Shown: positions 1 to 64,000 of the stretch, one piece after another
How the letters are laid out: every line of letters starts with the position of its first letter
Numbering within the stretch: position 1 is the first letter of the stretch
Virus record (IMG/VR): IMGVR_UViG_3300001450_010303
Location: 32,001 to 96,000 of that record
Origin: a virus
DNA: 64,000 bases
Reading direction: 5' to 3' (one strand)
The notes under the pieces: model-generated
The model's database searches: none
The model's input: only the letters and a program-made list of their open reading frames with translations
What the model was told of the DNA's origin: nothing
Translations under genes and position numbers: made by a program

Positions 1-255
1 ATGAAAGCCAGCAAAAAGTACCGCAAGAATGATAAAGTCTTAGTTAAAAGTTATGCTGGACCTAATGTTGTAGTAATATTAAAAGAACGTTATATAGCAT
101 CCGAATCCGAATTGAGGTATGGTGTTGATGGTTGGAACGCCCAAATAATAAACGATAAAGAAGTAAATAAGTTAAGAAAAATGGGTGTTCCATATAAAAA
201 AGGTGAAAAGCCAATGGTGTGGGTATTTGATCACCATATAATAAGAAAATGCTAA
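1..255 (+). CDS. hypothetical protein (small, basic)
   Basis: 84-aa ORF on the same strand as all neighbours; starts at the window edge, so the 5' end is uncertain. Confidence 0.6.
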   Translation: MKASKKYRKNDKVLVKSYAGPNVVVILKERYIASESELRYGVDGWNAQIINDKEVNKLRKMGVPYKKGEKPMVWVFDHHIIRKC

Positions 256-267
256 GCTATATATTAC

Positions 268-537
268 ATGGATTCCGATGAACACAACCAGCGGTTTGAT
301 TATGAAATTGGTGATATCGTTACGGAAAGTGAATATATCATCCCCCCTGGCAGAAAACCATGGGTTGGAATGGTTGTAGGAATAGATGTCGACCATTATG
401 AACTTCATTCTTTTATTGGCATATTCGAAGATCTAGTGATGATCCATTGGCTCAAACCAGATCTTGTAGAAGCGCTCCCGGCCAGCGTTTTAAAAATGGT
501 TCAGAAAATCGCCGAAAAAGAAGAAGATAAGATTTGA
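268..537 (+). CDS. hypothetical phage protein (SH3/KOW-like 'IGDIV' start)
   Basis: 89-aa ORF; YEIGDIV...GMVV pattern typical of small phage beta-barrel proteins. Confidence 0.6.
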   Translation: MDSDEHNQRFDYEIGDIVTESEYIIPPGRKPWVGMVVGIDVDHYELHSFIGIFEDLVMIHWLKPDLVEALPASVLKMVQKIAEKEEDKI

Positions 538-561
538 CTTTTAAACAAGAAATGTTATGGT
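534..561 (+). promoter_or_regulatory. putative sigma70-type promoter (TTGACT-16-TATGGT, extended TG)
   Basis: TTGACT at 534-539, TG at 553-554, TATGGT at 556-561, just upstream of ATG 569. Confidence 0.4.
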
Positions 562-568
562 ATTATAA

Positions 569-781
569 ATGAAAGTTGGTGATTTAGTATGCCGAAAATA
601 TGTAAGCAGCAAACAAAAACAAAGAGTTTTAAAATTTAATCCCAACATAAAAAACATCGGTGTTATAACAAAAATAGACGAAGAATGCAATCTGTGCGCA
701 GTATGGTTCAGGGACAATATAGAAGAAGCTGTATTTCCAATATCCGGCGATTATTTAAAAATTATAAGCGAAAGTAACTAA
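569..781 (+). CDS. hypothetical phage protein (MKVGDLV family)
   Basis: 70-aa ORF, MKVGDLV...GVITKI...VWF. Confidence 0.6.
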   Translation: MKVGDLVCRKYVSSKQKQRVLKFNPNIKNIGVITKIDEECNLCAVWFRDNIEEAVFPISGDYLKIISESN

Positions 782-814
782 TTATATTAGTTTAAAAAGC
801 ACGAACTATTTATA
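777..814 (+). promoter_or_regulatory. two copies of candidate phage promoter motif ACTAWTTA
   Basis: ACTAATTATA at 777-786 and ACTATTTATA at 805-814, upstream of phoH; the motif recurs before other genes. Confidence 0.45.
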
Positions 815-830
815 GTTATATAGAGGGTCT

Positions 831-2171
831 ATGTCAGAAAAAAAGAATTATGTGTTAGACACAAGCGTATATTTAACAGATGCAAATTCAATATTTAAGT
901 TCGGTGAAAATGATGTTTATATTCCACTTAAAGTGTTAGAAGAAATAGATAAACACAAAACGCGCCAAGACTCAGTTGGTTCAAACGCCCGCCACCTTAT
1001 CCGAACACTTGATAATCTTAGAGAAAGGGGAAATTTAGAAGAGGGCGTTCCGCTTAATGAAGAAAAGAATAGTGGAACACTGAGAGTTATATCATATGCA
1101 TGCTTACAAAAAGTCGTTTTTCCGGCCGACTTAGATATGCGCATTCCAGATCATATTATTATAGCAACCGCCATGGCAGTACGAGGGAAAAGCAAAAATA
1201 AAACGATCATTGTTAGTCGCGATATCAACATGCGCGTTATTTGTGATTCGATCGGTTTAAAAGCTCAAGACTATATTTCTGAAGAAGTGGTAAATTCATC
1301 TGATGAATTATATACTGGGTTCATCATACACGCTGTGGATGAACAAATTATTGATCAGTTTTATGATGGTGAAGACATTTTTATCGATAAAGAAGAAATA
1401 GATGAAATATGGTTTCCTAACCAATATATAATGCTGGTCTCTAACTCAAATGAAAAGAAATCTGCGTTAGCCAAGTTCGAGAACCATCTCAAGCCACTTG
1501 GAAAAGTATTACACAAACAAATACCGGATTGGAATATTAGTGCGCGCAACAAAGAACAAGCATTCGCTATCGATATGTTGATGGACCCCAATATAAAGAT
1601 TGTATCTTTAATCGGCCGGGCTGGTAGCGGGAAGACGCTTATGGCTATAGCCAGTGGTTTGCAACAGACGATAGGTTTAAGAGCGGAGAACAACCACTAT
1701 GACCGTCTTATCGTATCACGCCCCATCCAGCCGCTTGGAAAAGACATCGGGTTCCTACCAGGAACAATGGAAGAGAAGATGCTTCCTTGGCTGATGCCTA
1801 TTCAAGATAATCTTAAGTTCTTAATGGGTGATAAAACATCCTTAGAAATGTATATGGACAAAGGTAAAATTGAGATAGAAGCTTTAACATACATCCGCGG
1901 CCGTTCAATTGCTAATGCGTTTATTATCATCGATGAGGCCCAAAATCTTACCAAACATGAAATAAAAACAATCATCACTCGAATTGGTGAGGGAACTAAG
2001 ATTATTTTGACGGGCGATGTAGAACAAATTGATAATGTATATGTTAATGAAACATCTAATGGGTTAGTACATGCTGTAGAAAAATTCAAAGAATACGCGA
2101 TAGCTGGTCATATGACGTTCCGAAAGGGAGAACGTAGCGAATTAGCTACATTAGCATCAAAAATATTATAG
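831..2171 (+). CDS. phoH: PIN-domain PhoH family ATPase (PhoH2-type)
   Basis: N-terminal PIN motifs (YVLDTSV, LEEIDKHK, D..II, SRDINMR); Walker A GRAGSGKT; GFLPG, YIRGRS, IIDEAQN, LTGDVEQID. Confidence 0.93.
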   Translation: MSEKKNYVLDTSVYLTDANSIFKFGENDVYIPLKVLEEIDKHKTRQDSVGSNARHLIRTLDNLRERGNLEEGVPLNEEKNSGTLRVISYACLQKVVFPADLDMRIPDHIIIATAMAVRGKSKNKTIIVSRDINMRVICDSIGLKAQDYISEEVVNSSDELYTGFIIHAVDEQIIDQFYDGEDIFIDKEEIDEIWFPNQYIMLVSNSNEKKSALAKFENHLKPLGKVLHKQIPDWNISARNKEQAFAIDMLMDPNIKIVSLIGRAGSGKTLMAIASGLQQTIGLRAENNHYDRLIVSRPIQPLGKDIGFLPGTMEEKMLPWLMPIQDNLKFLMGDKTSLEMYMDKGKIEIEALTYIRGRSIANAFIIIDEAQNLTKHEIKTIITRIGEGTKIILTGDVEQIDNVYVNETSNGLVHAVEKFKEYAIAGHMTFRKGERSELATLASKIL

Positions 2172-2197
2172 ACATTAACATAAATATATGTTAATAT
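2169..2197 (+). promoter_or_regulatory. putative sigma70-type promoter with overlapping 9-bp inverted repeat
   Basis: TAGACA(2169-2174)-17 bp-TAATAT(2192-2197) with TG extension; ATTAACATA-aata-TATGTTAAT at 2174-2195; AGGAG RBS before 2217. Confidence 0.55.
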
Positions 2198-2216
2198 AAA
2201 CAAACAAGGAGAAAAC

Positions 2217-2498
2217 ATGTCTGAAAATATAGAAAAAATAATGACCGAAGAAGAAATCCACACAAACCCGCTTATTGGGATGACTGTAGAAAAGGACTCC
2301 GAGCTAAAAAGTTTTTTGGTTGAATATGTAGGAACAAAACTCGATAAGGATGAGGTTACAGTGCATATGATCTCGGAAGTATTAGCACACGACTTCCCAG
2401 AGTTTGCTTACGCCTTCGCCGAAGAAAACTTCATTAGAGGATATCAATTAGGACTTGATGATGCGTTTAAAAGACCTGAAACAGAAAAACCAAAATAA
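2217..2498 (+). CDS. hypothetical protein (acidic)
   Basis: 93-aa ORF with AGGAG RBS; ends EENFIRGYQLGLDD. Confidence 0.75.
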   Translation: MSENIEKIMTEEEIHTNPLIGMTVEKDSELKSFLVEYVGTKLDKDEVTVHMISEVLAHDFPEFAYAFAEENFIRGYQLGLDDAFKRPETEKPK

Positions 2499-3150
2499 TA
2501 GAAATTTTTATACTAATGCCGGCCTCCGAGTATATGTAGAAAAATCACCAATAGAAGAAGATATTGATTTAGAAAGAGTCGTATCTAAGTATGAAAGCAT
2601 CCTGGCGCCACATTTAAGGGCCGAGATAGAAATGGTTATAATTGGCTGGTTTAAAGAATTTGAAGAACGCTCTATTAGTGCTTTTTATGATTCTGGTACA
2701 TTATTTATATCACACGCCCAAAGCAGTGAAGAAGATATTATAACTGATATGATTCACGAAACCTCTCATTCTATAGAAGTCGCTCATGGATATCAAATTT
2801 ATGGAGACAAAAAAATAGAAGAAGAGTTTCTTACAAAAAGAAAACATCTCCATGATTTATTGTGGTCTATGGGATATAAGGTACCGCTATCTGTTTTTAT
2901 GGAAACTGAGTATAATGAAGAACTCGATATGTTCCTTCTTGAAGAAGTAGGATACGAAAAATTAACGGGTATCGTGCAGGGTATGTTTATATCAGCCTAC
3001 TCGCCAACATCATTAAGGGAATATTTTGCTACAGGATTTACTGATTTCTATTCAAACAGAAATCATAAATATCTTCAAAAAGTAAGTCCTGCCTTATATG
3101 AGAAGCTTATTTTGTTACATGACGAAGAAAAGCTTGACAATCATTACTAA
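2458..3150 (+). CDS. putative zincin-type metallopeptidase (HExxH; ATLF-like pattern)
   Basis: IHETSH motif followed by SLREYFATGF...YLQKVSPALYE; start codon uncertain. Confidence 0.55.
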   Translation: MMRLKDLKQKNQNNRNFYTNAGLRVYVEKSPIEEDIDLERVVSKYESILAPHLRAEIEMVIIGWFKEFEERSISAFYDSGTLFISHAQSSEEDIITDMIHETSHSIEVAHGYQIYGDKKIEEEFLTKRKHLHDLLWSMGYKVPLSVFMETEYNEELDMFLLEEVGYEKLTGIVQGMFISAYSPTSLREYFATGFTDFYSNRNHKYLQKVSPALYEKLILLHDEEKLDNHY

Positions 3151-3162
3151 AATGGTTATATT
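3134..3162 (+). promoter_or_regulatory. sigma70-type promoter TTGACA-17-TATATT
   Basis: Perfect -35 at 3134-3139, 17-bp spacer, TATATT at 3157-3162, GGAGG RBS before 3183. Confidence 0.7.
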
Positions 3163-3182
3163 ATAGTAATATAATTGGAGGG

Positions 3183-3953
3183 ATGATGTCACACATATCC
3201 TACTCGGAACTCAAGGACTGGGCATTCTGCCCTTTTTACCACAAGCTCACACGCCTCGATAAGATCGATGGATTCAAAGGTAATGCATACACAGCCTTTG
3301 GAAGTGCTATCCATTCTGTATGTGAAAAAAAGCTTCTCCACGAAGCGGTCGACGATGACTTCTTTATACAAGAATTCGAAAAGAACATAAAGTCTCTCGA
3401 CGACGATATCGAGGTTAATGAGAAGTTAGTAAATGATATGGTGGGTCAAGGAAAAGAGATTATCCCCGAAATTGAGGACGCCCTCGCTGACTATTTTGAA
3501 GAGTTTGAAGTAATGGCAGTTGAAATGCCACTTATGGAAACTATCGAGAACGATGATAAACTTTTTAAGGGTTATATTGACGCCGTCGTTGCCACTCCTG
3601 ACGGAAAAATTCATATATTTGATTGGAAGACATGTTCTTGGGGTTGGGACGCGAAGAAAAAGAGTGACAAGCTTGTGACGTACCAGCTTACGTTGTACAA
3701 ACACTTTTTTTGCCAAAAGATGGGGGTTGATCCAAAGGACGTCGAGACACATTTTGCACTACTTAAACGTACAGCCAAGAAAAACAGAGTTGAGTTCTTC
3801 AGAGTAACAAGCGGAACGAAAAAAACTGAAAATGCTCTTAAACTTTTGAGAACCGCACTGTACAATATTAAAAATAAGCGAAGCATTAAAAATCGCTTAT
3901 CCTGTACCGGTGGGTATGGCTGTAAATTTTATAAGACAGAACACTGTCCATGA
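3183..3953 (+). CDS. PD-(D/E)XK exonuclease, Cas4/RecB-like
   Basis: HISYSEL..W..CP, FGSAIH, KGYIDAV...IFDWKT, YQLTLY; C-terminal CTGGYGC...CP cluster consistent with Fe-S ligation. Confidence 0.85.
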   Translation: MMSHISYSELKDWAFCPFYHKLTRLDKIDGFKGNAYTAFGSAIHSVCEKKLLHEAVDDDFFIQEFEKNIKSLDDDIEVNEKLVNDMVGQGKEIIPEIEDALADYFEEFEVMAVEMPLMETIENDDKLFKGYIDAVVATPDGKIHIFDWKTCSWGWDAKKKSDKLVTYQLTLYKHFFCQKMGVDPKDVETHFALLKRTAKKNRVEFFRVTSGTKKTENALKLLRTALYNIKNKRSIKNRLSCTGGYGCKFYKTEHCP

Positions 3954-3960
3954 GGAAAAA

Positions 3961-5244
3961 ATGAAAAAAAAGAAAATTCTGGTTCTAAGTGATCACCCGC
4001 TCTCTCCGTCCGGAGTTGGGACACAAACAAAATATATGATTGAAGCTCTGCTTAAAACAGGTAGATATAAAGTAGTGTGTCTCGGCGGCGCTATCAAACA
4101 TCATGATTATTCTCCACAAAAGGTGAGTCCTTACGAAGATGATTGGGTTATATATCCTATCGATGGTTATGGCAATCATGAGACAATTAGATCTGTCTTA
4201 CAAAAAGAAAAACCAGATGTATTATGGTTCATGACCGATCCTAGATTCTATGGTTGGTTATGGGAGATAGAGAATGAAGTAAGGGCAAATATACCCATGG
4301 TATATTATCATGTTTGGGATAACTTCCCAGCGCCATTTTTTAATGCGCCGTTCTATCAATCAACTGATGAGGTGGTATGTATATCAAAAGTAACCCATGA
4401 AATCTTAAAGGTTACAGCACCCGATGTTTCAAGCCAATACTTGCCCCATGCAGTTAATTATAGCATGTTCCATCCGTATAAAACAACAGAAGAAAAAGCG
4501 ATAACACAAACTATAAAAGAAAGAATTTTCAATGCATCAGAAAATTTTAAAAACCCTAACAAAAAAATCTTCTTCTGGAACAACAGAAACGCTAGAAGAA
4601 AGCAACCAGGTACTCTAATTTGGTGGTTTAAAGAATTTTTAGACGAAGTCGGACACGACAAGGCAACTCTTTTAATGCATACAGACGCAAGAGACCCACA
4701 CGGCCAAGATTTACCGCATTTAATAGAACATTTAGGCATCAGTGATGGGCAAGTGCTGTTATCAACTGAGAAAGTAAGTTCTGAAGAATTAGCAAACTTA
4801 TACAATGTGTGTGATTATACAATTAATATTTCTGATGCGGAAGGATTTGGTTTGGCGACGTTAGAATCATTGTCTTGTGGAACTCCAATTATAGTTAATA
4901 TGACTGGTGGATTACAAGAACAAGTAACAAATGGAAAGGATTGGTTTGGATGGGGCATCCAACCTTCTTCTAAATCTGTGATCGGCTCTTTACAAGTTCC
5001 TTACATTTTTGAAGATAGAATCAGTAAAGAAGACTTTATTAATATTTTAAAGAAAGCAATAAATGTTAGCCCCAAGGCTTATAAAAGAATGTCAACCCAA
5101 GGCAATGCCCATGTTATGGAAAATTATAACTTTGAGGATTATGAAAAAAATTGGGTCAAAACTATAGACGATGTTATTAAAAGACACGGCTCATGGGAAA
5201 CAAGAAAAAATTATAAACGTTGGCATCTAATGGAGGTTGCATGA
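3961..5244 (+). CDS. glycosyltransferase family 4 (GT-B)
   Basis: SGVGTQ N-terminus, NRNARRK, EGFGLATLESLSCGTPII..TGGLQE; start moved to ATG 3961 after GAGG. Confidence 0.9.
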   Translation: MKKKKILVLSDHPLSPSGVGTQTKYMIEALLKTGRYKVVCLGGAIKHHDYSPQKVSPYEDDWVIYPIDGYGNHETIRSVLQKEKPDVLWFMTDPRFYGWLWEIENEVRANIPMVYYHVWDNFPAPFFNAPFYQSTDEVVCISKVTHEILKVTAPDVSSQYLPHAVNYSMFHPYKTTEEKAITQTIKERIFNASENFKNPNKKIFFWNNRNARRKQPGTLIWWFKEFLDEVGHDKATLLMHTDARDPHGQDLPHLIEHLGISDGQVLLSTEKVSSEELANLYNVCDYTINISDAEGFGLATLESLSCGTPIIVNMTGGLQEQVTNGKDWFGWGIQPSSKSVIGSLQVPYIFEDRISKEDFINILKKAINVSPKAYKRMSTQGNAHVMENYNFEDYEKNWVKTIDDVIKRHGSWETRKNYKRWHLMEVA

Positions 5245-6503
5245 AAAAGAAGATTTTATTTAAGGCGCCAGTTTTAACTCGCTCCGGATACGGAGAACAA
5301 TCACGGTTTGCACTAAGATCTCTTAGAAGCAGGGAAGATATATTCGATATTTATATACAACCTTTACAATGGGGAGCCACATCGTGGATTAATACGATGG
5401 ACGAGGAGCGATTATGGATTGATCAAGTAATCGAGAAAACAATCGCGTTTATACAGCAGGGAGGAAAATTTGATATGTCCTTTCAAGTTACGATCCCTAA
5501 TGAATGGGAGAAAATCGCCCCGATCAATATTGGATACACTGCCGGCATAGAAACAACTAAAGTAGCACATCAGTGGATTGATCGTGGAAATATAATGGAT
5601 AAAATTATAGTTGTTTCAAACCACTCGAAAAATACATTTAAGGATACAGTATATCAGGCTGTCAATGAAGAAACAAAAGAACAAATAGAGTTTCAACTTA
5701 AAACTGAAATAGATGTTGTAAATTATCCGGCTAAACAATATAATAATCTGCCAGAAATTGAATTAGAATTAAAACATGACATAAATTTTGTTTCAATAGC
5801 TCAATTAGGCCCAAGAAAAAATCTTCCAAATACAGTAAAATGGTTTGTAGAAGAATTTAAAGATGATGAAATTGGTTTAATTTTAAAAACTAATTTAGCA
5901 AAAAATTGTCACATGGATCGATTAAATGTTTTCAATCAATTAACGGGGATGCTGTCAAATTACAAAGATAGAAAGTGTAGTGTTTATCTGCTCCATGGTG
6001 ACATGGAAGATGATGAAGTTCATTCCATTTACAACCACGATAAAGTCAAGGCACTTGTTAGTCTAGCTCATGGAGAAGGATTTGGATTGCCAATATTTGA
6101 AGCAACTTATTCTGGAATGCCAGTAATCTGTAACGGTTGGTCCGGACAGTGCGATTTCATATATGATGAAGAGGGAACAGCAGGATTTTACAGCGTGTCA
6201 TATGACATGAACCAAGTACAGCCAGAAGTTGTGTGGGATGGAGTTCTAATTAAAGAATCTATGTGGGCATACTCTAGAGAACACTCAGCAAAGAAACAAA
6301 TGAGAGAATGTTACAACGATATAAAAGATCAAAAAGAAGGAAGTATCGCCTTAAACTCAAAATCATTTGGAGTTTATACACAAGAGAGATTCTCGAAAGA
6401 TAAGCAATATGAAAAGATGGTTAATGCACTACTACCATTTCTAGACTCTGAGGAAGACAAAAAGTGGCGTGATGTATTAGATCAAGTAGTGGAGTATGAG
6501 TAA
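5241..6503 (+). CDS. glycosyltransferase family 4 (GT-B)
   Basis: SGYGEQSR, RKN, HGEGFGLPIFEA...GMPVI..GWSGQCDF; GGAGG RBS before ATG 5241. Confidence 0.9.
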   Translation: MKKKILFKAPVLTRSGYGEQSRFALRSLRSREDIFDIYIQPLQWGATSWINTMDEERLWIDQVIEKTIAFIQQGGKFDMSFQVTIPNEWEKIAPINIGYTAGIETTKVAHQWIDRGNIMDKIIVVSNHSKNTFKDTVYQAVNEETKEQIEFQLKTEIDVVNYPAKQYNNLPEIELELKHDINFVSIAQLGPRKNLPNTVKWFVEEFKDDEIGLILKTNLAKNCHMDRLNVFNQLTGMLSNYKDRKCSVYLLHGDMEDDEVHSIYNHDKVKALVSLAHGEGFGLPIFEATYSGMPVICNGWSGQCDFIYDEEGTAGFYSVSYDMNQVQPEVVWDGVLIKESMWAYSREHSAKKQMRECYNDIKDQKEGSIALNSKSFGVYTQERFSKDKQYEKMVNALLPFLDSEEDKKWRDVLDQVVEYE

Positions 6504-8154
6504 GAAAGTAATATTTATCTCTGATTTCTTTATCAATGAAATCTGTGGTGGTGCCGAATTCTGTAATGATGCTTTAATTAATTCTTTAAAGCATCGTTTT
6601 ACAATTAAACAACATAAATCGAAATCGATAACACCGGAGTTTATTCGTACCAATAACGATTGCTTTTTTATAATTGCTAATTTCTTTATGCTAACTGAAC
6701 AGTGTAAAGAAGAATTAGCTAATGTAACATATGTTATATTTGAACATGATCACAAATATATTAGGTCAAATAACCCAGCGCTGTATAAGAATTTTTTAGC
6801 ACCAGAAAGTCAATTACAAAACAAACAGTTTTTTAAAAATGCATTAGCGGTGATATGTCAAAGCAAGAAGCACGCAGAAGTAGTACAGAAAAACTTATTA
6901 TTAACTAATGTAGTTAATTCAGCTGGGAATATCTGGACCGACGAACAAATTAGTATATTAGAAGCTAATATCGATAATGAAAAAGATATAGAATACGCGG
7001 TTTTAAACTCACAAAACAGAAACAAAGGCATGCCAGCCGCAATTGAATACTGTAAAAGAAAATCAATTGAGTTTCAGTTCCTTAACCCAGCACCATTCGA
7101 CGAATATATAAGAAGTATATCTAAGATAAAACATTTAGTATTTCTTCCACAATGGTTAGAATCATATAGTAGGCTAGCCATAGAGGCACGAATATTAGGG
7201 TGCAAGCTAATAACCAACGGCCTCCTCGGCGCTGCTAGCGAAGATTATTTTCAATTATCCGGCCGGGAACTATTGGAATATATCGTAGGAAATAATAATA
7301 GAATTATTAAAAACTGGACAAAACTAATTGAATCTGAGACAGCGATTTTTATAGAGCAAATAGAGCTTCCAAAAATAACGGTGTTTTGCCCCATTTATAA
7401 TGCAGAAAAATATATTGTTAATTTCTTAGATGATATGAAAAGACAAACAATATTTGATAACTGCGAACTAATAATAATAAATGCGAATTCACCACAAAAC
7501 GAAGATGAGCCTATCAATGCGTTTAAAAAGCAAAACAAAAATGTAGTATATAAGAAATTAAATTATAGAGCTACTGTTATGGAAACAGAAAATATGGCCA
7601 TCAAAATGGCCAAGGGAGAGTTCTTTGCACAGTGCTGTGTCGACGACGCACACTCTATAGATTATCTAGAGACATTGGCCAAACATCTACACTTCGCGGA
7701 AGATATTGATTTGGTGTATGCTGACTGCTTACAAACTACACGCCCTCTTGAATCGTTTGAGAACAACTCTTCAAACGGAAAACTATATGAGCATTCTATC
7801 AATACGTTCTCCCGAGAAAACATGATTAAGTGTCTGCCCGGCCCCATGCCTATGTGGAAAAAAGAAGTTCATGCCAAGAGTGGATATTTTAATGAGGCCA
7901 TGGCCCACGCCGGAGATTGGGATATGTTCTTAAGGATGGTCCTCGCGGGATCAAAATTTAAAAAGATTGATAGGCCTCTAGGACTTTATTATTATAACTC
8001 AGAAGGTTTATCAACTAGCCCAGAGTATTCTATGAAAAGAGGCCGCGAAGAGGCAAAGGTTTTTTTTGATAATAAAGAAATCTTTGGAGAACAAAATTAT
8101 AAAAGATACGAAGAGTATTTTAAACAATTCTTAAAGGAAGAGACAAATGAGTGA
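6496..8154 (+). CDS. two-domain glycosyltransferase (GT-B-like N-terminus plus GT2 C-terminus)
   Basis: GGAE and ESYSRLAIEARILGC in the N-half; ITVFCPIYNAEKYI, VDD and GDWDMFLR in the C-half. Confidence 0.85.
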   Translation: MSKKVIFISDFFINEICGGAEFCNDALINSLKHRFTIKQHKSKSITPEFIRTNNDCFFIIANFFMLTEQCKEELANVTYVIFEHDHKYIRSNNPALYKNFLAPESQLQNKQFFKNALAVICQSKKHAEVVQKNLLLTNVVNSAGNIWTDEQISILEANIDNEKDIEYAVLNSQNRNKGMPAAIEYCKRKSIEFQFLNPAPFDEYIRSISKIKHLVFLPQWLESYSRLAIEARILGCKLITNGLLGAASEDYFQLSGRELLEYIVGNNNRIIKNWTKLIESETAIFIEQIELPKITVFCPIYNAEKYIVNFLDDMKRQTIFDNCELIIINANSPQNEDEPINAFKKQNKNVVYKKLNYRATVMETENMAIKMAKGEFFAQCCVDDAHSIDYLETLAKHLHFAEDIDLVYADCLQTTRPLESFENNSSNGKLYEHSINTFSRENMIKCLPGPMPMWKKEVHAKSGYFNEAMAHAGDWDMFLRMVLAGSKFKKIDRPLGLYYYNSEGLSTSPEYSMKRGREEAKVFFDNKEIFGEQNYKRYEEYFKQFLKEETNE

Positions 8155-8557
8155 GAGAAAATACCTACCCACACTATCAGAATTGATAGACCGATTATCG
8201 ATCGCGCAACTTAAGGAGGTCTTTATACCAGACCATAAAGAAGAGTATGCGAGTGAAATATCAGACATTTTACATGATATAGACTTGACGCTTAAGGAAA
8301 AGGATGTTATAATAGATGGTAGAGCAATTAGAGCCCTCGTAGTATTATCACAAATGAACTTACACATTTGGCATAATGAGACAAACTATCGCAAGGGAAT
8401 AAGTGAAGGAAACGACCTGGAGCTAACCCATGGTCTAAATGGCATTAGAAACACAGCAAAGAATAGGATTCAAGAGTTATCCGGCGGCAGAAAAGACTAT
8501 AAAATTGATTGTTTAGCAGCCGATTTTAAGGATTGGGAGATTAGTTGGGATGAATAA
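8147..8557 (+). CDS. hypothetical protein, DUF4254-like
   Basis: ELIDRLSIAQLK and N..IWH.E...R...N..R pattern. Confidence 0.55.
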   Translation: MSERKYLPTLSELIDRLSIAQLKEVFIPDHKEEYASEISDILHDIDLTLKEKDVIIDGRAIRALVVLSQMNLHIWHNETNYRKGISEGNDLELTHGLNGIRNTAKNRIQELSGGRKDYKIDCLAADFKDWEISWDE

Positions 8558-8852
8558 AGATTTAACATTCAAAGAATATTATGAATATTATCTGACACTT
8601 CATAAAGATCCACGAACCCGACGCTTACATATACTTGGCCAGGCCGCTACAATCGTATATGTCGCTGGTATTATTTATACAAGTCTCTGGCCCCTACTAT
8701 TAGCTGCCCCTTTCGTTGTTTATCCATTTGCGTGGTCAGGTCACTTCTTTTTCGAAAAGAATACACCGGCCGCCTTTACGCGCCCAATTTGGGCAAAAGC
8801 ATGCGATTGGGTTATGCTTAAAGACACAATTACAGGAAAAATAGAACTATGA
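8550..8852 (+). CDS. DUF962/Mpo1-like membrane protein
   Basis: YYLTLH....RRLH, YPFAWSGHFFFEKNTPAAF. Confidence 0.8.
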   Translation: MNKDLTFKEYYEYYLTLHKDPRTRRLHILGQAATIVYVAGIIYTSLWPLLLAAPFVVYPFAWSGHFFFEKNTPAAFTRPIWAKACDWVMLKDTITGKIEL

Positions 8853-9778
8853 ACATTTTAATTACCGGTGGCGCCGGATACATCGGCAGTGAATTAACAC
8901 AATATCTCTTAGACGATGGGCACAAGGTCATTGCATATGATAATTTAATGTACGATCCCACATCGTTACTGAGATATACAAACAACCCTAATTTCTCTTT
9001 TGTAAAAGGAGATGTTAGGAACCTTGAGTTACTAAAGAAATATACCGAGAAAGCTGATATTATAATCCCCTTAGCTGCTTTAGTTGGGTTTCCTTTATGT
9101 GACAAAGACGTCCGCGGTGCGCACGAAATTAACCATGAGGTAAATGCTTGGATTGCAAAAAACAAATCCGTGGATCAATTAGTTATCTATCCGTGCACCA
9201 ACTCTGGATATGGAACGAGTGCTGGTGGCTCCGTGGTCACTGAAGAGTCACCCTTAAATCCTGTGTCTTTATACGGTAGAACAAAAGTAGCAGGTGAGCG
9301 TGAATATAGAAACGTTGAAAATCATGTCACCTTTAGGTTAGCTACGGTATTCGGTCCCGGTTCTAGAATGAGAACCGACCTATTAGTTAATAACTTTGTT
9401 CTCAAGGCGCTTAGAGAACGCGTCCTGGTTCTCTACGAATGTGAATTTATGAGAAACTACGGACACCTCCAAGATGTATGCCGTGCTTTTAAGTGGGCTA
9501 TTAACAATTGGGAAGTTGTCAAGAATGACACATATAATATGGGTAACGACTCGCTCAATATGAACAAACTTCAATTAGCACAAAAGATTCAAGAGCATCT
9601 TCCGCTAGAAATTATTAAAGCAGAATTCAACACTGATCCAGACACCCGCGATTATACAGTTAGCAGTCAAAAGTTTTATGACACAGGTTTTGAGTGTAAA
9701 TATGATTTAGACGATGGAATTAAACAGCTTATCACGGCATATAGTATTATTGAATCTCCGTGGTACGCAAATTACTAG
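8849..9778 (+). CDS. NDP-sugar SDR resembling Campylobacter Cj1427-type GDP-heptose 4-dehydrogenase
   Basis: TGGAGYIGS, ADIIIPLAALVG.PLC, YP.TNSGYG, YxxxK, TFRLATVFG..RMR.DLLVN, DPD.RDY.VS (match to Cj1427 recalled from memory). Confidence 0.8.
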   Translation: MNILITGGAGYIGSELTQYLLDDGHKVIAYDNLMYDPTSLLRYTNNPNFSFVKGDVRNLELLKKYTEKADIIIPLAALVGFPLCDKDVRGAHEINHEVNAWIAKNKSVDQLVIYPCTNSGYGTSAGGSVVTEESPLNPVSLYGRTKVAGEREYRNVENHVTFRLATVFGPGSRMRTDLLVNNFVLKALRERVLVLYECEFMRNYGHLQDVCRAFKWAINNWEVVKNDTYNMGNDSLNMNKLQLAQKIQEHLPLEIIKAEFNTDPDTRDYTVSSQKFYDTGFECKYDLDDGIKQLITAYSIIESPWYANY

Positions 9779-9785
9779 GAAAATT

Positions 9786-11297
9786 ATGAGTAAAAAATTA
9801 GACGTTTTGTTCGTGCATCCAAATGGTGCTCCTATCATTTATCAAGAATTGTCAAAGACATACTCCGCGATAGAACCCCCCATTTGGGCAGCTTTATTAG
9901 CTAACAATGCCCGGGCAAACGGGTGGAATACCCAGCTAATTGATTGTGAAGCAGAACAACTGAATGCTTCAGAATCAGCAGAAGTAATAGGATCCTACAA
10001 CCCAAAATTAGTTGCAATTGTAATCTATGGCCAACAACCATCAGCCTCCACACAAAATATGGCCGGCACCCGAGCGCTCTTGGCAGAGATTCGGGCGTCA
10101 CATGGCCATCTTAAAACTGTATTAATAGGTTTGCACCCATCAGCTGTATCTCGTCAAACATTATCAGAGGAACAGACTGACTTTGTGTGCCAGGGGGAAG
10201 GTGTGCACACGGTTAATGCTTTGTTGAGTATCAATATGAATGATACCTCTCAATTGGCAACTGTGCCGGGTCTATGGTATCGAGAAGACGGCAAAATTAG
10301 ATGTACTAAACCAGCCCCAATTATTGCTCAAGAAGCTTTAGAAAAAGAACTTCCAGGTATGGCGTGGGACTTATTGCCTATGGACAAATATCGAACTTCT
10401 AACTGGCATGCAATGACGAATGGGAATGATAGAGCGCCGTTTGCTTCTTTATATACTAGTTTGGGTTGCCCATTTCGTTGTAGCTTCTGCTGTATCAACG
10501 CCCCATTCGGAAACAATAATTTAGAGAATTGGGACACCGCCCGCAATAAGTTCAGATATTGGGATCCGGAATACATTATAAAGGAATTCGATCAGTTTCA
10601 CAAGATGGGGATCCGCAATATAAAAATAGCAGATGAAATGTTCGTCTTATATAAAGATCACTTTATGAGGCTATGTGAATTAATACATGAGAGGGGATAC
10701 GACTTCAACATCTGGGCCTACTCTAGAATAGATACAGTTAAAGAAGAATATTTAGAGACACTCAAAAAAGCAGGGGTTAATTGGTTAGCTCTAGGAATAG
10801 AATCAGGAAACACGGCAGTTAGAAAAGATGTAACAAAGGGAAAATTTACGGATTTAAATATACGTGATTTAGTTGATAGAGTACAAGACGCTGGTATTAG
10901 TGTAATAGGAAATTATATATTTGGGCTACCCGAAGATACGATCGAAACAATGGAAGACACCTTATCTCTATCAATGGAATTAAATTGTGAATTTTCAAAT
11001 TATTATTCGGCCATGGCATACCCTGGATCAAAATTATATTTAGAAGCTTTAAAAGAAGGGTGGGAATTACCTGACACCTATGTGGGTTATTCACAACATT
11101 CGTATGAAACTCAGCCACTCCCAACTAATCATATCTCAGCAGCCGAAGTATTAAAATTTAGAGATGAATCTTTCTTAAAATACTATAAAAATCCAAAGTA
11201 TCTTGATATGATAGAAGAAAGATTTGGAAACAATACTCGTAGTGGTATCGAAGAGATGACTAAAATTAAACTAAAAAGAAAAATCTTAGGAGATTAA
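9786..11297 (+). CDS. cobalamin-binding radical SAM enzyme (class B methylase-like)
   Basis: N-terminal B12-binding region (GLHPS, DFVCQGEG), CPFRCSFC, DEMF, GIESG, IFGLPEDT, YPGS; start moved to ATG 9786. Confidence 0.9.
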   Translation: MSKKLDVLFVHPNGAPIIYQELSKTYSAIEPPIWAALLANNARANGWNTQLIDCEAEQLNASESAEVIGSYNPKLVAIVIYGQQPSASTQNMAGTRALLAEIRASHGHLKTVLIGLHPSAVSRQTLSEEQTDFVCQGEGVHTVNALLSINMNDTSQLATVPGLWYREDGKIRCTKPAPIIAQEALEKELPGMAWDLLPMDKYRTSNWHAMTNGNDRAPFASLYTSLGCPFRCSFCCINAPFGNNNLENWDTARNKFRYWDPEYIIKEFDQFHKMGIRNIKIADEMFVLYKDHFMRLCELIHERGYDFNIWAYSRIDTVKEEYLETLKKAGVNWLALGIESGNTAVRKDVTKGKFTDLNIRDLVDRVQDAGISVIGNYIFGLPEDTIETMEDTLSLSMELNCEFSNYYSAMAYPGSKLYLEALKEGWELPDTYVGYSQHSYETQPLPTNHISAAEVLKFRDESFLKYYKNPKYLDMIEERFGNNTRSGIEEMTKIKLKRKILGD

Positions 11298-11909
11298 GTG
11301 CTAACAAAAAAGGAATTAATACAATTTGAGACCAAAATGGCGACATGCTTTGACGACGCCATGATTCGCGCCCCCGTCCATCTTTACAACGGGAACGAAG
11401 ATCAAATAATAAAAGTATTCAAGGATAACAATATTGGGCCAGAGGATTGGGTTTTATGTTCTTGGAGAAGCCACTATCAATGCTTGCTTAAGGGAGTACC
11501 GCAAGATGAGCTTAAGGCGGCAATTTTGCAAGGGCGCTCTATTTCACTTTGTTTTGCAAAATATCGCGTCTTTTCATCTGGCATTGTAACTGGGGTTCTC
11601 CCAATTGCAACGGGGATTGCTCTAGACATCAAACGAAAGGCTGGTAAGAATAAGGTTTATTGTTTTATGGGGGAAATGACTTCCGAGACGGGTGTTGCTC
11701 ACGAATGTATTAAATATGCCCGCAATCATGAACTTCCAATTCATTTTATTATTGAAGATAATGGCAAGTCAGTATGTACTGACACCCGGGCCACATGGAA
11801 CCAACAGAAACTTACTTATGAAGATGTTAATGATGAATATATTACATACTACAAATACAAACTAGACAAATATCCACATGCTGGAGCAGGGAAGAGGGTC
11901 CAATTCTAA
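11298..11909 (+). CDS. ThDP-dependent enzyme, E1-alpha-like (short)
   Basis: PVHL..GNE, WRSHYQCLLKG, SSGIV, ATGIAL, variant ThDP motif GEMTSETG...EDN; GTG start. Confidence 0.85.
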   Translation: MLTKKELIQFETKMATCFDDAMIRAPVHLYNGNEDQIIKVFKDNNIGPEDWVLCSWRSHYQCLLKGVPQDELKAAILQGRSISLCFAKYRVFSSGIVTGVLPIATGIALDIKRKAGKNKVYCFMGEMTSETGVAHECIKYARNHELPIHFIIEDNGKSVCTDTRATWNQQKLTYEDVNDEYITYYKYKLDKYPHAGAGKRVQF

Positions 11910-12448
11910 TGGGAAAATATTTTGATGAACTAAAGAGAGCGATGGATTATCTTGGAGAACAAGAAGATACAATGTTTTTAGGACAAGCAGTTGCCTACAA
12001 GGGCACAGCGATGACTAACACCCTATCGGGAGTGCCAAAAGATAAATTATTAGAAATGCCGGTTGATGAAGAGATGCAGATGGGTATGACCAATGGTTTA
12101 GCTATCAACGGAACAATCCCAATTAGTATATATCCACGATGGAATTTCCTTCTGCTAGCGGTTAATCAGTTGGTTAATCATCTTGATAGGATGAAAGAGT
12201 TTTCTCACGGAGAATACATCCCGAAAGCAATCATCCGCGTCGGCATCGGTTCTGTGCGACCTCTGAATCCCCAAGTTCAACATACGGGGGATTTCACTCA
12301 GATCTTCCGCGGAATGCTGAGGAACACAGAAGTTATCAAATGCGAAGAGCCAGAAGATGTCTTTCCAGCTTACCACAAAGCATATAATCGAAGAGATGGG
12401 AAAAGTACTATAGTCGTAGAATATGGAGACTATTATGGAGAAAAGTAA
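11909..12448 (+). CDS. ThDP-dependent enzyme, E1-beta/transketolase PYR domain only
   Basis: FLGQAV, EMPVDEEMQMGM..GLA, NQLVNHLD, QH; no C-terminal domain. Confidence 0.85.
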   Translation: MGKYFDELKRAMDYLGEQEDTMFLGQAVAYKGTAMTNTLSGVPKDKLLEMPVDEEMQMGMTNGLAINGTIPISIYPRWNFLLLAVNQLVNHLDRMKEFSHGEYIPKAIIRVGIGSVRPLNPQVQHTGDFTQIFRGMLRNTEVIKCEEPEDVFPAYHKAYNRRDGKSTIVVEYGDYYGEK

Positions 12449-13394
12449 TCTTAAGGTCTTGTTCATAACAGAGAAATATTGTGATGCGGATCCACAAAAA
12501 GGTTTGACTAATAATTATCATAACTTGTTTAGAACTTTTAAGAATGTACTCCCAGAAGCAAATTTTAGTATCATTCATATAGATGAATATTCTATAGTCA
12601 AGAAAAAACACATCGATAGTTTTATACCAACTGCTGTAGATAAGGTTTCACCGGATGTAGTTATTTTTTCGCTACTTGGAAAATCACACCTGAATCCGAC
12701 TGATGACAGCTATGAATATATTAAGAGTAAGGGCTGCAAAACAGTATTCATGTGGCCGGATGTGTTTGCAGGGTGGGGAATCCCAGAGATTGAGGAAATG
12801 AATGAGAAGGGTTTCGCTGATTTACATGTGTGTTGGGGATCTGAAAGAAATACTAATAAACAATACGATAATTTAATTTGGCTCTGGGCTCCTCAAGACG
12901 AAACTCTTTACCACCCAATCGATTCATCCGAAAAAAGTATAAATACTAGTTTCTTGGGCAGCCCAAGATATGAAGAGAGACAAAGATATCTAACTCATTT
13001 GATAACTAATAAAATTCAAGTACATATAGGCGGAGGCCAAAGAGAGGAGGGCTTATCGGCAGCCAGATATGCTGAATTAATGAGACATAGCAAAATTAGT
13101 TTGAACTTTCCAGGAGGTCCAGAGGGCAATGACCAATGCAAAGGAAGGGTCTGGGAAGTTTTGGCAACAAAGTCTCTTTTGTTGGAAAGAACAAACGATG
13201 CAATAAAAAACTATCTAATACCAAATGTACATTACGTCGAATTTGACAACGAGCAAGATCTAATAGAGAAAATTAAGTATTACTTGGAAAACGAAAAAGA
13301 AAGGGAATACATCGCTCAAAAAGGCTATGAGATATATAAGGACAAATATAATGCAGAAGTATTCTGGAACACAATTATGGAGAAGTTAGGATGA
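12435..13394 (+). CDS. glycosyltransferase, CgeB/Glyco_trans_1_2-like
   Basis: SFLGS...R, SKISLNF, KGRVWE, HYVEF, EKIKYYL..E.ERE.IA.KGY. Confidence 0.8.
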   Translation: MEKSNLKVLFITEKYCDADPQKGLTNNYHNLFRTFKNVLPEANFSIIHIDEYSIVKKKHIDSFIPTAVDKVSPDVVIFSLLGKSHLNPTDDSYEYIKSKGCKTVFMWPDVFAGWGIPEIEEMNEKGFADLHVCWGSERNTNKQYDNLIWLWAPQDETLYHPIDSSEKSINTSFLGSPRYEERQRYLTHLITNKIQVHIGGGQREEGLSAARYAELMRHSKISLNFPGGPEGNDQCKGRVWEVLATKSLLLERTNDAIKNYLIPNVHYVEFDNEQDLIEKIKYYLENEKEREYIAQKGYEIYKDKYNAEVFWNTIMEKLG

Positions 13395-14230
13395 GTTATA
13401 AATATGATGTATCCATTCTCATGCCAGCAATCAGAACACACCAATGGTTGATGTTATATGGAAGCTTATACAACGCATGTAGAGAGCATTCATGGGAGTT
13501 GGTTTTGGTGAGTCCGTTTGACTTACCACCGGAGATGACACATTTTGATAATGTTAAGTTAATTAAAGACTATGGCGCCCCCACCCGAGCGGCACAAATT
13601 GGTGCTATACAGTGTGAAGGCGAATTTATGTATCACTGTGTTGATGACGCAATCTTTTTACCGGATGTGATCGATGGCGCTATAAAATTCCTAAGAGAAC
13701 AAAACAATAAAAAACTTGTTGTCAATATGAGATATAGAGAAGGCGCCCAATACGGCGGTGGCACTTTACCAGGACAATTTTGGCTAGCCCACTATCACGA
13801 AGAATTAAGGTTAGCCGGCATTCCAAAAGATTACAAGATTTCGTGCCACCACTTTATGAGAATGGATTATTTTAAAGAGTTAGGCGGTTGGGACTGCAAA
13901 TATGAATATATTAATCACCCATTGCATGACCTTATGTTTAGGGTACAAGCCGACGGTGGCCGCCTGGTTGATTCGCCCATGGATGCAACAACCTGCAACC
14001 ACTATATTAACAAGACCGGCGATCACGCCCCAATTTATGATGCACAAACCTTTAGTGACAAACCAGTGTTTGATGCAATTTACTCTCAACCCGGCAATGC
14101 CGCCGCCAGTAGAATACATATTGATTTAAATAATTGGCAACAGTCCTCTCCTATATGGAAACGTAGATTCAAATATGATGAAGAAGGTAACTTGCCTGAA
14201 AGTTATGATGACTTAGGATATAACAAATGA
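13391..14230 (+). CDS. GT2-like glycosyltransferase, paralogue A
   Basis: VSILMPAIR, ELVLVSP, VDD, ELGGWD, DLMFR. Confidence 0.75.
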   Translation: MSYKYDVSILMPAIRTHQWLMLYGSLYNACREHSWELVLVSPFDLPPEMTHFDNVKLIKDYGAPTRAAQIGAIQCEGEFMYHCVDDAIFLPDVIDGAIKFLREQNNKKLVVNMRYREGAQYGGGTLPGQFWLAHYHEELRLAGIPKDYKISCHHFMRMDYFKELGGWDCKYEYINHPLHDLMFRVQADGGRLVDSPMDATTCNHYINKTGDHAPIYDAQTFSDKPVFDAIYSQPGNAAASRIHIDLNNWQQSSPIWKRRFKYDEEGNLPESYDDLGYNK

Positions 14231-15012
14231 AAGTAGGAATTGTTGGAGTAGGCGTAGTCGGCGCCGCTTGCAAATTTGGATTTGAATTGGTTGGACATAA
14301 CGTTTCAATCCACGATATAATTTATGATACGACACTAACAGATGTACTAGACACAGAAATCGTCTATATATGCGTTCCTACCCCTCAAGCAGAGGATGGA
14401 GCATGTGACGTCAGTATAGTCCGCGAAGTCGTTCTAGAGCTAAAAGAACGCGGCTATAATGGTATTGTAGCCCTCAAGTCGACGGTTGTGCCTGGAACCA
14501 CTCAATCGCTGCGAGAAGAAACGGGCCTGAATGTCTGTTTCGTACCAGAGTTTTTGCGAGAGCGCTGCGCCATCACTGACTTCACAGAGAACCATGATGT
14601 TTGTATAATAGGCTGCAGCGACGATAAAACATATGAGCTTATTAAAAGCTGTCATGAGCCGCTACCAGAAAAGTTTGTTAAACTGACACATGCGGAAGCA
14701 GAATTTTGTAAGTATTTCAACAATGTATACAATGCGATGTTGATTATTTTTGCTAATAGTTTTTATGAGGCCTGTAAGAATAATGGTGTTAATTATACGA
14801 ATGTTAAAAACGCTGTGTCAAATAGAAAGCATATCCACGGCCATTACCTTGAGTGTAATGACAACTTCCGCGGTTTTGGCGGCATGTGTTTGCCAAAAGA
14901 TGTGTCAGCAATGGCAAAACTAATGGAAAGTACCACTGTTGATTTCTTCGAAGATCTTTTAGACGAAAATAGCAAATATAACATTACAGTGTTTGAAGGA
15001 ATGAGAAAATGA
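14227..15012 (+). CDS. ugd: UDP-glucose/GDP-mannose 6-dehydrogenase family, short form
   Basis: GVGVVG, ICVPTP, KSTVVPGT, PEFLRE, AEFCKY, GFGGMCLPKD (catalytic Cys); C-terminal domain absent. Confidence 0.85.
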   Translation: MKVGIVGVGVVGAACKFGFELVGHNVSIHDIIYDTTLTDVLDTEIVYICVPTPQAEDGACDVSIVREVVLELKERGYNGIVALKSTVVPGTTQSLREETGLNVCFVPEFLRERCAITDFTENHDVCIIGCSDDKTYELIKSCHEPLPEKFVKLTHAEAEFCKYFNNVYNAMLIIFANSFYEACKNNGVNYTNVKNAVSNRKHIHGHYLECNDNFRGFGGMCLPKDVSAMAKLMESTTVDFFEDLLDENSKYNITVFEGMRK

Positions 15013-15908
15013 TCTCTAATCGTTATGGGTTTATTTTTATTCACACCCCCAAGACCGGTGGTACATCTGTGCTAACAGCCCTTCACGAAGATACAGACAG
15101 AGAATGCCACATTCATATGGAACAGGAAGTTTCCGGCGGCATTGCGGCCGTGCTCCCAGGAAAAAAAGATTTTCCTTGGTGGGGAGCTTGGATTCAACAA
15201 CAAAGACAGATAGAAGAATACTTTAAACGTAATGGTATAGCTCAACTTTTTCTTGATCCTGCTACGGCAGTTTTTAGTCACTCTACCACGACGTCCAACG
15301 TAGGTGGAGGAAACATCAAACACTTGCCTATTAAATATTGGGCTATGTTATTAGCAGATCAAAGATTACAATCCTATGGTAGTTTTTTAGAAAATTACGG
15401 AATTGTAACCACATGTCGTAACCCTTACAATCGTGAATTTTCAAAGTTTATTTACACGCAGCGACCGGATATCTTAACTATGATTTCTTATTGTAAACAA
15501 AGAGGCTTCTCCAATGAACAAGTTTCGAAAAAACTACAAAGTAATTGGCGCCAGTGGGCTTCTATAAATTTAAGATCCACCCCTGATAGCAATAAAACGA
15601 ATCTGTTCAACACCCAATGTGATTTTTATAGTAGTATAGATAATTCTCCCAATTTGCAATACTTCGGTACTGACAAACCTTTTTTTATTCGGCTTGAACA
15701 CATGGAAGAAGATTATAATAAATTTTGTAAGATGGTAGGAATAAAAAGAAAAACTACTAAAATGCCACATAATCTGAATACCTCTGGTGAATTTAAAGAA
15801 TATTTGCCTGACAATATATTAGAGTGGTATGTGGGAGAACCATTCAACTTAATTCACGAGTCTCGAAAAGAAGATTTTGAGTTGTTACCATATGAAAAGG
15901 AGGTTTAA
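15009..15908 (+). CDS. sulfotransferase (Sulfotransfer_2-like)
   Basis: 5'-PSB FIHTPKTGGTS; 3'-PB RNPYNREFS; IRLEHMEED; DFELLPY. Confidence 0.8.
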   Translation: MISNRYGFIFIHTPKTGGTSVLTALHEDTDRECHIHMEQEVSGGIAAVLPGKKDFPWWGAWIQQQRQIEEYFKRNGIAQLFLDPATAVFSHSTTTSNVGGGNIKHLPIKYWAMLLADQRLQSYGSFLENYGIVTTCRNPYNREFSKFIYTQRPDILTMISYCKQRGFSNEQVSKKLQSNWRQWASINLRSTPDSNKTNLFNTQCDFYSSIDNSPNLQYFGTDKPFFIRLEHMEEDYNKFCKMVGIKRKTTKMPHNLNTSGEFKEYLPDNILEWYVGEPFNLIHESRKEDFELLPYEKEV

Positions 15909-15909
15909 A

Positions 15910-16923
15910 ATGAAAAAGGTTTTAATTACAGGTAGCCAAGGTTTTATTGGCTCATATCTATGTACCGAATATTTGGACAAGGGGTATCAAGTTGTCGGCA
16001 TTGATAACTTTTCAAAATACGGCCCAATCTCCCGCCCCCATGATAACCATGTAAATTTCGAACTAATTGAGATGGACATAATCGATGTAAAAACATCAGA
16101 GATTCCACCGACTCTAAAAGATGTAGATTACATTATTGCGGGTGCTGCTATGATCGGTGGTATTACATACTTTCACAAATATGCTTATGATCTGTTGGCA
16201 ACAAATGAAAGAATTTTAGCCTCTACATTTGATCTAGCGATAAAGCTCAACAAATTTCATAGTTTGAGACGAATCGTAGTATTGTCTAGTAGCATGGTTT
16301 TTGAGAATACAACTGTATATCCAACTCCAGAGAGTGAAATTAAGACATGTGCCCCACCGCTAAGTACATACGGGTTTCAAAAATTAGCCGTTGAATATTT
16401 TTGTAAAGGAGCCTACGAACAATACAAGCTACCTTATACAATAATACGTCCTTTTAATTGTGTTGGTGTTGGAGAGGAAGACGCCATTGGAGAACATGAA
16501 GTTAAATCTGGAAACATTAAACTCATGATGAGTCATGTCCTGCCGGATATCGTTAATAAAATTATGAAGGGACAAGACCCTTTACATATCCTTGGTTCAG
16601 GCGAACAGATACGCTGTTACACAAATGGAAAAGACATCGCCCGAGGAATACGGATGTGCATGGAAAGTTCAGCCGCGATAAACGAGGATTTCAATATCTC
16701 AATATCTCAGCCAACATCAGTAATAGAGTTAGCTAAGGTAGTATGGGGTATTTTAAACCCAGGAAAAGAATTCACGTTTGTTTCTGATAAAGCATATGAA
16801 TATGATGTGCAAAGGCGTATTCCAAATACTAATAAGGCAAAAGAAATGTTAGGGTTCGAGGCACAGATTGGTCTGATAGAATCTGTGCGAGAGGTTATAG
16901 AATATATGAGAGGTAAAACGTGA
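15910..16923 (+). CDS. NAD-dependent NDP-sugar epimerase/dehydratase/decarboxylase (SDR)
   Basis: TGSQGFIGS, SSSMVF, YGFQK, RPFNCVG, GSGEQIRCYT; GAGG RBS before ATG 15910. Confidence 0.88.
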   Translation: MKKVLITGSQGFIGSYLCTEYLDKGYQVVGIDNFSKYGPISRPHDNHVNFELIEMDIIDVKTSEIPPTLKDVDYIIAGAAMIGGITYFHKYAYDLLATNERILASTFDLAIKLNKFHSLRRIVVLSSSMVFENTTVYPTPESEIKTCAPPLSTYGFQKLAVEYFCKGAYEQYKLPYTIIRPFNCVGVGEEDAIGEHEVKSGNIKLMMSHVLPDIVNKIMKGQDPLHILGSGEQIRCYTNGKDIARGIRMCMESSAAINEDFNISISQPTSVIELAKVVWGILNPGKEFTFVSDKAYEYDVQRRIPNTNKAKEMLGFEAQIGLIESVREVIEYMRGKT

Positions 16924-17708
16924 AAAAACCAGAGATATCACTTATATTACCGAGCATCAGAACAGAACGATTACCAAAATTATATGAATCAATCCTTAGT
17001 TCAACCAGTCGCGACTTCGAGTTAATAGTATGCGGCCCTAATCCATTACCAGAGGAGTTAAAAGAAGAAAAAAATGTCAAATACGTAAAGGATTATGGCT
17101 CACCAGTCCGTGCATCTAATATAGCTGCTTCTCTATGCGAAGGAGAAATATATACTTGGTTGGCAGATGACTGTCTATTTTTTGAAAATTCACTTGACAC
17201 ATGTATAGAAGCATATTATAATATGGGTGCGGCTAAAAACAACGTCCTCGTTGCAAAGTATTTCGAAGGACAAAACGGCTCCCTCGAACGGAGTACGTTA
17301 CAGCCAGATAGCTATTTTAGAATTAATGGAACCCCCGCAGCTTCAGAACACATTCCAAATGACTGGTGGTTATTTAATATAGCTTTTATGAGATCTAATT
17401 TTTTTAATGAACTGGGTGGATGGGATTGTTCGTACGAGGGAACATGGGCCTCCCATGCTGACATGGCCATTAGAGCCCAATATCTTGGCGCCAACGTCAA
17501 GATGGCAGATATCCCATTATTTGAGTGTGACCACATGCCTGGCGGCACCGGAGACCACATGCCAATCTTTATTTGCCAACATGAACATGACGAGCCATTA
17601 CTACAACAAAGATACAGAGATCCAAACTGGACTGTTAATATAAATCCAAAACTTAAACTAGAAAACTGGAAAAACGCACCTGCAGTGTGGAAGAGGAGAT
17701 TCAAATAA
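16920..17708 (+). CDS. GT2-like glycosyltransferase, paralogue B
   Basis: ISLILPSIR, KDYGSPVRA, ADD, ELGGWD, GDHMP, VWKRRF; GTG start. Confidence 0.75.
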   Translation: MKKPEISLILPSIRTERLPKLYESILSSTSRDFELIVCGPNPLPEELKEEKNVKYVKDYGSPVRASNIAASLCEGEIYTWLADDCLFFENSLDTCIEAYYNMGAAKNNVLVAKYFEGQNGSLERSTLQPDSYFRINGTPAASEHIPNDWWLFNIAFMRSNFFNELGGWDCSYEGTWASHADMAIRAQYLGANVKMADIPLFECDHMPGGTGDHMPIFICQHEHDEPLLQQRYRDPNWTVNINPKLKLENWKNAPAVWKRRFK

Positions 17709-18484
17709 TGCATTACGACCTATCAATTTGCTTACCTGCCCACAGAACACATCTATGGAAAAGGTTATATGATACTGCAGCTGAAGCTGTTGGCCCAAAT
17801 CATACTTGGGAAATGATCTTAGTTGGCCCCAATGAACCACCAGAAGAGCTAGCTAAGAAGAATAACTTTAAATTTTTTAAAGATTACGGTACTCCATCTC
17901 GTTGCGCTCAAATAGCAACAACTTTAGCTGAAGGAGAACTAATGATGTGGGGCTCGGATGATGGATATTTTCTTAAGGATTCAATTGGTGAATGTATTGA
18001 AATACATAAAAATCTACCATTTAAGGATGCGATAATTATAAAATATGCAGAAGGTCGTGATATTAGCGGAAAATGTCCCGAAGATAGCTATTGGACTGCT
18101 TGGACTCACCCGGACTTACGTTTGCCAGGAGTTCCAAAAGACTATAAAATAACTCTTTTAGCAATGTATAAATTAGAATATTTTAGAGAATTAGGTGGCT
18201 GGGATTGTAGGTTTGAACATTTAAATATGAATACACATGATTTATCCTTCAGGGCTCAGCGAAATGGAAGTAAAATACACTTCTCTCCAAACCTCGTCCT
18301 AACATGTGATTGGAACCCAAATGAGGGCGACCATATACCAGTACAACAAGCTTATCATGCCAATGACGCACCCCTGTTTAGGAATATGTATATGCAAGAT
18401 CAATCGGAAAGAATCAAAATTGATTACTTTAATTGGGCTAAAAGCCCACCGGTTTGGAAAAGAAGATTCGGAGAAGAAAAATGA
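17708..18484 (+). CDS. GT2-like glycosyltransferase, paralogue C
   Basis: LSICLPAHR, KDYGTPSRC, SDD, ELGGWD, GDHIP, VWKRRF. Confidence 0.75.
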   Translation: MHYDLSICLPAHRTHLWKRLYDTAAEAVGPNHTWEMILVGPNEPPEELAKKNNFKFFKDYGTPSRCAQIATTLAEGELMMWGSDDGYFLKDSIGECIEIHKNLPFKDAIIIKYAEGRDISGKCPEDSYWTAWTHPDLRLPGVPKDYKITLLAMYKLEYFRELGGWDCRFEHLNMNTHDLSFRAQRNGSKIHFSPNLVLTCDWNPNEGDHIPVQQAYHANDAPLFRNMYMQDQSERIKIDYFNWAKSPPVWKRRFGEEK

Positions 18485-19410
18485 AAACCATCTTAGTAAC
18501 AGGTGGCCGCGGCCTAGTAGGATCTGCTATCCGCAGCATCAGCACCTTATATCCACAATATAACTTTGTCTTTTCAGGACACAAAGAACACGATCTGACT
18601 GTTGAAGAAGACGTAAAGAGATTATTTGAAGAGGTTAAACCAGCTTTCGTAATCCATGCGGCGGCGCGCGTTGGAGGAATAGGGAGAAACTTAAACTCCC
18701 CAGCGCAACAATATTACAGCAACATTTTAATGAATGCGTTTGTAATACACCACGCTCAGTTAAATGGAGTAGAGAAATTATTAGCATTCTCATCAGTGTG
18801 TGCTTTCCCAGCCGGCTCCAAAAACATTCACGAAGACATCCTACACGATGGAGAGCCATATCCTGCTCATTACTCTTACGCGTATTCCAAGAGAATGGTA
18901 GATGTCCAGATCCAGGCATATAAACAACAACACAAAGTTAATTATTGTTCTGTGATCCCGGGAAACATCTTTGGTGAGAATGATAACTTTAATTTAGAAG
19001 ATGGCCACGTAGTTCCATCATTGGTGCGAAAGTGTTTTCACGCAAAACAGACAAATACTCCACTGCAAGTATGGGGTGATGGAACACCATATCGCGAGTT
19101 CTTATATGCTAAAGATGTTGCAAAAGCTTGTATAGAATTAATAGAAAAACCAGGCGAACTTCCGCTGAGAGTCATTGTCTCCGGACAAGAAGAAACACAG
19201 ATTAAAGACCTAGTGAAATTAGTTTGCGATGCCACAGGTTATCATGATGTTGAGTGGCTAACAGATAAGCCTAACGGACAGATGCGCCGACCAACAAACA
19301 AAGATGTTTTTAATAAAGCACTTCCAGATTTCGAATATACAGATTTAGAGACCGCTATGAAAAACACCGTAAATTGGTTCGAGGAGAACTACCCAAACGT
19401 GAGACTATGA
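18481..19410 (+). CDS. fcl: GDP-L-fucose synthase family reductase (Fcl/ColC-like)
   Basis: TGGRGLVGSA, HAAARVGGI, SSVCAFP, YAYSK, NIFGENDNF...HVVPSL, VWGDGTPYREFLY, DKPNGQ. Confidence 0.88.
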   Translation: MKTILVTGGRGLVGSAIRSISTLYPQYNFVFSGHKEHDLTVEEDVKRLFEEVKPAFVIHAAARVGGIGRNLNSPAQQYYSNILMNAFVIHHAQLNGVEKLLAFSSVCAFPAGSKNIHEDILHDGEPYPAHYSYAYSKRMVDVQIQAYKQQHKVNYCSVIPGNIFGENDNFNLEDGHVVPSLVRKCFHAKQTNTPLQVWGDGTPYREFLYAKDVAKACIELIEKPGELPLRVIVSGQEETQIKDLVKLVCDATGYHDVEWLTDKPNGQMRRPTNKDVFNKALPDFEYTDLETAMKNTVNWFEENYPNVRL

Positions 19411-20378
19411 AAAAAGCTTTAATTACAGGAATAAATGGCCAAGATGGCTCATACCTAGCAGAGCTTCTTTTAGAGAAGGGATATGATGTGCATGGGATCG
19501 TTAGAAGGAACTCAATACCAGAGAATCAAACAGCCAGGATCCAACACATATATGAAGATATCAAAAATAATTTATATCATGCTGATGTGTGCGATATGTC
19601 TTCATTATTATCTATAATTAATAAAACAAAGCCTGATGAAATTTATAACTTAGCAGCCCAAAGCCATGTTAGAATTAGTTTTGATCAGCCAAGCTATACC
19701 CTCGATACAATTGGTACCGGAACACTTAATTTATTAGAGGTTATACGCTTGGTCAGTCCGGATACTAAACTATATCAGGCCTCAAGCTCAGAGATGTTCG
19801 GAAATTCCATAGATCCGGACGGATTTCAACGTGAATCAACACCAATGAATCCGGTAAGTCCATATGCTTGCGCCAAACAGTTAGCCTATAACCTCGTAAG
19901 GTGTTATAGAGATTCATATAATTTATATGCATCAAACGGCATTTTATTTAATCATGAATCACCCCGCCGCGGCGGCAACTTTGTAACCAACAAAATAGTG
20001 ATTGGGGCTGTAAAGATAAAAAAGGGATTGCAAGATAAATTGGCGTTAGGAAATTTAGACTCCACAAGAGATTGGGGACATGCGAAAGATTACGTTAAAA
20101 TAATGTGGCAGATTATGCAGCTGGAGCATCCCAGTGATTATGTGTGTGCAACAGGAAAATCTCATTCAGTCAGAGAATTTGTAGATCTTACTTTTAGTAA
20201 GTTAGATCTGGATTATAAGGACTATGTTATCCAAGATCCTCGATTTTTCCGCCCTAACGAATTGCATGACCTGAAAGGAGACACCGCTAAACTAAAAGAA
20301 GCAATAGACTTAAAATTTACATATACATTTGATATAATGATAGATGAGATGATTGATTATTGGATGGAGAAACTATAA
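19407..20378 (+). CDS. gmd: GDP-mannose 4,6-dehydratase
   Basis: ALITGINGQDGSYLAELLL, YNLAAQSHV, QASSSEMFG, SPYACAK, GILFNHESPRRG, RDWGHAKDYV. Confidence 0.95.
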   Translation: MKKALITGINGQDGSYLAELLLEKGYDVHGIVRRNSIPENQTARIQHIYEDIKNNLYHADVCDMSSLLSIINKTKPDEIYNLAAQSHVRISFDQPSYTLDTIGTGTLNLLEVIRLVSPDTKLYQASSSEMFGNSIDPDGFQRESTPMNPVSPYACAKQLAYNLVRCYRDSYNLYASNGILFNHESPRRGGNFVTNKIVIGAVKIKKGLQDKLALGNLDSTRDWGHAKDYVKIMWQIMQLEHPSDYVCATGKSHSVREFVDLTFSKLDLDYKDYVIQDPRFFRPNELHDLKGDTAKLKEAIDLKFTYTFDIMIDEMIDYWMEKL

Positions 20379-20930
20379 ATGGTTAAATTAAACCTTGGTT
20401 GTGGAGATAGAAAAATCCATGGGTTTATAAATGTTGATGCACGCGAAGATGTTTCACCTGATGTAATATGCGATGTGACTAAAATACATGAAAAATTCAG
20501 AGATGCAGACATTATATATGCATGCCACGTATTAGAACACTTCCCAACAAAACCATTTACATTCCAAAAAATCACATGGGAAGAAGTGCTGCTTAGTTGG
20601 TTTCTGGCTTTGAAGCCTGGTGGAAAACTCAGGGTTTCAGTCCCTGATATTCGGGCTGCTTGTGAATATTATTTACGAACTAATGATTTTGAGAGCGTAA
20701 GAGCGTTTTTTTATGGAGGACAAAAATATGATTTTGATTTTCATTATCATGGGTGGTCTGAAGAAACACTTACAAAGGCACTCAAGAAAATTGGTTTTAC
20801 GAAAGTAGAAATATATGATTGGAAGACAACTGAGCACTTTTATATTGATGATTATAGCCAAGCATATTTGCCACATATGGATAAAACAAATGGCAAGCTG
20901 ATGAGCTTAAACATAGAAGCAACAAAATAA
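20379..20930 (+). CDS. class I SAM-dependent methyltransferase
   Basis: KLNLGCG, HVLEHF, LKPGGKLRVSVPD. Confidence 0.85.
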   Translation: MVKLNLGCGDRKIHGFINVDAREDVSPDVICDVTKIHEKFRDADIIYACHVLEHFPTKPFTFQKITWEEVLLSWFLALKPGGKLRVSVPDIRAACEYYLRTNDFESVRAFFYGGQKYDFDFHYHGWSEETLTKALKKIGFTKVEIYDWKTTEHFYIDDYSQAYLPHMDKTNGKLMSLNIEATK

Positions 20931-20940
20931 GGAAATTAAA

Positions 20941-22104
20941 ATGGACATTACTTACCCGCTAGCAAAAGAGACTATCAATGATGAAGATATCAATGCACTT
21001 TGTGATTGGTTGAAGGGTTACCCTCGCCTGACCAAAGGTGATCTTACATGGAAAGTAGAAGAGGACTGGGCGAAATACATAGGAACCTCCTATTCTGTTT
21101 TTAATAATTCAGGATCGTCCGCCAATCTACTCATGGTCGCCGCGGCAATACAGTGCGGCCGTATCGCGAACAAAAAGATTGTAATTCCCTCAGTCGGCTG
21201 GGTTACTACGGTCGCACCAGCAATGCAACTTGGTTTAGAACCAATAATGTGTGGTGCCGATCCAGAGACATATGGTATGGATTTAGACCAACTTGAGACA
21301 ATATGCGAAGAGCATAACCCTGACGCCGTGATGTTCGTCCAAGTATTGGGAATACCACACCATAAAGAGCGCCTGCTGGCTCTCAAAGAAAGATATGGAT
21401 TCACCCTCTTAGAAGACGCATGCGCCGCTCTGGGAGCATCCTACAACGATGGAGCGATGGTAGGAACTATAGGAGACATGTCGACATTCTCATTCTATTT
21501 TGGCCACCAGTTATCAACCATCGAAGGTGGAATGGTTAATACTAATGACAAAGAACTATATGATATGTTATTGATGCTCCGGAGCCATGGCTGGGCAAAA
21601 GATTTAGACGAAGAAACGCGCAATAAAATGATGACTGACCATGGTGTTGATGACTTCCACTCCCCATTTACCTTTTTTATCCCAGGATATAATCTGAGAT
21701 CCACCGATCTTCAAGCATTTTTAGGAATAAGACAAATTGAAAAGGCTGAATGGGCGGCAACAAACCGAAATACGAACCATAAACTATATGCAGAAAAACT
21801 AGAAGGGGTGGTAGAATTTCAAAGATGGGGTGAAAATAATCCTGTTTCTATCTCTTTCGGAGCCCTCGCAAGAAGCACGGTACAAAGGAAAGAAATAGTA
21901 GATAGATTGGTAGAGAATGGTATAGAAACAAGGATCTTCAGCGCTGGAAACCTTGGCCGCCACCCATTTTGGACTGATAAATACCCAGTTTTTAAAGATA
22001 GGGTGAGTGATAAAATACACGCGTGTGGATTCTTTTTGCCTAACTATCCTGAACTAACTGAAAAAGAAATTGACTTTATTTGTAATGTTGTTAAAGGAGT
22101 TTAG
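20941..22104 (+). CDS. colD: PLP-dependent DegT-fold enzyme, ColD-like GDP-4-keto-6-deoxymannose 3-dehydratase
   Basis: NSGSSANLL, EDAC..LGA, TFSFYFGHQLSTIEGG (His at the usual Lys position), LRSHGW, PGYNLRSTDLQA; 387 aa. Confidence 0.75.
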   Translation: MDITYPLAKETINDEDINALCDWLKGYPRLTKGDLTWKVEEDWAKYIGTSYSVFNNSGSSANLLMVAAAIQCGRIANKKIVIPSVGWVTTVAPAMQLGLEPIMCGADPETYGMDLDQLETICEEHNPDAVMFVQVLGIPHHKERLLALKERYGFTLLEDACAALGASYNDGAMVGTIGDMSTFSFYFGHQLSTIEGGMVNTNDKELYDMLLMLRSHGWAKDLDEETRNKMMTDHGVDDFHSPFTFFIPGYNLRSTDLQAFLGIRQIEKAEWAATNRNTNHKLYAEKLEGVVEFQRWGENNPVSISFGALARSTVQRKEIVDRLVENGIETRIFSAGNLGRHPFWTDKYPVFKDRVSDKIHACGFFLPNYPELTEKEIDFICNVVKGV

Positions 22105-22841
22105 TGCGTATCTTGGTCATAGGAGAGAGTTGTAAAGACATTTACCAATATGGTGATTGTGTAAGACTGTGCCCCGAGGCGCCAGTCCCTGTTTTTAGAA
22201 GCGGAAATCTAAAGACTGAGAACCCAGGAATGGCGAAAAATGTTTGGCGGAACATAAAATCTTTAGTAGATTTTGATGTCGATATAGAGACTAATAAAAA
22301 CTGGCTTAGTATCACTAAGACTAGATGCGTCGATAATAGAACAAATTATATCATAGTCCGCATCGATGAAGGAGATGATGGTTACTCTCGGTGTGATGTA
22401 AAAAGTATCGAGTACCATAAATACGATGTCATAGTTATATCGGATTACAATAAAGGATTTTTAACAGAGTCAGATATCGAATATGTTTCCAATCAACACT
22501 CGACTACTTTTTTAGATACGAAAAAGATACTCGGAGAATGGTGTAAAAAAATCAAGTTTATTAAAATAAATGAATTTGAATACGAGAGAACAAAGCACAA
22601 ATTGACACCAGAACTAATCGAAAAGATGATAATAACTCTCGGACCCAATGGAGCAAGACACAAAGGTATTGGATTTCCAGTACCAAAGGTAGAAATAAAA
22701 GACACTTCAGGCGCCGGCGATACGTTTGTTGCAGCATTAGCCTCGTCTTATGCGACAACAAAAGACATTTTTAAAGCAATTGAATTTGCAAATGAAAATG
22801 CTACTAAAGTTGTCCAGCGAAAGGGCGTAAGTACTATATGA
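22104..22841 (+). CDS. PfkB-family heptose-7-phosphate kinase (HldE/RfaE domain I-like)
   Basis: RLCPEAPVPV, VISDYNKGFL, KINEFE, DTSGAGDTF; GTG start. Confidence 0.85.
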   Translation: MRILVIGESCKDIYQYGDCVRLCPEAPVPVFRSGNLKTENPGMAKNVWRNIKSLVDFDVDIETNKNWLSITKTRCVDNRTNYIIVRIDEGDDGYSRCDVKSIEYHKYDVIVISDYNKGFLTESDIEYVSNQHSTTFLDTKKILGEWCKKIKFIKINEFEYERTKHKLTPELIEKMIITLGPNGARHKGIGFPVPKVEIKDTSGAGDTFVAALASSYATTKDIFKAIEFANENATKVVQRKGVSTI

Positions 22842-23233
22842 CTAAAGCTGTCTGGACCAATGGATGTTTTGACATATTACACCGCGGCCACATTGAAATG
22901 CTTCAATATGCTAAATCTTTGGGCGACTGTTTAATAGTTGGAATTGATTCAGATGCAAAAGTAAAGTCAGACAAGGGCGTAGAAAGGCCATATAACAATG
23001 AAATAGATAGAAAATTTATGTTGAAAGCAATAAAATTCGTTGATGAGGTGGTTATATTTGATTCGGCTATTAAGTTAGAAAACTTGATAGAAAACATAGC
23101 ACCATATTACATGGTTATAGGATCTGATTGGAAAGGAAAAAAAGTTGTAGGACAACAACATTGCAAAGAGCTTAAATTTTTTGATAGAATCAGTAGCTAT
23201 TCAACAACAAATATACTGGAGAATAATAGATGA
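22838..23233 (+). CDS. heptose-1-phosphate nucleotidyltransferase (HldE/RfaE domain II-like)
   Basis: TNGCFDILHRGH, GIDSD..V...KG..RP, VDEVVIF, GSDW, RISSYSTT. Confidence 0.88.
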   Translation: MTKAVWTNGCFDILHRGHIEMLQYAKSLGDCLIVGIDSDAKVKSDKGVERPYNNEIDRKFMLKAIKFVDEVVIFDSAIKLENLIENIAPYYMVIGSDWKGKKVVGQQHCKELKFFDRISSYSTTNILENNR

Positions 23234-23565
23234 CATATGTATTTGATATTGATGGCACCTTATGTATAAAAGATGCGTCAGCGCCTTATAACGACGCTTC
23301 GCCCCTACCTCAGAGAATTAACATGGTGAATAATTTATATGATGCCGGCCATACTATAATAATGCAAACCGCCCGCGGAATGGGAAGACATAATAATAAC
23401 CAACAACTTGCAGTACAACAATTTTACGCGCTAACGGCGGAACAACTTAAGGATTGGGGAGTTAAATATCACCTTTTATTTTTAGGAAAGCCGGCAGGAG
23501 ATATTTATATAGATGATAAGGGGATTAAAGATGAAGACTTCTTTACCGATGATACACGTCAATAA
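23230..23565 (+). CDS. small HAD phosphatase (capsule-biosynthesis phosphatase type)
   Basis: FDIDGTL, TARG, GKP..DIYIDDK. Confidence 0.85.
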   Translation: MTYVFDIDGTLCIKDASAPYNDASPLPQRINMVNNLYDAGHTIIMQTARGMGRHNNNQQLAVQQFYALTAEQLKDWGVKYHLLFLGKPAGDIYIDDKGIKDEDFFTDDTRQ

Positions 23566-23890
23566 AGGCTGGGGCTGGGAACGATGGATTGTTAACAATG
23601 AGGAATATTGCGGAAAATTGTTATTCTTTAATAGTGGGAAAAAATGCTCATGGCATTACCACAAATTAAAAGACGAAGTATTCTATCTACAATCTGGGAA
23701 AATGATGATATACTATTCAGATGAAGATGATTTATCTGAAGCGATACAACTGGAATTAAACCCAGGAGATAACTTTCATGTATATCGAGGGCTTAGGCAT
23801 CAAATGCTAGCCATAGAAGATTCAGAATTATTTGAATTTTCAACACAACACTTTGATTCAGACAGCTATAGAATTTTAAAAGGAGATTAA
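23531..23890 (+). CDS. cupin-fold protein (sugar isomerase-like)
   Basis: KGWG.E, YCGKLL, SWHYHKLKDE, HQM, EFST.H; start uncertain (23531 or 23549). Confidence 0.8.
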   Translation: MKTSLPMIHVNKGWGWERWIVNNEEYCGKLLFFNSGKKCSWHYHKLKDEVFYLQSGKMMIYYSDEDDLSEAIQLELNPGDNFHVYRGLRHQMLAIEDSELFEFSTQHFDSDSYRILKGD

Positions 23891-23891
23891 A

Positions 23892-24095
23892 ATGCAATTA
23901 TCAAATCAAGCACTGGGAGCAGTAATGATGGCCTTACAGGAGTCATTATTAAACCAATTAGACATAGTACCAATTCTTAGAGGATTCGAACTTGAAGAAA
24001 CAACGGAAGGCCTAATTGTTAAAAATCCACCAACCGTCAGAGTTACAGATCAGAGCGAGATCACAAAAGAAGACTTATTGAATAGAGTAAAGTAA
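23892..24095 (+). CDS. hypothetical protein
   Basis: 67-aa ORF with AGGAG RBS. Confidence 0.7.
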   Translation: MQLSNQALGAVMMALQESLLNQLDIVPILRGFELEETTEGLIVKNPPTVRVTDQSEITKEDLLNRVK

Positions 24096-24097
24096 GC

Positions 24098-24352
24098 ATG
24101 CCTAGATATCACTATAAGTGTAATCTGTGTGAAAGTGAAGTAAGTGTGATCCATTGTTTTGATGATGTATATACTGAATGTGAAAAATGTGAAAGTACAG
24201 GTTCAATGCACAAGATGATAACTCGTCCTAATATAAAAGTTAATAATAATGATTATTATTCTAACAAGGTTGGCAATTTAACAAAAGAATATATTGAAAT
24301 TAATAGAGAAATATTAAAGCAACAAAAGAGCGAGACAAATGAGTCGACTTGA
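24098..24352 (+). CDS. FmdB-like zinc-ribbon protein
   Basis: MPRYHYKCNLC...CEKC. Confidence 0.75.
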   Translation: MPRYHYKCNLCESEVSVIHCFDDVYTECEKCESTGSMHKMITRPNIKVNNNDYYSNKVGNLTKEYIEINREILKQQKSETNEST

Positions 24353-24680
24353 AATAATAACATCTATACTTTTAGTTATATCAACAATATTTAGTGTCGG
24401 TATGCTTGTTTATACAAGGACAGTAATAGTAAAACTGTTGTCTGTATCAGAAGAATTAGGAGACTTGCAGGAGATGATTAATATTTTCACCAACCACACT
24501 AGAGATGTTTATGAAATGGATATGTTTTACGGTGACGAAACACTTAAAGGGTTGCTTGAACATGCAATATCCCTGAACGAACATATGGCTACATTTGAAT
24601 ATATCTATAATTTAACAGAAGAAGCAGAAGAAAAGGAGACAGATGAAGCAGACAACAGAGCCGCTCAAGAAGAAGCGTAA
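24339..24680 (+). CDS. hypothetical membrane-anchored protein
   Basis: N-terminal hydrophobic helix followed by an acidic region. Confidence 0.65.
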   Translation: MSRLEIITSILLVISTIFSVGMLVYTRTVIVKLLSVSEELGDLQEMINIFTNHTRDVYEMDMFYGDETLKGLLEHAISLNEHMATFEYIYNLTEEAEEKETDEADNRAAQEEA

Positions 24681-25347
24681 GAAAAATTATTATTTCACCA
24701 AAGATCATGAAGACGCAATAGTACGATACTCAATTACTAATTGCAAAAAAGAAAGGACAGATTTATATGTAAATTGGATCCAGCCGGCATTCAACGAAAT
24801 GGTTGATAAAATTGTTTTTACGTATAAATTTACTAATTTGCCAAATATAGATTATCTTAGAGATGAATGCAAAATTTGGTTAATGACAATTCTTGATAAA
24901 TATGACCAATCAAAAGGCTCCAAGGCCTTTTCATATTTTAGTGTTATCACGAAGAATTGGTTTATTCATAAGGTTAAAAAACAACAAAAGCGCAACAGAA
25001 GAGAAATTGATTTTGGAACAATATCAAAGTCATATGAAGAACAATACTTATCTACCAACGAATCATATGTAACCGAGAGAGAAGAACAAGAATTTTGGGA
25101 TCTCTTCTATAATGAGTTAAAATCATGGGACGCAGCCCAGATGAAAGATAATGATTTGAGGGTGTATAAAGCTATAACCATACTTTTTGAGTCAAAAGAA
25201 GATATTGAAATTTTTAATAAGAAAGCTATTTATCTGTACCTGCGAGAAATTACTGGATTAAACACCAAGCAAGTGGTAAATTCACTAAAGAAATTTAGAA
25301 AGAAGTACTCTAATTTCAAGCAAGACTGGGAGAGCGGCGACTTATGA
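24643..25347 (+). CDS. phage RNA polymerase sigma factor (probable late sigma, gp55-like role)
   Basis: Region 2-like LDKYDQSKGSKAFSYFSVITKNWFI; YFT N-terminus; C-terminal HTH-like YLREITGLNTKQV; directly upstream of the structural module. Confidence 0.75.
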   Translation: MKQTTEPLKKKRKKNYYFTKDHEDAIVRYSITNCKKERTDLYVNWIQPAFNEMVDKIVFTYKFTNLPNIDYLRDECKIWLMTILDKYDQSKGSKAFSYFSVITKNWFIHKVKKQQKRNRREIDFGTISKSYEEQYLSTNESYVTEREEQEFWDLFYNELKSWDAAQMKDNDLRVYKAITILFESKEDIEIFNKKAIYLYLREITGLNTKQVVNSLKKFRKKYSNFKQDWESGDL

Positions 25348-25652
25348 AAAATAAAAGTATTGAGGACTTAGTGGATGAAGCACTTACAAACATCCGTAGT
25401 GATAGAAAAATTACTAGGGAATTCCTTAATGATATTGCAAACACTTTGGCTAATGACACGGAACAATTAAAATACCTAAGTCCGGTAGCAGCTAAACATA
25501 TAGAAACGCTTCAAAGATCCAATGAGCAATTAGTTAAGATTATTAATATAAGACAGAAAAAGTCCGACGAAAGCATAAGGTTTTCAGACGAAGACACAGC
25601 TAACTTGTTCGATATAATACAGGGTGGAGTAGATGAGCGAAACCCAGAATGA
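25344..25652 (+). CDS. hypothetical helical protein
   Basis: 102-aa ORF, ATGA-coupled to the sigma gene. Confidence 0.7.
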   Translation: MKNKSIEDLVDEALTNIRSDRKITREFLNDIANTLANDTEQLKYLSPVAAKHIETLQRSNEQLVKIINIRQKKSDESIRFSDEDTANLFDIIQGGVDERNPE

Positions 25653-26731
25653 GTAAGACCTTTATTGATCCAGAGAGTGTATTAGCAGATCCTAAAGGTG
25701 CGTTCGATATGTTCTGTCAAGCAGCCAAATCGGTGGCCCCCTTTGATCTGCTAAAGAACCCCGGTTATCGCAGCGCCGTCGTGATTCGGGGCGCCCAAAC
25801 TCTCAATCATGCCGAGGCCTCTGGACTGGGGTTGGTTCCCGTGTCTGGTTCATCTAGAATCGCTGCTTTTTCATATATAGCAAGGTTAGAATCAGAGTGG
25901 TGCGAACATTGGCTCCTGCCAAACCCTTGCAGCCCGGGATCATCAAATTCGATTTTTACAGATCTCGAAGCCTCCCACATAGTGGTTGTAGGCCACACAG
26001 ATACACAATACGGAGCTTCAATTAACATAAACACCGGCGATTTTGTTGATATAAATTTAGAAAAGGGAGTTCATTTAAATAATCTTCAAAAAGCACGCCA
26101 CGCTGGCATGTCAAAACGAGGTAAAAATATATCAAGAAGTTATAGTTGCCCGGATGCATCAGGCGGAATCGCGGGGGCATTCAATGGCCTCCCCCCAGCA
26201 ACAGTCCCTCCCTCCCCATCTCAACTCGCCTTCCTAGCAAAATTGACTGCTATACTACTCGCGGATTATAACTGGCCTCCCGCAATAGTTACAGGATGGA
26301 CCAGATCAATAGAAAAACAAATATCTCTTATGGTGGGTAAACCCCAGTCGGAGGTTATAAGTACATATGGCCGGCTCACCGCTGGTCTAGTACAAAAAGC
26401 CCGTGATGGCGACTCGGGACCACTTGCGACATATATAAAAGACAACCCCAAGCGCTTTAACCACACTACCGGCCTCGCTTTAGATCTCCGGACTAACGAT
26501 CACATAACAGACGACGAGTTAAATAAGTTAATAGATGCGGTGATCAAAGCCGGCGGAAGACCGGTCTTAGAGCCCACGTCCACCGGATGTTTTAGCAAAT
26601 CCGGCCGCATGAGCAAGGGGAATACAACTCGACTTGGCATCCCCGGCAAAGGCAAATGCGGCAAAGCCGGCGGCGCGCCGGAGCACCTACATGTGACAGT
26701 ACCTGAAGTTCTCGCTCCACTAATTACGTAA
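25649..26731 (+). CDS. virion-associated protein with C-terminal M15/LAS-like peptidoglycan peptidase domain
   Basis: TGWTRS...Q, HTTGLALD (H-x6-D) and EHLHV (HxH); position at the head of the baseplate genes. Confidence 0.6.
   Translation: MSKTFIDPESVLADPKGAFDMFCQAAKSVAPFDLLKNPGYRSAVVIRGAQTLNHAEASGLGLVPVSGSSRIAAFSYIARLESEWCEHWLLPNPCSPGSSNSIFTDLEASHIVVVGHTDTQYGASININTGDFVDINLEKGVHLNNLQKARHAGMSKRGKNISRSYSCPDASGGIAGAFNGLPPATVPPSPSQLAFLAKLTAILLADYNWPPAIVTGWTRSIEKQISLMVGKPQSEVISTYGRLTAGLVQKARDGDSGPLATYIKDNPKRFNHTTGLALDLRTNDHITDDELNKLIDAVIKAGGRPVLEPTSTGCFSKSGRMSKGNTTRLGIPGKGKCGKAGGAPEHLHVTVPEVLAPLIT
26719..26726 (+). promoter_or_regulatory. candidate late promoter motif ACTAATTA
   Basis: Ends 23 nt before ATG 26749; same motif as at 777, 805, 35306, 54735 and 61968. 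Confidence 0.4.
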
Positions 26732-26748
26732 AACACCCTAAGTAAATT

Positions 26749-27912
26749 ATGCCAAAAAAGAAAAAAGCGTTCGTTAAACCAAAATACACTGAATCTGAGC
26801 AACTACTGTACGACAGGCTGAAAGCAGTTCGTGATAAGTCCGCAGCCACATATGCTTCGGAAAATTCGGTCTTCGAACCACTCGGTGAGAGTGACCCAGG
26901 AGGAAACCCAGAATTTTCGGATTGGTTAGGCGATGACTCATCACAATCAGATGAAGAAAGGGCAGATGCAAACTCAGCATATTTAAACGAAACCTCACCG
27001 ACCGGCGAAAATATACAAGCGATACCAAGCAATTCCGGAATCTATCACACTGTGGTTCCGATGAAGGATTTGAGCTTCAAAATCGCACAAAATGAATCTG
27101 TTATGCAACATGGGGGATGCTATATTACGATGGGCACTGATCGCCCAACCACAGTAATGAGTGGGTATGGTGCAAAGGGATTTCAAAACGCTAGCACAAT
27201 TGACTTGGTTGTAGGTAGGGCCGCCGGCTCTAGGGGAACAGACGGCCCCAAAGAAGGAGCGGTGGTAGATAACAACCCAGTAGCGGATGCTGCAAGAATT
27301 TATATAAGCCAATTAACTGACATCGATGTCAATTTTGGCCTCGCTGAATCGGTGTCTGGAGTAGCAACCGGCGGTTCCGGAATAGCAGTAAAGGCAGACG
27401 ATGTTCGAATAATAGGAAGAAGAAGTATTAAAATTGTGACTGGAAAGACGCAGGGCGCCCGCGGGTCCGGCCCCCACGGCGAATGGACATCATTAGGCTT
27501 TTCGATGCACCAGCCAGCGCCCTCAATTGAGCTTCTAGCAGGAAATACATCACAAGAAAGAGTAGTATGGGGCGGCCTTTATAATCCGATAGAGAAGATC
27601 TCTACTGTCCAGAGAGCTTGTTTGGGTTCTAACACCCGTGACGCCCTATCAGAATTAAATGGGATTGTGGGAGAACTGTGGAGTGCTGTATTCAACTTAT
27701 CACTTATTCAGTCTGGGTATAATTCTCTAGTTGGAATTGATCCTTTAAGGCCATGGGTGGCCGCGGCCGCCCCAACAGTTGGAATCGCAGCGCTACAATT
27801 TGTTTTAGATAGTTTATGGCATACCAAAGTTAATGCAATATTATGGGATCTGAACTATCTAACACCCTATGGATATAAATTCATTTGTAGTACAAACGTT
27901 AAACTGTCGTGA
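26749..27912 (+). CDS. putative baseplate hub/spike-associated protein
   Basis: IDLVVGR, DAARIYISQLTDID, IAVKADDVRIIGR beta-strand-rich pattern; lies upstream of the gp25-like gene. Confidence 0.45.
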   Translation: MPKKKKAFVKPKYTESEQLLYDRLKAVRDKSAATYASENSVFEPLGESDPGGNPEFSDWLGDDSSQSDEERADANSAYLNETSPTGENIQAIPSNSGIYHTVVPMKDLSFKIAQNESVMQHGGCYITMGTDRPTTVMSGYGAKGFQNASTIDLVVGRAAGSRGTDGPKEGAVVDNNPVADAARIYISQLTDIDVNFGLAESVSGVATGGSGIAVKADDVRIIGRRSIKIVTGKTQGARGSGPHGEWTSLGFSMHQPAPSIELLAGNTSQERVVWGGLYNPIEKISTVQRACLGSNTRDALSELNGIVGELWSAVFNLSLIQSGYNSLVGIDPLRPWVAAAAPTVGIAALQFVLDSLWHTKVNAILWDLNYLTPYGYKFICSTNVKLS

Positions 27913-27933
27913 GCATATTAGTGAGAAAAAGTA

Positions 27934-30900
27934 ATGGCGAATGAATCAAAATTTTTAAAATGGCAAGACGAAGATCACGATGGCCTTATAGATGTATGTG
28001 ATGATGTAGTTGATGTTGAAGCAAATAAATGCTTAAATTGCTCCCCTAATCCGACAGCCATCAAAGTAGATTGGAAAAAGAAAACAGTAGAAGAGCCGTT
28101 CTTAAATGAGAGAACATGTGAATATCAAGTAACAGTTGTCACACCCTATACAACCGTAGTTGATGAATCATTGATAGGTTCTGAAGATGAAAGCTCTCAA
28201 GAGGTGATAGACTCTTTGAGAGACAGATATGAAGAATTTGTAGATGATGTTATTGAGTCTTTAATCGTTTTTTACGATAAAGAAGATAGTGGAGCATCAA
28301 GAACAAAGATAAAAGAAGCAATAAAGTATAGTAAGTATTGGCTGGATCCCCGTCCCAACTCACGACTTAAACTACTCTTTTCGGTTCCGTTCGACACACT
28401 GTTTGATATAGGCCCATATAACTCAGAAGATGAATATGAAGAGCCAAAGCCAGGAGATATCACAGTCTCCTACAACGCCGGAGATTTATCCACAAAAATG
28501 ATTAGAATCCGGAAGGGATTGAATCTTTACGGACGATACCTAAAAGTATATCGAGCTATTGATGGGGGTAATTTATTCTTCAAGGAAGACAACAGGATCT
28601 TCAACCTCGAAGACTATGGAGACTCCACACTTTTTACAAGCTCTATCATGTCAAGCTTGATAGATTACTTAAACTCGTACTTAGAATCAAAAGGTCTTAA
28701 TCTACCGGGCGTCGGCGGCATACTATTTTTTGCTGACAAGATTACAAAATTAGAATTTAAATTTAATAATTATCAGCCACAGTCGCTAAAAGTGTGGACT
28801 GAATCTTGTGGAGAAAAGCCGCTATTTTATAATAAGAAAAGATTAAGAGGGTTTATAAAATCCCCACCTTGGAAAGATAAAACAGCAGTCGCATATTTCG
28901 TACAATTATACCAGATGGAAGCCTCGCTGTCCGCGAGATCCCAAATACCATGGGAAGAATTTGTAATACAATACACATATCCAACAATTTATTCTTCACT
29001 TAAAACAGAAGAGGAAGAAGAATCCAGACAGGTGATGGGTTGTATAGGCGAAGCGCTAGAACAAGAAGCAAAAGAACTTGGTCAAGATATCTTAGATGAA
29101 GTGTTCGACCTCGGAGACGCCGTCGCCTATAAATTCAGAAAGAGTATATGCCAATCAGAAAATTCAGAATCGAGACAAGATGAAATAAATGTTGGTTTAA
29201 TATATGATCCAGACACCAATACCAGACAAAACATCTTTGCCATGGCCCAAATGCAGGCACTTAAGGAGCTAGACGAAAGCGATCAAATATTCACACAAAT
29301 GTGCGCTAGAATTCTATCGTCCATGACTCCCTTTGGTTCAGCGCAGAAGAAGATGGATCAAATGTGGGAGTTTGGGTTCGAAAGAATAAAGGCATGCGGA
29401 CTTCTTGATTTGTTACTGGATGCTATCAAATGTTTGATGGGAGGTCTTACGTTTGAAGAAGCTATGGCTAGCATGATCAAGAGCGCCCTTAAAGCAATGT
29501 CGATCGAAAACTTCGGAGATTTATTTGTAGGAATCCCTCCCGAAAAACAAAATGAACTCGACGCGTTAGTTAAAAAGAAATTAGAGTCCGGTGATATTTT
29601 CCCAGAAGGTAGTACAAATCAGCAAATTTCAAATATAATGGCCTCTGGCACCTCATACTCTAAGCCATGGGAAATCCAATCTGTAATAGACCAAGAAAGA
29701 AACAGTAAAAAAGAGGGCGCGTATGAGGGCTCAGTAGCCCCGCCAGCCTCTTATTCAAAAGAAGCAGCGGAGGCATCAACCGCGACCAGAAGAACACTGG
29801 CTCAACAGTTTGATGTAGCCGGCAACGCCGAAGACGAATTATCACCTGATATCGTTATGGAAGCATATGTAATGGCACTGATAGAGGTATATTCTGACAA
29901 TCTGTTAGCATTGGTGGATGAGCTTAACAAATTCCCGGGCGCGCAAATAATAGCCGGAATAATAGCAATGTTGGATTGCCCTATGCCGCCTCTGTTTAAT
30001 CCCGATCTGCTTAGCTTTATTAAAGATATCGAGCTACCGTTTTGTCGTGATCTGTCAGAGATTAGAACGATTAGAATGGAAAACCCATTTACTTGGATCC
30101 CAAAAATAAAAGATATAATGAACGCGCTGTGGGAAGCAATAAAATTTGCTGTACAGCAGCTTATTATGGCAATTGTTTTAAAATTGATGGTTAAAATATG
30201 TCAGATAATTGGAGACGCAATCTGTAAGGCGTTAGAAACAACAGGCAAATTAGCCGCCGCCGTACCGGCGGTGTTACAAGGAAGCACCACTTTTAAGGAA
30301 GTTGTAGGAGACGCTATCTGCGGACCATTAGCCGATGACGCACAAGTAGAAGATACTATGGTTGAAATGATGGCCTCTATGGGAGCCGGATCAGCCGCCT
30401 TAGCCAATCGAGATCAAGTATTAAGATTCACAGAAGATTTATCTTCCTCTACCACAAGGGCAGAGCTGATAGAAGGTTTTCTCGGAAATCCATCACAGGA
30501 TTTGATAGATATCGGGACGCAACTTCTGGAGTTTGAATATCCAGAATTGGGCGAAGCTATGCCCACCCCACAATCATTTGGAAGATTTATCACCAACGTT
30601 GGTAATGTAATGCCGGGCGATTTTAAAAAACAACTAAGAGAAATGTTAGATGAATCCCCGGAACTTGAAGGCCTTCCAGCAAACCCCACATTATGTGCAA
30701 CTCAAGAGCAGATAGACAACTTTAATGAGTTGCGCTGTACCCTATTAGACGGCCGCGCTACAAAAGAACAATGCGAACAGATGTTAGCTGATAATAAGAG
30801 TGATCTGTTAGATGATTTATCATCTCTTGGGGATGTGCTCCAGGGCGGCATACCAAACTATATCAACAGTAACATGCCACCAATAATCTCGCAACCTGGA

Positions 30901-33900
30901 TGTGATGATGGAATATTCCCACACATGCCAGAGGCATTAAAGTCTGCCGGTAGCCAAGTTCTTAAGAATGATTTGGAGATGCTTAAAATAGACTTTGCCA
31001 AGGACATGTTAGGAAATGGCGGCCTTTTTGCCGGCGATGACGATTGGGGATTTATGAATATGGTATTATCGGATACTGAAGGAAACCCCTTGACCGCTCA
31101 TTGGAGGAAAGCACATAATAATAATGATTATGTAAACTTTGCAACAAATGCGTCCAACGGCGGTTCTGCCTCTCAAGGATTTTGGGCATCATTTCAAAAA
31201 AATAAATCATTCCCACAACAACACGGACAGTTCCCAACGTACGTGGGTTCATGGTTAATGCGCCAATTCTTGGTCGCCGGCGAAAGTGATAACATGCCTC
31301 CAGCCGACTGCGGGGAAGGGCCAGACTCTGCAATGACAATGGCCTATGCGACCGATCTGTCAAGCGGTTTAGAATTTAATTCCAAAAATGATATTTCAAC
31401 TGCGCGAATATTTAAAAAGAGCTTTTCAGACTTAGGGTTTGATATGTTTTTTGGTGGTGGTATAGATCTCTTCATGCTTCCTGATTTTGGTTATAACACA
31501 ACATACGATACAAATTTAGTAACTGAACAGGTGATCATAACACGCGAACCACGCAAAGCAAACCCTGACATTTCTTTAAAATATAGAGACAATGCGGCAG
31601 GGTACCGCTCTTCGCCCAGATCTGATGATCGTACCTCCAACCCTAACTATAGTTATGGGTTTAACGTTAATCTATACATATCTGATATAGCTGAGGTTCA
31701 AGAAGAATACGAATACCGCGTACGAGAATTAACACCAGAGGAAATGGAAGAATTTAGTGTGGGGGATCCATCGGATCTAGGAATAACTGCAATTGCAACC
31801 CGCGGCACCGGGGTCTATGCAAACCGACCAGATGATAGCGCGCGAATAAAAATAACCGAGTATATCAACCAAAGGGCCGCGGTACAATCGCCAGAATCAG
31901 AATTAATTACACAGGAACCATGGATCCAGGAAGTCATCCCAGTACCAGACTGGTTAGGTAATATACCGGTTGTAGGCTGGGCCATGGCTGGCCTACTATC
32001 ACTTATCAACGTTAGTTTTTCGTTATTATCAGTGCTGGCCGGGGCGATCTTACCAAGCTTCGAAGAAAAACAAATTATTAAAAATAGAAGATATGAATTT
32101 TTATCTGTTGATGATGGGTTAGAAGACATCGACATGTCGCTATATCCAAATTTTGGTGCGTGCTTCGAACAAACCCGCGAATATATCCCACAAGTATCAT
32201 TATTATCAGAGATGGTATCTAATAGCCCATCATCTGGCACTCTCTATGAATCAGACGCAAAAAACGAGCATGATTTATGGATGACCAAATTTTTTAAAAT
32301 GTTTTCCAAAGAAATCGGCGAGAACCTATCCGGATGGAAATACGGCGCCCAATACGACTCTCTTACAGCGGCCGATGCTGAGTACTTAATTCCAGAAGGC
32401 CAGAAAGATCAAGGAAGCTTATATTCAGAAGGCGAACCAATTTGGGATGATGAACTTAATCCCCCCGGTTACCGCGAAGCAGAAAACGATGATATGTTAA
32501 TGGGGGTCAGCCGAGATCAATATAGAAGAGGAGAAGATGCAAGAGTAATGTATCTTGATCCAAATAAATACGGTGGATCACATACTCGCCCACCAATATA
32601 TGTTAAACCACTTAAATATGATGGCTGGTTAGGATTAGTAAATGCGCTGTTTCCTGAATATACACCGTGTAAGCCACACAACACCGATATAATTGATTTT
32701 GGAGAAATACAAGACAGGATAACGGACTTATACTCTAAAATACCTGATGATCCAAGATTAAAATCAGATCCAGAATGCGCTGTTGAAGTACCATACAATA
32801 GAATTCTAGACCGCCCAGCCCGGGCAGGCATGGCAGGTATTATTGAAACTGCGATTCGAATATACGCGACTGTACATTTTTTCAAATCGATCGCAACCTT
32901 CTCTAAAATAATGCCTAAGTTCCCTGATAACTTTAGTTCATTATACTCTTCCTATATTGTAGAGGTAATGGAAGAGTCCTTTAAAGACGCCCAATCGGGA
33001 TTTTGGGAGTTCTTTACACCGTTCAAAGACGAAGAGTTTTGGTATGCATTCTTGGAACAATCAGTCCAATACTATGCTTGGCGCGTTGATCAAGATGAGA
33101 TTGTGGCGCCCAACAGTGTTTTGGCAGCATTGGGTAGATTAAATAATGTTCAAGAGCACTACAATTTTCCATGGCTAGCCGACCTATGGCACGCCAAAGA
33201 AGTTGATGAAGCAGGAGAACTACAAACACTTAAAGGCTACAGACAAGATAAGAATCTAGAAACGGTCAAGGTATCAGAAGAGGATGCAAAGTTAGTACTA
33301 AAAGAATTAGTAAATGAACAGCTAACAATGATGGGACAGAGGCTAATAAAGAATCTTGAATCACAAGGATTTACTCCGGAGATTTTTGATCTAGACCTCT
33401 GGCTATTCTCTAATATGTGCTCTGGTGGAGAAAGTTTAGTATTCTATAGTCCAGATTTTATTGAACAAAACGTAGGATTACCAACAGAAGGCTCAGAACA
33501 CTATACACCCGGAGGCCAATTTAGAATTGCAATTGCAAACGATCCAGATAGTTTAGGATTAGGCTCCGAATATGTTGGGTATTTTCATGTTCGCGAAAAT
33601 GAATCCGGAGAGACAGAATATATGTCAGGCGAACACCATACTGGAGAGCCGCACGATGTCTTGAGGCCAATAGCAAACTTGATTGAGGTCGGAACAAATA
33701 AAAGAGAAGAAGTAACTGAGGCTGATGAATCGGGTGACTACTCTAAAACAACAGAGGAGTGGGTAGGTTTCGGTGACGTGGCAGAATATGGAACAGCATC
33801 CTCCGGCGCCGAAAACCCATTCACGATAGAAAAATACATTAGTATTGATGGTAGTAAATATGACACCGCGACCGCGATTGCAGCAATAACTGCAAACCCC

Positions 33901-34914
33901 CCGGGCCTATTGCTGTCAGAGGTGTATCCTGGAAGCCTTAAAGAAGTAATGAGTGAGCCAACCGAACCAGGCCACGTGCCAGAAGTAGTTGGTATAGAAG
34001 GAGCCTTGGGAGTTAGATATGGAATTCAATTTAGTTATAATTCCCCATCGGCCGGAAGAGTTCCAATAACTAGTGTAGAGGTAGATGCCTTAGACTTGCC
34101 GGTAGAGGCGGTTGCGCCACTGACAGCAAACAGTCATAATTTATTATGTCTTCTTAAGAAACTAAAAGAGGACCAAAAATATAAATTGATGGTTAAATAC
34201 ATATTCCCGATTCCAAAAGTGATATCGACCTTAGCTATTTATAATGATATGGGTTTCATATCATCTATTGGAGAAGTGACTGTTGGCGCCGGAGATCACC
34301 ACAAACAAGTTAAATTATCTGATCCCAATGATCCCATGGCTGGATCCATCCCCATGTTCTTGGACAACAATGTACCATCGAAAGGAGGAGATGACGCCAC
34401 CACCTGGCCGGACGGGAAACCCCCATGGGAGACCTTCTTTGCAAATGAGACCATTCGCCAAAAACCAGGGTCAGTCGCTTTTGTAAAAACAGAAACGTCG
34501 ACCGACCCCGGCGGTACGATGAAAAGCCCATGGACCGGAAAAGAACTCACAGGGTTGCCAGAGGTTAAATTTCAAGGATTAGAAGCGAGAGGCAATGAAG
34601 GTTGGCAATCTTGGATGGATCGGCAGCCCGGCCTCTTAGGAGGAATGTTTGTGTTAGAGTTCGATAGTTGGGATCGAATACTGTTACGAAATTCAAAGTC
34701 TAGAATTAAAAAGATCTTTAGGTCATATTACAATTCAAGACACTTCACCCCAGGCGATGATTTAGGTGGCAACGCAGCCAACCTATTCATTAAAAATCTT
34801 AAAGCCCGTATAATACCATCTCCAGGTAAGGGTATCTTATCTTGGTTCCAGCGCGGCCGCTTGCGTCCAAATCCATATAATGCCGAAGGTAAATTGTGTG
34901 ATAAAAGTGACTAA
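27934..34914 (+). CDS. very large virion structural protein (2326 aa), function unknown
   Basis: Acidic, helical central region, many Cys, N-terminal DEDHDGLID; located in the baseplate module. Confidence 0.7.
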   Translation: MANESKFLKWQDEDHDGLIDVCDDVVDVEANKCLNCSPNPTAIKVDWKKKTVEEPFLNERTCEYQVTVVTPYTTVVDESLIGSEDESSQEVIDSLRDRYEEFVDDVIESLIVFYDKEDSGASRTKIKEAIKYSKYWLDPRPNSRLKLLFSVPFDTLFDIGPYNSEDEYEEPKPGDITVSYNAGDLSTKMIRIRKGLNLYGRYLKVYRAIDGGNLFFKEDNRIFNLEDYGDSTLFTSSIMSSLIDYLNSYLESKGLNLPGVGGILFFADKITKLEFKFNNYQPQSLKVWTESCGEKPLFYNKKRLRGFIKSPPWKDKTAVAYFVQLYQMEASLSARSQIPWEEFVIQYTYPTIYSSLKTEEEEESRQVMGCIGEALEQEAKELGQDILDEVFDLGDAVAYKFRKSICQSENSESRQDEINVGLIYDPDTNTRQNIFAMAQMQALKELDESDQIFTQMCARILSSMTPFGSAQKKMDQMWEFGFERIKACGLLDLLLDAIKCLMGGLTFEEAMASMIKSALKAMSIENFGDLFVGIPPEKQNELDALVKKKLESGDIFPEGSTNQQISNIMASGTSYSKPWEIQSVIDQERNSKKEGAYEGSVAPPASYSKEAAEASTATRRTLAQQFDVAGNAEDELSPDIVMEAYVMALIEVYSDNLLALVDELNKFPGAQIIAGIIAMLDCPMPPLFNPDLLSFIKDIELPFCRDLSEIRTIRMENPFTWIPKIKDIMNALWEAIKFAVQQLIMAIVLKLMVKICQIIGDAICKALETTGKLAAAVPAVLQGSTTFKEVVGDAICGPLADDAQVEDTMVEMMASMGAGSAALANRDQVLRFTEDLSSSTTRAELIEGFLGNPSQDLIDIGTQLLEFEYPELGEAMPTPQSFGRFITNVGNVMPGDFKKQLREMLDESPELEGLPANPTLCATQEQIDNFNELRCTLLDGRATKEQCEQMLADNKSDLLDDLSSLGDVLQGGIPNYINSNMPPIISQPGCDDGIFPHMPEALKSAGSQVLKNDLEMLKIDFAKDMLGNGGLFAGDDDWGFMNMVLSDTEGNPLTAHWRKAHNNNDYVNFATNASNGGSASQGFWASFQKNKSFPQQHGQFPTYVGSWLMRQFLVAGESDNMPPADCGEGPDSAMTMAYATDLSSGLEFNSKNDISTARIFKKSFSDLGFDMFFGGGIDLFMLPDFGYNTTYDTNLVTEQVIITREPRKANPDISLKYRDNAAGYRSSPRSDDRTSNPNYSYGFNVNLYISDIAEVQEEYEYRVRELTPEEMEEFSVGDPSDLGITAIATRGTGVYANRPDDSARIKITEYINQRAAVQSPESELITQEPWIQEVIPVPDWLGNIPVVGWAMAGLLSLINVSFSLLSVLAGAILPSFEEKQIIKNRRYEFLSVDDGLEDIDMSLYPNFGACFEQTREYIPQVSLLSEMVSNSPSSGTLYESDAKNEHDLWMTKFFKMFSKEIGENLSGWKYGAQYDSLTAADAEYLIPEGQKDQGSLYSEGEPIWDDELNPPGYREAENDDMLMGVSRDQYRRGEDARVMYLDPNKYGGSHTRPPIYVKPLKYDGWLGLVNALFPEYTPCKPHNTDIIDFGEIQDRITDLYSKIPDDPRLKSDPECAVEVPYNRILDRPARAGMAGIIETAIRIYATVHFFKSIATFSKIMPKFPDNFSSLYSSYIVEVMEESFKDAQSGFWEFFTPFKDEEFWYAFLEQSVQYYAWRVDQDEIVAPNSVLAALGRLNNVQEHYNFPWLADLWHAKEVDEAGELQTLKGYRQDKNLETVKVSEEDAKLVLKELVNEQLTMMGQRLIKNLESQGFTPEIFDLDLWLFSNMCSGGESLVFYSPDFIEQNVGLPTEGSEHYTPGGQFRIAIANDPDSLGLGSEYVGYFHVRENESGETEYMSGEHHTGEPHDVLRPIANLIEVGTNKREEVTEADESGDYSKTTEEWVGFGDVAEYGTASSGAENPFTIEKYISIDGSKYDTATAIAAITANPPGLLLSEVYPGSLKEVMSEPTEPGHVPEVVGIEGALGVRYGIQFSYNSPSAGRVPITSVEVDALDLPVEAVAPLTANSHNLLCLLKKLKEDQKYKLMVKYIFPIPKVISTLAIYNDMGFISSIGEVTVGAGDHHKQVKLSDPNDPMAGSIPMFLDNNVPSKGGDDATTWPDGKPPWETFFANETIRQKPGSVAFVKTETSTDPGGTMKSPWTGKELTGLPEVKFQGLEARGNEGWQSWMDRQPGLLGGMFVLEFDSWDRILLRNSKSRIKKIFRSYYNSRHFTPGDDLGGNAANLFIKNLKARIIPSPGKGILSWFQRGRLRPNPYNAEGKLCDKSD

Positions 34915-34945
34915 TAGAATAATTATATAATAGGAGGGATATAAA

Positions 34946-35314
34946 ATGGCTTCAATCGGGGTAGCTTTACCGATAACAAAGGATTCTTCAGATGGATTTA
35001 CAATGCTTAAAAGCTTCAGAAAAACTATTAAGCAAAACTTCAAGATGTTAATTTTAACATCACCTGGGGAACGTGTCATGGAACCAGAATTCGGAGTAGG
35101 AATAAGAAGATTTTTGTTCGAGAACTATGATGACTCCCTCCCTTACAAGATGGAAAGCAGAATTAGAGAACAAGTAAAAATGTTTATGCCAGTTATAAGC
35201 ATATCACAAGTTAATTTTGATTTTGAGCAATCTGGCCAAAACGTACTTGGATTAACTATAGTTTATAGTATTCCAACAGTTGGACCCGCTGAAATGCTAC
35301 ATATTACTATTTAA
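34946..35314 (+). CDS. baseplate wedge subunit, T4 gp25/GPW-like
   Basis: IKQNFKMLILTSPGERVMEPEFGVGIRRFLFE; GGAGG RBS. Confidence 0.9.
   Translation: MASIGVALPITKDSSDGFTMLKSFRKTIKQNFKMLILTSPGERVMEPEFGVGIRRFLFENYDDSLPYKMESRIREQVKMFMPVISISQVNFDFEQSGQNVLGLTIVYSIPTVGPAEMLHITI
35306..35313 (+). promoter_or_regulatory. candidate late promoter motif ACTATTTA
   Basis: Directly before the AGGAGG RBS and ATG 35330. Confidence 0.45.
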
Positions 35315-35329
35315 AAAAGGAGGATTTTT

Positions 35330-37126
35330 ATGAGTTCGGATCAAAAAAAGATAGTTCCTATCAACTATACAAATAGAGAATTTGAAGGGATAAGGCAAGA
35401 TTTATTAGAATTGGCCGAGCGCCTATATCCCGATTCTTTTCAAGATTTTAGTGAAGCTTCCTTTGGATCGCTAATGATAGATTCCGTAGCGTATGTCGGT
35501 GATCAGCTATCATTTTACATGGATTACAATATTAATGAATCCTTTTTGGATACGGCATATCAATATAACAATGTATTAAGAATGGGCCGTACAATGGGGT
35601 ACAAGCATACTGGACGCCCATCAACCTATGGTACCGCCGCCATCTTTGTAATAGTCCCAGCTAGCCCAACCGGTATTGGTCCAGATACAAATTATATTCC
35701 GGTCCTAAAAAGAGGCACCAGATTTTCATCTGATAATAATCTTAACTTTGTATTATTAGAGAATATAGATTTTTCTGATCCTAAAAATCCAGTAGTGGTG
35801 GCCAAAGTTAATACCACAACCGGCGCCCCAACATCCTTCGCAATAAAATCATATGGTAATGTGGTATCAGGATATTTTAGTCGCACTGATGTAGTTGTTG
35901 GCGCCTACGAAAGATTTAAGAGAATTAAACTTCCTATTCCTGAATTGGCAGAAATAATATCTGTCTTTGACTCCCAAGGAAATGAGTTTTACGAAGTAGA
36001 TTATCTATCCCAAGACATGATATTTAAGGAAGTAACAAATAAAAATTATAAAAACGACAACGTTCCATCAATTTTAAAGCCATTTTTGGTTTCTAGAAAG
36101 TTTATAGTAGAGAGAGACAGAAATAATGCTTATTTACAATTTGGCTCAGGGCAAATAGGTGACAGTGAGATAGTCGCTGACCCACAAACCGTCGTTATGG
36201 AGATCTTCGGAAAAAACTATACATCTGATACAACTTTTGATCCTACAAGGTTATCAAAAAATAAAAGTTTAGGAATAGTTCCTTCAAATACAACGCTATC
36301 AATCTCTTATCGTGTTACTAACCCTTCAAATTCAAATGTAGCTGTCGGATCATTAAACAGGGTTGGAAATGCTTTGTTCGATTTTGAAGATCGCTCGATT
36401 CTCAATAGCACCGAGATGGGAAATGTAATAGCCTCTCTTGAAATATCGAACGAAGAGCCAATTACAGGAGACGTTACAAACGCAAATACTTCTGAGATAA
36501 AAAGAAGAATATTTGATACCTTCCCAACACAAAACAGAGCGGTCACCCAAGCTGATTATGAAAATTTGAGTTATAGAATGCCAGCGAAGTTTGGGTCTAT
36601 AAAAAGAGTATCAGCGCAGAGAGATCCAGATTCCAAGAAAAGGAATCTCAATATGTATGTGATTTCAGAGGATAGCTTTGGAAAATTGGTCAGCACCAAC
36701 AAAACAATTAAAAATAATTTAAAAACTTGGCTAAATCAGCATAGAATGATAAACGATACTTTAGATATAATCGATCCCTATATTATTAATTATGGAATTG
36801 AGTTTATAATTAAACCATCCTCCGGCGCAGATAAATATATAACTTTAAATTCAGCGGTAGAAGCTTTAAAAGAAAGATTTAAGGCTCCAATGTATATTGG
36901 GGAACCAATCTATATAAGTGATATATATTCAACACTTAAAGAGTCTCCGGGAGTATTAGATGTTATAAAAGTCAGGCTCATAAATAAAACGGGCACGAAC
37001 TATTCAAACGCTAATATAGATATAAATAAAAATCTTTCTCCCAACGGAGATTACTTGATAATACCAAAGAACGCAATCGCCGAAATGAAGTATCCAGAGA
37101 GTGATATCCAAGGAAAAATTAGATAA
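35330..37126 (+). CDS. baseplate wedge protein, T4 gp6/baseplate J-like
   Basis: YTNREFEGIRQDL, DFSEASFG..MID.VAYVGD.LSFY.D...NESFLDTA, LQFGSG, QNRAVTQADY. Confidence 0.88.
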   Translation: MSSDQKKIVPINYTNREFEGIRQDLLELAERLYPDSFQDFSEASFGSLMIDSVAYVGDQLSFYMDYNINESFLDTAYQYNNVLRMGRTMGYKHTGRPSTYGTAAIFVIVPASPTGIGPDTNYIPVLKRGTRFSSDNNLNFVLLENIDFSDPKNPVVVAKVNTTTGAPTSFAIKSYGNVVSGYFSRTDVVVGAYERFKRIKLPIPELAEIISVFDSQGNEFYEVDYLSQDMIFKEVTNKNYKNDNVPSILKPFLVSRKFIVERDRNNAYLQFGSGQIGDSEIVADPQTVVMEIFGKNYTSDTTFDPTRLSKNKSLGIVPSNTTLSISYRVTNPSNSNVAVGSLNRVGNALFDFEDRSILNSTEMGNVIASLEISNEEPITGDVTNANTSEIKRRIFDTFPTQNRAVTQADYENLSYRMPAKFGSIKRVSAQRDPDSKKRNLNMYVISEDSFGKLVSTNKTIKNNLKTWLNQHRMINDTLDIIDPYIINYGIEFIIKPSSGADKYITLNSAVEALKERFKAPMYIGEPIYISDIYSTLKESPGVLDVIKVRLINKTGTNYSNANIDINKNLSPNGDYLIIPKNAIAEMKYPESDIQGKIR

Positions 37127-39180
37127 TGGCTATTAAAAAATACTATGCGATTGCTGATAACACAATTACAAACGCTTACAAACTAAATTTATCTACGAGA
37201 GCAACCGGCGCCAACGCCGGCGCCGCAGATATTATGGAGATCTATTCAATTTATGGCCGCCAATCTACATCTTCGGCTGAGATCTCCAGAGCACTGATTA
37301 AGTTCCCTGTATCCGAGATAACATCAGATCGAAGCAATTCAAAGATTCCAGCATCCGGAAGTGTAAAATTCTATTTAAAGCTCCATAATGCAGAACACTC
37401 TAAGACTGTACCAACGGGCAGTTTTACAATTGTGGCAGAACCAATCTCAGCGGATTGGGAAGAGGGCTACGGCCTGGATCTTGAGGCATACAAAGATATT
37501 ACCAATGGGAATAAGGGCTCAAACTGGATCGCCAGAAAGGGCGAAGGCTTACAAGAAATCACTAAGGTGACTTTCACATCGACGAACAAAGCACATTACG
37601 CAGCCGGCGCCGGCGCAAACTACATAATAGCATATAATGGTAATAGGGCTTATAATCTGTGGTTCAACAACGGATCTGATTCCGCACCATCAGCCGATGG
37701 CGCAGAAGTAGAAGTTGATATAAGTTCTGCTGGATCGAGCACTGCTGCAGTTGCTTCAGAATTTCAATCGACAACTAATGCTTTGGCCGCGTTTGATTCA
37801 AACGTTGACCCGACAAATTCTGCAATAGTATATCTATCATCAAGCCTCGAAGGCGGCCACACAGACACATCAGTTGAGGGAACTATATCCGGTATAACTT
37901 TGGCAGTTCAGCAAGATGGAAACAACGAGATACCATGGACAAAAGTTGGTGGAGATTACATTACAACTGCAAACGCTGCATATCCTTATCGCTGGTTTAG
38001 TCAAAGCTTCACTTCTGGGCTGGAAGACATAGAAATTGATATTACTCAAATGGTGGAGTTGTGGTCCGCTGGTACGGTTGATAATTATGGACTTGGAGTG
38101 CATCTTTCTGGAGCCTTCGAACCATATTTCTCAACCGATTTTGATCCAACATACAGTGGATATATACAGAATACAACCGGTTCAACGGTTTCATATTACA
38201 CAAAGAGACTCTTTGCAAGGGGCTCACAATACTTTTATAAGCGCCCAGCCATCGAAGCTAGGTGGGATTCTAGCAAGAAAGACGATCGCGGCAATATATT
38301 TTACAGCAGTTCTCTAGCTGGCGTTAATGATAACCTGAATACTTTGTTTTTATACAATTACGTCCGCGGCCAACTGGCTAATATCCCCTCAATTGGCACA
38401 GATGCAATATACGTGAGCTTTTATTCTGGGTCCGCGGACAACTCGGTACCTACTGGTAGCCTACAGACGTCTTCATACACCCCAAACCCCCCGGGCGCCC
38501 ACTCACGCGCAGCCATAGAACTTCCAACTACTCTCCCTTATCAATGGGTTGTCGACGATGATAGTCCAGACCCACCAATCAGTACAAACCCGTATGTTGT
38601 GACCGGCGCTTGGGTATCAACCGGCATTTATAGTGCTTCTTTCGCCATAACAGGCGCCACAAACCCTCTTACGAAGATATTCGATGTCTGGCACGATGGA
38701 ACAGGCAAGAACCACCCATGGGCAAGTGTGGAGTTCGCAACCTCCTCGTTCGAGCCACTCAACATGAGTGCTTCTTACTCTATGGCTGAGCCCACGTATC
38801 ATCTTAAAATAACTAACCTTAAAGACAGTTATAGTTCAAGTGAAAATGCACGTTTTAACTTATTTATTAGAGAAAAGAATTGGAAACCAACAATTTATAC
38901 AACTTCCAAAACAACCATAAAAAGTAAATCGATGTTGAGTGCTTCGTATAGAGTATTTAGAACGATCGATGCCCACGAAGCTATCCCATATGGAACAGGA
39001 AGCAATCTACACACCATGATGTCTTATGATAATATGGGAAATTACTTCGATGTAGATATGAGTTTATTAGAGCCTGGGTATGCATATGCCTTTAAGTTCT
39101 CATTCTATGATAGTTCGTTGAGTAGCTGGATAGAACAACCACAGACCTTTAAATTTAGAGTAGAGAATTATGAGCATTAA
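37126..39180 (+). CDS. baseplate-associated structural protein
   Basis: ADNTITN, SRALIKF, LKLHNA, DWEEGYG, NYGL, P.IEARWD (DNRLRE-like pattern); follows the gp6-like gene. Confidence 0.65.
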   Translation: MAIKKYYAIADNTITNAYKLNLSTRATGANAGAADIMEIYSIYGRQSTSSAEISRALIKFPVSEITSDRSNSKIPASGSVKFYLKLHNAEHSKTVPTGSFTIVAEPISADWEEGYGLDLEAYKDITNGNKGSNWIARKGEGLQEITKVTFTSTNKAHYAAGAGANYIIAYNGNRAYNLWFNNGSDSAPSADGAEVEVDISSAGSSTAAVASEFQSTTNALAAFDSNVDPTNSAIVYLSSSLEGGHTDTSVEGTISGITLAVQQDGNNEIPWTKVGGDYITTANAAYPYRWFSQSFTSGLEDIEIDITQMVELWSAGTVDNYGLGVHLSGAFEPYFSTDFDPTYSGYIQNTTGSTVSYYTKRLFARGSQYFYKRPAIEARWDSSKKDDRGNIFYSSSLAGVNDNLNTLFLYNYVRGQLANIPSIGTDAIYVSFYSGSADNSVPTGSLQTSSYTPNPPGAHSRAAIELPTTLPYQWVVDDDSPDPPISTNPYVVTGAWVSTGIYSASFAITGATNPLTKIFDVWHDGTGKNHPWASVEFATSSFEPLNMSASYSMAEPTYHLKITNLKDSYSSSENARFNLFIREKNWKPTIYTTSKTTIKSKSMLSASYRVFRTIDAHEAIPYGTGSNLHTMMSYDNMGNYFDVDMSLLEPGYAYAFKFSFYDSSLSSWIEQPQTFKFRVENYEH

Positions 39181-42100
39181 AAAGCTTTTTGGATCCACCG
39201 ACAAAGCAAACAATTACCTAAGCGATACAGACCAGAAAGATGCCTTCGCAAGTGTAGAATCCAGCAGAAATTTAAAAGAAATTGAGGAAATCCAGGCTCA
39301 TCATATACCTCATATAGACTATTCAAAGCCAGCTAATTTTGTGAAATACGGCTCGGCAAGGTTATACTATAAAACCGCATTGAAAAGAATTTCCGACTAT
39401 TATCCTTATGACGGTTCTAGTGCTGAGATTAACTCATTCTATAATAAATCTTTAGACATAGAGAAGTATATTCTCAATAATTTATATCCAAGAACAAATG
39501 GTTATGCTATATTTAGTGCCGATGGCTGGGGCAGTAAGGCTAGCAATTGGTCAGTTCATCGCCAAGACGGCTATGGCATACCAGCAACCCCCGAAGCTAT
39601 TATAGTTCAAGGTGGTCCAAATGCTGCGACCGGCGAACTAAAAGATCTGATACCCACATCAAAGAATAATAAGTATCAATATTCTAACGTATATGACGAA
39701 GATATCTATCGAACTGCTGGTCTTCCAAGTGATTATGGTAAGGGAACTCGCGAATCGAACATGCGTGCCAACTTCGATGATGGTGTCACAGTAGAATTTT
39801 GGATGAAGACTGGTTCCTTTACAGATGGGACCGGCACAGAAACCTTGAAACAAGTAGTGTTCGATTTATGGAATCGTAAAGATCCGAACACCGGCGCCGG
39901 CTTTGAAAAAGAATATGGAAGAATCACTGTAGAATTGACCGGCGTTGTACAGAACGATATAGACTACTCGGACCCCAATAGTTATTGGTCGGACTCGCCA
40001 TTCTTGGTCACAGTACAATCTGGCTCTGTAACCGGCTCCTACCAACAAACCATTGGTAAAAACATAACAACCAGCTCAATGGGTGAGTGGAACCACTATG
40101 CGATAACGCTGTTTAACTCCGGATCTGGATTCATGGCAGATTTCCACGTCAATGGGCATCTCAGTGAAAGAAAGACATTAAACGCCAGTCAAACATTGAA
40201 CGAAATTGCCCCGAAGAATATGGTAGCGCGTATAGGATCACTGCTTACCGCCAGTTGTGGCGCCCTCGAAAATCCCGGACCCATAGCAAGATTTGGTTCC
40301 ATTGATGGCGGCAAGCTAAACGGCTCGATAGATGAATTCAGATACTGGAAATCTGCAAGAACTCACGAAGAAATTGGAAAGAATTGGTTTGCTCAAGTCG
40401 CCGGCGGCGCTAATACTGATATATCTAATGCAGAACTTGGAATATATTTCAAATTCAACGAAGGTATTACCGGGGATGCTTCTCTCGACAACACTGTTTT
40501 GGATTATGCCGGTAGAATAAGCAACGGAACGTGGTATGGATATACATCAAATTCAAGAAACACCGGTTCTGCGATTATTGAAGCCGCGGCCGCAACAAAA
40601 GAATATGAGGATCCCATCATCCGGCCCGAACACCCGGATTATATTGCACTTGAATCAGAGTTATCAATAAGTGGTGAAAACTTTGATATAAACAACAATA
40701 ACTCAATGTTGAGCTTGCTTCCCGGGTGGATTATTGAAGAAGAAGAAAATAACAAGGATTCTGACTTACAAAACATATGTCATATTGTTGGTGCTTACTT
40801 TGATAAGTTGCATATGCAAATCTCTGAAATTCCCAAGTTTCATTATGCGACATACCCAAGTGCTTCCCAGAAGCCAGCACCATTCGCAGAACATTTTGCA
40901 CAGTCTTTCGGACTATACACGCCCGAATTGTTTATTGATTCAACAGTTCTGGAGAAATTCGCCGATAGGGATGAAGAACAGCTATTCGAAGCGAGCCTAC
41001 AAGACACAAAAAATCTAATTTACACCAATCTCTATAATAATATAGCTAATATCTTTAAAAGCAAGGGTACCGAAAAGGCTATAAAAAACGTGTTTAGATG
41101 CATGGGTATAGATGAAAAGCTGATAAAACTAGTAGTTAATTCTAATAATCAAGACATCTCTCTTAGAGACAACTATCAGCAGTCCTTGATCAATAAAAAC
41201 TGTTTAAATTTCAACAACAGCCTAAATTCAACAGCGGTTGTATATCAAGCAATTGATTCAAATAATGCAAACAGTTTAGGATACTTAACAAATCCAACAG
41301 AGAGTTCAGCGCCATCCTATGGTTGCACGGTAGAGAGTAACATAGTCCTTCCATACTACACACGCGGTATTGGGGACATGGATAGAGATTACGATACTGT
41401 ATCTTTGTTCGGAATGTATACAGTTGATACTACAAGCGCTGATTCTAAAACAGGAGCAGACCCATCCTTCATTGGAGGTTATGGTATAGATTCTACTGGC
41501 GGCGACGATGCAAACTTTCAAGTCTATGCAATTAAGGAATCAAAGGATTCCAGAAATGTATATTTTAAACTTTCATCATCGAATAAGCCAATACCGTTTC
41601 CAATCGATGTCGATAATGTCCTAACAAGTTCGCTGTTTTTGAATGCATATGATAATCAAGAGTGGAACATTTCTGTAAGGCTTAAGCCCCTCAAAGGTCA
41701 GCTAACAAACTTAGTTTATGGAGCCGGCGGTACCGGGTATGAAGTAATATTTTCCGGATATCAAACTCAACTCGGGGAAGTTATAAACAGCTTTAGTGTA
41801 TCATCGTCAGTTTCACAGACCACCGGTTCGTTGTTTATGCTAGCAGGCAAAAGAATATATGCCGGCGCTAATAGAGAAAACCTAACCGGCCGTGTCATCG
41901 ACAAAAGTGATATACTTGTCAATAATATTAGGTATTGGTCAAAATATTTAGAAGACAGTGATCTCATACAACATACACACGATATTGAAAACAGAGGCAT
42001 TTCAGGTTCTTATAGACCACTATCTCCCATAGACACGGGAAGTGTCGATATTATTAACTCCGAGACATTAGCCCTAGAGTGGAACTTTACTGATCTAACC

Positions 42101-45100
42101 TCAAGCCGCGCAGATGGAACTATAGGGTATATCAAAGATTATAGCTCTGGTTCAACTGATGTTCGTAACCCACATGGCAACAAAGCCTCATGGCTATCAA
42201 ATCTCGCTGGCTATCAACATACGGGATATGGATATGGGTTTGCAGCAGAATCTACAAATATTGTTGATAAACGAAACTTCAACTCATATAAACTGGTAGA
42301 TCCGGAGCGCGCCGTTTCATCAGACATGATAAACATTTATAATGATGAATACGATTCATTTTACAGAGATGACAACGTACCGAATTATGTATATACGATT
42401 GAGAAGAGCTTTTATAATATAGTGTCAGAACAAATGATGGAGTTCTTCGCTGGAATTGTCGACTTCAATAGTCTGATTGGCGCACCAGTCAATAGGTATA
42501 GAGATAGATACAAAGATATCGAAAAGCTCAGACAAACATTCTTTAAAAGAGTGAAGAGTGTTTCAGATGTTGAAAAGTTTGTAAAATATTATAAATGGTT
42601 TGACGACTCAATATCTAGCATAATTTCTCAACTTGTCCCAGAATCATCAGTATTCATCAATAACTCTATGAATGTGATAGAGAGTCATGTTTTAGAAAGG
42701 AACAAATATAGGTCTAAATTTCCAACGTTAAACTTTGAAGATCCGGATGTAGAGGCATATATGAAGGGCTTCACTGAATTGCGATACCCATGGTATGACG
42801 GTTCCTCAACATTGCCATCATCGCCGCGGAACACCGGTACGCACAAGACATATTGGCTTGATAGAGCAGAAAGAGATTCTATAGAGATAACGTCGGGTGA
42901 TTCCACAATAGATACCCAAAGAAATAAATATAAGGACATTATCAACCGCGCCCCACACATGACGGGAGCATATCCCACTTTGTCTGATGCCTCCGGCACC
43001 CTTTACTCATCTCACAAATACTCCTTAAATAAATTCGCCCGCACAAGTAAATTTAATATGGATGTGCCGGTTGTTAGAAACCTAACTCGACCAATTAAAG
43101 GTGGAACTAACTTTGAGCCCGAGAAAGACCTGAGTTTTGCACCGATAGCACTACATCCAGCCGGCCCAGTAAATAGAGAAAATGGTATTTTTGTTCCTAG
43201 AAACGTTTTGCTTGGAATGACTAAAGAGATGGTAGAAACTCAAAATATTGTTGATCCTACAAGACCACCGGAATTTATTTCGAAGGAAAAGAGAGTATTT
43301 AAGGTTCAACATGGTAGAGATTGGGAAGATGGGATAGGATATAAAAATGTTAAATCAAGTATCGGATTTCCTTTTAATGTATTAAGTTCCTCAGTTAAGA
43401 CTGGCTACAATAAAAGTGTAATAGACAATGTTACCGGAGGTATTGAGATTACAAACCTTCATAATGATACCTATGGCGATGATAAAGAAGTGCCAATGCA
43501 AGGTACATTTACTGAGAGGGTTGTTGGTGGCCACCAATCTAGACATATAGCAATCAACACCGGTACCGATAATTGGAAATCACGCCCTGAAGCTTGGAAA
43601 ATTCTACTTGGAACTTGTGAAGCTAATCCATCTGGTGCTATTGGAATGGTGGGTCCAGACTATCCATGGCCAGAGGCCAACGACGAGGGCCAAACACCAT
43701 ACCCCCTAACAGCATCACAAAAAGCTGTATTCTACAGAGATTTTGTTGCAAAGCGCCCAGTTAATATTAGAAACATAAATACGATGGATGTCCCGCGTTC
43801 AACGACTGTTCCTGGAAATTACGAGAACAATTATGAAGTAGTAAATTCCTTCGGCGCCCACGCAAACCCCCGCCGCTTCATAGATAATCAGCCGACCCCG
43901 CCAGAAAGAGCATTCAGAAATAATGTGACTGGCGCCACTCAAATAAGAACATTTTTAGATACTCGTAGGACAGATGAGAGCCATTCGGAATTGATGCCTG
44001 AATATTCAACAGAATATTTGCAAATCACAAGCTCTGAGAATAAAACTGTAATAGCTACTAGATTTTCTAATCCTGGTGGCCCCGAAACAATGACTAGAGG
44101 TTACTTGGACTTTAGATCAGCAGAGATGTCAGTTTATAACGCCTTTAATTATCGAAATCTAAGCATCATAAAACATTCACAAGGTCCAAGTGGAACACTC
44201 CCAGAACCCCCGGGTGATGGCCCGACTACAACCAGGGTATATGATATACATGCGAAAGACTATGGGCTGAGAAGTCACAGAGCAAGACACACAGCAAGAT
44301 TCGGCCGTGACTCATTGTTTGTTACTTCATCCGATAATCTCCCCGGCGCCCAATATGATCAGTTGCCGGGCTTTCACAAAATTCACAGAAACAATGTCTC
44401 GCGACTGAAGATTGTTGATCAATTAAACGCGGAGCTTAGCGGTATTTACTTAAATAATACTGCTAGTATATTATGGCCAGATCCATCCCAGAACGCTGGA
44501 AATTGTTTAGTAGTACAAGCAACTAGTTCAGACGGCCAGAACGCCGCCAATGCCCTCATCTTTGATAACAATCTTGTTGGCGCCGCAAACGAGTTCCCAG
44601 TCTGGACCTTCTCAGCGTGGGTTAATCCATCTGCCTCTAACGCACCAAGAACAATCTGGGACGCCGGAAAAACAAGCGTCGGGAATGGCTCAGCCCACAC
44701 AATCACGATTGAGGGTGATGAGACTTTGAGATATCAAGCTAAAACATCACTTGCCGCCGGCGGAGGTAACGAAAGATTTACATTTTGGGAAACCAATACG
44801 AATACAATATCAAATGGTTCATGGAATCACATTGTTGTAAGTGTATCCGGCACCATTGGAGGTCTGTCAAATTCACTCAAGCCTACTCTGTATATTAATG
44901 GAGTTAGTATGTCTTGGGACGGTGCTACTAGTCCATCCTTGACTCCGTATGATAATCTGCCAAACGCGCGCACTGCACATTCGAATTTCCGGAGTCATAC
45001 TGGTTGGAGCCAAACACCACCGGTAGTAATTGGAGGTGATTGGCAAAGTGCGAACTATAAAGAATACTATGGCGCCCTCGATGAAATATCAATCTGGAAT

Positions 45101-48100
45101 ACTCAACTCACCGATCAAGAAGTTGCTCAAGTATATAACTCTGGCGCCCCCTGTAACCTAACACATAGCTCATCACCACAGTCAGTATATCTTAAGGCAT
45201 GGTGGCGTCTAGGAGAAGGAGATGCAGCAGTCTCCGGAGATCCTTCCGGAAAAATAATGGACTCTAATAATATCATAAGAGATATAGTTGGTTCTGCTTC
45301 TCTGTGTCCAACCGCGCTATCTGGTTCAAATATGAATCTATATATAGTTCCAAGTTCTTTGGCCGGCTGCGATGAACGGGTTACAATATATTCAGAAACC
45401 GTAACACATGTTTCATCGTCATTATACGACAATGATCATATACAACACCCCATACCCAGGACCGACATACAATATAAATGGATAAGAGATTCAATTTCAG
45501 ATCCAGATAATACAAGATACTATGAATTTCAGAAGACAACCAATAGCAGTAGGATGCCATATTTTTCAAATTCTGCGGGATACACACCTTATTACAACTT
45601 TATCACAGAGAGTCAGGCCGCCCATAACCAGAATATATCACCCGGCGGCTGGAAGCAACCAATTTTAAGGCTAAATACATTAATACTTGATCCATTAACA
45701 GAAAATTCTAACACTATAGGCTTCGCCGCCGATACTGATGTTTCAAATTATATAAACACCGAACTTAATCCAGGAATTGGCTCCACCAACTATTTGAACA
45801 TGTTGTTGGCACATCGTTCAGTGCCGTACGGCTGGACCTGGCAGAAAACTAGAAATTACAATAATCCGATAATTATTGATGAAAGAAAGAAATCAGTATT
45901 ATCAGCAATTACAAGTTCTAACAAAAGGTTACAACACTTTAGAATGTCTGCAGTCTCCACGCGCGGCCGCACAGCACTGATAAATTTTGATGCTCCAATC
46001 GGTAAGAAGGGAAACACTGCAATAGGCGCCAAAAATAATATGACTCTTAAGGTGACGGACAACAATGAAAGAATCATGTTTAATGAAGCGGCATTTAATA
46101 GCTATATAAATAATAATGTTATCACTGAACCCACCCCACTAACACAAATCATTAGACTTGGAAACAACTCGAAAAACAAGTTCAAACTTAAATGGATTTT
46201 ATACAGCCAAAACTTGTTCCCATCCGAAAGAAATGAATATATGTCTGGAACATACAAGAGAAATGGATATGATAATGGATATTGGAGAGTAACAGGAAGC
46301 GAAAGAATATCTCTGGGAGCAACACAGAGTGGCTCCTTCTCATATAATATATTTTCAAGTTCAATCGGCCGCTCCTCTTGGCCCCTAGATGAGCCGGAAA
46401 ACTTCTTAACAAGAACTAGGATCCTGGGCCCAGATCTTGATGGCGGGTTGTCAATGCAGAAAAATGGCAATGCCGGCGAGCTTCAAAACGTACACTTCTC
46501 TTACGTGTCATGTTCCTTGGTTGGGGGAAACCTACAATTATCAAAGGTATCAGAACTGTGGCCGGCCGCCTTGTATGCTAGAAAACACATGTTAGCTGCA
46601 CCTCGTTCTGTGGTTAGTCCATCTGGGATTGAAAACAATATTGGAATGCCTGGAAGTGATGGTGTTAATTTCTCTAAGAGATACAGCGTTGAAATTTATG
46701 CCGGCGAAGCTGCCTGGGACGCACCAAGAAACGCCGGCGTAGTCCGTATGGGATACTCATCCGAAAATAGTAACAAGGGAACTAAAATATCGTCTTATCA
46801 AGTCACGTCTTCCGAACCATGGTTTGCCACATACGACGACTTTAGTTATGAAATGGGTCTGATAGCTAAAGATTATTCTGTGGTGCCAGAATTTAGAATC
46901 AGCGAACATATCGAAGATTATATGAAGCACGGCCCTTTTGACGCTACAAAAAATGATATTTTTGAAGTTCCTGGTGTATCTGGGTCAGCCAATAGTTCTA
47001 CTGGATCATTCTATAAGGATTACTCAAATTCCGAGTTTATGAAAGATTTTCTAAGAGTAAAATCTGAATCTTTCCTCGAAGCGAAAGAAATAAGATTAGT
47101 TTGTAGTGCAGCAATCAGGCTAAATCCATACAAGGGCTTTTATCCAGCCCAACGAACTCTCGACTTGGTTGGGCAATTTTCTAGTTCTTATGCTAACAGC
47201 ATAACAGCTGTGTGGGAACTCAACGGCGCTAAAAAGCCACTCAATGTTGATAGAGCCCTTCAAGCAAGAGGTAGCACAATAAGACCACTAATGCAAGCTC
47301 TTTACTCACCTGGCCTAATGTATAATACGATTAAGTCCGGAATAGCGGTCGACTATCCAATTGTAAATGATAAGTCTAAAATCGAACGGTCACAGTATGG
47401 GAGACCATCAGCTGGCCCTATGCAGTCACTTAAACAATCCGATGACAACTATGCTATTTTACCGGCAAATATAAATTCTAATAGTCCAGTTTCTGGATAT
47501 AATGGCGGCTCATGGTTTGATGTTAGATTGCCGTTTGAAACGCTTTTGCAGCCAAAAAATCATATTAATGGTCTTAAATTTCTAGATATAGAACCACACC
47601 CATCGGCTAGCCTATCACCAGCAAACGTTACAACGTCATTTAATTCTCAAGGTGGAGATGAAATGTATGAGATGATGGCATCAAACTTTTTTGGAGAGGT
47701 GCCTAACTTCTTTCTGAAAGATTCTAGTTTCACCAGGATAGAATCTGGCATTATACCAGACGATCTTAGTTTCAAAGACGGCGAAGTCTATGGTGCTAGA
47801 TTAAAGATAAGGAGATCAACCACGGGCACAAGAACATACTCATATGATTCTGGATCCACCGGTGACGGTACAAACTTCGCACCTTTTGGAGCAAAAGCAT
47901 TTTATGATCAGAAGACCGCCGGCGGCGGAGACACTAATGCCTGGTACCCCGTACCCCAAGATCCACAAAATGCCAGAATGGATCCTATCGCGCCCTTTAG
48001 AGAAACTTTTACGATGTACAGTCGCCCCTCGGCATTCGGCCCACCGATTTCTGGACGTCCCCCGTCTGGTTCAAACGGAGACCGCCCGACGTGGTTTTTA

Positions 48101-49627
48101 AGTGCCAGCCTGTCTGGTACCATGGATTGCTTTAATGGGTATAACTGGGCCTACACGCCACCTTATTACCATGGCGAATCATGGGTTGATTTTATCTTCA
48201 GACCCACCCCCGGAACAACATATAACTTACAATCTATATTAGCCAATATTAAAACAAGATATTGGAGAGTCGATCCAGGGATGGAATCCACCGCGGTTAA
48301 TGCCGGCCAAAACAGATCCCCGGCCCTAGTCTTTGGAGGGAACTATCTTTCAGGCGACGACTGGGCCCAGTTCCAACCAATTTACGCCGGCGCAAACATC
48401 AATGATAACGCAATGCAACTAAGTGCAAGCTTCAACTTGTTCGGCATCGAGCGCGTTGCAAAAGAGACGTCTGATAGATTTGGTAAAAAACTAACAGAAG
48501 AAAACACCACTACCGGAATGAAATGGGTTATTCAACCAAAATTTGAGACACCAATGCTAAACTTTAATGATACTGGAGTTAATGCAATTAGCGCCAGTTT
48601 AGGAAACAAGAGCATCCCATTATATGGATCTGGGTCGGTACCAAACGGAATGTGGCACCAATTTGGAAACATTCCAGACAAGCCAAATGTAGGGGTCTTT
48701 ATGGAAATGGGTGATATCCCCACACAATGGTTAAAATATCATTATGATGTTAATAGCACTGGCTCGATTTATAATAATTTTGATGCACCCAATAGTGGAT
48801 CTCAAGCTGCTAGACAAATAAAATCTCTTTCTAATTTACTTGGTTTTGAACAGCGTGCCAATACTCGTCGTCTTGGGGAAATAGCTGAACAAAGAACAAT
48901 CCGAGAAGCGATTGTTGCTATTCCATATGTTATTGAAGAACTAGAAAATTTTGAGCCTCCATTCGGTGATCGCAAAGATCCAGAGTGTGGTTCTCGCGAT
49001 GTGAGTCAGATGTCACGAAAAAGATTAATCTCTATTCCAAAGAAGAGATTTAAAGCTGCACTACAAGAAACTGATGGAACGCTAACCGGCGACTCCCTAT
49101 CCACCGCCGGCGAGTCGATCAGAAAATTGATGCAAAAGATGGAAAGGTATATTTTACCTCCGCAGTTTGATTTTATACAACACTCTAACATTGATCCTTT
49201 TGTGATGTATATGTTTGAATTCGAATATAAATTTGATAAAGACGATTTATCATATATATGGCAAAATCTCGCTCCACGTAATTATAAGAAGCTGACATTT
49301 GAGGCACAGTCTATATCACATGAGTTGATGGATATGGAACTTCTTAATGAAAATAGTTTGTTCGACAACGAACATATGAGGTGGATGGTATTTAAAGTTA
49401 AACAAAAAAGTCAAAGTGGATACTATGATCACGTTGTAAGCCAAATTGGAGATGTTAATATGTCTAAAAATGGAAAGATATCAAAAAATCAGAATACCAC
49501 AAATTCGTCCTTACAGTATAACTGGCCGTACGATTACTTATCTTTCGTAGAACTAATTAAGTTTGATGTTGATGTATTGTTTAAGGAGCCAAAAGATAAT
49601 AATGACAACGGCAAAGGGTCAAAATAA
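39170..49627 (+). CDS. giant baseplate protein (3485 aa), gp7-like motif plus LamG/concanavalin-like domains
   Basis: IFKSKGTEKAIKNVFRCMG (gp7/gpI-like KGT motif, ~41063); LamG signatures TVEFWMK...WNHYAI...GSIDEFRYW and TFSAWVNP...WNHIVV...GALDEISIWNTQLT...AWWRLGE. Confidence 0.75.
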   Translation: MSIKKLFGSTDKANNYLSDTDQKDAFASVESSRNLKEIEEIQAHHIPHIDYSKPANFVKYGSARLYYKTALKRISDYYPYDGSSAEINSFYNKSLDIEKYILNNLYPRTNGYAIFSADGWGSKASNWSVHRQDGYGIPATPEAIIVQGGPNAATGELKDLIPTSKNNKYQYSNVYDEDIYRTAGLPSDYGKGTRESNMRANFDDGVTVEFWMKTGSFTDGTGTETLKQVVFDLWNRKDPNTGAGFEKEYGRITVELTGVVQNDIDYSDPNSYWSDSPFLVTVQSGSVTGSYQQTIGKNITTSSMGEWNHYAITLFNSGSGFMADFHVNGHLSERKTLNASQTLNEIAPKNMVARIGSLLTASCGALENPGPIARFGSIDGGKLNGSIDEFRYWKSARTHEEIGKNWFAQVAGGANTDISNAELGIYFKFNEGITGDASLDNTVLDYAGRISNGTWYGYTSNSRNTGSAIIEAAAATKEYEDPIIRPEHPDYIALESELSISGENFDINNNNSMLSLLPGWIIEEEENNKDSDLQNICHIVGAYFDKLHMQISEIPKFHYATYPSASQKPAPFAEHFAQSFGLYTPELFIDSTVLEKFADRDEEQLFEASLQDTKNLIYTNLYNNIANIFKSKGTEKAIKNVFRCMGIDEKLIKLVVNSNNQDISLRDNYQQSLINKNCLNFNNSLNSTAVVYQAIDSNNANSLGYLTNPTESSAPSYGCTVESNIVLPYYTRGIGDMDRDYDTVSLFGMYTVDTTSADSKTGADPSFIGGYGIDSTGGDDANFQVYAIKESKDSRNVYFKLSSSNKPIPFPIDVDNVLTSSLFLNAYDNQEWNISVRLKPLKGQLTNLVYGAGGTGYEVIFSGYQTQLGEVINSFSVSSSVSQTTGSLFMLAGKRIYAGANRENLTGRVIDKSDILVNNIRYWSKYLEDSDLIQHTHDIENRGISGSYRPLSPIDTGSVDIINSETLALEWNFTDLTSSRADGTIGYIKDYSSGSTDVRNPHGNKASWLSNLAGYQHTGYGYGFAAESTNIVDKRNFNSYKLVDPERAVSSDMINIYNDEYDSFYRDDNVPNYVYTIEKSFYNIVSEQMMEFFAGIVDFNSLIGAPVNRYRDRYKDIEKLRQTFFKRVKSVSDVEKFVKYYKWFDDSISSIISQLVPESSVFINNSMNVIESHVLERNKYRSKFPTLNFEDPDVEAYMKGFTELRYPWYDGSSTLPSSPRNTGTHKTYWLDRAERDSIEITSGDSTIDTQRNKYKDIINRAPHMTGAYPTLSDASGTLYSSHKYSLNKFARTSKFNMDVPVVRNLTRPIKGGTNFEPEKDLSFAPIALHPAGPVNRENGIFVPRNVLLGMTKEMVETQNIVDPTRPPEFISKEKRVFKVQHGRDWEDGIGYKNVKSSIGFPFNVLSSSVKTGYNKSVIDNVTGGIEITNLHNDTYGDDKEVPMQGTFTERVVGGHQSRHIAINTGTDNWKSRPEAWKILLGTCEANPSGAIGMVGPDYPWPEANDEGQTPYPLTASQKAVFYRDFVAKRPVNIRNINTMDVPRSTTVPGNYENNYEVVNSFGAHANPRRFIDNQPTPPERAFRNNVTGATQIRTFLDTRRTDESHSELMPEYSTEYLQITSSENKTVIATRFSNPGGPETMTRGYLDFRSAEMSVYNAFNYRNLSIIKHSQGPSGTLPEPPGDGPTTTRVYDIHAKDYGLRSHRARHTARFGRDSLFVTSSDNLPGAQYDQLPGFHKIHRNNVSRLKIVDQLNAELSGIYLNNTASILWPDPSQNAGNCLVVQATSSDGQNAANALIFDNNLVGAANEFPVWTFSAWVNPSASNAPRTIWDAGKTSVGNGSAHTITIEGDETLRYQAKTSLAAGGGNERFTFWETNTNTISNGSWNHIVVSVSGTIGGLSNSLKPTLYINGVSMSWDGATSPSLTPYDNLPNARTAHSNFRSHTGWSQTPPVVIGGDWQSANYKEYYGALDEISIWNTQLTDQEVAQVYNSGAPCNLTHSSSPQSVYLKAWWRLGEGDAAVSGDPSGKIMDSNNIIRDIVGSASLCPTALSGSNMNLYIVPSSLAGCDERVTIYSETVTHVSSSLYDNDHIQHPIPRTDIQYKWIRDSISDPDNTRYYEFQKTTNSSRMPYFSNSAGYTPYYNFITESQAAHNQNISPGGWKQPILRLNTLILDPLTENSNTIGFAADTDVSNYINTELNPGIGSTNYLNMLLAHRSVPYGWTWQKTRNYNNPIIIDERKKSVLSAITSSNKRLQHFRMSAVSTRGRTALINFDAPIGKKGNTAIGAKNNMTLKVTDNNERIMFNEAAFNSYINNNVITEPTPLTQIIRLGNNSKNKFKLKWILYSQNLFPSERNEYMSGTYKRNGYDNGYWRVTGSERISLGATQSGSFSYNIFSSSIGRSSWPLDEPENFLTRTRILGPDLDGGLSMQKNGNAGELQNVHFSYVSCSLVGGNLQLSKVSELWPAALYARKHMLAAPRSVVSPSGIENNIGMPGSDGVNFSKRYSVEIYAGEAAWDAPRNAGVVRMGYSSENSNKGTKISSYQVTSSEPWFATYDDFSYEMGLIAKDYSVVPEFRISEHIEDYMKHGPFDATKNDIFEVPGVSGSANSSTGSFYKDYSNSEFMKDFLRVKSESFLEAKEIRLVCSAAIRLNPYKGFYPAQRTLDLVGQFSSSYANSITAVWELNGAKKPLNVDRALQARGSTIRPLMQALYSPGLMYNTIKSGIAVDYPIVNDKSKIERSQYGRPSAGPMQSLKQSDDNYAILPANINSNSPVSGYNGGSWFDVRLPFETLLQPKNHINGLKFLDIEPHPSASLSPANVTTSFNSQGGDEMYEMMASNFFGEVPNFFLKDSSFTRIESGIIPDDLSFKDGEVYGARLKIRRSTTGTRTYSYDSGSTGDGTNFAPFGAKAFYDQKTAGGGDTNAWYPVPQDPQNARMDPIAPFRETFTMYSRPSAFGPPISGRPPSGSNGDRPTWFLSASLSGTMDCFNGYNWAYTPPYYHGESWVDFIFRPTPGTTYNLQSILANIKTRYWRVDPGMESTAVNAGQNRSPALVFGGNYLSGDDWAQFQPIYAGANINDNAMQLSASFNLFGIERVAKETSDRFGKKLTEENTTTGMKWVIQPKFETPMLNFNDTGVNAISASLGNKSIPLYGSGSVPNGMWHQFGNIPDKPNVGVFMEMGDIPTQWLKYHYDVNSTGSIYNNFDAPNSGSQAARQIKSLSNLLGFEQRANTRRLGEIAEQRTIREAIVAIPYVIEELENFEPPFGDRKDPECGSRDVSQMSRKRLISIPKKRFKAALQETDGTLTGDSLSTAGESIRKLMQKMERYILPPQFDFIQHSNIDPFVMYMFEFEYKFDKDDLSYIWQNLAPRNYKKLTFEAQSISHELMDMELLNENSLFDNEHMRWMVFKVKQKSQSGYYDHVVSQIGDVNMSKNGKISKNQNTTNSSLQYNWPYDYLSFVELIKFDVDVLFKEPKDNNDNGKGSK

Positions 49628-49629
49628 CA

Positions 49630-51165
49630 ATGGCTAAATTTCTTAATAAAAAAGAACAAGTAATAGATTTCCAATTAACCCCATACGGAAACTATCTGTT
49701 ATCTACCGGTGTGTTCAAACCAGCTTATTATGCTTTCTATGATTCAAACATCTTGTATGATAAAAGATACGCGCGCGGAACATATTGTAAATCCGCATCA
49801 TGTGGCGCGCAGGAGATCACAGAGGTAAAATTTATTAACGATACAAAAGCATACTATTCGCCGATGACGACAGATGCGTTCGGAAACAAAGTGCCTACTG
49901 AATATCTAACCATATACAACGGGACAACTCCATATAATTTTTGGTTCAAAACAATCAACACCGACCGAGAACCCGGTACCGGTGTAGTGGGCACAAAACC
50001 TATGATCGATCTAATGTTAGGAACTTTTCCAGACAAAGAGGCTATAGCAAAAGCGTTCTGGAGCCAGATTCACAACGGACCTTGGCCATTTACTGCGACG
50101 TATGCTGCTGGTCAAGAAGATGTATATGTTACCGCTATAGCCAAAGGTCCATCAACTGATGTATCTCAGACAATGTCGGCAAACGTCCTCACGGGATCGG
50201 TGTATCTCCAGGGAACTGCTCTAGAATCATTTCGGGCCATTTCAGATGTCCCAGTGGAAAATCAAAATGATATACATGAACGAATAAAGAGCGGCACTCA
50301 ATATTTTGAGGGACTCACAACATTCTCAGATTTAGAGAGCAACTCTATGAGAAAAAAAGACGGCCTCCCTTTGACAGCCACACCCGCCGAGGCAACAGAA
50401 TTACAGTTCGAATATGACTTGACAGCCATCAGAGAACGACCAGAAAAAGATATTTTTAAGTTTGATTCGGCCATCGGAGACGCGATGTTCGATAGTAATA
50501 AAAAACAACATGCACCAGCGTGGAAAATAGTAACTCTATCGGGGCACATATCTGGTTCATCCATTAAAGATATAAAAAACCAACAACTTATTCCACAAAT
50601 CGATATGGATATGATATACTCTAAGGAAATAAAGAACTCTACGTTTATGTTTCAAAGCGATACCATAGCGGATACTATCGATAGTACTTCGATAACAAAA
50701 GAATTTTCGGATGGATATAAAATCATGTTAAACTCGGAAGACATAGTAATATACACGGAAGAACAAAACACTTCATTACTAACAGAAAATTTTGATATAG
50801 AAGTATATGAAATTCTTGCGGGAGCACACGACTCCCATGGAGACTTAGAAAGAGGCTCAGAAAGACTTATAAGAAGGTTTTTTCAAGGACAAAGCCCACA
50901 AATTATTGATGGCATGATGGTGAGAGAAACTATTAATGATTCTCTCACATCTAATCGAGGCTACGCTACTTCGAGTGTAGAATACTATTTTGACTTATAT
51001 ACTGATACTAACGTCAATAAGAAAATAGCATGCCAGGGAGCAGACATTTTCAACAAAGAATCATATTATGTTGATATTGATTTTGATTGTGAAAACAGAC
51101 AATCAGAAGATATATATTTTGATATATATGGTCGCGCAACGGATCCAGAAATATGTCAGACCTAA
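49630..51165 (+). CDS. structural protein with tail-collar-like N-terminus
   Basis: VIDFQLTPYG...G.F...YAFYD..I.Y, related to the N-termini of 60908 and 61997. Confidence 0.6.
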   Translation: MAKFLNKKEQVIDFQLTPYGNYLLSTGVFKPAYYAFYDSNILYDKRYARGTYCKSASCGAQEITEVKFINDTKAYYSPMTTDAFGNKVPTEYLTIYNGTTPYNFWFKTINTDREPGTGVVGTKPMIDLMLGTFPDKEAIAKAFWSQIHNGPWPFTATYAAGQEDVYVTAIAKGPSTDVSQTMSANVLTGSVYLQGTALESFRAISDVPVENQNDIHERIKSGTQYFEGLTTFSDLESNSMRKKDGLPLTATPAEATELQFEYDLTAIRERPEKDIFKFDSAIGDAMFDSNKKQHAPAWKIVTLSGHISGSSIKDIKNQQLIPQIDMDMIYSKEIKNSTFMFQSDTIADTIDSTSITKEFSDGYKIMLNSEDIVIYTEEQNTSLLTENFDIEVYEILAGAHDSHGDLERGSERLIRRFFQGQSPQIIDGMMVRETINDSLTSNRGYATSSVEYYFDLYTDTNVNKKIACQGADIFNKESYYVDIDFDCENRQSEDIYFDIYGRATDPEICQT

Positions 51166-54100
51166 CTGTTGATACAAAAAGAACTTTTGGCAAATACTTG
51201 CCGACGGCCACTATTAATGGCGTCGTTATCGATGAACATATAAACGATAAAATGTCAACGGTAGAGATATCGGTAGATGTTAATCTTACAATAGACAAAG
51301 ATATAAAAAACTATCAAAAAGCGGTGGCTGCTAATTATGATGACCTGTACCTTTATATTATATTTTGTAAAAACCATAGCATAAATTCTATGATTTATTC
51401 AAGTAACTTAGATCTAAGAGATATTTTTAAATTTAACCGGACAATAGCTACTACTATATCTGTAGAAGGATTAATAGAGGCAATTCTACTGGGCACCGGG
51501 TATTCTGCCACCGAAGAAGAAGCCCTAGAAACTTTCCAGATAAATATTAAAAAAGTAAGCCTTAAAGATTTAAAAAACAAAATAGTAGAAGAGGGCTTGT
51601 ATGATATAAATGGGGATCGTATATTAAAAATTTCAAATATTAAAATGAAGACAAATTTTATAGATGAGATCATGACCAGCGCCCAATCTGCCATGGCCAT
51701 CGCGTTTGTTGGCCGAGACGAAAAACAACTAAGGAGATTACCAGAACCAGTATATAAGAGAAACTTTGGAGATCTATCCTATGAGGTATCTCTATCTTAT
51801 AATAAGGTGCCAGACACCACAGAAAATATATATGTTGATATTAATAACAATCAATATAGTGGCACTCCAATACAAACGGTCGGTGGAATGTATCATGTCC
51901 CAGAGCCGATATCACATGCCGAGATAGTTGATATGACTAATCAATTAATGTCTTCATATGCTAGTATCGGAGAAACAAGCGCTGTGTTATCGGCAGCATT
52001 CACAAACTTGTCTTACATTTTGGCGACACAAGAAAATAGTGAAAAGTTGTTGTTAAAAATGAATCTGTTTCGTAAGGGATATCCCGATAAATCAAACTCC
52101 ACCGTCGCTGGAAGGTTTTATGATCTGTTCAAAAGAAAGCTATTTCAATGGAACAGAAGCCTCCTCAATCAGCCGCGCCTTTATAAAAGATTAATTATAA
52201 ATAGCAAAACAATCGATCTACGCGGTAGAGATATGGAGATATACTCCTTATATATACCGGAATATGCCACCGGTATGTCATATGATAGCGATTATTATAT
52301 AAATAACAACATGATCAATATTAATAGAACCACTCAGCTGACCATTCCTCTTGAGGGCGCAGTATCAGATTACGTTCAATTTGTGGCTGAAGAGGGTGCG
52401 ATAAATAGCCAGGCATTGTGGAACAAAACATATGACCAAAACTTCGCGAATTCCTTAGATGAAACCTACATGGCTTCTGGATATGACACCAGCGCCGGTG
52501 GAGTAGTGCCAAATCAGATTGTTCCGCTCACCGACACCGACACAGTAGTTAAAAATAAGGGATTATTCTTCTTTGATTTAGAACGCGCCCTCCACACTAA
52601 GAGTGAAATATCTAAAGTATTTAGAATTCATTATCTACAGAGATTCTTAGGTCTGCAAATACCATATAAGTTGTTTAGCGTTAGCCGAGCTTCCATCGAA
52701 AGAACGGAACAAACTTTTACGACTCAAAATGAAGAAGAGGGCGACTGGCATGGTGGCTTCCTCATCTTCGAAGCCGCTGAAATGGGCGCACCGGTCACGT
52801 ACAACGAAAATCAAGTGACAATGAAGATGAATGCAACATTCTATGCTAACAGCGATTACCCCAAGCAATGGAGTAGCGACTGGTCCTTGGATTCTCCTTC
52901 GCTTAATTCTTATATGGCGTATGGATATCCATATATATACAAATATGTTTTTGGTGGCGTCGACGATTACGATAGCCACAACTCACCAAATATGAACTTT
53001 TCGGCCGCTGAAGAGTGGGCATCCAGTGTGGGGTCTGGCACCATGGTGTCGCCGTACTCTTCATCCCCGCCGGACTCTACGGTGACGCTGGGCGATGAGG
53101 CGGTGTTCTCGCCCGGCTCCACGCCCGAAGCACTTGCTGAGGCCCGGGCCGATGCCATGATGAATGTGAATAGCTATAATGGAACCTTGCAAGTTCCGTA
53201 TGACGTAACTGAATATGTGGCGACGGCCAACGAAGCCACCACCGAAGCAAAGGCATTATCCTACTTAAAATTTAAAAACTTTGATTTACCATTCAATGAT
53301 CCTTCTAAAAGATTAGATGGCTATAATGGTCCCGTAGTAAGAAACGGATATCGTCTTATGTGTTTTGAGTTTCAAGACTTTATGGATGATGACGTAGCAT
53401 ATTATAACACTATAGGAACACACCATGGTGATCGAGAGAACTATTGGACAGATTACAGATTCGAAGTCGATACACTTGATAATACATATAAAATTTATAA
53501 TGTGGTGAAAAAGCTGCTAGAGAGAGAATATGGGATGTTCATGGAATATTATTTAAAGGCGATAGAAGCTTGTAGTTATAATAATATAGAAGGAGTGTTT
53601 AATGAATTCTTTATAAGTGCAATGACTGAACTTGAAGCCTCTGGTGCTTTGGTTTCATGGTACCGTGCTCCATTCGTATACAATTCGGCCCTGGCAGTAC
53701 TAACAAATAAATATGATGGCATTTTATCCATGTCCGATAAAATCAACAAAATCCACGAAGATTCACAATATTTAGCCGGCCGCCTTTCGCCAATGTCCGG
53801 AAATATGAGAGAAATAAACTCCTTCAAAGAAAAGTTCGAACACCTTTTGGGAATGTTTAATAGCTCCTTAGTCCCGCTTGAAAACCGCGGCCCCAACGCA
53901 GGAGCCGTGTATGATTTGTTTGTTGATGTTATGGGAACAGAACCTACAAACTATAAGAATGTGCGCCAACGATACCACCGGAATCGAGACATAACAGAAG
54001 ATATATATGGAAACTTGTATCTTAGTGCATGGCTGAAAGACGATATTCAGCCAGGCCAGGTCTCTGGCCTTGTAGAAGATACAACTACGATGCCGGCCGA

Positions 54101-54710
54101 GTTTGTCGCCGCCGCCGAAGCAGCAGAATTAAGAAGAAACAGCGGCGTGGATCTTTCCATATGGTTTAACCGCGGCACGTCCGCGGAGATCGTCAGGATC
54201 TCAGCCGGCCGCCTTGATGCGCTTGAGGGCGTCTGGAGAGGTGACTCTGGTGAGTACGAGCCGGGCCAGACCCTCTATACACTCACCGAAATGTACGCAG
54301 ACGGCGACAGCTCTAGCAGTCTTAACTGTTATCTCCCACCCGGCGACTATACAATATGGTTTCTTAAGGAAGATCTTACCGTCCGCGGGATAGTCATATA
54401 CAATGTGAGTGAAGATCACACAGGCATTAACCGTCACGGAACCGGCCGCGGCGCCTGCACACTCAGCTGGCCATGGTCGACGAATATGTGCGGTGGGTAC
54501 GGCGAACACTACGTGAGATTCACTCAAATGCACGATCCCAACAGCTACGTCGGCGACGGATTCGAGTACTTCGCCGATTTTGTAGAACTGGAACCTATGG
54601 ACGCTCTCATTCCGACGATGATCTTTATCGACTCCAGTCCCGGCGATGCCTGGAACTGGTACCCGTGTAATTACTGGGCCGCCCAACCGCTCTACTCTTA
54701 TCCAACATAA
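51153..54710 (+). CDS. large putative structural protein (1185 aa) with GC-rich C-terminal module
   Basis: Long ORF in the structural module; composition shift from ~54050. Confidence 0.65.
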   Translation: MSDLTVDTKRTFGKYLPTATINGVVIDEHINDKMSTVEISVDVNLTIDKDIKNYQKAVAANYDDLYLYIIFCKNHSINSMIYSSNLDLRDIFKFNRTIATTISVEGLIEAILLGTGYSATEEEALETFQINIKKVSLKDLKNKIVEEGLYDINGDRILKISNIKMKTNFIDEIMTSAQSAMAIAFVGRDEKQLRRLPEPVYKRNFGDLSYEVSLSYNKVPDTTENIYVDINNNQYSGTPIQTVGGMYHVPEPISHAEIVDMTNQLMSSYASIGETSAVLSAAFTNLSYILATQENSEKLLLKMNLFRKGYPDKSNSTVAGRFYDLFKRKLFQWNRSLLNQPRLYKRLIINSKTIDLRGRDMEIYSLYIPEYATGMSYDSDYYINNNMININRTTQLTIPLEGAVSDYVQFVAEEGAINSQALWNKTYDQNFANSLDETYMASGYDTSAGGVVPNQIVPLTDTDTVVKNKGLFFFDLERALHTKSEISKVFRIHYLQRFLGLQIPYKLFSVSRASIERTEQTFTTQNEEEGDWHGGFLIFEAAEMGAPVTYNENQVTMKMNATFYANSDYPKQWSSDWSLDSPSLNSYMAYGYPYIYKYVFGGVDDYDSHNSPNMNFSAAEEWASSVGSGTMVSPYSSSPPDSTVTLGDEAVFSPGSTPEALAEARADAMMNVNSYNGTLQVPYDVTEYVATANEATTEAKALSYLKFKNFDLPFNDPSKRLDGYNGPVVRNGYRLMCFEFQDFMDDDVAYYNTIGTHHGDRENYWTDYRFEVDTLDNTYKIYNVVKKLLEREYGMFMEYYLKAIEACSYNNIEGVFNEFFISAMTELEASGALVSWYRAPFVYNSALAVLTNKYDGILSMSDKINKIHEDSQYLAGRLSPMSGNMREINSFKEKFEHLLGMFNSSLVPLENRGPNAGAVYDLFVDVMGTEPTNYKNVRQRYHRNRDITEDIYGNLYLSAWLKDDIQPGQVSGLVEDTTTMPAEFVAAAEAAELRRNSGVDLSIWFNRGTSAEIVRISAGRLDALEGVWRGDSGEYEPGQTLYTLTEMYADGDSSSSLNCYLPPGDYTIWFLKEDLTVRGIVIYNVSEDHTGINRHGTGRGACTLSWPWSTNMCGGYGEHYVRFTQMHDPNSYVGDGFEYFADFVELEPMDALIPTMIFIDSSPGDAWNWYPCNYWAAQPLYSYPT

Positions 54711-54734
54711 GAATATATGATATTAGATACAGAT

Positions 54735-54748
54735 ACTATTTAGTTATA
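54735..54748 (+). promoter_or_regulatory. candidate late promoter motif ACTATTTA(GTTATA)
   Basis: Intergenic, upstream of ATG 54759; resembles ACTATTTATAGTTATA at 805. Confidence 0.45.
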
Positions 54749-54758
54749 GGTATAAAGA

Positions 54759-55340
54759 ATGAAAAAAAATAAGAAATTACCAGAGATAGGAAGCTTAGAA
54801 GAAGACAGAGAGCATATGTTTATGTCGGACTTCAAATTTTCAAATAAGAAAATTCAAAATATTGGGTTAGCTCCAATGACAACAAAAATTCAAAAAGGCC
54901 TCGACATCCTGGAACAACAAGGAATTCTTCCCAAAGAAGAATTCAAAAGAAATCCAAACGATATAGCGGAAAGATTCTTATTCGGAATCAATTGTGTCCT
55001 ATCAGACGAAGATGTGGGATTCTCACTATTAGATTCCCAAACCGATCAAGAAGAAATACAAAATGTTAATATCTTCGACGCCCGAGAATTCTCAAATCTA
55101 AAAGCAAGCTATATAAAGACACCTGACAAATTTCAAGATGAATGTGATCCGTTTTATAATTTAGACGAGAGAATGCCAGAGAACATCAGAAGAATGAAAA
55201 AGATGCGAAAAGAAAAAAGGAAGCCATACTTGTTAAAAGTAGCCTCTCAAGCTTCACAAATAAATTTGAAGAAGACGAGAAACAAGAAAATAAGATATTT
55301 TAAAGACATAAGAAAACTTAGAAAAGCAGGAGAGTTTTAA
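54759..55340 (+). CDS. hypothetical protein with basic C-terminus
   Basis: 193-aa ORF, K/R-rich tail. Confidence 0.65.
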   Translation: MKKNKKLPEIGSLEEDREHMFMSDFKFSNKKIQNIGLAPMTTKIQKGLDILEQQGILPKEEFKRNPNDIAERFLFGINCVLSDEDVGFSLLDSQTDQEEIQNVNIFDAREFSNLKASYIKTPDKFQDECDPFYNLDERMPENIRRMKKMRKEKRKPYLLKVASQASQINLKKTRNKKIRYFKDIRKLRKAGEF

Positions 55341-56392
55341 TGGCGGACTACGGCGATATGTCACCCTCCACCCTTCCATGGGTTGGACTCTCAGAAGACG
55401 CAACAGATTACACCCCACCGATCTCTGTGGTGTTGGGTGACTCAATATTTGCCGATCTACCAGACGGCCACCAGCTTATGAGAAACAAAGCCTACTATTC
55501 ATTGCCAGATGTGGATATACATGGGTTTTTTAGTTCGCTTTCAACATTTGGGATCATCAGGAAGGATACAGTATATTCTGTGCCTGACATCGCTGGCAAG
55601 GACGACAGAAGAGAAACTGAACCAGGAATGGACTATATATATGGCGAGGAACCAATTGTCTATAAAGAAGCAACATTCGTTTCTTCTAACGAATCTGAGG
55701 GCTGGGATGACTTTAAAAATTATATTGGTAATGCCTATATAGATTCTCCATTTACTTGTTTTCGAGAAATAGAAAGGTATATGAATTGGTTTGATTACGA
55801 TGACGAAGAATTAGAATTTGGTTTTACTTGGAAAGACAAAAGCGCTGAGTGGAAACAATCAAATCAGCTGCGTTCGATCAATAAGCCAATAATCCACCCA
55901 AGCGGCGTAGAAATGAATTATATCAAAGCTGAAGCTCCATATATATATATTACTTCTGACAGATATACCGAGTCCGCGGTCTGGGCCGATCCATCTGATG
56001 GGTTCTCAGCCGAGATTTCAGAGGGATATAATCTATCGTCGCAAGTTACATACCCATCGTGGATGACGAATGATCTAGTAAAGAGGTATAAATCAATTAA
56101 TGCGGTTATGTCTAATATGAGTAGTTATATAGATGCACAAACACAATATTTAATGAATACGGGTTATCGAACTGTTCTTAAGAGACAGCTGGCATCACGA
56201 GCACAAACAGTCACACGATTTATGAATAAGGAGTTCACAACGATGGCCGGCGGTAGTACTATATCGACGCAAGCCTCTGCTCAAGCGTTAGTACCAGGCG
56301 CTACCGCCCTCCCCACAACACCTACGACCCTGGAACCATCGACAATCACACCCATCGAAGACCCGCTCGGACCGGCCACCGGAGACTACTAA
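55340..56392 (+). CDS. hypothetical protein with Pro/Thr-rich tail (putative virion protein)
   Basis: 350-aa ORF, stop/start-coupled to the upstream gene. Confidence 0.65.
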   Translation: MADYGDMSPSTLPWVGLSEDATDYTPPISVVLGDSIFADLPDGHQLMRNKAYYSLPDVDIHGFFSSLSTFGIIRKDTVYSVPDIAGKDDRRETEPGMDYIYGEEPIVYKEATFVSSNESEGWDDFKNYIGNAYIDSPFTCFREIERYMNWFDYDDEELEFGFTWKDKSAEWKQSNQLRSINKPIIHPSGVEMNYIKAEAPYIYITSDRYTESAVWADPSDGFSAEISEGYNLSSQVTYPSWMTNDLVKRYKSINAVMSNMSSYIDAQTQYLMNTGYRTVLKRQLASRAQTVTRFMNKEFTTMAGGSTISTQASAQALVPGATALPTTPTTLEPSTITPIEDPLGPATGDY

Positions 56393-56393
56393 T

Positions 56394-59300
56394 ATGCCTG
56401 ACCCCGAACTTTTCTTTCCGGCAGGCTCGGTTGCCCCGTCCGGACCACCACTGTACTCAACAGCGTATGAAATAGACGATTCGCATGTATATACTTTTGT
56501 TGGACATGGCAATGTGGAGGGCGACGGAAACTATTTAAGAGAAGAAATAGGGAATATTTGGTCTATCATCGACGGGAAAGAAGAAAACCAGTCACTCAAC
56601 ACTCGGGCACTTCCGTTATATAAGACTGAAAACTTAAACGGTATTGAAGTATTTCGTGCCAATAGTCGTTCAAGATATATTAAAGCGGTGGAGATTAATC
56701 CTTGTACGGTTAGAGTTTTGGAACCCACGCTAGCGGTACCAAATTATTTAATACCCGTTAGATTGTATTCCGAACTAAACTTACCTGGCGGCGACCTATT
56801 TTGGAATACTTTATTTAGAGGAGGCCAAATCGGAGAGGGCAATTATACATCTCTGCTTCCTTCTGATGCTGTTTATTACAACACAATGTTTAAATATTCA
56901 ATTCCATACACGATTCTGGAAATGAAAAAAACTGGGATAAGTTCAACCACCGCAGAACCAACAAATGTAGGATATGAATATAATGCATATCTTCACAGAT
57001 ATGAATCATCAGTAAGCAATAAAAAATCAGAACTTCTTATTCCAAATTATTATATGTTTAAATACATAAAAGGGGCCAATGCTTCATATAAACAATATGC
57101 CACGTTAGAAAAAAAGGTTAGCTTAGATATTTTAAGAAATGATTTATTTAAAAACAGAACTCGTTCATTCTCTTATTTAGAAAAAGATTTTTCAGGCTAT
57201 AGTTTTTCTCCCACACTCGAAGATGAAGTTACTAATTCACAGAAAAACATACTGTTCGATGATAAATACTATGAGAAAGAAAGGTATGACACAACTCAGC
57301 CAATGCCACAGAACCTATTCCCATACGGAGTTAGAATCTCTATGCCGAATGATTCTGGAATAATAGAGAAAACTTCCAAGAGTAAGTATCGTATTAGAGA
57401 TTCTATAATGAAGAACGATTTTTCGTCAAAGTTTTTGGAAATATTAAAAGATGTATATGACGAGAGTTTCCCGGATATAGCTCCGGGCTACTTAGAATAT
57501 ACTGTACAAAAATCCTCATTAGCTAAATCATCGACGCCACGTACGGGCCCACAGAAGGTTGAGACCAACACAGTTAATAAGACACCTTATAAAACAATAG
57601 ATTTTCTGGAGTTTTTAACACTTATATATAACAACTATTCTGCGTCTCTCAATGACGATTATTCCTTTGTGGGAAACGCCCGGGCTGCAGCCGCCGAAAG
57701 AAGCACGACATACTCGGCCACCGGATTTGACAGATATTTCAACAATAAGAATGTGATGGCAGTTCTAAATGATACAATCAAATATTCTAAAACCATTCTA
57801 AATGCAGATGATCTAAAATACATGAACTTACAAAATGTGATTAATATACAGGAGAATCCTGTAGAGACTTTAGCTTATAGAATTGAAAAAGTCGCCGGCC
57901 AACAATCGGAGAATTCAACAAATAAAACAGTTCTACAAAACTTCTGGATGTTCAATTCTTCCCATATGAAAAACTTGGATTTATTTGACACTCAGGTCAA
58001 ATATGGCGAGAAATACACATACAATTGTTATGCATATGTTGTGGTTCCCTCCTATAGATATAAATATACGAATCTGAGGCTAACTAAACAAATAGCTAGA
58101 ATAGATACAGATGGCGATGGAATCCCGGATCAATACTGCATGCAGTTTTATGATCCAGCAACAAATAACTACGCAGAACAACTATTCTATGATGGTGCGG
58201 GGATGGTTTCATCCGCGCCTGGTTCATCGATTGGGGCTGTAGATTTTGAATCCGGTCCAACTGGAATGATAACTTCACCCGAGTCTGCAATGCCAGTTAG
58301 TGATGGTGAGGGGGTCGACCCGTGGCCTCCGACCACGGTTGAACCGATGAGCTACCAGGGCCAAGACAAAGACGAAGAAAAAAAGAGGAAGCTAGAAGAT
58401 ACTCTTCAGGGTTCCTCCGATGGCCTGGGCGGCGGAGGCCACCATGCCGGCAGCGGACAGAATTGGAACCACGGAAGTTCGGGCGATCCGACTCATGATA
58501 ACCCCCCCGCCGGCGGCCCGGGCTATGTTGAGGGCGCCGGAGGCGGCTATGCCAGTCCCACCACCGGGTGGCGGTTCGGCGCGATGGAGGATGAGGAAGG
58601 AGAAAGCATCGGCGGCGAAGGCATGGATGCAGATGTATTCGCAGAGTTAATGGATGTCATCAATAATCTCAATACGGGGCTGAGTTCGGAAGACTTCGCC
58701 TCCTTTATGCAAGGCGCGACCTTTGGCGGCGGCGGCGGCGACGAAGATGGCCCGGGCCACGATTCAGGCGGCTCCGGCGACGGCGGCGGCAGCGAAAGCG
58801 AGTGGTACGAAGCCCCCGGGGCCGATGAAAACCTCGACGGCGTTCCAGATGACGAGCAAACACCTGCGCCGTACGTCCGCAAGAACACCGGCGCCACATG
58901 GGGCATCGGCATCGCCGGCCTCCCGGGCAGCCACTTCAACGATGCGGCCACTTCAACGAGCGTCCCCTATAGTTTTACAGTTCCTGGTACCAACTGGACA
59001 GTCCCCGGCAATGGCGTCGCCGCCGTAGTCAAGGGGTCTTGGTTGAAAGCCGGAGACTGGACCGACGCCGACCAGGCCGCATACGATAAACGTTGGTGGG
59101 CTGCCCGGCAGGCCAATACCCCCGGCAACAAAGTCGAAGTAGCAAGTCCTTTCACGCAAGGAGGAGAATCCGGTGGCGGCTCAAGAAGCATTGTTAGAAG
59201 CACAACCACTCGACCAATAAGAGACCCGTATGGTAGCAGCCCTTACTCTAACGTCCAAGCCATGTCCAGTACTGGATATTCAGCCCCCGCGGGCACTACC

Positions 59301-60881
59301 GGCGGTAGCCCATATCCAGGGTCATCCATGCCCGGCGGCGGCCCCGCATTCTATGAGACCCCGGGCGCACCTCCTGATTACACTGCACCCGACCCTAGCA
59401 CGTTTGGCCCGGGCACGACTTCCGGCGGCACAACCGGCACAATAACAGTGCCTTACTCCCCAGTTATGCCAGGATTTACAGCAATCACAACCTGTAAAAC
59501 ATCAATATTGGCTACAAGAAATGCATATGCTACAAGCCAGCAAGACATGAGTGATAGTCCGCACGTGGCAGACTTCTACTTCCATGTAGAGCCGTGTTTT
59601 AAGGTTATAGAGATCCCCATGTTTTCAAAAACACAACAAGTTTTAGATCATCCCGGTAATGGAGCATCGATATATCCATTTCAATACATAGATGATTCGC
59701 AGAGAGTAGGATTTGAAACATCATATGAGAGTCATGTGCCAAAAGAATTCCCGACAGTTATAACAGCCGAAGATCAGGTTAAGAAAGACGACTACTTGTT
59801 CGCAAATAATTTGCTTTTAAAAGATATCATAAACGCAAAAACGATCTCGCGAGCAAGATATGTAGAAGTCTTTAGAACATCTGTCAAACCAACAAGTTAC
59901 GGAGATTTTGAAGGAAATCTCTTAAGCACTCTCGATCTTAGAATAGAAGATACAGAGTACGTCTTTGCTGACACAGTTTATGAATCGGAAATTGACACTA
60001 ACAAAAAATATTACTATCTATTTAGATTCCTGAACGAACATATGATGATAAGCCACCCATCTGAAATAATGGAATGTGAATTAGTTAATGATGGAGGATA
60101 CAAATATGCTATTTTTGGCGTACTATATGAGCAGCATCTCCGCACCGCACCACCAAAGAACACAACAATCTCCATGAAGAAACTTCTGCAGATACAACCT
60201 AATATGAGCCAAATTACACTTGACACAACCGACGTTGATTTTAATAAAAAAGCAGCCACTCAAATAAACAAAGTCAATGTTGGGGTTGCTAAAGAATTGA
60301 TTTGGGGAAAACGATTTAAAATTAGAATGATTTCTAAGAAAACCGGAAAGAAAGTAGATCTGAATATTAAATTTAAAATGCAAGAAGACCCTGAAGCGCC
60401 CGTCAAGTCCGCCCCACCCGGAATGTCTGTGGCGCCAGAGCCATCGCCCGGAGCGCGCTGGGAGCACGAGACTGAGGTTACAGTGACAATAGAGGAAGAG
60501 GAAGAGTGGTGGGATGATTTGGGAGATACAGACGCTTACAGAGAAGGCACAGATGTACCAGAAGAAGGTTATGGTGGCGACGGCGCGCTATACCCACCGG
60601 TCACGATGGAGCCAGACCCGGTCTTGCCATGGCCAGATACCGACACAGATTATGGATTTTATGAAACCGGCCCCCCCGAAGGAATGTCCGGACCCTCGAC
60701 TTATGATGGTTCAGGCGATGGCCCTTCCTTTTATGAAGCCGGCCCTTACACCGCCCCCTCGACTTATGATGGTTCAAGCGATGGCCCTTCCTTTTATGAA
60801 GTCGGCCCTTACACCGGCCCCGACGATACCTTCACAGGCGCCGAGATGACATATTACGAGTGGGATCATGACTGGGAATAA
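56394..60881 (+). CDS. large putative structural protein (1495 aa) with Gly/Pro/acidic low-complexity insert and repeat tail
   Basis: Fn3-like segments (DTQVKYGEKYTY, NKKYYYLFR) flanking a GC-rich disordered insert. Confidence 0.7.
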   Translation: MPDPELFFPAGSVAPSGPPLYSTAYEIDDSHVYTFVGHGNVEGDGNYLREEIGNIWSIIDGKEENQSLNTRALPLYKTENLNGIEVFRANSRSRYIKAVEINPCTVRVLEPTLAVPNYLIPVRLYSELNLPGGDLFWNTLFRGGQIGEGNYTSLLPSDAVYYNTMFKYSIPYTILEMKKTGISSTTAEPTNVGYEYNAYLHRYESSVSNKKSELLIPNYYMFKYIKGANASYKQYATLEKKVSLDILRNDLFKNRTRSFSYLEKDFSGYSFSPTLEDEVTNSQKNILFDDKYYEKERYDTTQPMPQNLFPYGVRISMPNDSGIIEKTSKSKYRIRDSIMKNDFSSKFLEILKDVYDESFPDIAPGYLEYTVQKSSLAKSSTPRTGPQKVETNTVNKTPYKTIDFLEFLTLIYNNYSASLNDDYSFVGNARAAAAERSTTYSATGFDRYFNNKNVMAVLNDTIKYSKTILNADDLKYMNLQNVINIQENPVETLAYRIEKVAGQQSENSTNKTVLQNFWMFNSSHMKNLDLFDTQVKYGEKYTYNCYAYVVVPSYRYKYTNLRLTKQIARIDTDGDGIPDQYCMQFYDPATNNYAEQLFYDGAGMVSSAPGSSIGAVDFESGPTGMITSPESAMPVSDGEGVDPWPPTTVEPMSYQGQDKDEEKKRKLEDTLQGSSDGLGGGGHHAGSGQNWNHGSSGDPTHDNPPAGGPGYVEGAGGGYASPTTGWRFGAMEDEEGESIGGEGMDADVFAELMDVINNLNTGLSSEDFASFMQGATFGGGGGDEDGPGHDSGGSGDGGGSESEWYEAPGADENLDGVPDDEQTPAPYVRKNTGATWGIGIAGLPGSHFNDAATSTSVPYSFTVPGTNWTVPGNGVAAVVKGSWLKAGDWTDADQAAYDKRWWAARQANTPGNKVEVASPFTQGGESGGGSRSIVRSTTTRPIRDPYGSSPYSNVQAMSSTGYSAPAGTTGGSPYPGSSMPGGGPAFYETPGAPPDYTAPDPSTFGPGTTSGGTTGTITVPYSPVMPGFTAITTCKTSILATRNAYATSQQDMSDSPHVADFYFHVEPCFKVIEIPMFSKTQQVLDHPGNGASIYPFQYIDDSQRVGFETSYESHVPKEFPTVITAEDQVKKDDYLFANNLLLKDIINAKTISRARYVEVFRTSVKPTSYGDFEGNLLSTLDLRIEDTEYVFADTVYESEIDTNKKYYYLFRFLNEHMMISHPSEIMECELVNDGGYKYAIFGVLYEQHLRTAPPKNTTISMKKLLQIQPNMSQITLDTTDVDFNKKAATQINKVNVGVAKELIWGKRFKIRMISKKTGKKVDLNIKFKMQEDPEAPVKSAPPGMSVAPEPSPGARWEHETEVTVTIEEEEEWWDDLGDTDAYREGTDVPEEGYGGDGALYPPVTMEPDPVLPWPDTDTDYGFYETGPPEGMSGPSTYDGSGDGPSFYEAGPYTAPSTYDGSSDGPSFYEVGPYTGPDDTFTGAEMTYYEWDHDWE
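60693..60818 (+). repeat. in-frame 63-bp tandem duplication (2 copies; PSTYDGS[G/S]DGPSFYE[A/V]GPYT[A/G])
   Basis: 60693-60755 and 60756-60818 differ at 3 positions. Confidence 0.95.
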
Positions 60882-60907
60882 AAAAATAGTTAAACACGGA
60901 TATTATT

Positions 60908-61918
60908 ATGGCTTTTAAAAAGACAAGCGGCACGATTGTTATTGACGCAACTTTAACCGAATTAGGTCGAGAAAAAATGGCTAAAGGAGAATTTTTAATT
61001 TCGAAATTCGCTTTAGGTGACGATGAAATTGACTATAGCCTATTTGATAAAATTATAAAACATGATGAGGACGGGATCCAAGCCACCAAGATAGCGGCAA
61101 TGTTGGAAGCATATTCAAATAAAAATTCTAACATTACGTACGGTCCAACCACACATATAAGCCAAAATATACTGTATCTCCCAGAGCTTAAGGTTAATAA
61201 TAGATTAAGTTTTTGTCCGGATATCTATCATGATGTTCATTATCTATCAGTTAATGATGAAACTTCCGAAAAGATAAATCTGATCTTCGCAAATTCGTTT
61301 AAATACTTGGAATCAAGTACAACAGAAAAATCTAAACTAGTAATTGAGAGCGGCTTAAACACACCTGAAATTCGCCCAGAACTTAAAAATAGAGATAAGT
61401 ATCTATTAAATTTAGGTTTGTTGGACCAATACTCATATGTCATGTGTGATGCTAGATTTATAGATTCTATGATGGCATCAGATAAAAGCAGTAAATTTCA
61501 AAATTTTCCAAACGGAGATTATAAAATTAATTTCGAGACACTGACGGCTGCCGCACCCACCTCACACAATAATGGTTTCAGATTTTATAGAACATATTTA
61601 TGTAATATGATCCCTAATTTAATGACAGATTATGAATCTTTCACTTCCCCAGGCCTTGAATTTTCGAATATTCTCGGCCCGCGCGGCACCGTCATGGCCA
61701 CAAACTATTCTGTCGTGTCAAGCCTTAGAACAAATTCCGATGGCGAAAGAGACAAAAGATGGACTAAATACGGCGAAATCGATCAAGTATTATTTAGCGA
61801 AGAATACGTAACACAATACAAGTTTGATTATATAGAAACAACTATATACATAGTAGGCGCAATCTCACATGCGTCAATTCAGGTACCTGTGAGATTATTA
61901 AGATATTCAGGAACTTAG
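60908..61918 (+). CDS. structural protein, tail-collar-like N-terminus (paralogue 1)
   Basis: IDATLTELGREKMAKGEFLISKFALGDDEIDY; C-terminal FDYIETTIYIVG. Confidence 0.7.
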   Translation: MAFKKTSGTIVIDATLTELGREKMAKGEFLISKFALGDDEIDYSLFDKIIKHDEDGIQATKIAAMLEAYSNKNSNITYGPTTHISQNILYLPELKVNNRLSFCPDIYHDVHYLSVNDETSEKINLIFANSFKYLESSTTEKSKLVIESGLNTPEIRPELKNRDKYLLNLGLLDQYSYVMCDARFIDSMMASDKSSKFQNFPNGDYKINFETLTAAAPTSHNNGFRFYRTYLCNMIPNLMTDYESFTSPGLEFSNILGPRGTVMATNYSVVSSLRTNSDGERDKRWTKYGEIDQVLFSEEYVTQYKFDYIETTIYIVGAISHASIQVPVRLLRYSGT

Positions 61919-61949
61919 TATTTAAAAAGTTTTATTATAGTGCTATAAT

Positions 61950-61975
61950 CTATTTAATAACAAAAACACTAATTA
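61950..61975 (+). promoter_or_regulatory. candidate late promoter motifs CTATTTA and ACTAATTA
   Basis: AT-rich intergenic region before the GAGG RBS and ATG 61997. Confidence 0.45.
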
Positions 61976-61996
61976 TTATAACAAAGAGGTAAATAA

Positions 61997-62989
61997 ATGG
62001 CTTTCTTAGACAATTCCGGAGACATCATTCTCGACGCCGTGCTCACAGAGATCGGCAGAAGAAAAATGGCTAAAGGAAACTTTTCAATTAAAATGTTTGC
62101 TCTTGGCGACGATGAAATCAACTATAAGTTGTATAACAAAAACCACCCGTCAGGTTCAGCTTACTATGATCTGGAGATATTACAAACTCCGATACTGGAG
62201 GCCTTCACAGAGACAAATGCTGGAATTAATTATGGCCTTTTGTCCCACGGTAACACCAACTTGATGTATATGCCGGTTATGAAAACAAACGAAAAAGTGC
62301 CAAACGCGGCTATCAAGAGTGAATCCGGTTTTTACTACTTGTCTGTTGCTGATGGAGTCACTGCAGACGCCATCATTGCTGCCCTGGGAGGCTCCTGCGA
62401 AAACGCAGGTCAGTATGTACTTCAATCCGGAGCCCACACTGGAACAAAGATTATCTCCGAGATAGGATTAGATACAAAAGAAATATCGGCCACAACGCAG
62501 AACAGAAATAATTATCTGGATTCTAACAACCTAACAGACACCGGAATATCTGTTTCGATTGACACGAGATTCTTATCGAGCGTACTAGGGGCCGCTAGGG
62601 GAAGTATATTTAGTAATGGTGGCACTGAGGGCCGCGAAAAAATTCAAATTAACATGTCCCGCACCGCTGCCGGCCGAACGGATCGCAATCTTCCAAACCA
62701 TAGGATAGCCACAGTGAAAGCAATTAGAAATCAAGTTGTGTTTAGACAGAACGACAACCGAGCAGACACGGCAACATCAGTGATGAATGGCCCCCGCGCC
62801 AGCGCGACAGCATTAAACTTTGATGCTAAGAGCCTCACCAACGACGATTTTAGTCGACATGGTAAAACTTCACAAGACCTGTTTGGAGATGGTAACACAT
62901 ATGATTATATCGATACAACAGTGTATGTTTCCGGAGTGTCCTCGGGCGCAACCCAACAAATTAGTTTAAGGTTAATTAAAAAAGCATAA
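61997..62989 (+). CDS. structural protein, tail-collar-like N-terminus (paralogue 2)
   Basis: LDAVLTEIGRRKMAKGNFSIKMFALGDDEINY; C-terminal YDYIDTTVYVSG. Confidence 0.7.
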   Translation: MAFLDNSGDIILDAVLTEIGRRKMAKGNFSIKMFALGDDEINYKLYNKNHPSGSAYYDLEILQTPILEAFTETNAGINYGLLSHGNTNLMYMPVMKTNEKVPNAAIKSESGFYYLSVADGVTADAIIAALGGSCENAGQYVLQSGAHTGTKIISEIGLDTKEISATTQNRNNYLDSNNLTDTGISVSIDTRFLSSVLGAARGSIFSNGGTEGREKIQINMSRTAAGRTDRNLPNHRIATVKAIRNQVVFRQNDNRADTATSVMNGPRASATALNFDAKSLTNDDFSRHGKTSQDLFGDGNTYDYIDTTVYVSGVSSGATQQISLRLIKKA

Positions 62990-63010
62990 TATGATAAATG
63001 GAGAAAAGAA

Positions 63011-64000
63011 ATGCCAATAAAAAGTTTTGAACCCCTAAATCCTAATACGGATATAACCACCACAAGAACCTTCTTGCATGAGGTGGTGCCGGTAACAGGT
63101 GCTATTGTTAGTGGAACATATGGTGTATTTACGACAGAAAACAATATTAAAAATTATACTCATGGCCAGTTTCAATCTGTATATGACTATCCATATTTAA
63201 GTTCCTCAGCAAACCATATATTTGATATAACAATGGGCTACGACGAGAGTTCTGCGCTATCGCATTCTGCCTCAACGCAAAACAGCAAAAAGATCAATAT
63301 GTATAATCAATTCTCGCAGTTGTTATTGGGCTACACGGGTTCTGATAATACGGTCAGAGTGTTCGAAAGTGATCTGGTCTTAGACCTTACGGGTTCAATG
63401 AAAGAGGTGTATTTTGTTAACTTTTCTCGATTGCTCACCAAGGATCAAATCAAGAAAGGATCCGTAGAGATTAAACTTGGCCGCGGCGCGATGCGCGGCA
63501 CTGACGGTAATGCCGGCTGCGCATTTGTTGATACAGGCTCTAACTCGAAAGTAATAACCTTGACAGACGCCTCAGCTTCGGTGGATGATACCGGAACGTT
63601 TAACACTCTTGGGGGAGACTATGGTGTTTTGTATGACGCCGGCGGCGCTGGTGCGACAGACACAGGCATTGGAAAAGGAATCATATTCTACCAAGCCGGC
63701 GTCATGGTTTTGACGGCATCGATTTTCTCTTCTTCGAATGGGAATTTAGATGATTACTGGAAATACGAAGGCAATTCATGGAGTGTAACACAATCCATGA
63801 TGACCGGAGCAATCAGCGCTTCATGTGACGCTCTCAGGCAACGAATTCAAAGCGTCTCGTTTAATAACACAACCGAGATTAATTCAACAATCTACTTCTG
63901 CCGCGTACCACACAATAAATTCAACTACAGTACAAACCCAACGTATATAACCGGAAGCAAGTTGAGAGTTAAAAACACTTCGGGAGATCCATCAGTCTCA
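63011..64000 (+). CDS. putative structural protein, 3'-truncated by the window (absent from the ORF track)
   Basis: GGAG RBS, then MPIKSFEPLNPNTDITTTRTFLHEVVPVTGAIVSGTY...SVYDYPYLSSSANHIFDITMGY; appears open to the window end. Confidence 0.75.
   Translation, partial: MPIKSFEPLNPNTDITTTRTFLHEVVPVTGAIVSGTYGVFTTENNIKNYTHGQFQSVYDYPYLSSSANHIFDITMGYDESSALSHSASTQNSKKINMYNQFSQLLLGYTGSDNTVRVFESDLVLDLTGSMKEVYFVNFSRLLTKDQIKKGSVEIKLGRGAMRGTDGNAGCAFVDTGSNSKVITLTDASASVDDTGTFNTLGGDYGVLYDAGGAGATDTGIGKGIIFYQAGVMVLTASIFSSSNGNLDDYWKYEGNSWSVTQSMMTGAISASCDALRQRIQSVSFNNTTEINSTIYFCRVPHNKFNYSTNPTYITGSKLRVKNTSGDPSVS

Follow-up and report, generated by a model that had tools for sequence, protein, structure and literature searches.

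A variable sugar-pathway island at a fixed locus in T4-related marine phages: a candidate system for cytoplasmic glycosylation of a phage protein

Introduction

Sugar-gene clusters similar to the one described here have already been published as “LPS” clusters for cyanophages and pelagimyophages (P-SSM2, S-SCSM1, S-SCSM2R, and pelagimyophages), which are likewise marine T4-related myoviruses (PMC7824862, PMC7029224, PMC12801897). Both the published clusters and this island have 10–25 genes, many glycosyltransferase (GT) families, SDR epimerases/dehydratases, PfkB kinases, HIGH-type nucleotidyltransferases, cupin isomerases, and radical SAM enzymes; in both, contents vary between close relatives and the acceptor is putative. 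The present phages belong to a different clade (RM378/immuto/Mel-JY01-like), from which psbA is absent, and their island occupies a fixed promoter–nuclease–two GT4–cargo–sigma-like locus outside the tail-fibre “host recognition cluster,” unlike the “LPS” clusters. The latter are read in the literature as modifying host O-antigen. For this island, the absence of membrane steps has been systematically tested.

Giant viruses (chlorovirus capsid N-glycans, Megavirinae fibrils) likewise combine virus-encoded pathways for rare bacterial-type sugars with soluble cytoplasmic GTs, in similarly clade-specific and variable clusters that glycosylate the capsid or fibrils (PMC7826918, PMC10117803). These are eukaryotic viruses, with glycans chemically demonstrated on virions, whereas a virion glycan is only predicted for the present clade. 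In mycobacteriophages, according to the papers citing the original study, soluble phage GTs, with or without a methyltransferase, O-glycosylate structural proteins in the cytoplasm (Freeman et al. 2023, cited in PMC12619734, PMC12801897). The systems outlined there comprise two to four GT genes within the structural operon, draw on sugars of the host, and modify capsid and tail-tube proteins at the C-terminus; this island comprises 24 genes in an early unit, with sugar pathways of its own.

Bacterial colitose O-antigen and capsule loci (E. coli O55/O111-type gmd-colD-colC) encode the same Gmd, His-type ColD, and Fcl/ColC-like chemistry, and ADP-heptose loci (hldE-gmhB-gmhA) have HldE-like kinase and nucleotidyltransferase domains and a HAD phosphatase in common with the island. 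Compared to these loci, it is without an initiating transferase, flippase, polymerase, chain-length regulator, or ligase, and without ManB, ManC, and SIS-type GmhA, with a cupin in the place of GmhA. Phages that glycosylate their DNA (T4, with alpha/beta-GT acting on 5hmC; RB69/DLP3, with arabinosyl-5hoC, PMC13326640) likewise use early GT-B enzymes encoded near DNA-metabolism genes, some having sugar-nucleotide genes of their own, but in all known cases a ThyA-family or TET-type enzyme is required to make the acceptor base; none was found in the complete relatives searched here.

Results and Discussion

The Island and its Setting

The 64,000-nt window analyzed is part of a 105-kb contig, by CheckV 57% of a ~190-kb T4-related marine phage. 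It is viral, since it carries gp25-like and gp6-like baseplate genes and its complete relatives have a T4-type gp23 capsid gene. Window positions 3910–23890 (~20 kb) are filled by 24 abutting ORFs, all on the plus strand like the other features given here, with gaps of at most 10 nt and overlapping stop and start codons at most junctions. Seven encode GTs (two GT4, a GT2, a Glyco_trans_1_2, and three GT-A-like paralogues). In Pfam and NCBIfam scans, the others include a GDP-colitose route (Gmd, His-type ColD, Fcl-like), an NDP-heptose block, SDRs, a methyltransferase, a B12-radical-SAM enzyme, and a split ThDP module.

An early-type sigma70 promoter, TTGACA-17-TATATT (3134–3162; 11/12 match), heads both the island and a preceding gene for a Cas4-like PD-(D/E)XK nuclease (3183–3953; Pfam PDDEXK_1 1.8e-15), which forms the conserved 5′ flank and overlaps the first GT gene. 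The promoter boxes (TTGACA/TATAAT) are kept in nearly all of 16 relatives while their flanks have diverged, and the -10 context is that of early-region promoters. At the 3′ flank (24643–25347) is a conserved gene with at least 594 relatives in IMG/VR. Its product had no match in HMM searches; its nearest named cluster in the ESM Atlas is a viral sigma-factor family (0.97), making a sigma factor a plausible lead. Headed by the early-type promoter and ending at the sigma-like gene, the island is a pre-late unit and not a member of a structural operon. Some 11 kb downstream, after the gene for a 2326-aa protein, the baseplate gene gp25 begins at 34946.

A first-pass annotation of this DNA had listed about 23 tightly coupled genes, among them seven GTs along with nucleotide-sugar and tailoring enzymes, which agrees well with the ORFs found here. 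Of the phage sigma factor it placed downstream, the conserved gene stands, while the label has the ESM Atlas match and no HMM match.

Glycosyltransferases

The first two GTs are termed anchors, having orthologues in all relatives. Anchor 1 (3910–5244, with a true start probably at 3958) is a GT4 retaining GT-B enzyme (Pfam Glycos_transf_1 2.4e-13; GT4-conflict 32 bits), 50–78% identical to its orthologues, with an invariant E-x7-E. Anchor 2 (5220–6503; Pfam 4.8e-8) is a divergent GT4 with 41–66% identity and an invariant E286/E294 pair (E-x7-E). The AF2 models (pLDDT 88 and 87.7, respectively) both find as nearest solved relative chlorovirus NY-2A B736L (E 1.4e-20 and 3.6e-15), a remote one, with just 13–17% identity in structural alignments. 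Other structural neighbours include both small-molecule GT4s (BshA, MshA) and protein O-GlcNAc transferases (GtfA, SdgB), and the acceptor cannot be told from such GT-B fold neighbours. Anchor 2 also has weak matches to actinobacteriophage GTs, some at positions consistent with a virion-gene region.

The remaining GTs are a 552-aa GT2 enzyme with an N-terminal extension (6496–8154; Pfam Glycos_transf_2 3e-13), a Glyco_trans_1_2 enzyme (12423–13394; Pfam 4.4e-19), and three GT-A-like paralogues, one at 13391–14230 (33–42% identity to the other two) and two at 16920–18484 (16920–17708 and 17687–18484). The paralogues were called from a weak Pfam GT2 match, an invariant DD pair, and a weak profile match to PDB 5TZE (E 1e-4). 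The 5TZE entry is a GT-A-type glycosyltransferase structure.

Sugar Pathways and Other Cargo

Three routes to rare activated sugars from host precursors may be sketched. In the first, GDP-mannose would be converted to GDP-colitose by Gmd (19374–20378; Pfam 1.4e-114; 399.5 bits to NCBIfam gmd, cut-off 415), a ColD-like GDP-4-keto-6-deoxymannose 3-dehydratase with His replacing the Schiff-base Lys (20941–22104), and a GDP-L-fucose synthase/ColC-like epimerase-reductase (18454–19410; NCBIfam GDPFucSynFcl 6e-61, 206 bits, under the 500-bit cut-off). The best PDB match of the second of these is ColD itself (2GMS, 2e-53), and in the alignment its His takes the position of the residue altered in the 3B8X variant; a pattern scan of 185,579 species genomes, which detects close relatives only, confirmed nothing above 33% identity among relatives of this gene. 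In the second route, sedoheptulose-7-P would yield an NDP-heptose by way of the block at 22104–23890: a cupin, a short PfkB heptose-7-P kinase-like protein, a HAD phosphatase, and an HldE-domain-II nucleotidyltransferase-like protein. NCBIfam matches here (rfaE_dom_I 7e-29, rfaE_dom_II 4e-35) are both under cut-off, with a capsule phosphatase match at 8e-8; the cupin, a candidate aldose-ketose isomerase, weakly resembles L-ribose and D-lyxose isomerases. The block recurs in related islands L008, L048, L062, L065, and L066.

In the third, an NDP-4-keto-6-deoxyhexose might become a branched or C-methylated sugar. The SDR at 8849–9778 is NDP-hexose 4,6-dehydratase/epimerase-like (Pfam Epimerase 1.4e-30; best NCBIfam match dTDP-glucose 4,6-dehydratase, under cut-off). 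A split ThDP enzyme (11298–12448) consists of a 203-aa E1-alpha-like and a 179-aa E1-beta PYR-like protein (Pfam E1_dh 3.9e-11, Transket_pyr 3.6e-6; NCBIfam PDH E1 alpha/beta matches under cut-off), and could supply a two-carbon branch to a 4-keto sugar. The B12-binding radical SAM enzyme (9714–11297; Pfam Radical_SAM 6e-22, B12-binding 2.6e-14), which reached no NCBIfam equivalog, is a probable sugar C-methyltransferase or rearrangement enzyme. An unnamed 136-aa protein (8147–8557), with no family match, accompanies this module, at 74–88% identity in the relatives sharing it.

The other cargo genes encode a Mpo1-like (DUF962) small protein with one hydrophobic segment (8550–8852; Pfam PF06127 2.4e-29), a truncated 261-aa NDP-sugar dehydrogenase-like protein (14227–15012) with Pfam UDPG_MGDP_dh_N and central domains only, covering positions 62–300 of the 413 in the NCBIfam profile, a 299-aa protein without Pfam, NCBIfam, or PDB match (15009–15908), an SDR epimerase/dehydratase (15877–16923; Pfam Epimerase 2e-36), and a SAM-dependent methyltransferase (20379–20930; Pfam Methyltransf_23 2.9e-7).

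Conservation of the Locus in Relatives

The order is the same in 69 IMG/VR relatives: early sigma70-type promoter, Cas4-like nuclease, the two anchor GT4 genes, then variable cargo of 6–23 kb. Taken together, the cargo spans ~300 protein clusters and 96 Pfam families. Flavobacterium phage immuto, Microcystis phage Mel-JY01, and Rhodothermus phage RM378 also have the GT4 pair, mostly accompanied by the nuclease, which adjoins it in immuto and Mel-JY01. Across these phages and the uncultured marine lineage the pair is inherited like a core gene, at 26–34% identity compared with 30% for the gp6-like baseplate protein, which suggests that conservation of the acceptor lies with the phage and not the host.

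In all three cultured phages the neighbours of the pair are genes for replication, recombination, and nucleotide metabolism, so that closeness to the baseplate is not a conserved feature; in immuto and Mel-JY01, 30–80 kb separate the two. The position next to baseplate and tail genes stressed in the first-pass annotation thus does not hold in these relatives.

Missing Membrane Steps and the Host Envelope

A hydrophobicity scan of the whole 105-kb contig found no polytopic membrane protein, and all 24 island enzymes are soluble. The cargo halves of ~150 related islands contain 1312 ORFs, and not one of their products reaches three hydrophobic segments. Because the contig is only 57% complete, absence of export genes was judged on four 100%-complete relatives: in HMM searches of these and G000, with positive controls detected, Wzx, Wzy_C, Bac_transf, Glycos_transf_4, and ABC2_membrane were all absent. 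Nor is any polytopic transporter-like protein encoded by G001 or G004, both of them complete relatives. Among the ~300 cargo clusters there is never a flippase or priming enzyme. HMM annotation of the cluster and full contig, finding no export gene, together with the ~150 half-islands and four complete genomes, upholds the earlier description of soluble GTs unaccompanied by export or priming genes. As no membrane step is encoded, the case for synthesis of the glycan in the cytoplasm is strengthened.

The missing phage genes are also compatible with use of a host lipid carrier, flippase, and ligase, or of a lipid A-core acceptor. Soluble GT4s are able to work at the inner face of the membrane on acceptors that are Und-PP-linked or consist of lipid A-core, with export left to the host. 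The phage enzymes could in this manner assemble an oligosaccharide on a host acceptor such as Und-PP-GlcNAc or lipid A-core at the cytoplasmic face, to be displayed by host flippase (or MsbA), ligase, and Lpt, blocking superinfection, progeny re-adsorption, or grazing. We consider this somewhat unlikely. The island's sugars are typical of LPS or capsule, its hypervariability is like that of O-antigen loci, early expression fits a superinfection role, and the known hosts of the clade are all diderms with conserved lipid carriers. It is also the published reading of the analogous cyanomyophage and pelagimyophage clusters (PMC7824862, PMC7029224, PMC12801897), with their shared PfkB kinases, cupin isomerases, HIGH nucleotidyltransferases, and polymorphic GT sets. 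However, hundreds of differing foreign glycans would need to be accepted by the flippases and ligases of the host, the anchor GTs have passed vertically across hosts of three phyla, and replacement of surface LPS within the lytic cycle of slow-growing marine cells seems kinetically doubtful. To our knowledge, the phage O-antigen modifications demonstrated by experiment all use membrane proteins (Gtr, Oac, Wzy variants), and nothing of this kind was found in ~150 islands or four complete genomes.

DNA and Other Cytoplasmic Acceptors

Linkage of the anchor pair to the Cas4-like nuclease gene is conserved, and relatives also have genes for polymerase, RNR, Erf, and helicase linked to it. This raises the question of whether the anchors glycosylate phage DNA against restriction, with the cargo varying the sugar. 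The early promoter would fit, the Pfam GT4-conflict match counts in the same direction, and diverse DNA-attached glycans are known in phages, at least as reported in citing work (Pyle et al. 2024, cited in PMC12619734; PMC13326640). Seven GTs and at least three rare-sugar pathways nevertheless go well beyond known DNA glycans, and no enzyme for making a hydroxylated base was found in searches of relatives: ThyA homologues are absent from five complete relatives, and Tet_JBP and TGT from G000 and four complete relatives, the Tet_JBP search having had no positive control. Moreover, the DNA of immuto, which carries orthologous anchor GT genes, consists by LC-UV-MS/MS of dA, dC, dT, and fdPreQ1 replacing dG, with no sugar (PMC10516641). 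With no ThyA, TET, or TGT found and canonical dA/dC/dT plus fdPreQ1 in immuto, DNA is disfavoured as an acceptor, to the point of being very improbable.

Early expression, soluble enzymes, the GT4-conflict signature, and BshA, MshA, GtfA, and SdgB as structural neighbours of the anchors would equally suit glycosylation of a non-virion phage protein or of a host protein (in takeover or anti-defence), or production of a soluble glycoconjugate or glycolipid that is not displayed. This is unlikely, since a single intracellular target exerts no obvious selection for 6–23 kb of strain-variable cargo drawn from ~300 families.

A Phage Protein as Acceptor

Tentatively, and with a little less than even confidence, we favour glycosylation of a phage protein, probably a virion component, in the cytoplasm. 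The island would be transcribed from its host-type early promoter, so that enzymes and sugar pools are ready ahead of the late proteins; cargo enzymes would make the rare sugars as above; the two clade-wide GT4s would add the first sugars to a clade-conserved acceptor; and the five variable GTs and the methyltransferase would lengthen and decorate the glycan, giving related phages different glycans. Gene content and enzyme classes, the lack of membrane steps, the architecture and variability of the locus, and the early-type promoter are observed; which sugars result, in what order the steps run, and most of all which acceptor is used are inferred.

Indications from candidate acceptors are mixed. 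The motif [ST][GAS]S is enriched above local composition in four tail-region proteins (z 4.5–8.2), which may be a fold signature of repeated domains. A Ser/Thr C-terminal tag of the mycobacteriophage type is absent from the major capsid protein of one complete relative; three G004 proteins have Ser/Thr tails, absent from those G001 orthologues that could be matched. Placement in an early/middle unit, among replication genes in cultured relatives, argues against a virion acceptor. So do the pathways for colitose, heptose, and nonulosonic acid, whose chemistry is classically that of LPS and capsules. Of the first-pass reading, a cytoplasmic glycan built on virion proteins, cytoplasmic synthesis is supported by the missing membrane steps, while the argument from adjacency to structural genes falls away. 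Virion glycosylation is the leading hypothesis, and stays a hypothesis because the lack of phage export genes is compatible with use of a host carrier, flippase, and ligase.

In this family of ocean phages, which is abundant, the site of the island stays fixed while its contents change. Strain-to-strain diversity of this kind is the usual mark of exposed surfaces. As export genes are never part of the island, it would most plausibly serve to sugar-coat a phage protein inside the cell.

Gene content of the island

The source sequence is a single virus contig of 105,274 bp, of which the window represents bases 32001–96000; its completeness is put at 57% by CheckV. Positions 3910–23890 of the window hold 24 plus-strand ORFs, with stop/start overlaps or gaps of at most 10 nt in the ORF listing, so the description of this stretch in the first-pass annotation as a tightly coupled sugar gene cluster of ~20 kb is borne out. 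By Pfam and NCBIfam scans, the island opens with two GT4 glycosyltransferases (3910–5244 and 5220–6503), here called the anchors. The remaining genes, all in the same orientation, include those for a GT2 glycosyltransferase of 552 aa, an Mpo1-like small protein, a short-chain dehydrogenase/reductase (SDR) akin to NDP-hexose 4,6-dehydratases, a B12-binding radical SAM enzyme, a split ThDP enzyme (E1-alpha-like and E1-beta-like), a Glyco_trans_1_2 transferase, and three paralogous GT-A-like proteins with 33–42% mutual identity and an invariant DD pair, which weakly match the profile of a GT-A-type glycosyltransferase structure (5TZE). This gives seven glycosyltransferases, the number originally claimed. 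In the 3′ half, a second SDR is followed by an Fcl-like SDR, Gmd, a methyltransferase, and a DegT-fold protein; the last four genes encode a short PfkB kinase, a cytidylyltransferase-fold enzyme, a HAD phosphatase, and a cupin. Family searches gave no assignment for the products of 8147–8557 (136 aa) and 15009–15908 (299 aa). Between them, 14227–15012 encodes a truncated NDP-sugar dehydrogenase-like protein (261 aa) lacking some 70 positions at the start of the profile, where the NAD-binding domain begins, along with the entire C-terminal domain; it may represent a gene remnant or else a minimal form. As in bacterial surface-polysaccharide loci, several glycosyltransferases thus share one operon with genes for nucleotide-sugar synthesis.

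The upstream flank contains PhoH and a Cas4-like PD-(D/E)XK nuclease, and the downstream flank small conserved genes, a 2326-aa protein, gp25-like and gp6-like baseplate wedge proteins, and proteins of 3485, 1185, and 1495 aa. A second small cytidylyltransferase-fold gene is found ~5 kb upstream of the island (contig 29950–30441; L002:11950–12441 in the locus set), with 57–80% identity across most relatives; its function may lie with the sugar system or, alternatively, in NAD metabolism.

Predicted sugar pathways

The hallmark of ColD, the PLP/PMP-dependent GDP-4-keto-6-deoxymannose 3-dehydratase, is a catalytic His in place of the aminotransferase Lys. ColD (2GMS) is the closest solved structure to the DegT-fold protein, over its full length (E 2e-53), and the His of the latter aligns to the residue altered in the 3B8X variant. 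Gmd is strongly matched in Pfam (1.4e-114), with 399.5 bits to the NCBIfam gmd model against a cut-off of 415; the Fcl-like SDR scores 206 bits against an equivalog cut-off of 500, a match that does not distinguish ColC from Fcl. Taken together, the ColD match, Gmd, and the Fcl/ColC-like SDR make up a predicted GDP-colitose route. The ColD-like protein yielded no clue to donor or host: when 185,579 prokaryote genomes were scanned by pattern, no relative above 33% identity was confirmed.

The last four genes can be read as a putative NDP-heptose pathway. The best family for the kinase, which is short at the N-terminus, is rfaE_dom_I (101 bits, cut-off 345), and that for the nucleotidyltransferase is rfaE_dom_II (121 bits, cut-off 181); the HAD phosphatase best matches a capsule-type family, under its equivalog cut-off. 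No SIS-type sedoheptulose-7-P isomerase (GmhA) is found among the island proteins. The 125-aa cupin has a weak likeness to aldose-ketose isomerases (E 0.003–0.08), and may stand in for it.

The SDR, split ThDP, and B12-radical-SAM genes move as a single module among relatives. ThDP-dependent routes to branched sugars exist, and by analogy the product of this module should be a branched or C-methylated deoxysugar.

Phage lineage and distribution

Five relatives rated 100% complete have genomes of 187–203 kb each. All five carry a T4-type gp23 capsid gene and none carries psbA; on the latter ground a cyanophage reading was rejected. By capsid and baseplate proteins, the nearest cultured phages are Flavobacterium phage immuto, Microcystis phage Mel-JY01, and Rhodothermus phage RM378. 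No full-length match to the anchor pair turned up in cyanomyophages or pelagiphages, and no link could be drawn between the moraphage lineage (PMC12619734) and the RM378/immuto/Mel-JY01 clade. A DNA-level search of the cluster and baseplate genes against 50,697 phage records gave no match; protein-level searches alone were informative. A 1052-aa protein near the contig end (contig 101579–104737; L003:6579–9737) fuses a Mre11/SbcD-like phosphoesterase to a Rad50/SbcC-like ATPase. In T4 these functions belong to separate proteins, gp47 and gp46.

The marine lineage is highly abundant: over 7,800 marine-metagenome protein clusters (90% identity) match the first GT4 at E 1e-5 or better, and the conserved protein 3′ of the island has at least 594 relatives in IMG/VR. 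Both GT4 orthologues are downstream of the nuclease in all 69 IMG/VR loci in which the nuclease was found, at 41–78% identity; in most they follow it directly, while in some a Gmd gene intervenes. In some relatives (L048:6197–8221, L044:12003–14048, and L066:12999–14960) the second anchor is fused to an extra C-terminal domain, for a length of 653–681 aa rather than the usual ~425.

Beyond the anchors, gene content varies from phage to phage. Island length, computed from locus coordinates between the nuclease and the downstream conserved gene, is 13–23 kb in some 20 close relatives and only 6–10 kb in more distant ones. The 1080 distinct cargo proteins from ~150 half-islands fall into 300 clusters, 140 of whose representatives match 96 Pfam families: mainly SDR epimerases/dehydratases, GT1/GT2/GT4 glycosyltransferases, DegT aminotransferases, and methyltransferases, along with cytidylyl- and nucleotidyl-transferases, HAD hydrolases, B12-radical-SAM enzymes, cupins, and sulfotransferases. 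Some cargo genes (8147–12448, compared with loci L023, L029, and L031) are 87–96% identical where the flanking core genes are 65–79% identical, which indicates that sugar modules have been exchanged laterally between phages in recent times, by recombination.

The anchor pair in cultured phages

Protein searches recovered the anchors as an adjacent pair, in the same order, in all three cultured phages. The immuto pair, genes 89 and 90, comes immediately after a PD-(D/E)XK nuclease and is followed by at least 8 kb of glycosyltransferase, aminotransferase, methyltransferase, and epimerase genes. In Mel-JY01 a PD-(D/E)XK nuclease and GuaB precede them, and GT-A and methyltransferase genes follow. 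In RM378 they are gp13 and gp14, without sugar-nucleotide genes; BFVD structure matches ranked 1 and 50 equal these two proteins in length. The first anchor is also present in an uncultured 484-kb phage.

The first-pass annotation had treated proximity to the baseplate genes as a clue to function. This does not hold up across the clade, where the pair sits among replication genes in immuto, Mel-JY01, and RM378: the neighbors of the anchor block in cultured phages are polymerase, clamp-loader, RNR, Erf, helicase, and lysis genes. Its distance to the baseplate genes is 30–80 kb in immuto and Mel-JY01, neither of which has an island upstream of those genes; in both genomes the island is elsewhere. 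Baseplate adjacency is peculiar to the marine lineage and is no evidence of function.

The GT4 pair is instead core to a deep clade of phages with known hosts in three phyla. For this reason a phage-borne acceptor is favored: the clade-wide pair is easier to explain that way than by a host-specific surface structure. Fold searches identify both anchors as retaining GT4 enzymes of a generic kind and give no pointer to the acceptor; the closest solved structure to both is the chlorovirus glycosyltransferase B736L. A GtfA/GtfB-like pair, in which a catalytic glycosyltransferase is accompanied by an inactive chaperone one, was considered and rejected, as both anchors keep the invariant E-x7-E.

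Promoter and probable timing of expression

A TTGACA-17-TATAAT promoter occupies the 32-nt gap 5′ of the nuclease gene (3183–3953). It is kept in nearly all of 16 aligned relatives, within surroundings that are 47% identical, and its −10 context is that of a promoter array in the early region of the contig. The nuclease gene overlaps the first glycosyltransferase gene. At the other end, the last cargo gene, whichever it is, abuts the ribosome-binding site belonging to the conserved gene that follows, and no conserved promoter was found at this 3′ edge. The T4 late-promoter motif TATAAATA is neither enriched nor placed before genes, and generic promoter and terminator scans gave counts matching shuffled expectation.

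Three genes past the island end, 24643–25347 encodes a 234-aa protein with kin in at least 594 IMG/VR contigs. It had been called a phage sigma factor. That label is plausible: among named ESM-Atlas clusters, a viral sigma-factor family comes nearest (0.97), but no Pfam, PHROG, or NCBIfam family matches. It is a candidate late sigma factor, which would mark the end of the early unit. Given the conserved promoter, the nuclease-glycosyltransferase overlap, the lack of a 3′ promoter, and the sigma-like gene, the island looks like the body of an early/middle transcription unit that closes with the sigma-like gene and is followed by the late baseplate genes.

Where might the glycan go?

A Wzx/Wzy- or ABC-dependent polysaccharide locus has an initiating transferase, a flippase or permease, and a polymerase or ligase; the island has none of these. 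HMM searches for initiating transferases (Bac_transf PF02397, Glycos_transf_4 PF00953), Wzx (PF01943), Wzy/WaaL (PF04932), and the ABC-2 permease (PF01061) were negative in the contig and four complete relatives, and positive in 10–14 control genomes. A hydrophobicity scan of every ORF of the contig detected no polytopic membrane protein; among 1312 cargo ORFs, not one shows three or more hydrophobic segments, and in two complete relatives the whole genome is free of transporter-like polytopic proteins. The claim that export genes are missing is thereby upheld across the lineage.

The acceptor could in principle be DNA, the host envelope, some other cytoplasmic product, or a phage protein. Sugar hypermodification of DNA would suit linkage to the nuclease and replication genes and early expression. 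Against it, a ThyA homologue (PF00303) is absent from all five complete relatives in a search that included a positive control, and TGT/DpdA and Tet_JBP (PF12851; this search had no positive control) are absent from the contig and four complete relatives. Furthermore, as indirect evidence, published LC-UV-MS/MS shows no glycosylated nucleoside in the DNA of immuto, which has orthologous anchors and sugar genes: dA, dC, and dT are canonical, and dG is wholly replaced by the non-glycosylated fdPreQ1 (PMC10516641). Glycosylated DNA is therefore highly improbable.

Addition to the host envelope by way of host exporters is how like clusters in cyanomyophages and pelagimyophages have been read in the literature, and soluble glycosyltransferases could use Und-PP-sugar or lipid A-core, with export left to the host. 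Yet no island examined has any membrane component, whereas all proven phage O-antigen modifications rely on them, to our knowledge. Host exporters would also need to accept hundreds of foreign glycans, and the anchors are vertically inherited across host phyla. We regard this as an unlikely destination, if one deserving serious attention; other cytoplasmic products are considered less probable still.

The tentative preference, at somewhat under an even chance, is for a phage protein as acceptor, probably one of the virion. This fits both the cytoplasm-only design and the clade-wide anchors, as well as the giant-virus precedents and B736L as nearest anchor structure. In giant viruses, the clusters that handle rare sugars of bacterial type are specific to a clade (PMC10117803, PMC7826918); autonomous glycosylation there shares with the island virus-encoded sugar-nucleotide pathways, soluble glycosyltransferases, and clade-specific variable content. 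In mycobacteriophage O-glycosylation, by contrast, the glycosyltransferase genes are inside a structural operon, rather than in a unit that follows an early-type promoter and precedes a sigma-like gene, and Ser/Thr tails at the C-termini of capsid and tail-tube subunits serve as acceptors.

Several virion features were examined as possible acceptor sites. The capsid protein of one complete relative (G004) has no C-terminal Ser/Thr tail of the mycobacteriophage type, and no Ser/Thr C-terminal tails occur on the contig or in another (G001). In G004, Ser/Thr-rich tails do end three proteins (G004:C1 88170–89447, 124653–125258, and 141996–142856, all minus strand; one ends in TSTTSTNTSGY). The G001 counterpart of the first is tail-less, and clear G001 orthologues of the other two were not found; the tails may be a strain-specific acceptor tag. 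The motif [ST][GAS]S is enriched 3–4-fold over whole-protein or 30-aa-window shuffles (z 4.5–8.2) in four tail-region proteins (37126–39180; 39170–49627; 63011–64000, continuing to contig 96123; and contig 96148–97446), and is not enriched in the 2326-aa, gp6-like, 1185-aa, or 1495-aa proteins or any island enzyme. Hydrophobic or aromatic residues usually border its sites. The motif could represent either a sequon or the signature of a repeated domain fold.

Phages of the marine lineage have a major capsid protein of ~600 aa (G004:C1:105813–107624, minus strand; L177:1450–3261). It has an insertion of ~190 aa (roughly aa 146–338) rich in Ala, Gly, Ser, and Thr, which is absent from immuto, Mel-JY01, and RM378, in tblastn comparisons covering only ~59% of the query; this is possibly a surface domain.

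A fuller version of the virion reading, proposed with a little more reserve, is that this lineage, among the most abundant T4-related ones in the ocean, places a strain-specific complex glycan on some part of the virion, begun by the two GT4s and elaborated by swappable cassettes, yielding serotypes under diversifying selection. The cassettes would provide sulfate and methyl groups as well as colitose, heptose, nonulosonic acids, and branched or C-methyl sugars. As targets, either the enlarged insertion domain of the capsid protein or the giant proteins of tail and baseplate are candidates.

Relation to known clusters and implications

Large glycan gene clusters in marine T4-like phages have been known since the first cyanophage genomes, and the kind of system described here is already known. 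A review of marine T4-like phage clusters gives closely similar enzyme lists (PMC7824862). The LPS clusters of cyanophages and pelagimyophages (PMC7824862, PMC7029224) share polymorphic glycosyltransferases, SDRs, PfkB, a HIGH nucleotidyltransferase, and a cupin isomerase with the island, but belong to another lineage and locus. What is new is the architecture (early promoter, nuclease, two core GT4s, hypervariable cargo, sigma-like gene); proof that the RM378/immuto/Mel-JY01 clade has these two anchors as a core feature; the systematic testing for absence of membrane steps; and the pathway set of colitose, heptose with a cupin, and a ThDP/radical-SAM sugar.

On either reading, virion or host envelope, the fixed promoter-nuclease-GT4-GT4 anchor is a simple marker for such islands, the cargo is a large reservoir of soluble rare-sugar enzymes, and two cultured phages, immuto and Mel-JY01, open the acceptor question to direct testing. 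If the glycan is destined for the host envelope, this would be the first sign of lytic phages repainting host LPS with cytoplasmic enzymes and host exporters only, and a 20-year-old guess about cyanophage “LPS genes” would be settled. If it is virion-borne, glycan coats would be mainstream in abundant ocean phages, and not an oddity of mycobacteriophages and giant viruses: a trait taking up ~10% of the genome and diversifying like bacterial O-antigen, with a bearing on adsorption, particle stickiness and decay, virus grazing, and the definition of phage “strains” in viromes.

Follow-up and report, generated by a model that had tools for sequence, protein, structure and literature searches.

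A conserved Ser/Thr-small-Ser motif in tail and fibre proteins from an aquatic lineage of myoviruses: a candidate O-glycosylation site

Introduction

What is the role of a short serine-containing tripeptide that recurs through several tail proteins of a phage whose genome also encodes glycosyltransferases (GTs)? The question is raised by a 64,000-nucleotide stretch of the IMG/VR record IMGVR_UViG_3300001450_010303 (positions 32,001 to 96,000), which is referred to here as the window. The original prediction proposed that [S/T]-[G/A/S]-S tripeptides in the structural proteins form a common acceptor site for the adjacent GTs. To our knowledge, glycosylation of phage particles has been chemically shown in a few actinobacteriophages only, and we know of no acceptor rule for any tailed phage. 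In the lineage described here, which is abundant in the sea, a sharply defined motif goes together with a specific pair of enzymes. The features discussed below are listed in Table 1.

Table 1. Genes of the window and its downstream flank that bear on the motif
Feature	Position	Strand	Remarks
GT4a, family 4 glycosyltransferase, GT-B fold	3910..5244	+	PF00534; E-x7-E intact; lineage core gene, candidate writer
GT4b, GT4 enzyme paralogous to GT4a	5220..6503	+	always directly downstream of GT4a; E-x7-E intact
Accessory glycan module	6496..22841	+	GT2, GT1-like, several epimerases/dehydratases, GDP-mannose 4,6-dehydratase, DegT aminotransferase, B12-radical SAM, TPP-dependent E1-like pair, UDP-glucose dehydrogenase-like, methyltransferase, HldE-like kinase
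HldE-like kinase	22104..22841		closest to heptose-7-phosphate kinase (101 bits, cut-off 345)
gp6-like baseplate wedge protein	35330..37126	+	0 motif sites vs 1.7
684-aa baseplate-periphery protein	37126..39180	+	directly after gp6-like wedge gene; 15 sites; tandem Ig/FN3-like beta-sandwiches
3485-aa giant tail/baseplate protein	39170..49627	+	LamG-like domain at aa 1812-1986 (Pfam); 44 sites
511-aa protein	49630..51165	+	weak enrichment; short patch in common with inserted module of 684-aa protein
1185-, 193-, 350- and 1495-aa tail-module ORFs (internal negative controls)	51153..60881	+	motif at or below expectation
370-aa fibre-family protein, N-terminal 330 aa in window	63011..64000	+	ends at window-equivalent 64123; 10 sites
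432-aa neighbour	window-equivalent 64148-65446 (L001:1249-2547)		9 motif sites

Results

The tripeptide is enriched in four tail and fibre proteins

The original prediction counted at least a dozen tripeptides in the 684-aa protein, many more in the 3485-aa protein, and a similar richness in the ORF that runs off the end of the window. Composition shuffles confirmed all three. The 684-aa protein has 15 sites against 5.3 expected (z 4.5, 300 shuffles), the 3485-aa protein 44 against 14.6 (z 7.8), and the terminal ORF, which is 370 aa long when complete, 10 against 2.2 (z 5.1). The 432-aa neighbour just past the window has 9 sites against 1.7 expected, and the 511-aa protein is weakly enriched (4 against 1.4). 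When the 684-, 3485-, 370- and 432-aa proteins were pooled, the 78 sites exceeded both the 23.5 expected from independent residues and the 34.2 expected from a first-order Markov model that preserves dipeptides (P 9e-11). The enrichment thus goes beyond S/T/G composition and dipeptide content.

Extended to structural proteins in general, the prediction held only in part: the other large tail proteins were at or below expectation, with 3 sites against 2.9 expected in the 1185-aa ORF and 1 against 4.9 in the 1495-aa ORF. The same was true of the 350-, 336- and 330-aa ORFs (within 37126-64000), the upstream 2326-aa protein and the gp6-like protein. Pooled over three genomes, the other tail-module ORFs showed a mild depletion of the motif (32 sites against 52.3, P 0.002). 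In the complete relative G004, the portal protein was not enriched, and the sheath and gp13-like neck proteins were enriched only about 2-fold; no capsid or tail-tube protein was identified. The motif is indeed rare in the enzyme cluster (5 sites against 6.5 expected), but composition alone accounts for that rarity.

In an unbiased scan, TGS, SAS, SGS and TSS were the top tripeptides, and this was so in the four motif-rich proteins only. The motif is directional: TGS occurs 18 times against 8 for SGT, TSS 14 times against 3 for SST, and SAT, GAS and AAS do not occur. Substituted control motifs gave ratios near 1 at the family scale. The motif is also longer than three residues, since hydrophobic residues occupy 54% of the -1 positions and 55% of the positions after the last Ser (background 31% for both), while acidic residues make up 5% of the -1 positions (background 11%). 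The fuller motif is hydrophobic, Ser/Thr, small residue, Ser, hydrophobic (Phi-[Ser/Thr]-[Gly/Ala/Ser]-Ser-Phi). The sites are dispersed, as had been noticed: they are unclustered, form no detectable repeats, and lie outside small-residue-rich patches in a local composition test. The 78 sites comprise 71 distinct 9-mers and use all six Ser codons. The enrichment is a protein-level signal.

The motif is kept at fixed positions in unrelated families

Relatives were found by using the gp6-like wedge protein as an anchor. In the 684-aa family, at least 103 of the 119 homologues retain each of seven sites and 99 retain an eighth, and the ratio of observed to expected sites is 4.0 (1736/438). The 432-aa family has a ratio of 4.7, with five sites conserved in 104-120 of 120 sequences. 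Among 32 sequences of the giant protein (the window protein and 31 orthologues), the ratio is 3.6 in the N-terminal half and 2.7 in the C-terminal half, and sites 993, 1406 and 977 are each retained by 26-29 of the roughly 31 orthologues. At conserved sites, S and T swap freely at position 1 and G, A and S at position 2, and the position-3 Ser is near-invariant. Judged from these alignments, selection maintains the motif in four unrelated tail/fibre families, with about 10-20 fixed sites per family. Most of the excess falls in columns of ancient conservation. Sites specific to a lineage reach only 1.1-1.7 times expectation and so give little sign of ongoing site gain.

A profile-profile comparison of nine family-alignment slices found no homology among the motif-bearing segments beyond trivial overlaps, and BLAST among the tail proteins gave minor matches only. 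On this evidence, the idea that the motif marks a repeated or shared domain was rejected. In the giant orthologues, the variable C-terminal halves were all linked by homology in a clustering, so they do not count as non-homologous replicates. No Pfam or PHROG family, known fibre repeats included, covers the motif-bearing segments, and the LamG domain was the only match in the motif-rich proteins of the window. The C-terminal domain of the 370/432 family is common to fibre proteins of Flavobacterium phage immuto, Microcystis phage Mel-JY01 and Rhodothermus phage RM378, and immuto has a weak YadA-head match outside its motif arrays.

AlphaFold models of the 684- and 432-aa proteins were mediocre (pLDDT 65-66). 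In their confident parts, the sites were placed at the ends of strands and in one hairpin turn and were not obviously buried; in the 432-aa model, one site would form a beta-hairpin turn and others would cap strands. Fold searches returned only generic Ig/FN3/macroglobulin sandwiches for the 684-aa model and no significant match for the 432-aa model.

The motif co-occurs with a pair of GT4 enzymes

Two complete relatives, G004 and G005, show enrichment in the same four orthologue groups, and the cultured outgroups immuto and Mel-JY01 show it in syntenic tail proteins. GT4a and GT4b are orthologous and in the same order in these four genomes; the immuto GT4a is 32% identical (E 3e-62). In the window, the GT genes lie 14-33 kb upstream of the tail module on the same strand. 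Both proteins match the C-terminal Glycos_transf_1 domain (PF00534) above the curated cut-off of 26.4 bits (GT4a 50.4, GT4b 33.2), and E-x7-E is present in every orthologue from G004, G005, immuto and Mel-JY01. The pair is apparently enzymatically active, as far as these residues tell.

No relative without the GT4 pair was found: it is present in 8 of 8 informative relatives and in immuto, Mel-JY01 and RM378, a distribution that makes it part of the lineage's core gene set. GT4a and the fibre family are held by the same seven of 50,697 GenBank phage records. In T4, S-RIM44 and Munch, three myoviruses without these GTs, the motif ratios are 1.04, 1.05 and 1.5, and no comparable enrichment is seen, giant proteins roughly 3,300 aa long included. 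The co-occurrence is a single lineage-wide pattern, confounded by common ancestry, and may be no more than a result of common descent. As an independent test, RM378 gave a mixed result that is only partly consistent, since it has the GT pair but its 370/432-family homologue is not enriched (1 site against 1.1). The 1053-aa immuto fibre carries, in its N-terminal part, short tandem [ST]-[GA]-S-[YF] arrays with periods of 4-6 and 9 residues.

The original prediction assigned the modification to the adjacent GTs as a group. It appears that the conserved GT4 pair, not the whole cluster, is most likely the relevant part, because there are relatives with the motif in which the nucleotide-sugar genes are missing. 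The gene content of the accessory module differs among relatives; no epimerase was found in G006 (98% complete) or G009, both of which keep the GT4 pair, and the G006 giant protein keeps the motif. Hosts of the lineage span Bacteroidota, Rhodothermus and cyanobacteria, which favours a substrate intrinsic to the phage. DNA glycosylation is unlikely to be the job of the pair in immuto, whose DNA contains only dA, dC, dT and fdPreQ1 (PMC10516641).

Discussion

We consider an O-glycosylation acceptor site on tail and fibre proteins to be the best reading of the motif, with a probability of about 45%. This reading is favoured by the directionality, the positional conservation and the enrichment beyond composition and dipeptides, by the recurrence of the same degenerate motif in segments without detectable homology, and by the mild depletion in other tail-module proteins. 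It is also favoured by the co-occurrence with the GT4 pair, with T4, S-RIM44 and Munch having neither the GTs nor the enrichment, by the mixture of isolated strand-end or turn sites and fibre arrays, as in glycoproteins that combine isolated sites and Ser-rich stretches, and by the TibC/AAH precedent. It is weakened by the unenriched RM378 homologue, by the hydrophobic flanks and the immuto tandem units, which suit a structural role, by the concentration of the excess in anciently conserved columns, and by the GT4 matches, which are generic and do not point to any known protein glycosyltransferase.

A fuller scheme, to which we would give somewhat less than even odds, is a sequon-directed cytoplasmic O-glycosylation encoded by the phage. 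We infer that soluble GT4a and GT4b would act in the cytoplasm on the tail proteins, before or during assembly, and that the acceptor would be a Ser within Phi-[ST]-[GAS]-Ser-Phi, probably the third-position one, which is near-invariant. The pair would write a conserved glycan start at fixed sites on the outer baseplate and on the fibres, and the variable, rapidly exchanging nucleotide-sugar module downstream would supply unusual sugars and elaborate and diversify the glycan.

It is also quite possible that the motif is an unmodified structural block of a clade-specific tail/fibre architecture. It could be a unit at a strand end or in a tight turn that presents two hydroxyls on the same face and packs a small residue between two hydrophobics, stackable as [ST]-[GA]-S-[YF] in fibres, and the GT4 pair would then have another target, e.g. 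a polysaccharide, a lipid or the host envelope. The residue pattern of the motif, the predicted turn and strand caps in the 432-aa model, the Ig/FN3-like sandwiches of the 684-aa protein and the periodic arrays of immuto all agree with such a unit, as do the age of the conserved columns and the RM378 homologue that does without the motif in the presence of the GT pair. Immunoglobulin V domains have a Phe-Ser-Gly-Ser strand element among their structural features. However, a structural unit does not readily explain why a degenerate motif recurs across families without detectable homology, or why it is absent from other large tail proteins of the same phage and, in T4, S-RIM44 and Munch, from the beta-rich proteins of tail, baseplate and fibres. 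Nor does it predict a strict position-3 Ser at roughly 40 independent sites or the depletion elsewhere in the tail module. The claim of a common acceptor site is partly supported. Several outcomes named in the original prediction as refuting it were looked for and not seen, but the GT4 co-occurrence is confounded by shared ancestry, RM378 is only partly consistent, and the immuto arrays fit a structural unit equally well.

The features that suggest recognition in trans leave the chemistry unspecified, and the motif could instead receive another Ser modification (phosphorylation or acylation) or bind a chaperone or partner subunit. We regard this as improbable, since the GT4 pair co-varies with the motif and no kinase, acyltransferase or dedicated chaperone was seen to do so, and 44 chaperone sites in one protein are implausible. 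Chance, composition, low complexity or a DNA-level signal can be set aside almost entirely: the motif-rich proteins are Ser/Thr-rich (S 10-12%), but the shuffles (z 4.5-7.8 per protein), the Markov null, the local composition, the 9-mer and codon diversity and the conservation across hundreds of homologues reject such causes.

If O-glycosylation of the motif is true, it would provide a predictive sequon for phage glycoproteins and account for large glycan gene islands in phage genomes without export machinery. It would also bear on the encounters of tail fibres with hosts, proteases and grazers in the sea, and the glycosylation system would be core to an ocean-abundant lineage with hosts from at least three phyla. 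The lineage is abundant and widespread in aquatic settings, with homologues by the thousand in metagenomes from Tara and elsewhere; a possibly related "moraphage" lineage has glycosyltransferases among its core genes (PMC12619734). Since three members are cultured (immuto, Mel-JY01 and RM378), the idea is directly testable by mass spectrometry of virions. If glycosylation is false, the motif is still the mark of a tail-fibre structural unit not described before.

The closest precedent in the phage world would be the mycobacteriophages, for which Freeman et al. are said to have demonstrated chemically in 2023 that virions carry O-glycans on C-terminal stretches of capsid and tail-tube subunits. 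Common to both is the decoration, proposed or demonstrated, of virion proteins by GTs that the phage itself encodes near its structural genes; such GT genes are present in the window. In contrast, the candidate acceptor here is a defined short motif dispersed in baseplate and fibre proteins, and the phages are myoviruses of Gram-negative and cyanobacterial hosts.

Among bacterial systems, the GT4 pair resembles GtfA/GtfB in being two GT4-like proteins with Ser-x-Ser-type acceptors (putative in the phage), and the immuto fibre has tandem Ser-rich arrays. GtfB is non-catalytic, whereas both phage partners keep the catalytic E-x7-E. No specific similarity to GtfA/GtfB was found; the matches were to GT4 in general and fell well short of the family cut-offs, so the analogy is unsupported. 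The sites in the window are isolated and hydrophobic-flanked, unlike the low-complexity repeats of the serine-rich-repeat adhesins that GtfA/GtfB modify by O-GlcNAcylation. Acceptor stretches of the Ser-Ala-Ser type occur, e.g., in L. buchneri SlpA (PMC5796085). The general O-glycosylation of Bacteroidota likewise uses a three-residue sequon, D-[ST]-[AILMTV], across many proteins (PMC5796085), and the lineage has at least one Flavobacterium among its hosts. However, that system is periplasmic with lipid-linked glycans, and at -1, where its sequon has Asp, the phage motif carries a hydrophobic residue. TibC/AAH is a soluble GT-B-type enzyme that modifies multiple Ser (not Thr) residues of the folded, beta-rich TibA/AIDA-I in the cytoplasm (PMC4358343). 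The likeness lies in the soluble GT-B-type enzyme (here in a predicted role), the many candidate Ser sites and the beta-rich surface protein. The window also encodes an HldE-like kinase, closest to heptose-7-phosphate kinase, that could belong to an ADP-heptose donor pathway; no adenylyltransferase was identified. The acceptor context differs, and no heptosyltransferase model was among the matches of the phage GTs, which Pfam and NCBIfam place in GT4/GT2.

Virus-encoded nucleotide-sugar pathways and GTs that decorate a virus's own surface structures, as proposed here, have parallels in eukaryotic viruses with different enzymes and acceptor rules. Mimivirus fibrils and chlorovirus capsids are glycosylated with unusual sugars by such pathways. 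The best PDB matches of GT4a include chlorovirus B736L.

Motif excess in four proteins of the tail module

The tripeptide [ST]-[GAS]-S was counted ORF by ORF against composition-preserving shuffles (table). The original prediction that it is over-represented beyond composition was upheld by the 684-aa protein, the 3485-aa giant and the terminal ORF, and the 432-aa protein directly past the window end was enriched as well. The observation of a motif excess is thus confirmed and sharpened. It had been ascribed to structural proteins in general; this stood for the first three proteins but not for other large tail proteins, whose counts were at or below about the expected values (2326 aa, 4 vs 4.7; gp6-like, 0 vs 1.7; 1185 aa, 3 vs 2.9; 1495 aa, 1 vs 4.9). 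The enzyme cluster does hold few sites, but its 5 sites compare with 6.5 expected, and its "rarity" is therefore due to composition alone. Pooled, the four enriched proteins had 78 sites vs 34.2 expected under a first-order Markov null (P = 9e-11). These sites comprised 71 distinct 9-mers and used all six Ser codons, and no small-residue richness was found around them.

Motif counts and coordinates of the features discussed (window coordinates unless a locus or accession is named)
Feature	Coordinates	Strand	Observed	Expected	z
PhoH	831-2171	+
Two adjoining GT4 glycosyltransferases	3910-6503	+
GT4a	3910-5244	+
GT4b	5220-6503	+
GT2 enzyme and GT1-like enzyme		+
Nucleotide-sugar pathway	8849-22841	+
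Split TPP-dependent E1-like pair and B12-radical SAM enzyme	11298-12448, 9714-11297	+
PfkB-type kinase	22104-22841	+
gp6-like baseplate wedge protein, first gene of tail module	35330-37126	+	0	1.7
684-aa protein	37126-39180	+	15	5.3	4.5
3485-aa protein	39170-49627	+	44	14.6	7.8
511-aa protein	49630-51165	+	4	1.4	weak
GC-rich patch	58001-60000
336- and 330-aa paralogues	60908-62989	+
Terminal ORF (370 aa when complete)		+	10	2.2	5.1
432-aa protein, directly past window end			9	1.7	5.8
ACTAWTTA, eight copies	777-812, 26719, 35306, 49552, 54735, 56530, 61968	+	8	8.2
G004 tail sheath, 1060 aa	L074:12194-15376		9	4.1
G004 gp13-like neck protein	L074:16870-18168		6	2.3
G004 GT4b orthologue, 664 aa	L069:53229-55223
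immuto trimeric fibre, 1053 aa	L087:35287-38448		60	20
GT4a-like gene, 484-kb phage	LR756508.1:305408-306427

Shape and conservation of the motif

In an unbiased scan of all tripeptides, TGS, SAS, SGS and TSS headed the ranking in the enriched proteins and were missing from the top list of the non-enriched ones. Residue order matters (TGS 18 vs SGT 8; TSS 14 vs SST 3; SAS 15 vs SAT 0), and none of AGS, GAS, AAS, ASS and GGS rose above expectation. The signal is directional and specific. Charged residues were scarcer upstream of the sites, and hydrophobic residues (Phi) occupied 54% of positions -1 and 55% of those after the last Ser, against a background of 31%, so the full motif reads Phi-[ST]-[GAS]-S-Phi.

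The 684-aa protein is one of a very large marine family (>3,400 matches), in which 120 members had 1736 motifs vs 438 expected. Of the sites in the 684-aa protein, seven persisted in no fewer than 103 of 119 homologues, with identities as low as 46%, and an eighth in 99. The 432-aa family (1308 vs 279) retained five sites in 104-120 of 120 sequences. Among 32 sequences of the giant protein (the window's own and 31 orthologues), the ratio was 3.6 in the N-terminal and 2.7 in the C-terminal half, with part of the sites near-invariant and others turning over. The C-terminal halves of these orthologues were rejected as independent replicates, as they are homologous to one another. At conserved sites, Ser and Thr exchange freely at position 1, position 2 alternates among Gly, Ala and Ser, and a Ser nearly always fills position 3. 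Conserved columns (12, 10 and 22) hold most of the excess, lineage-specific sites reach just 1.1-1.7 times expectation, and control motifs with one position substituted gave ratios near 1.

The sites are scattered through otherwise unrelated sequence, as had been claimed, and neither clustering nor repeats were found. BLAST among the tail proteins weakly linked the 370- and 432-aa proteins through their C-terminal parts and detected a 57-residue patch common to the 684- and 511-aa proteins, with no further links; when nine family-alignment slices were compared profile against profile, nothing but trivial overlaps emerged (self-comparison control, 100%). A domain signature was rejected on these two comparisons. 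The patch comes from a confidently folded inserted module of the 684-aa protein (residues ~140-260, pLDDT ~90), which is missing in the many 500-545-aa homologues, and is similar to residues 59-115 in the 511-aa protein.

The 684-aa protein is modelled (pLDDT 66) as a string of Ig/FN3/macroglobulin-like sandwiches, and a fold search with the 432-aa model (pLDDT 65; core residues 130-330 ~90) returned no significant match. A check of AlphaFold models for surface turns had been suggested: in confident regions the sites are predicted at strand starts or ends, with residues 213-215 of the 432-aa protein forming the two-residue turn of a beta-hairpin and 264-266 capping a strand; several conserved sites fall in segments modelled at low confidence.

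Relatives and the GT4 pair

In G004 and G005, two complete relatives whose homologues of the 684-aa protein are 42-45% identical, the enriched proteins genome-wide are the same four orthologue groups. Pooled by class, the motif reached 2.9-4.1 times expectation in these groups, 0.54-0.69 times in other tail-module ORFs (32 vs 52.3, P = 0.002) and 1.0-1.4 times in the remainder of each genome. The G004 tail sheath and gp13-like neck protein each had about a 2-fold excess, and the RM378 gp13-like protein had 3 vs 0.5.

The adjoining glycosyltransferases GT4a and GT4b were found in all eight relatives whose contigs extend far enough. Epimerases were absent from G006 (98% complete) and G009; this makes the GT4 pair core and the sugar-supply module accessory. 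The GT4b orthologue of G004 has an extra C-terminal domain that looks GT2-type. The closest cultured phages by wedge protein (31% identity), Flavobacterium phage vB_FspM_immuto and Microcystis phage Mel-JY01, have enriched syntenic tail proteins (module totals 2.7x and 2.9x). They also carry both glycosyltransferases, with the GT4a and GT4b orthologues arranged as in the window (32% identity, E values as low as 3e-62). E-x7-E is intact in both enzymes and in all their orthologues from G004, G005, immuto and Mel-JY01. Among GenBank phages, seven records have a GT4a homologue, and the 370-aa fibre family has homologues in exactly these seven. Comparable enrichment was not seen in three phages lacking a PF00534 gene or GT4a homologue: T4 (22 structural proteins, 38 vs 36.5), cyanophage S-RIM44 (25 vs 23.8; 3328-aa giant, 12 vs 12.4) and Salmonella phage Munch (22 vs 14.5; 3342-aa giant, 8 vs 6.0). 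An intermediate count (18 vs 9.4) came from an uncultured phage of 484 kb that has a GT4a-like gene; the single in-frame TGA in this gene could reflect recoding or a frameshift, or mark the gene as broken.

Acceptor site or structural unit

A glycosylation acceptor site is the best single explanation of the motif, with a probability of about 45%, because a sharply defined degenerate motif, dispersed and arrayed, is common to unrelated sequences, is restricted to particular outer tail proteins, and pairs lineage-wide with two apparently active soluble glycosyltransferases, which are unlikely to act on DNA or on a host-specific structure. LC-UV-MS/MS of immuto DNA detected only dA, dC, dT and fdPreQ1 (PMC10516641), which argues against DNA. 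Heptosylation of autotransporters by TibC/AAH shows that beta-rich proteins can be glycosylated in the cytoplasm at multiple sites and specifically on Ser (PMC4358343), although the phage GT4 enzymes are outside that family; GT4a and GT4b matched no specific protein-glycosyltransferase family. The proposed role of the adjacent enzymes gains, for the GT4 pair, from its lineage-wide co-occurrence with the motif, but the tail modules show that all GT-bearing phages are related, and a single inherited state could explain the association. RM378, which carries the pair, has some enriched proteins with no assigned role (8 vs 1.8; 6 vs 1.2), but its member of the 370/432 family shows no enrichment (1 vs 1.1).

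A structural unit peculiar to the tail proteins of this lineage is a serious rival, which we regard as quite possible. In the immuto fibre, the motif is the core of short tandem [ST]-[GA]-S-[YF] units that recur every 4-6 and 9 residues and are covered by no known family. These arrays could be a fibre-building unit, or else Ser-rich stretches that accept glycans, as in serine-rich-repeat adhesins and L. buchneri SlpA (PMC5796085). Residues 810-956 of this fibre resemble trimeric autotransporter adhesin head repeats (BpaC, E 6e-10).

Gene content of the window

The window corresponds to bases 32001-96000 of a viral contig 105 kb long, and since complete relatives are ~190 kb, roughly half of the genome is present. 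All of its genes are on the plus strand. The long nucleotide-sugar pathway comprises epimerases/dehydratases, GDP-mannose 4,6-dehydratase, a DegT aminotransferase, a B12-radical SAM enzyme, a TPP-dependent E1-like pair, a methyltransferase and an HldE-like kinase. This PfkB-type kinase is nearest to heptose-7-phosphate kinase (HldE domain I, 101 bits), and together with the accompanying E1-like pair and B12-radical SAM enzyme it points to an unusual sugar, possibly heptose-derived or branched. Among the scanned tail-module proteins other than the gp6-like one, there was no PHROG match and a single Pfam match, a LamG-like domain. The GC-rich patch (52% vs ~40% either side) lies within the gene of the 1495-aa tail protein. 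The neighbouring 336- and 330-aa paralogues (33% identical) lack motif enrichment, and their N-termini match ~205-219-aa proteins of immuto, Mel-JY01 and RM378.

ACTAWTTA occurs at chance level in total, with all eight copies on the plus strand; six sit 17-47 bp upstream of start codons, and the genes downstream are PhoH (head of the glycan array), a 387-aa ORF, the gp6-like gene and the ORFs at 54759 and 61997. This placement suggests a putative late-type promoter common to the glycan array and the tail genes.
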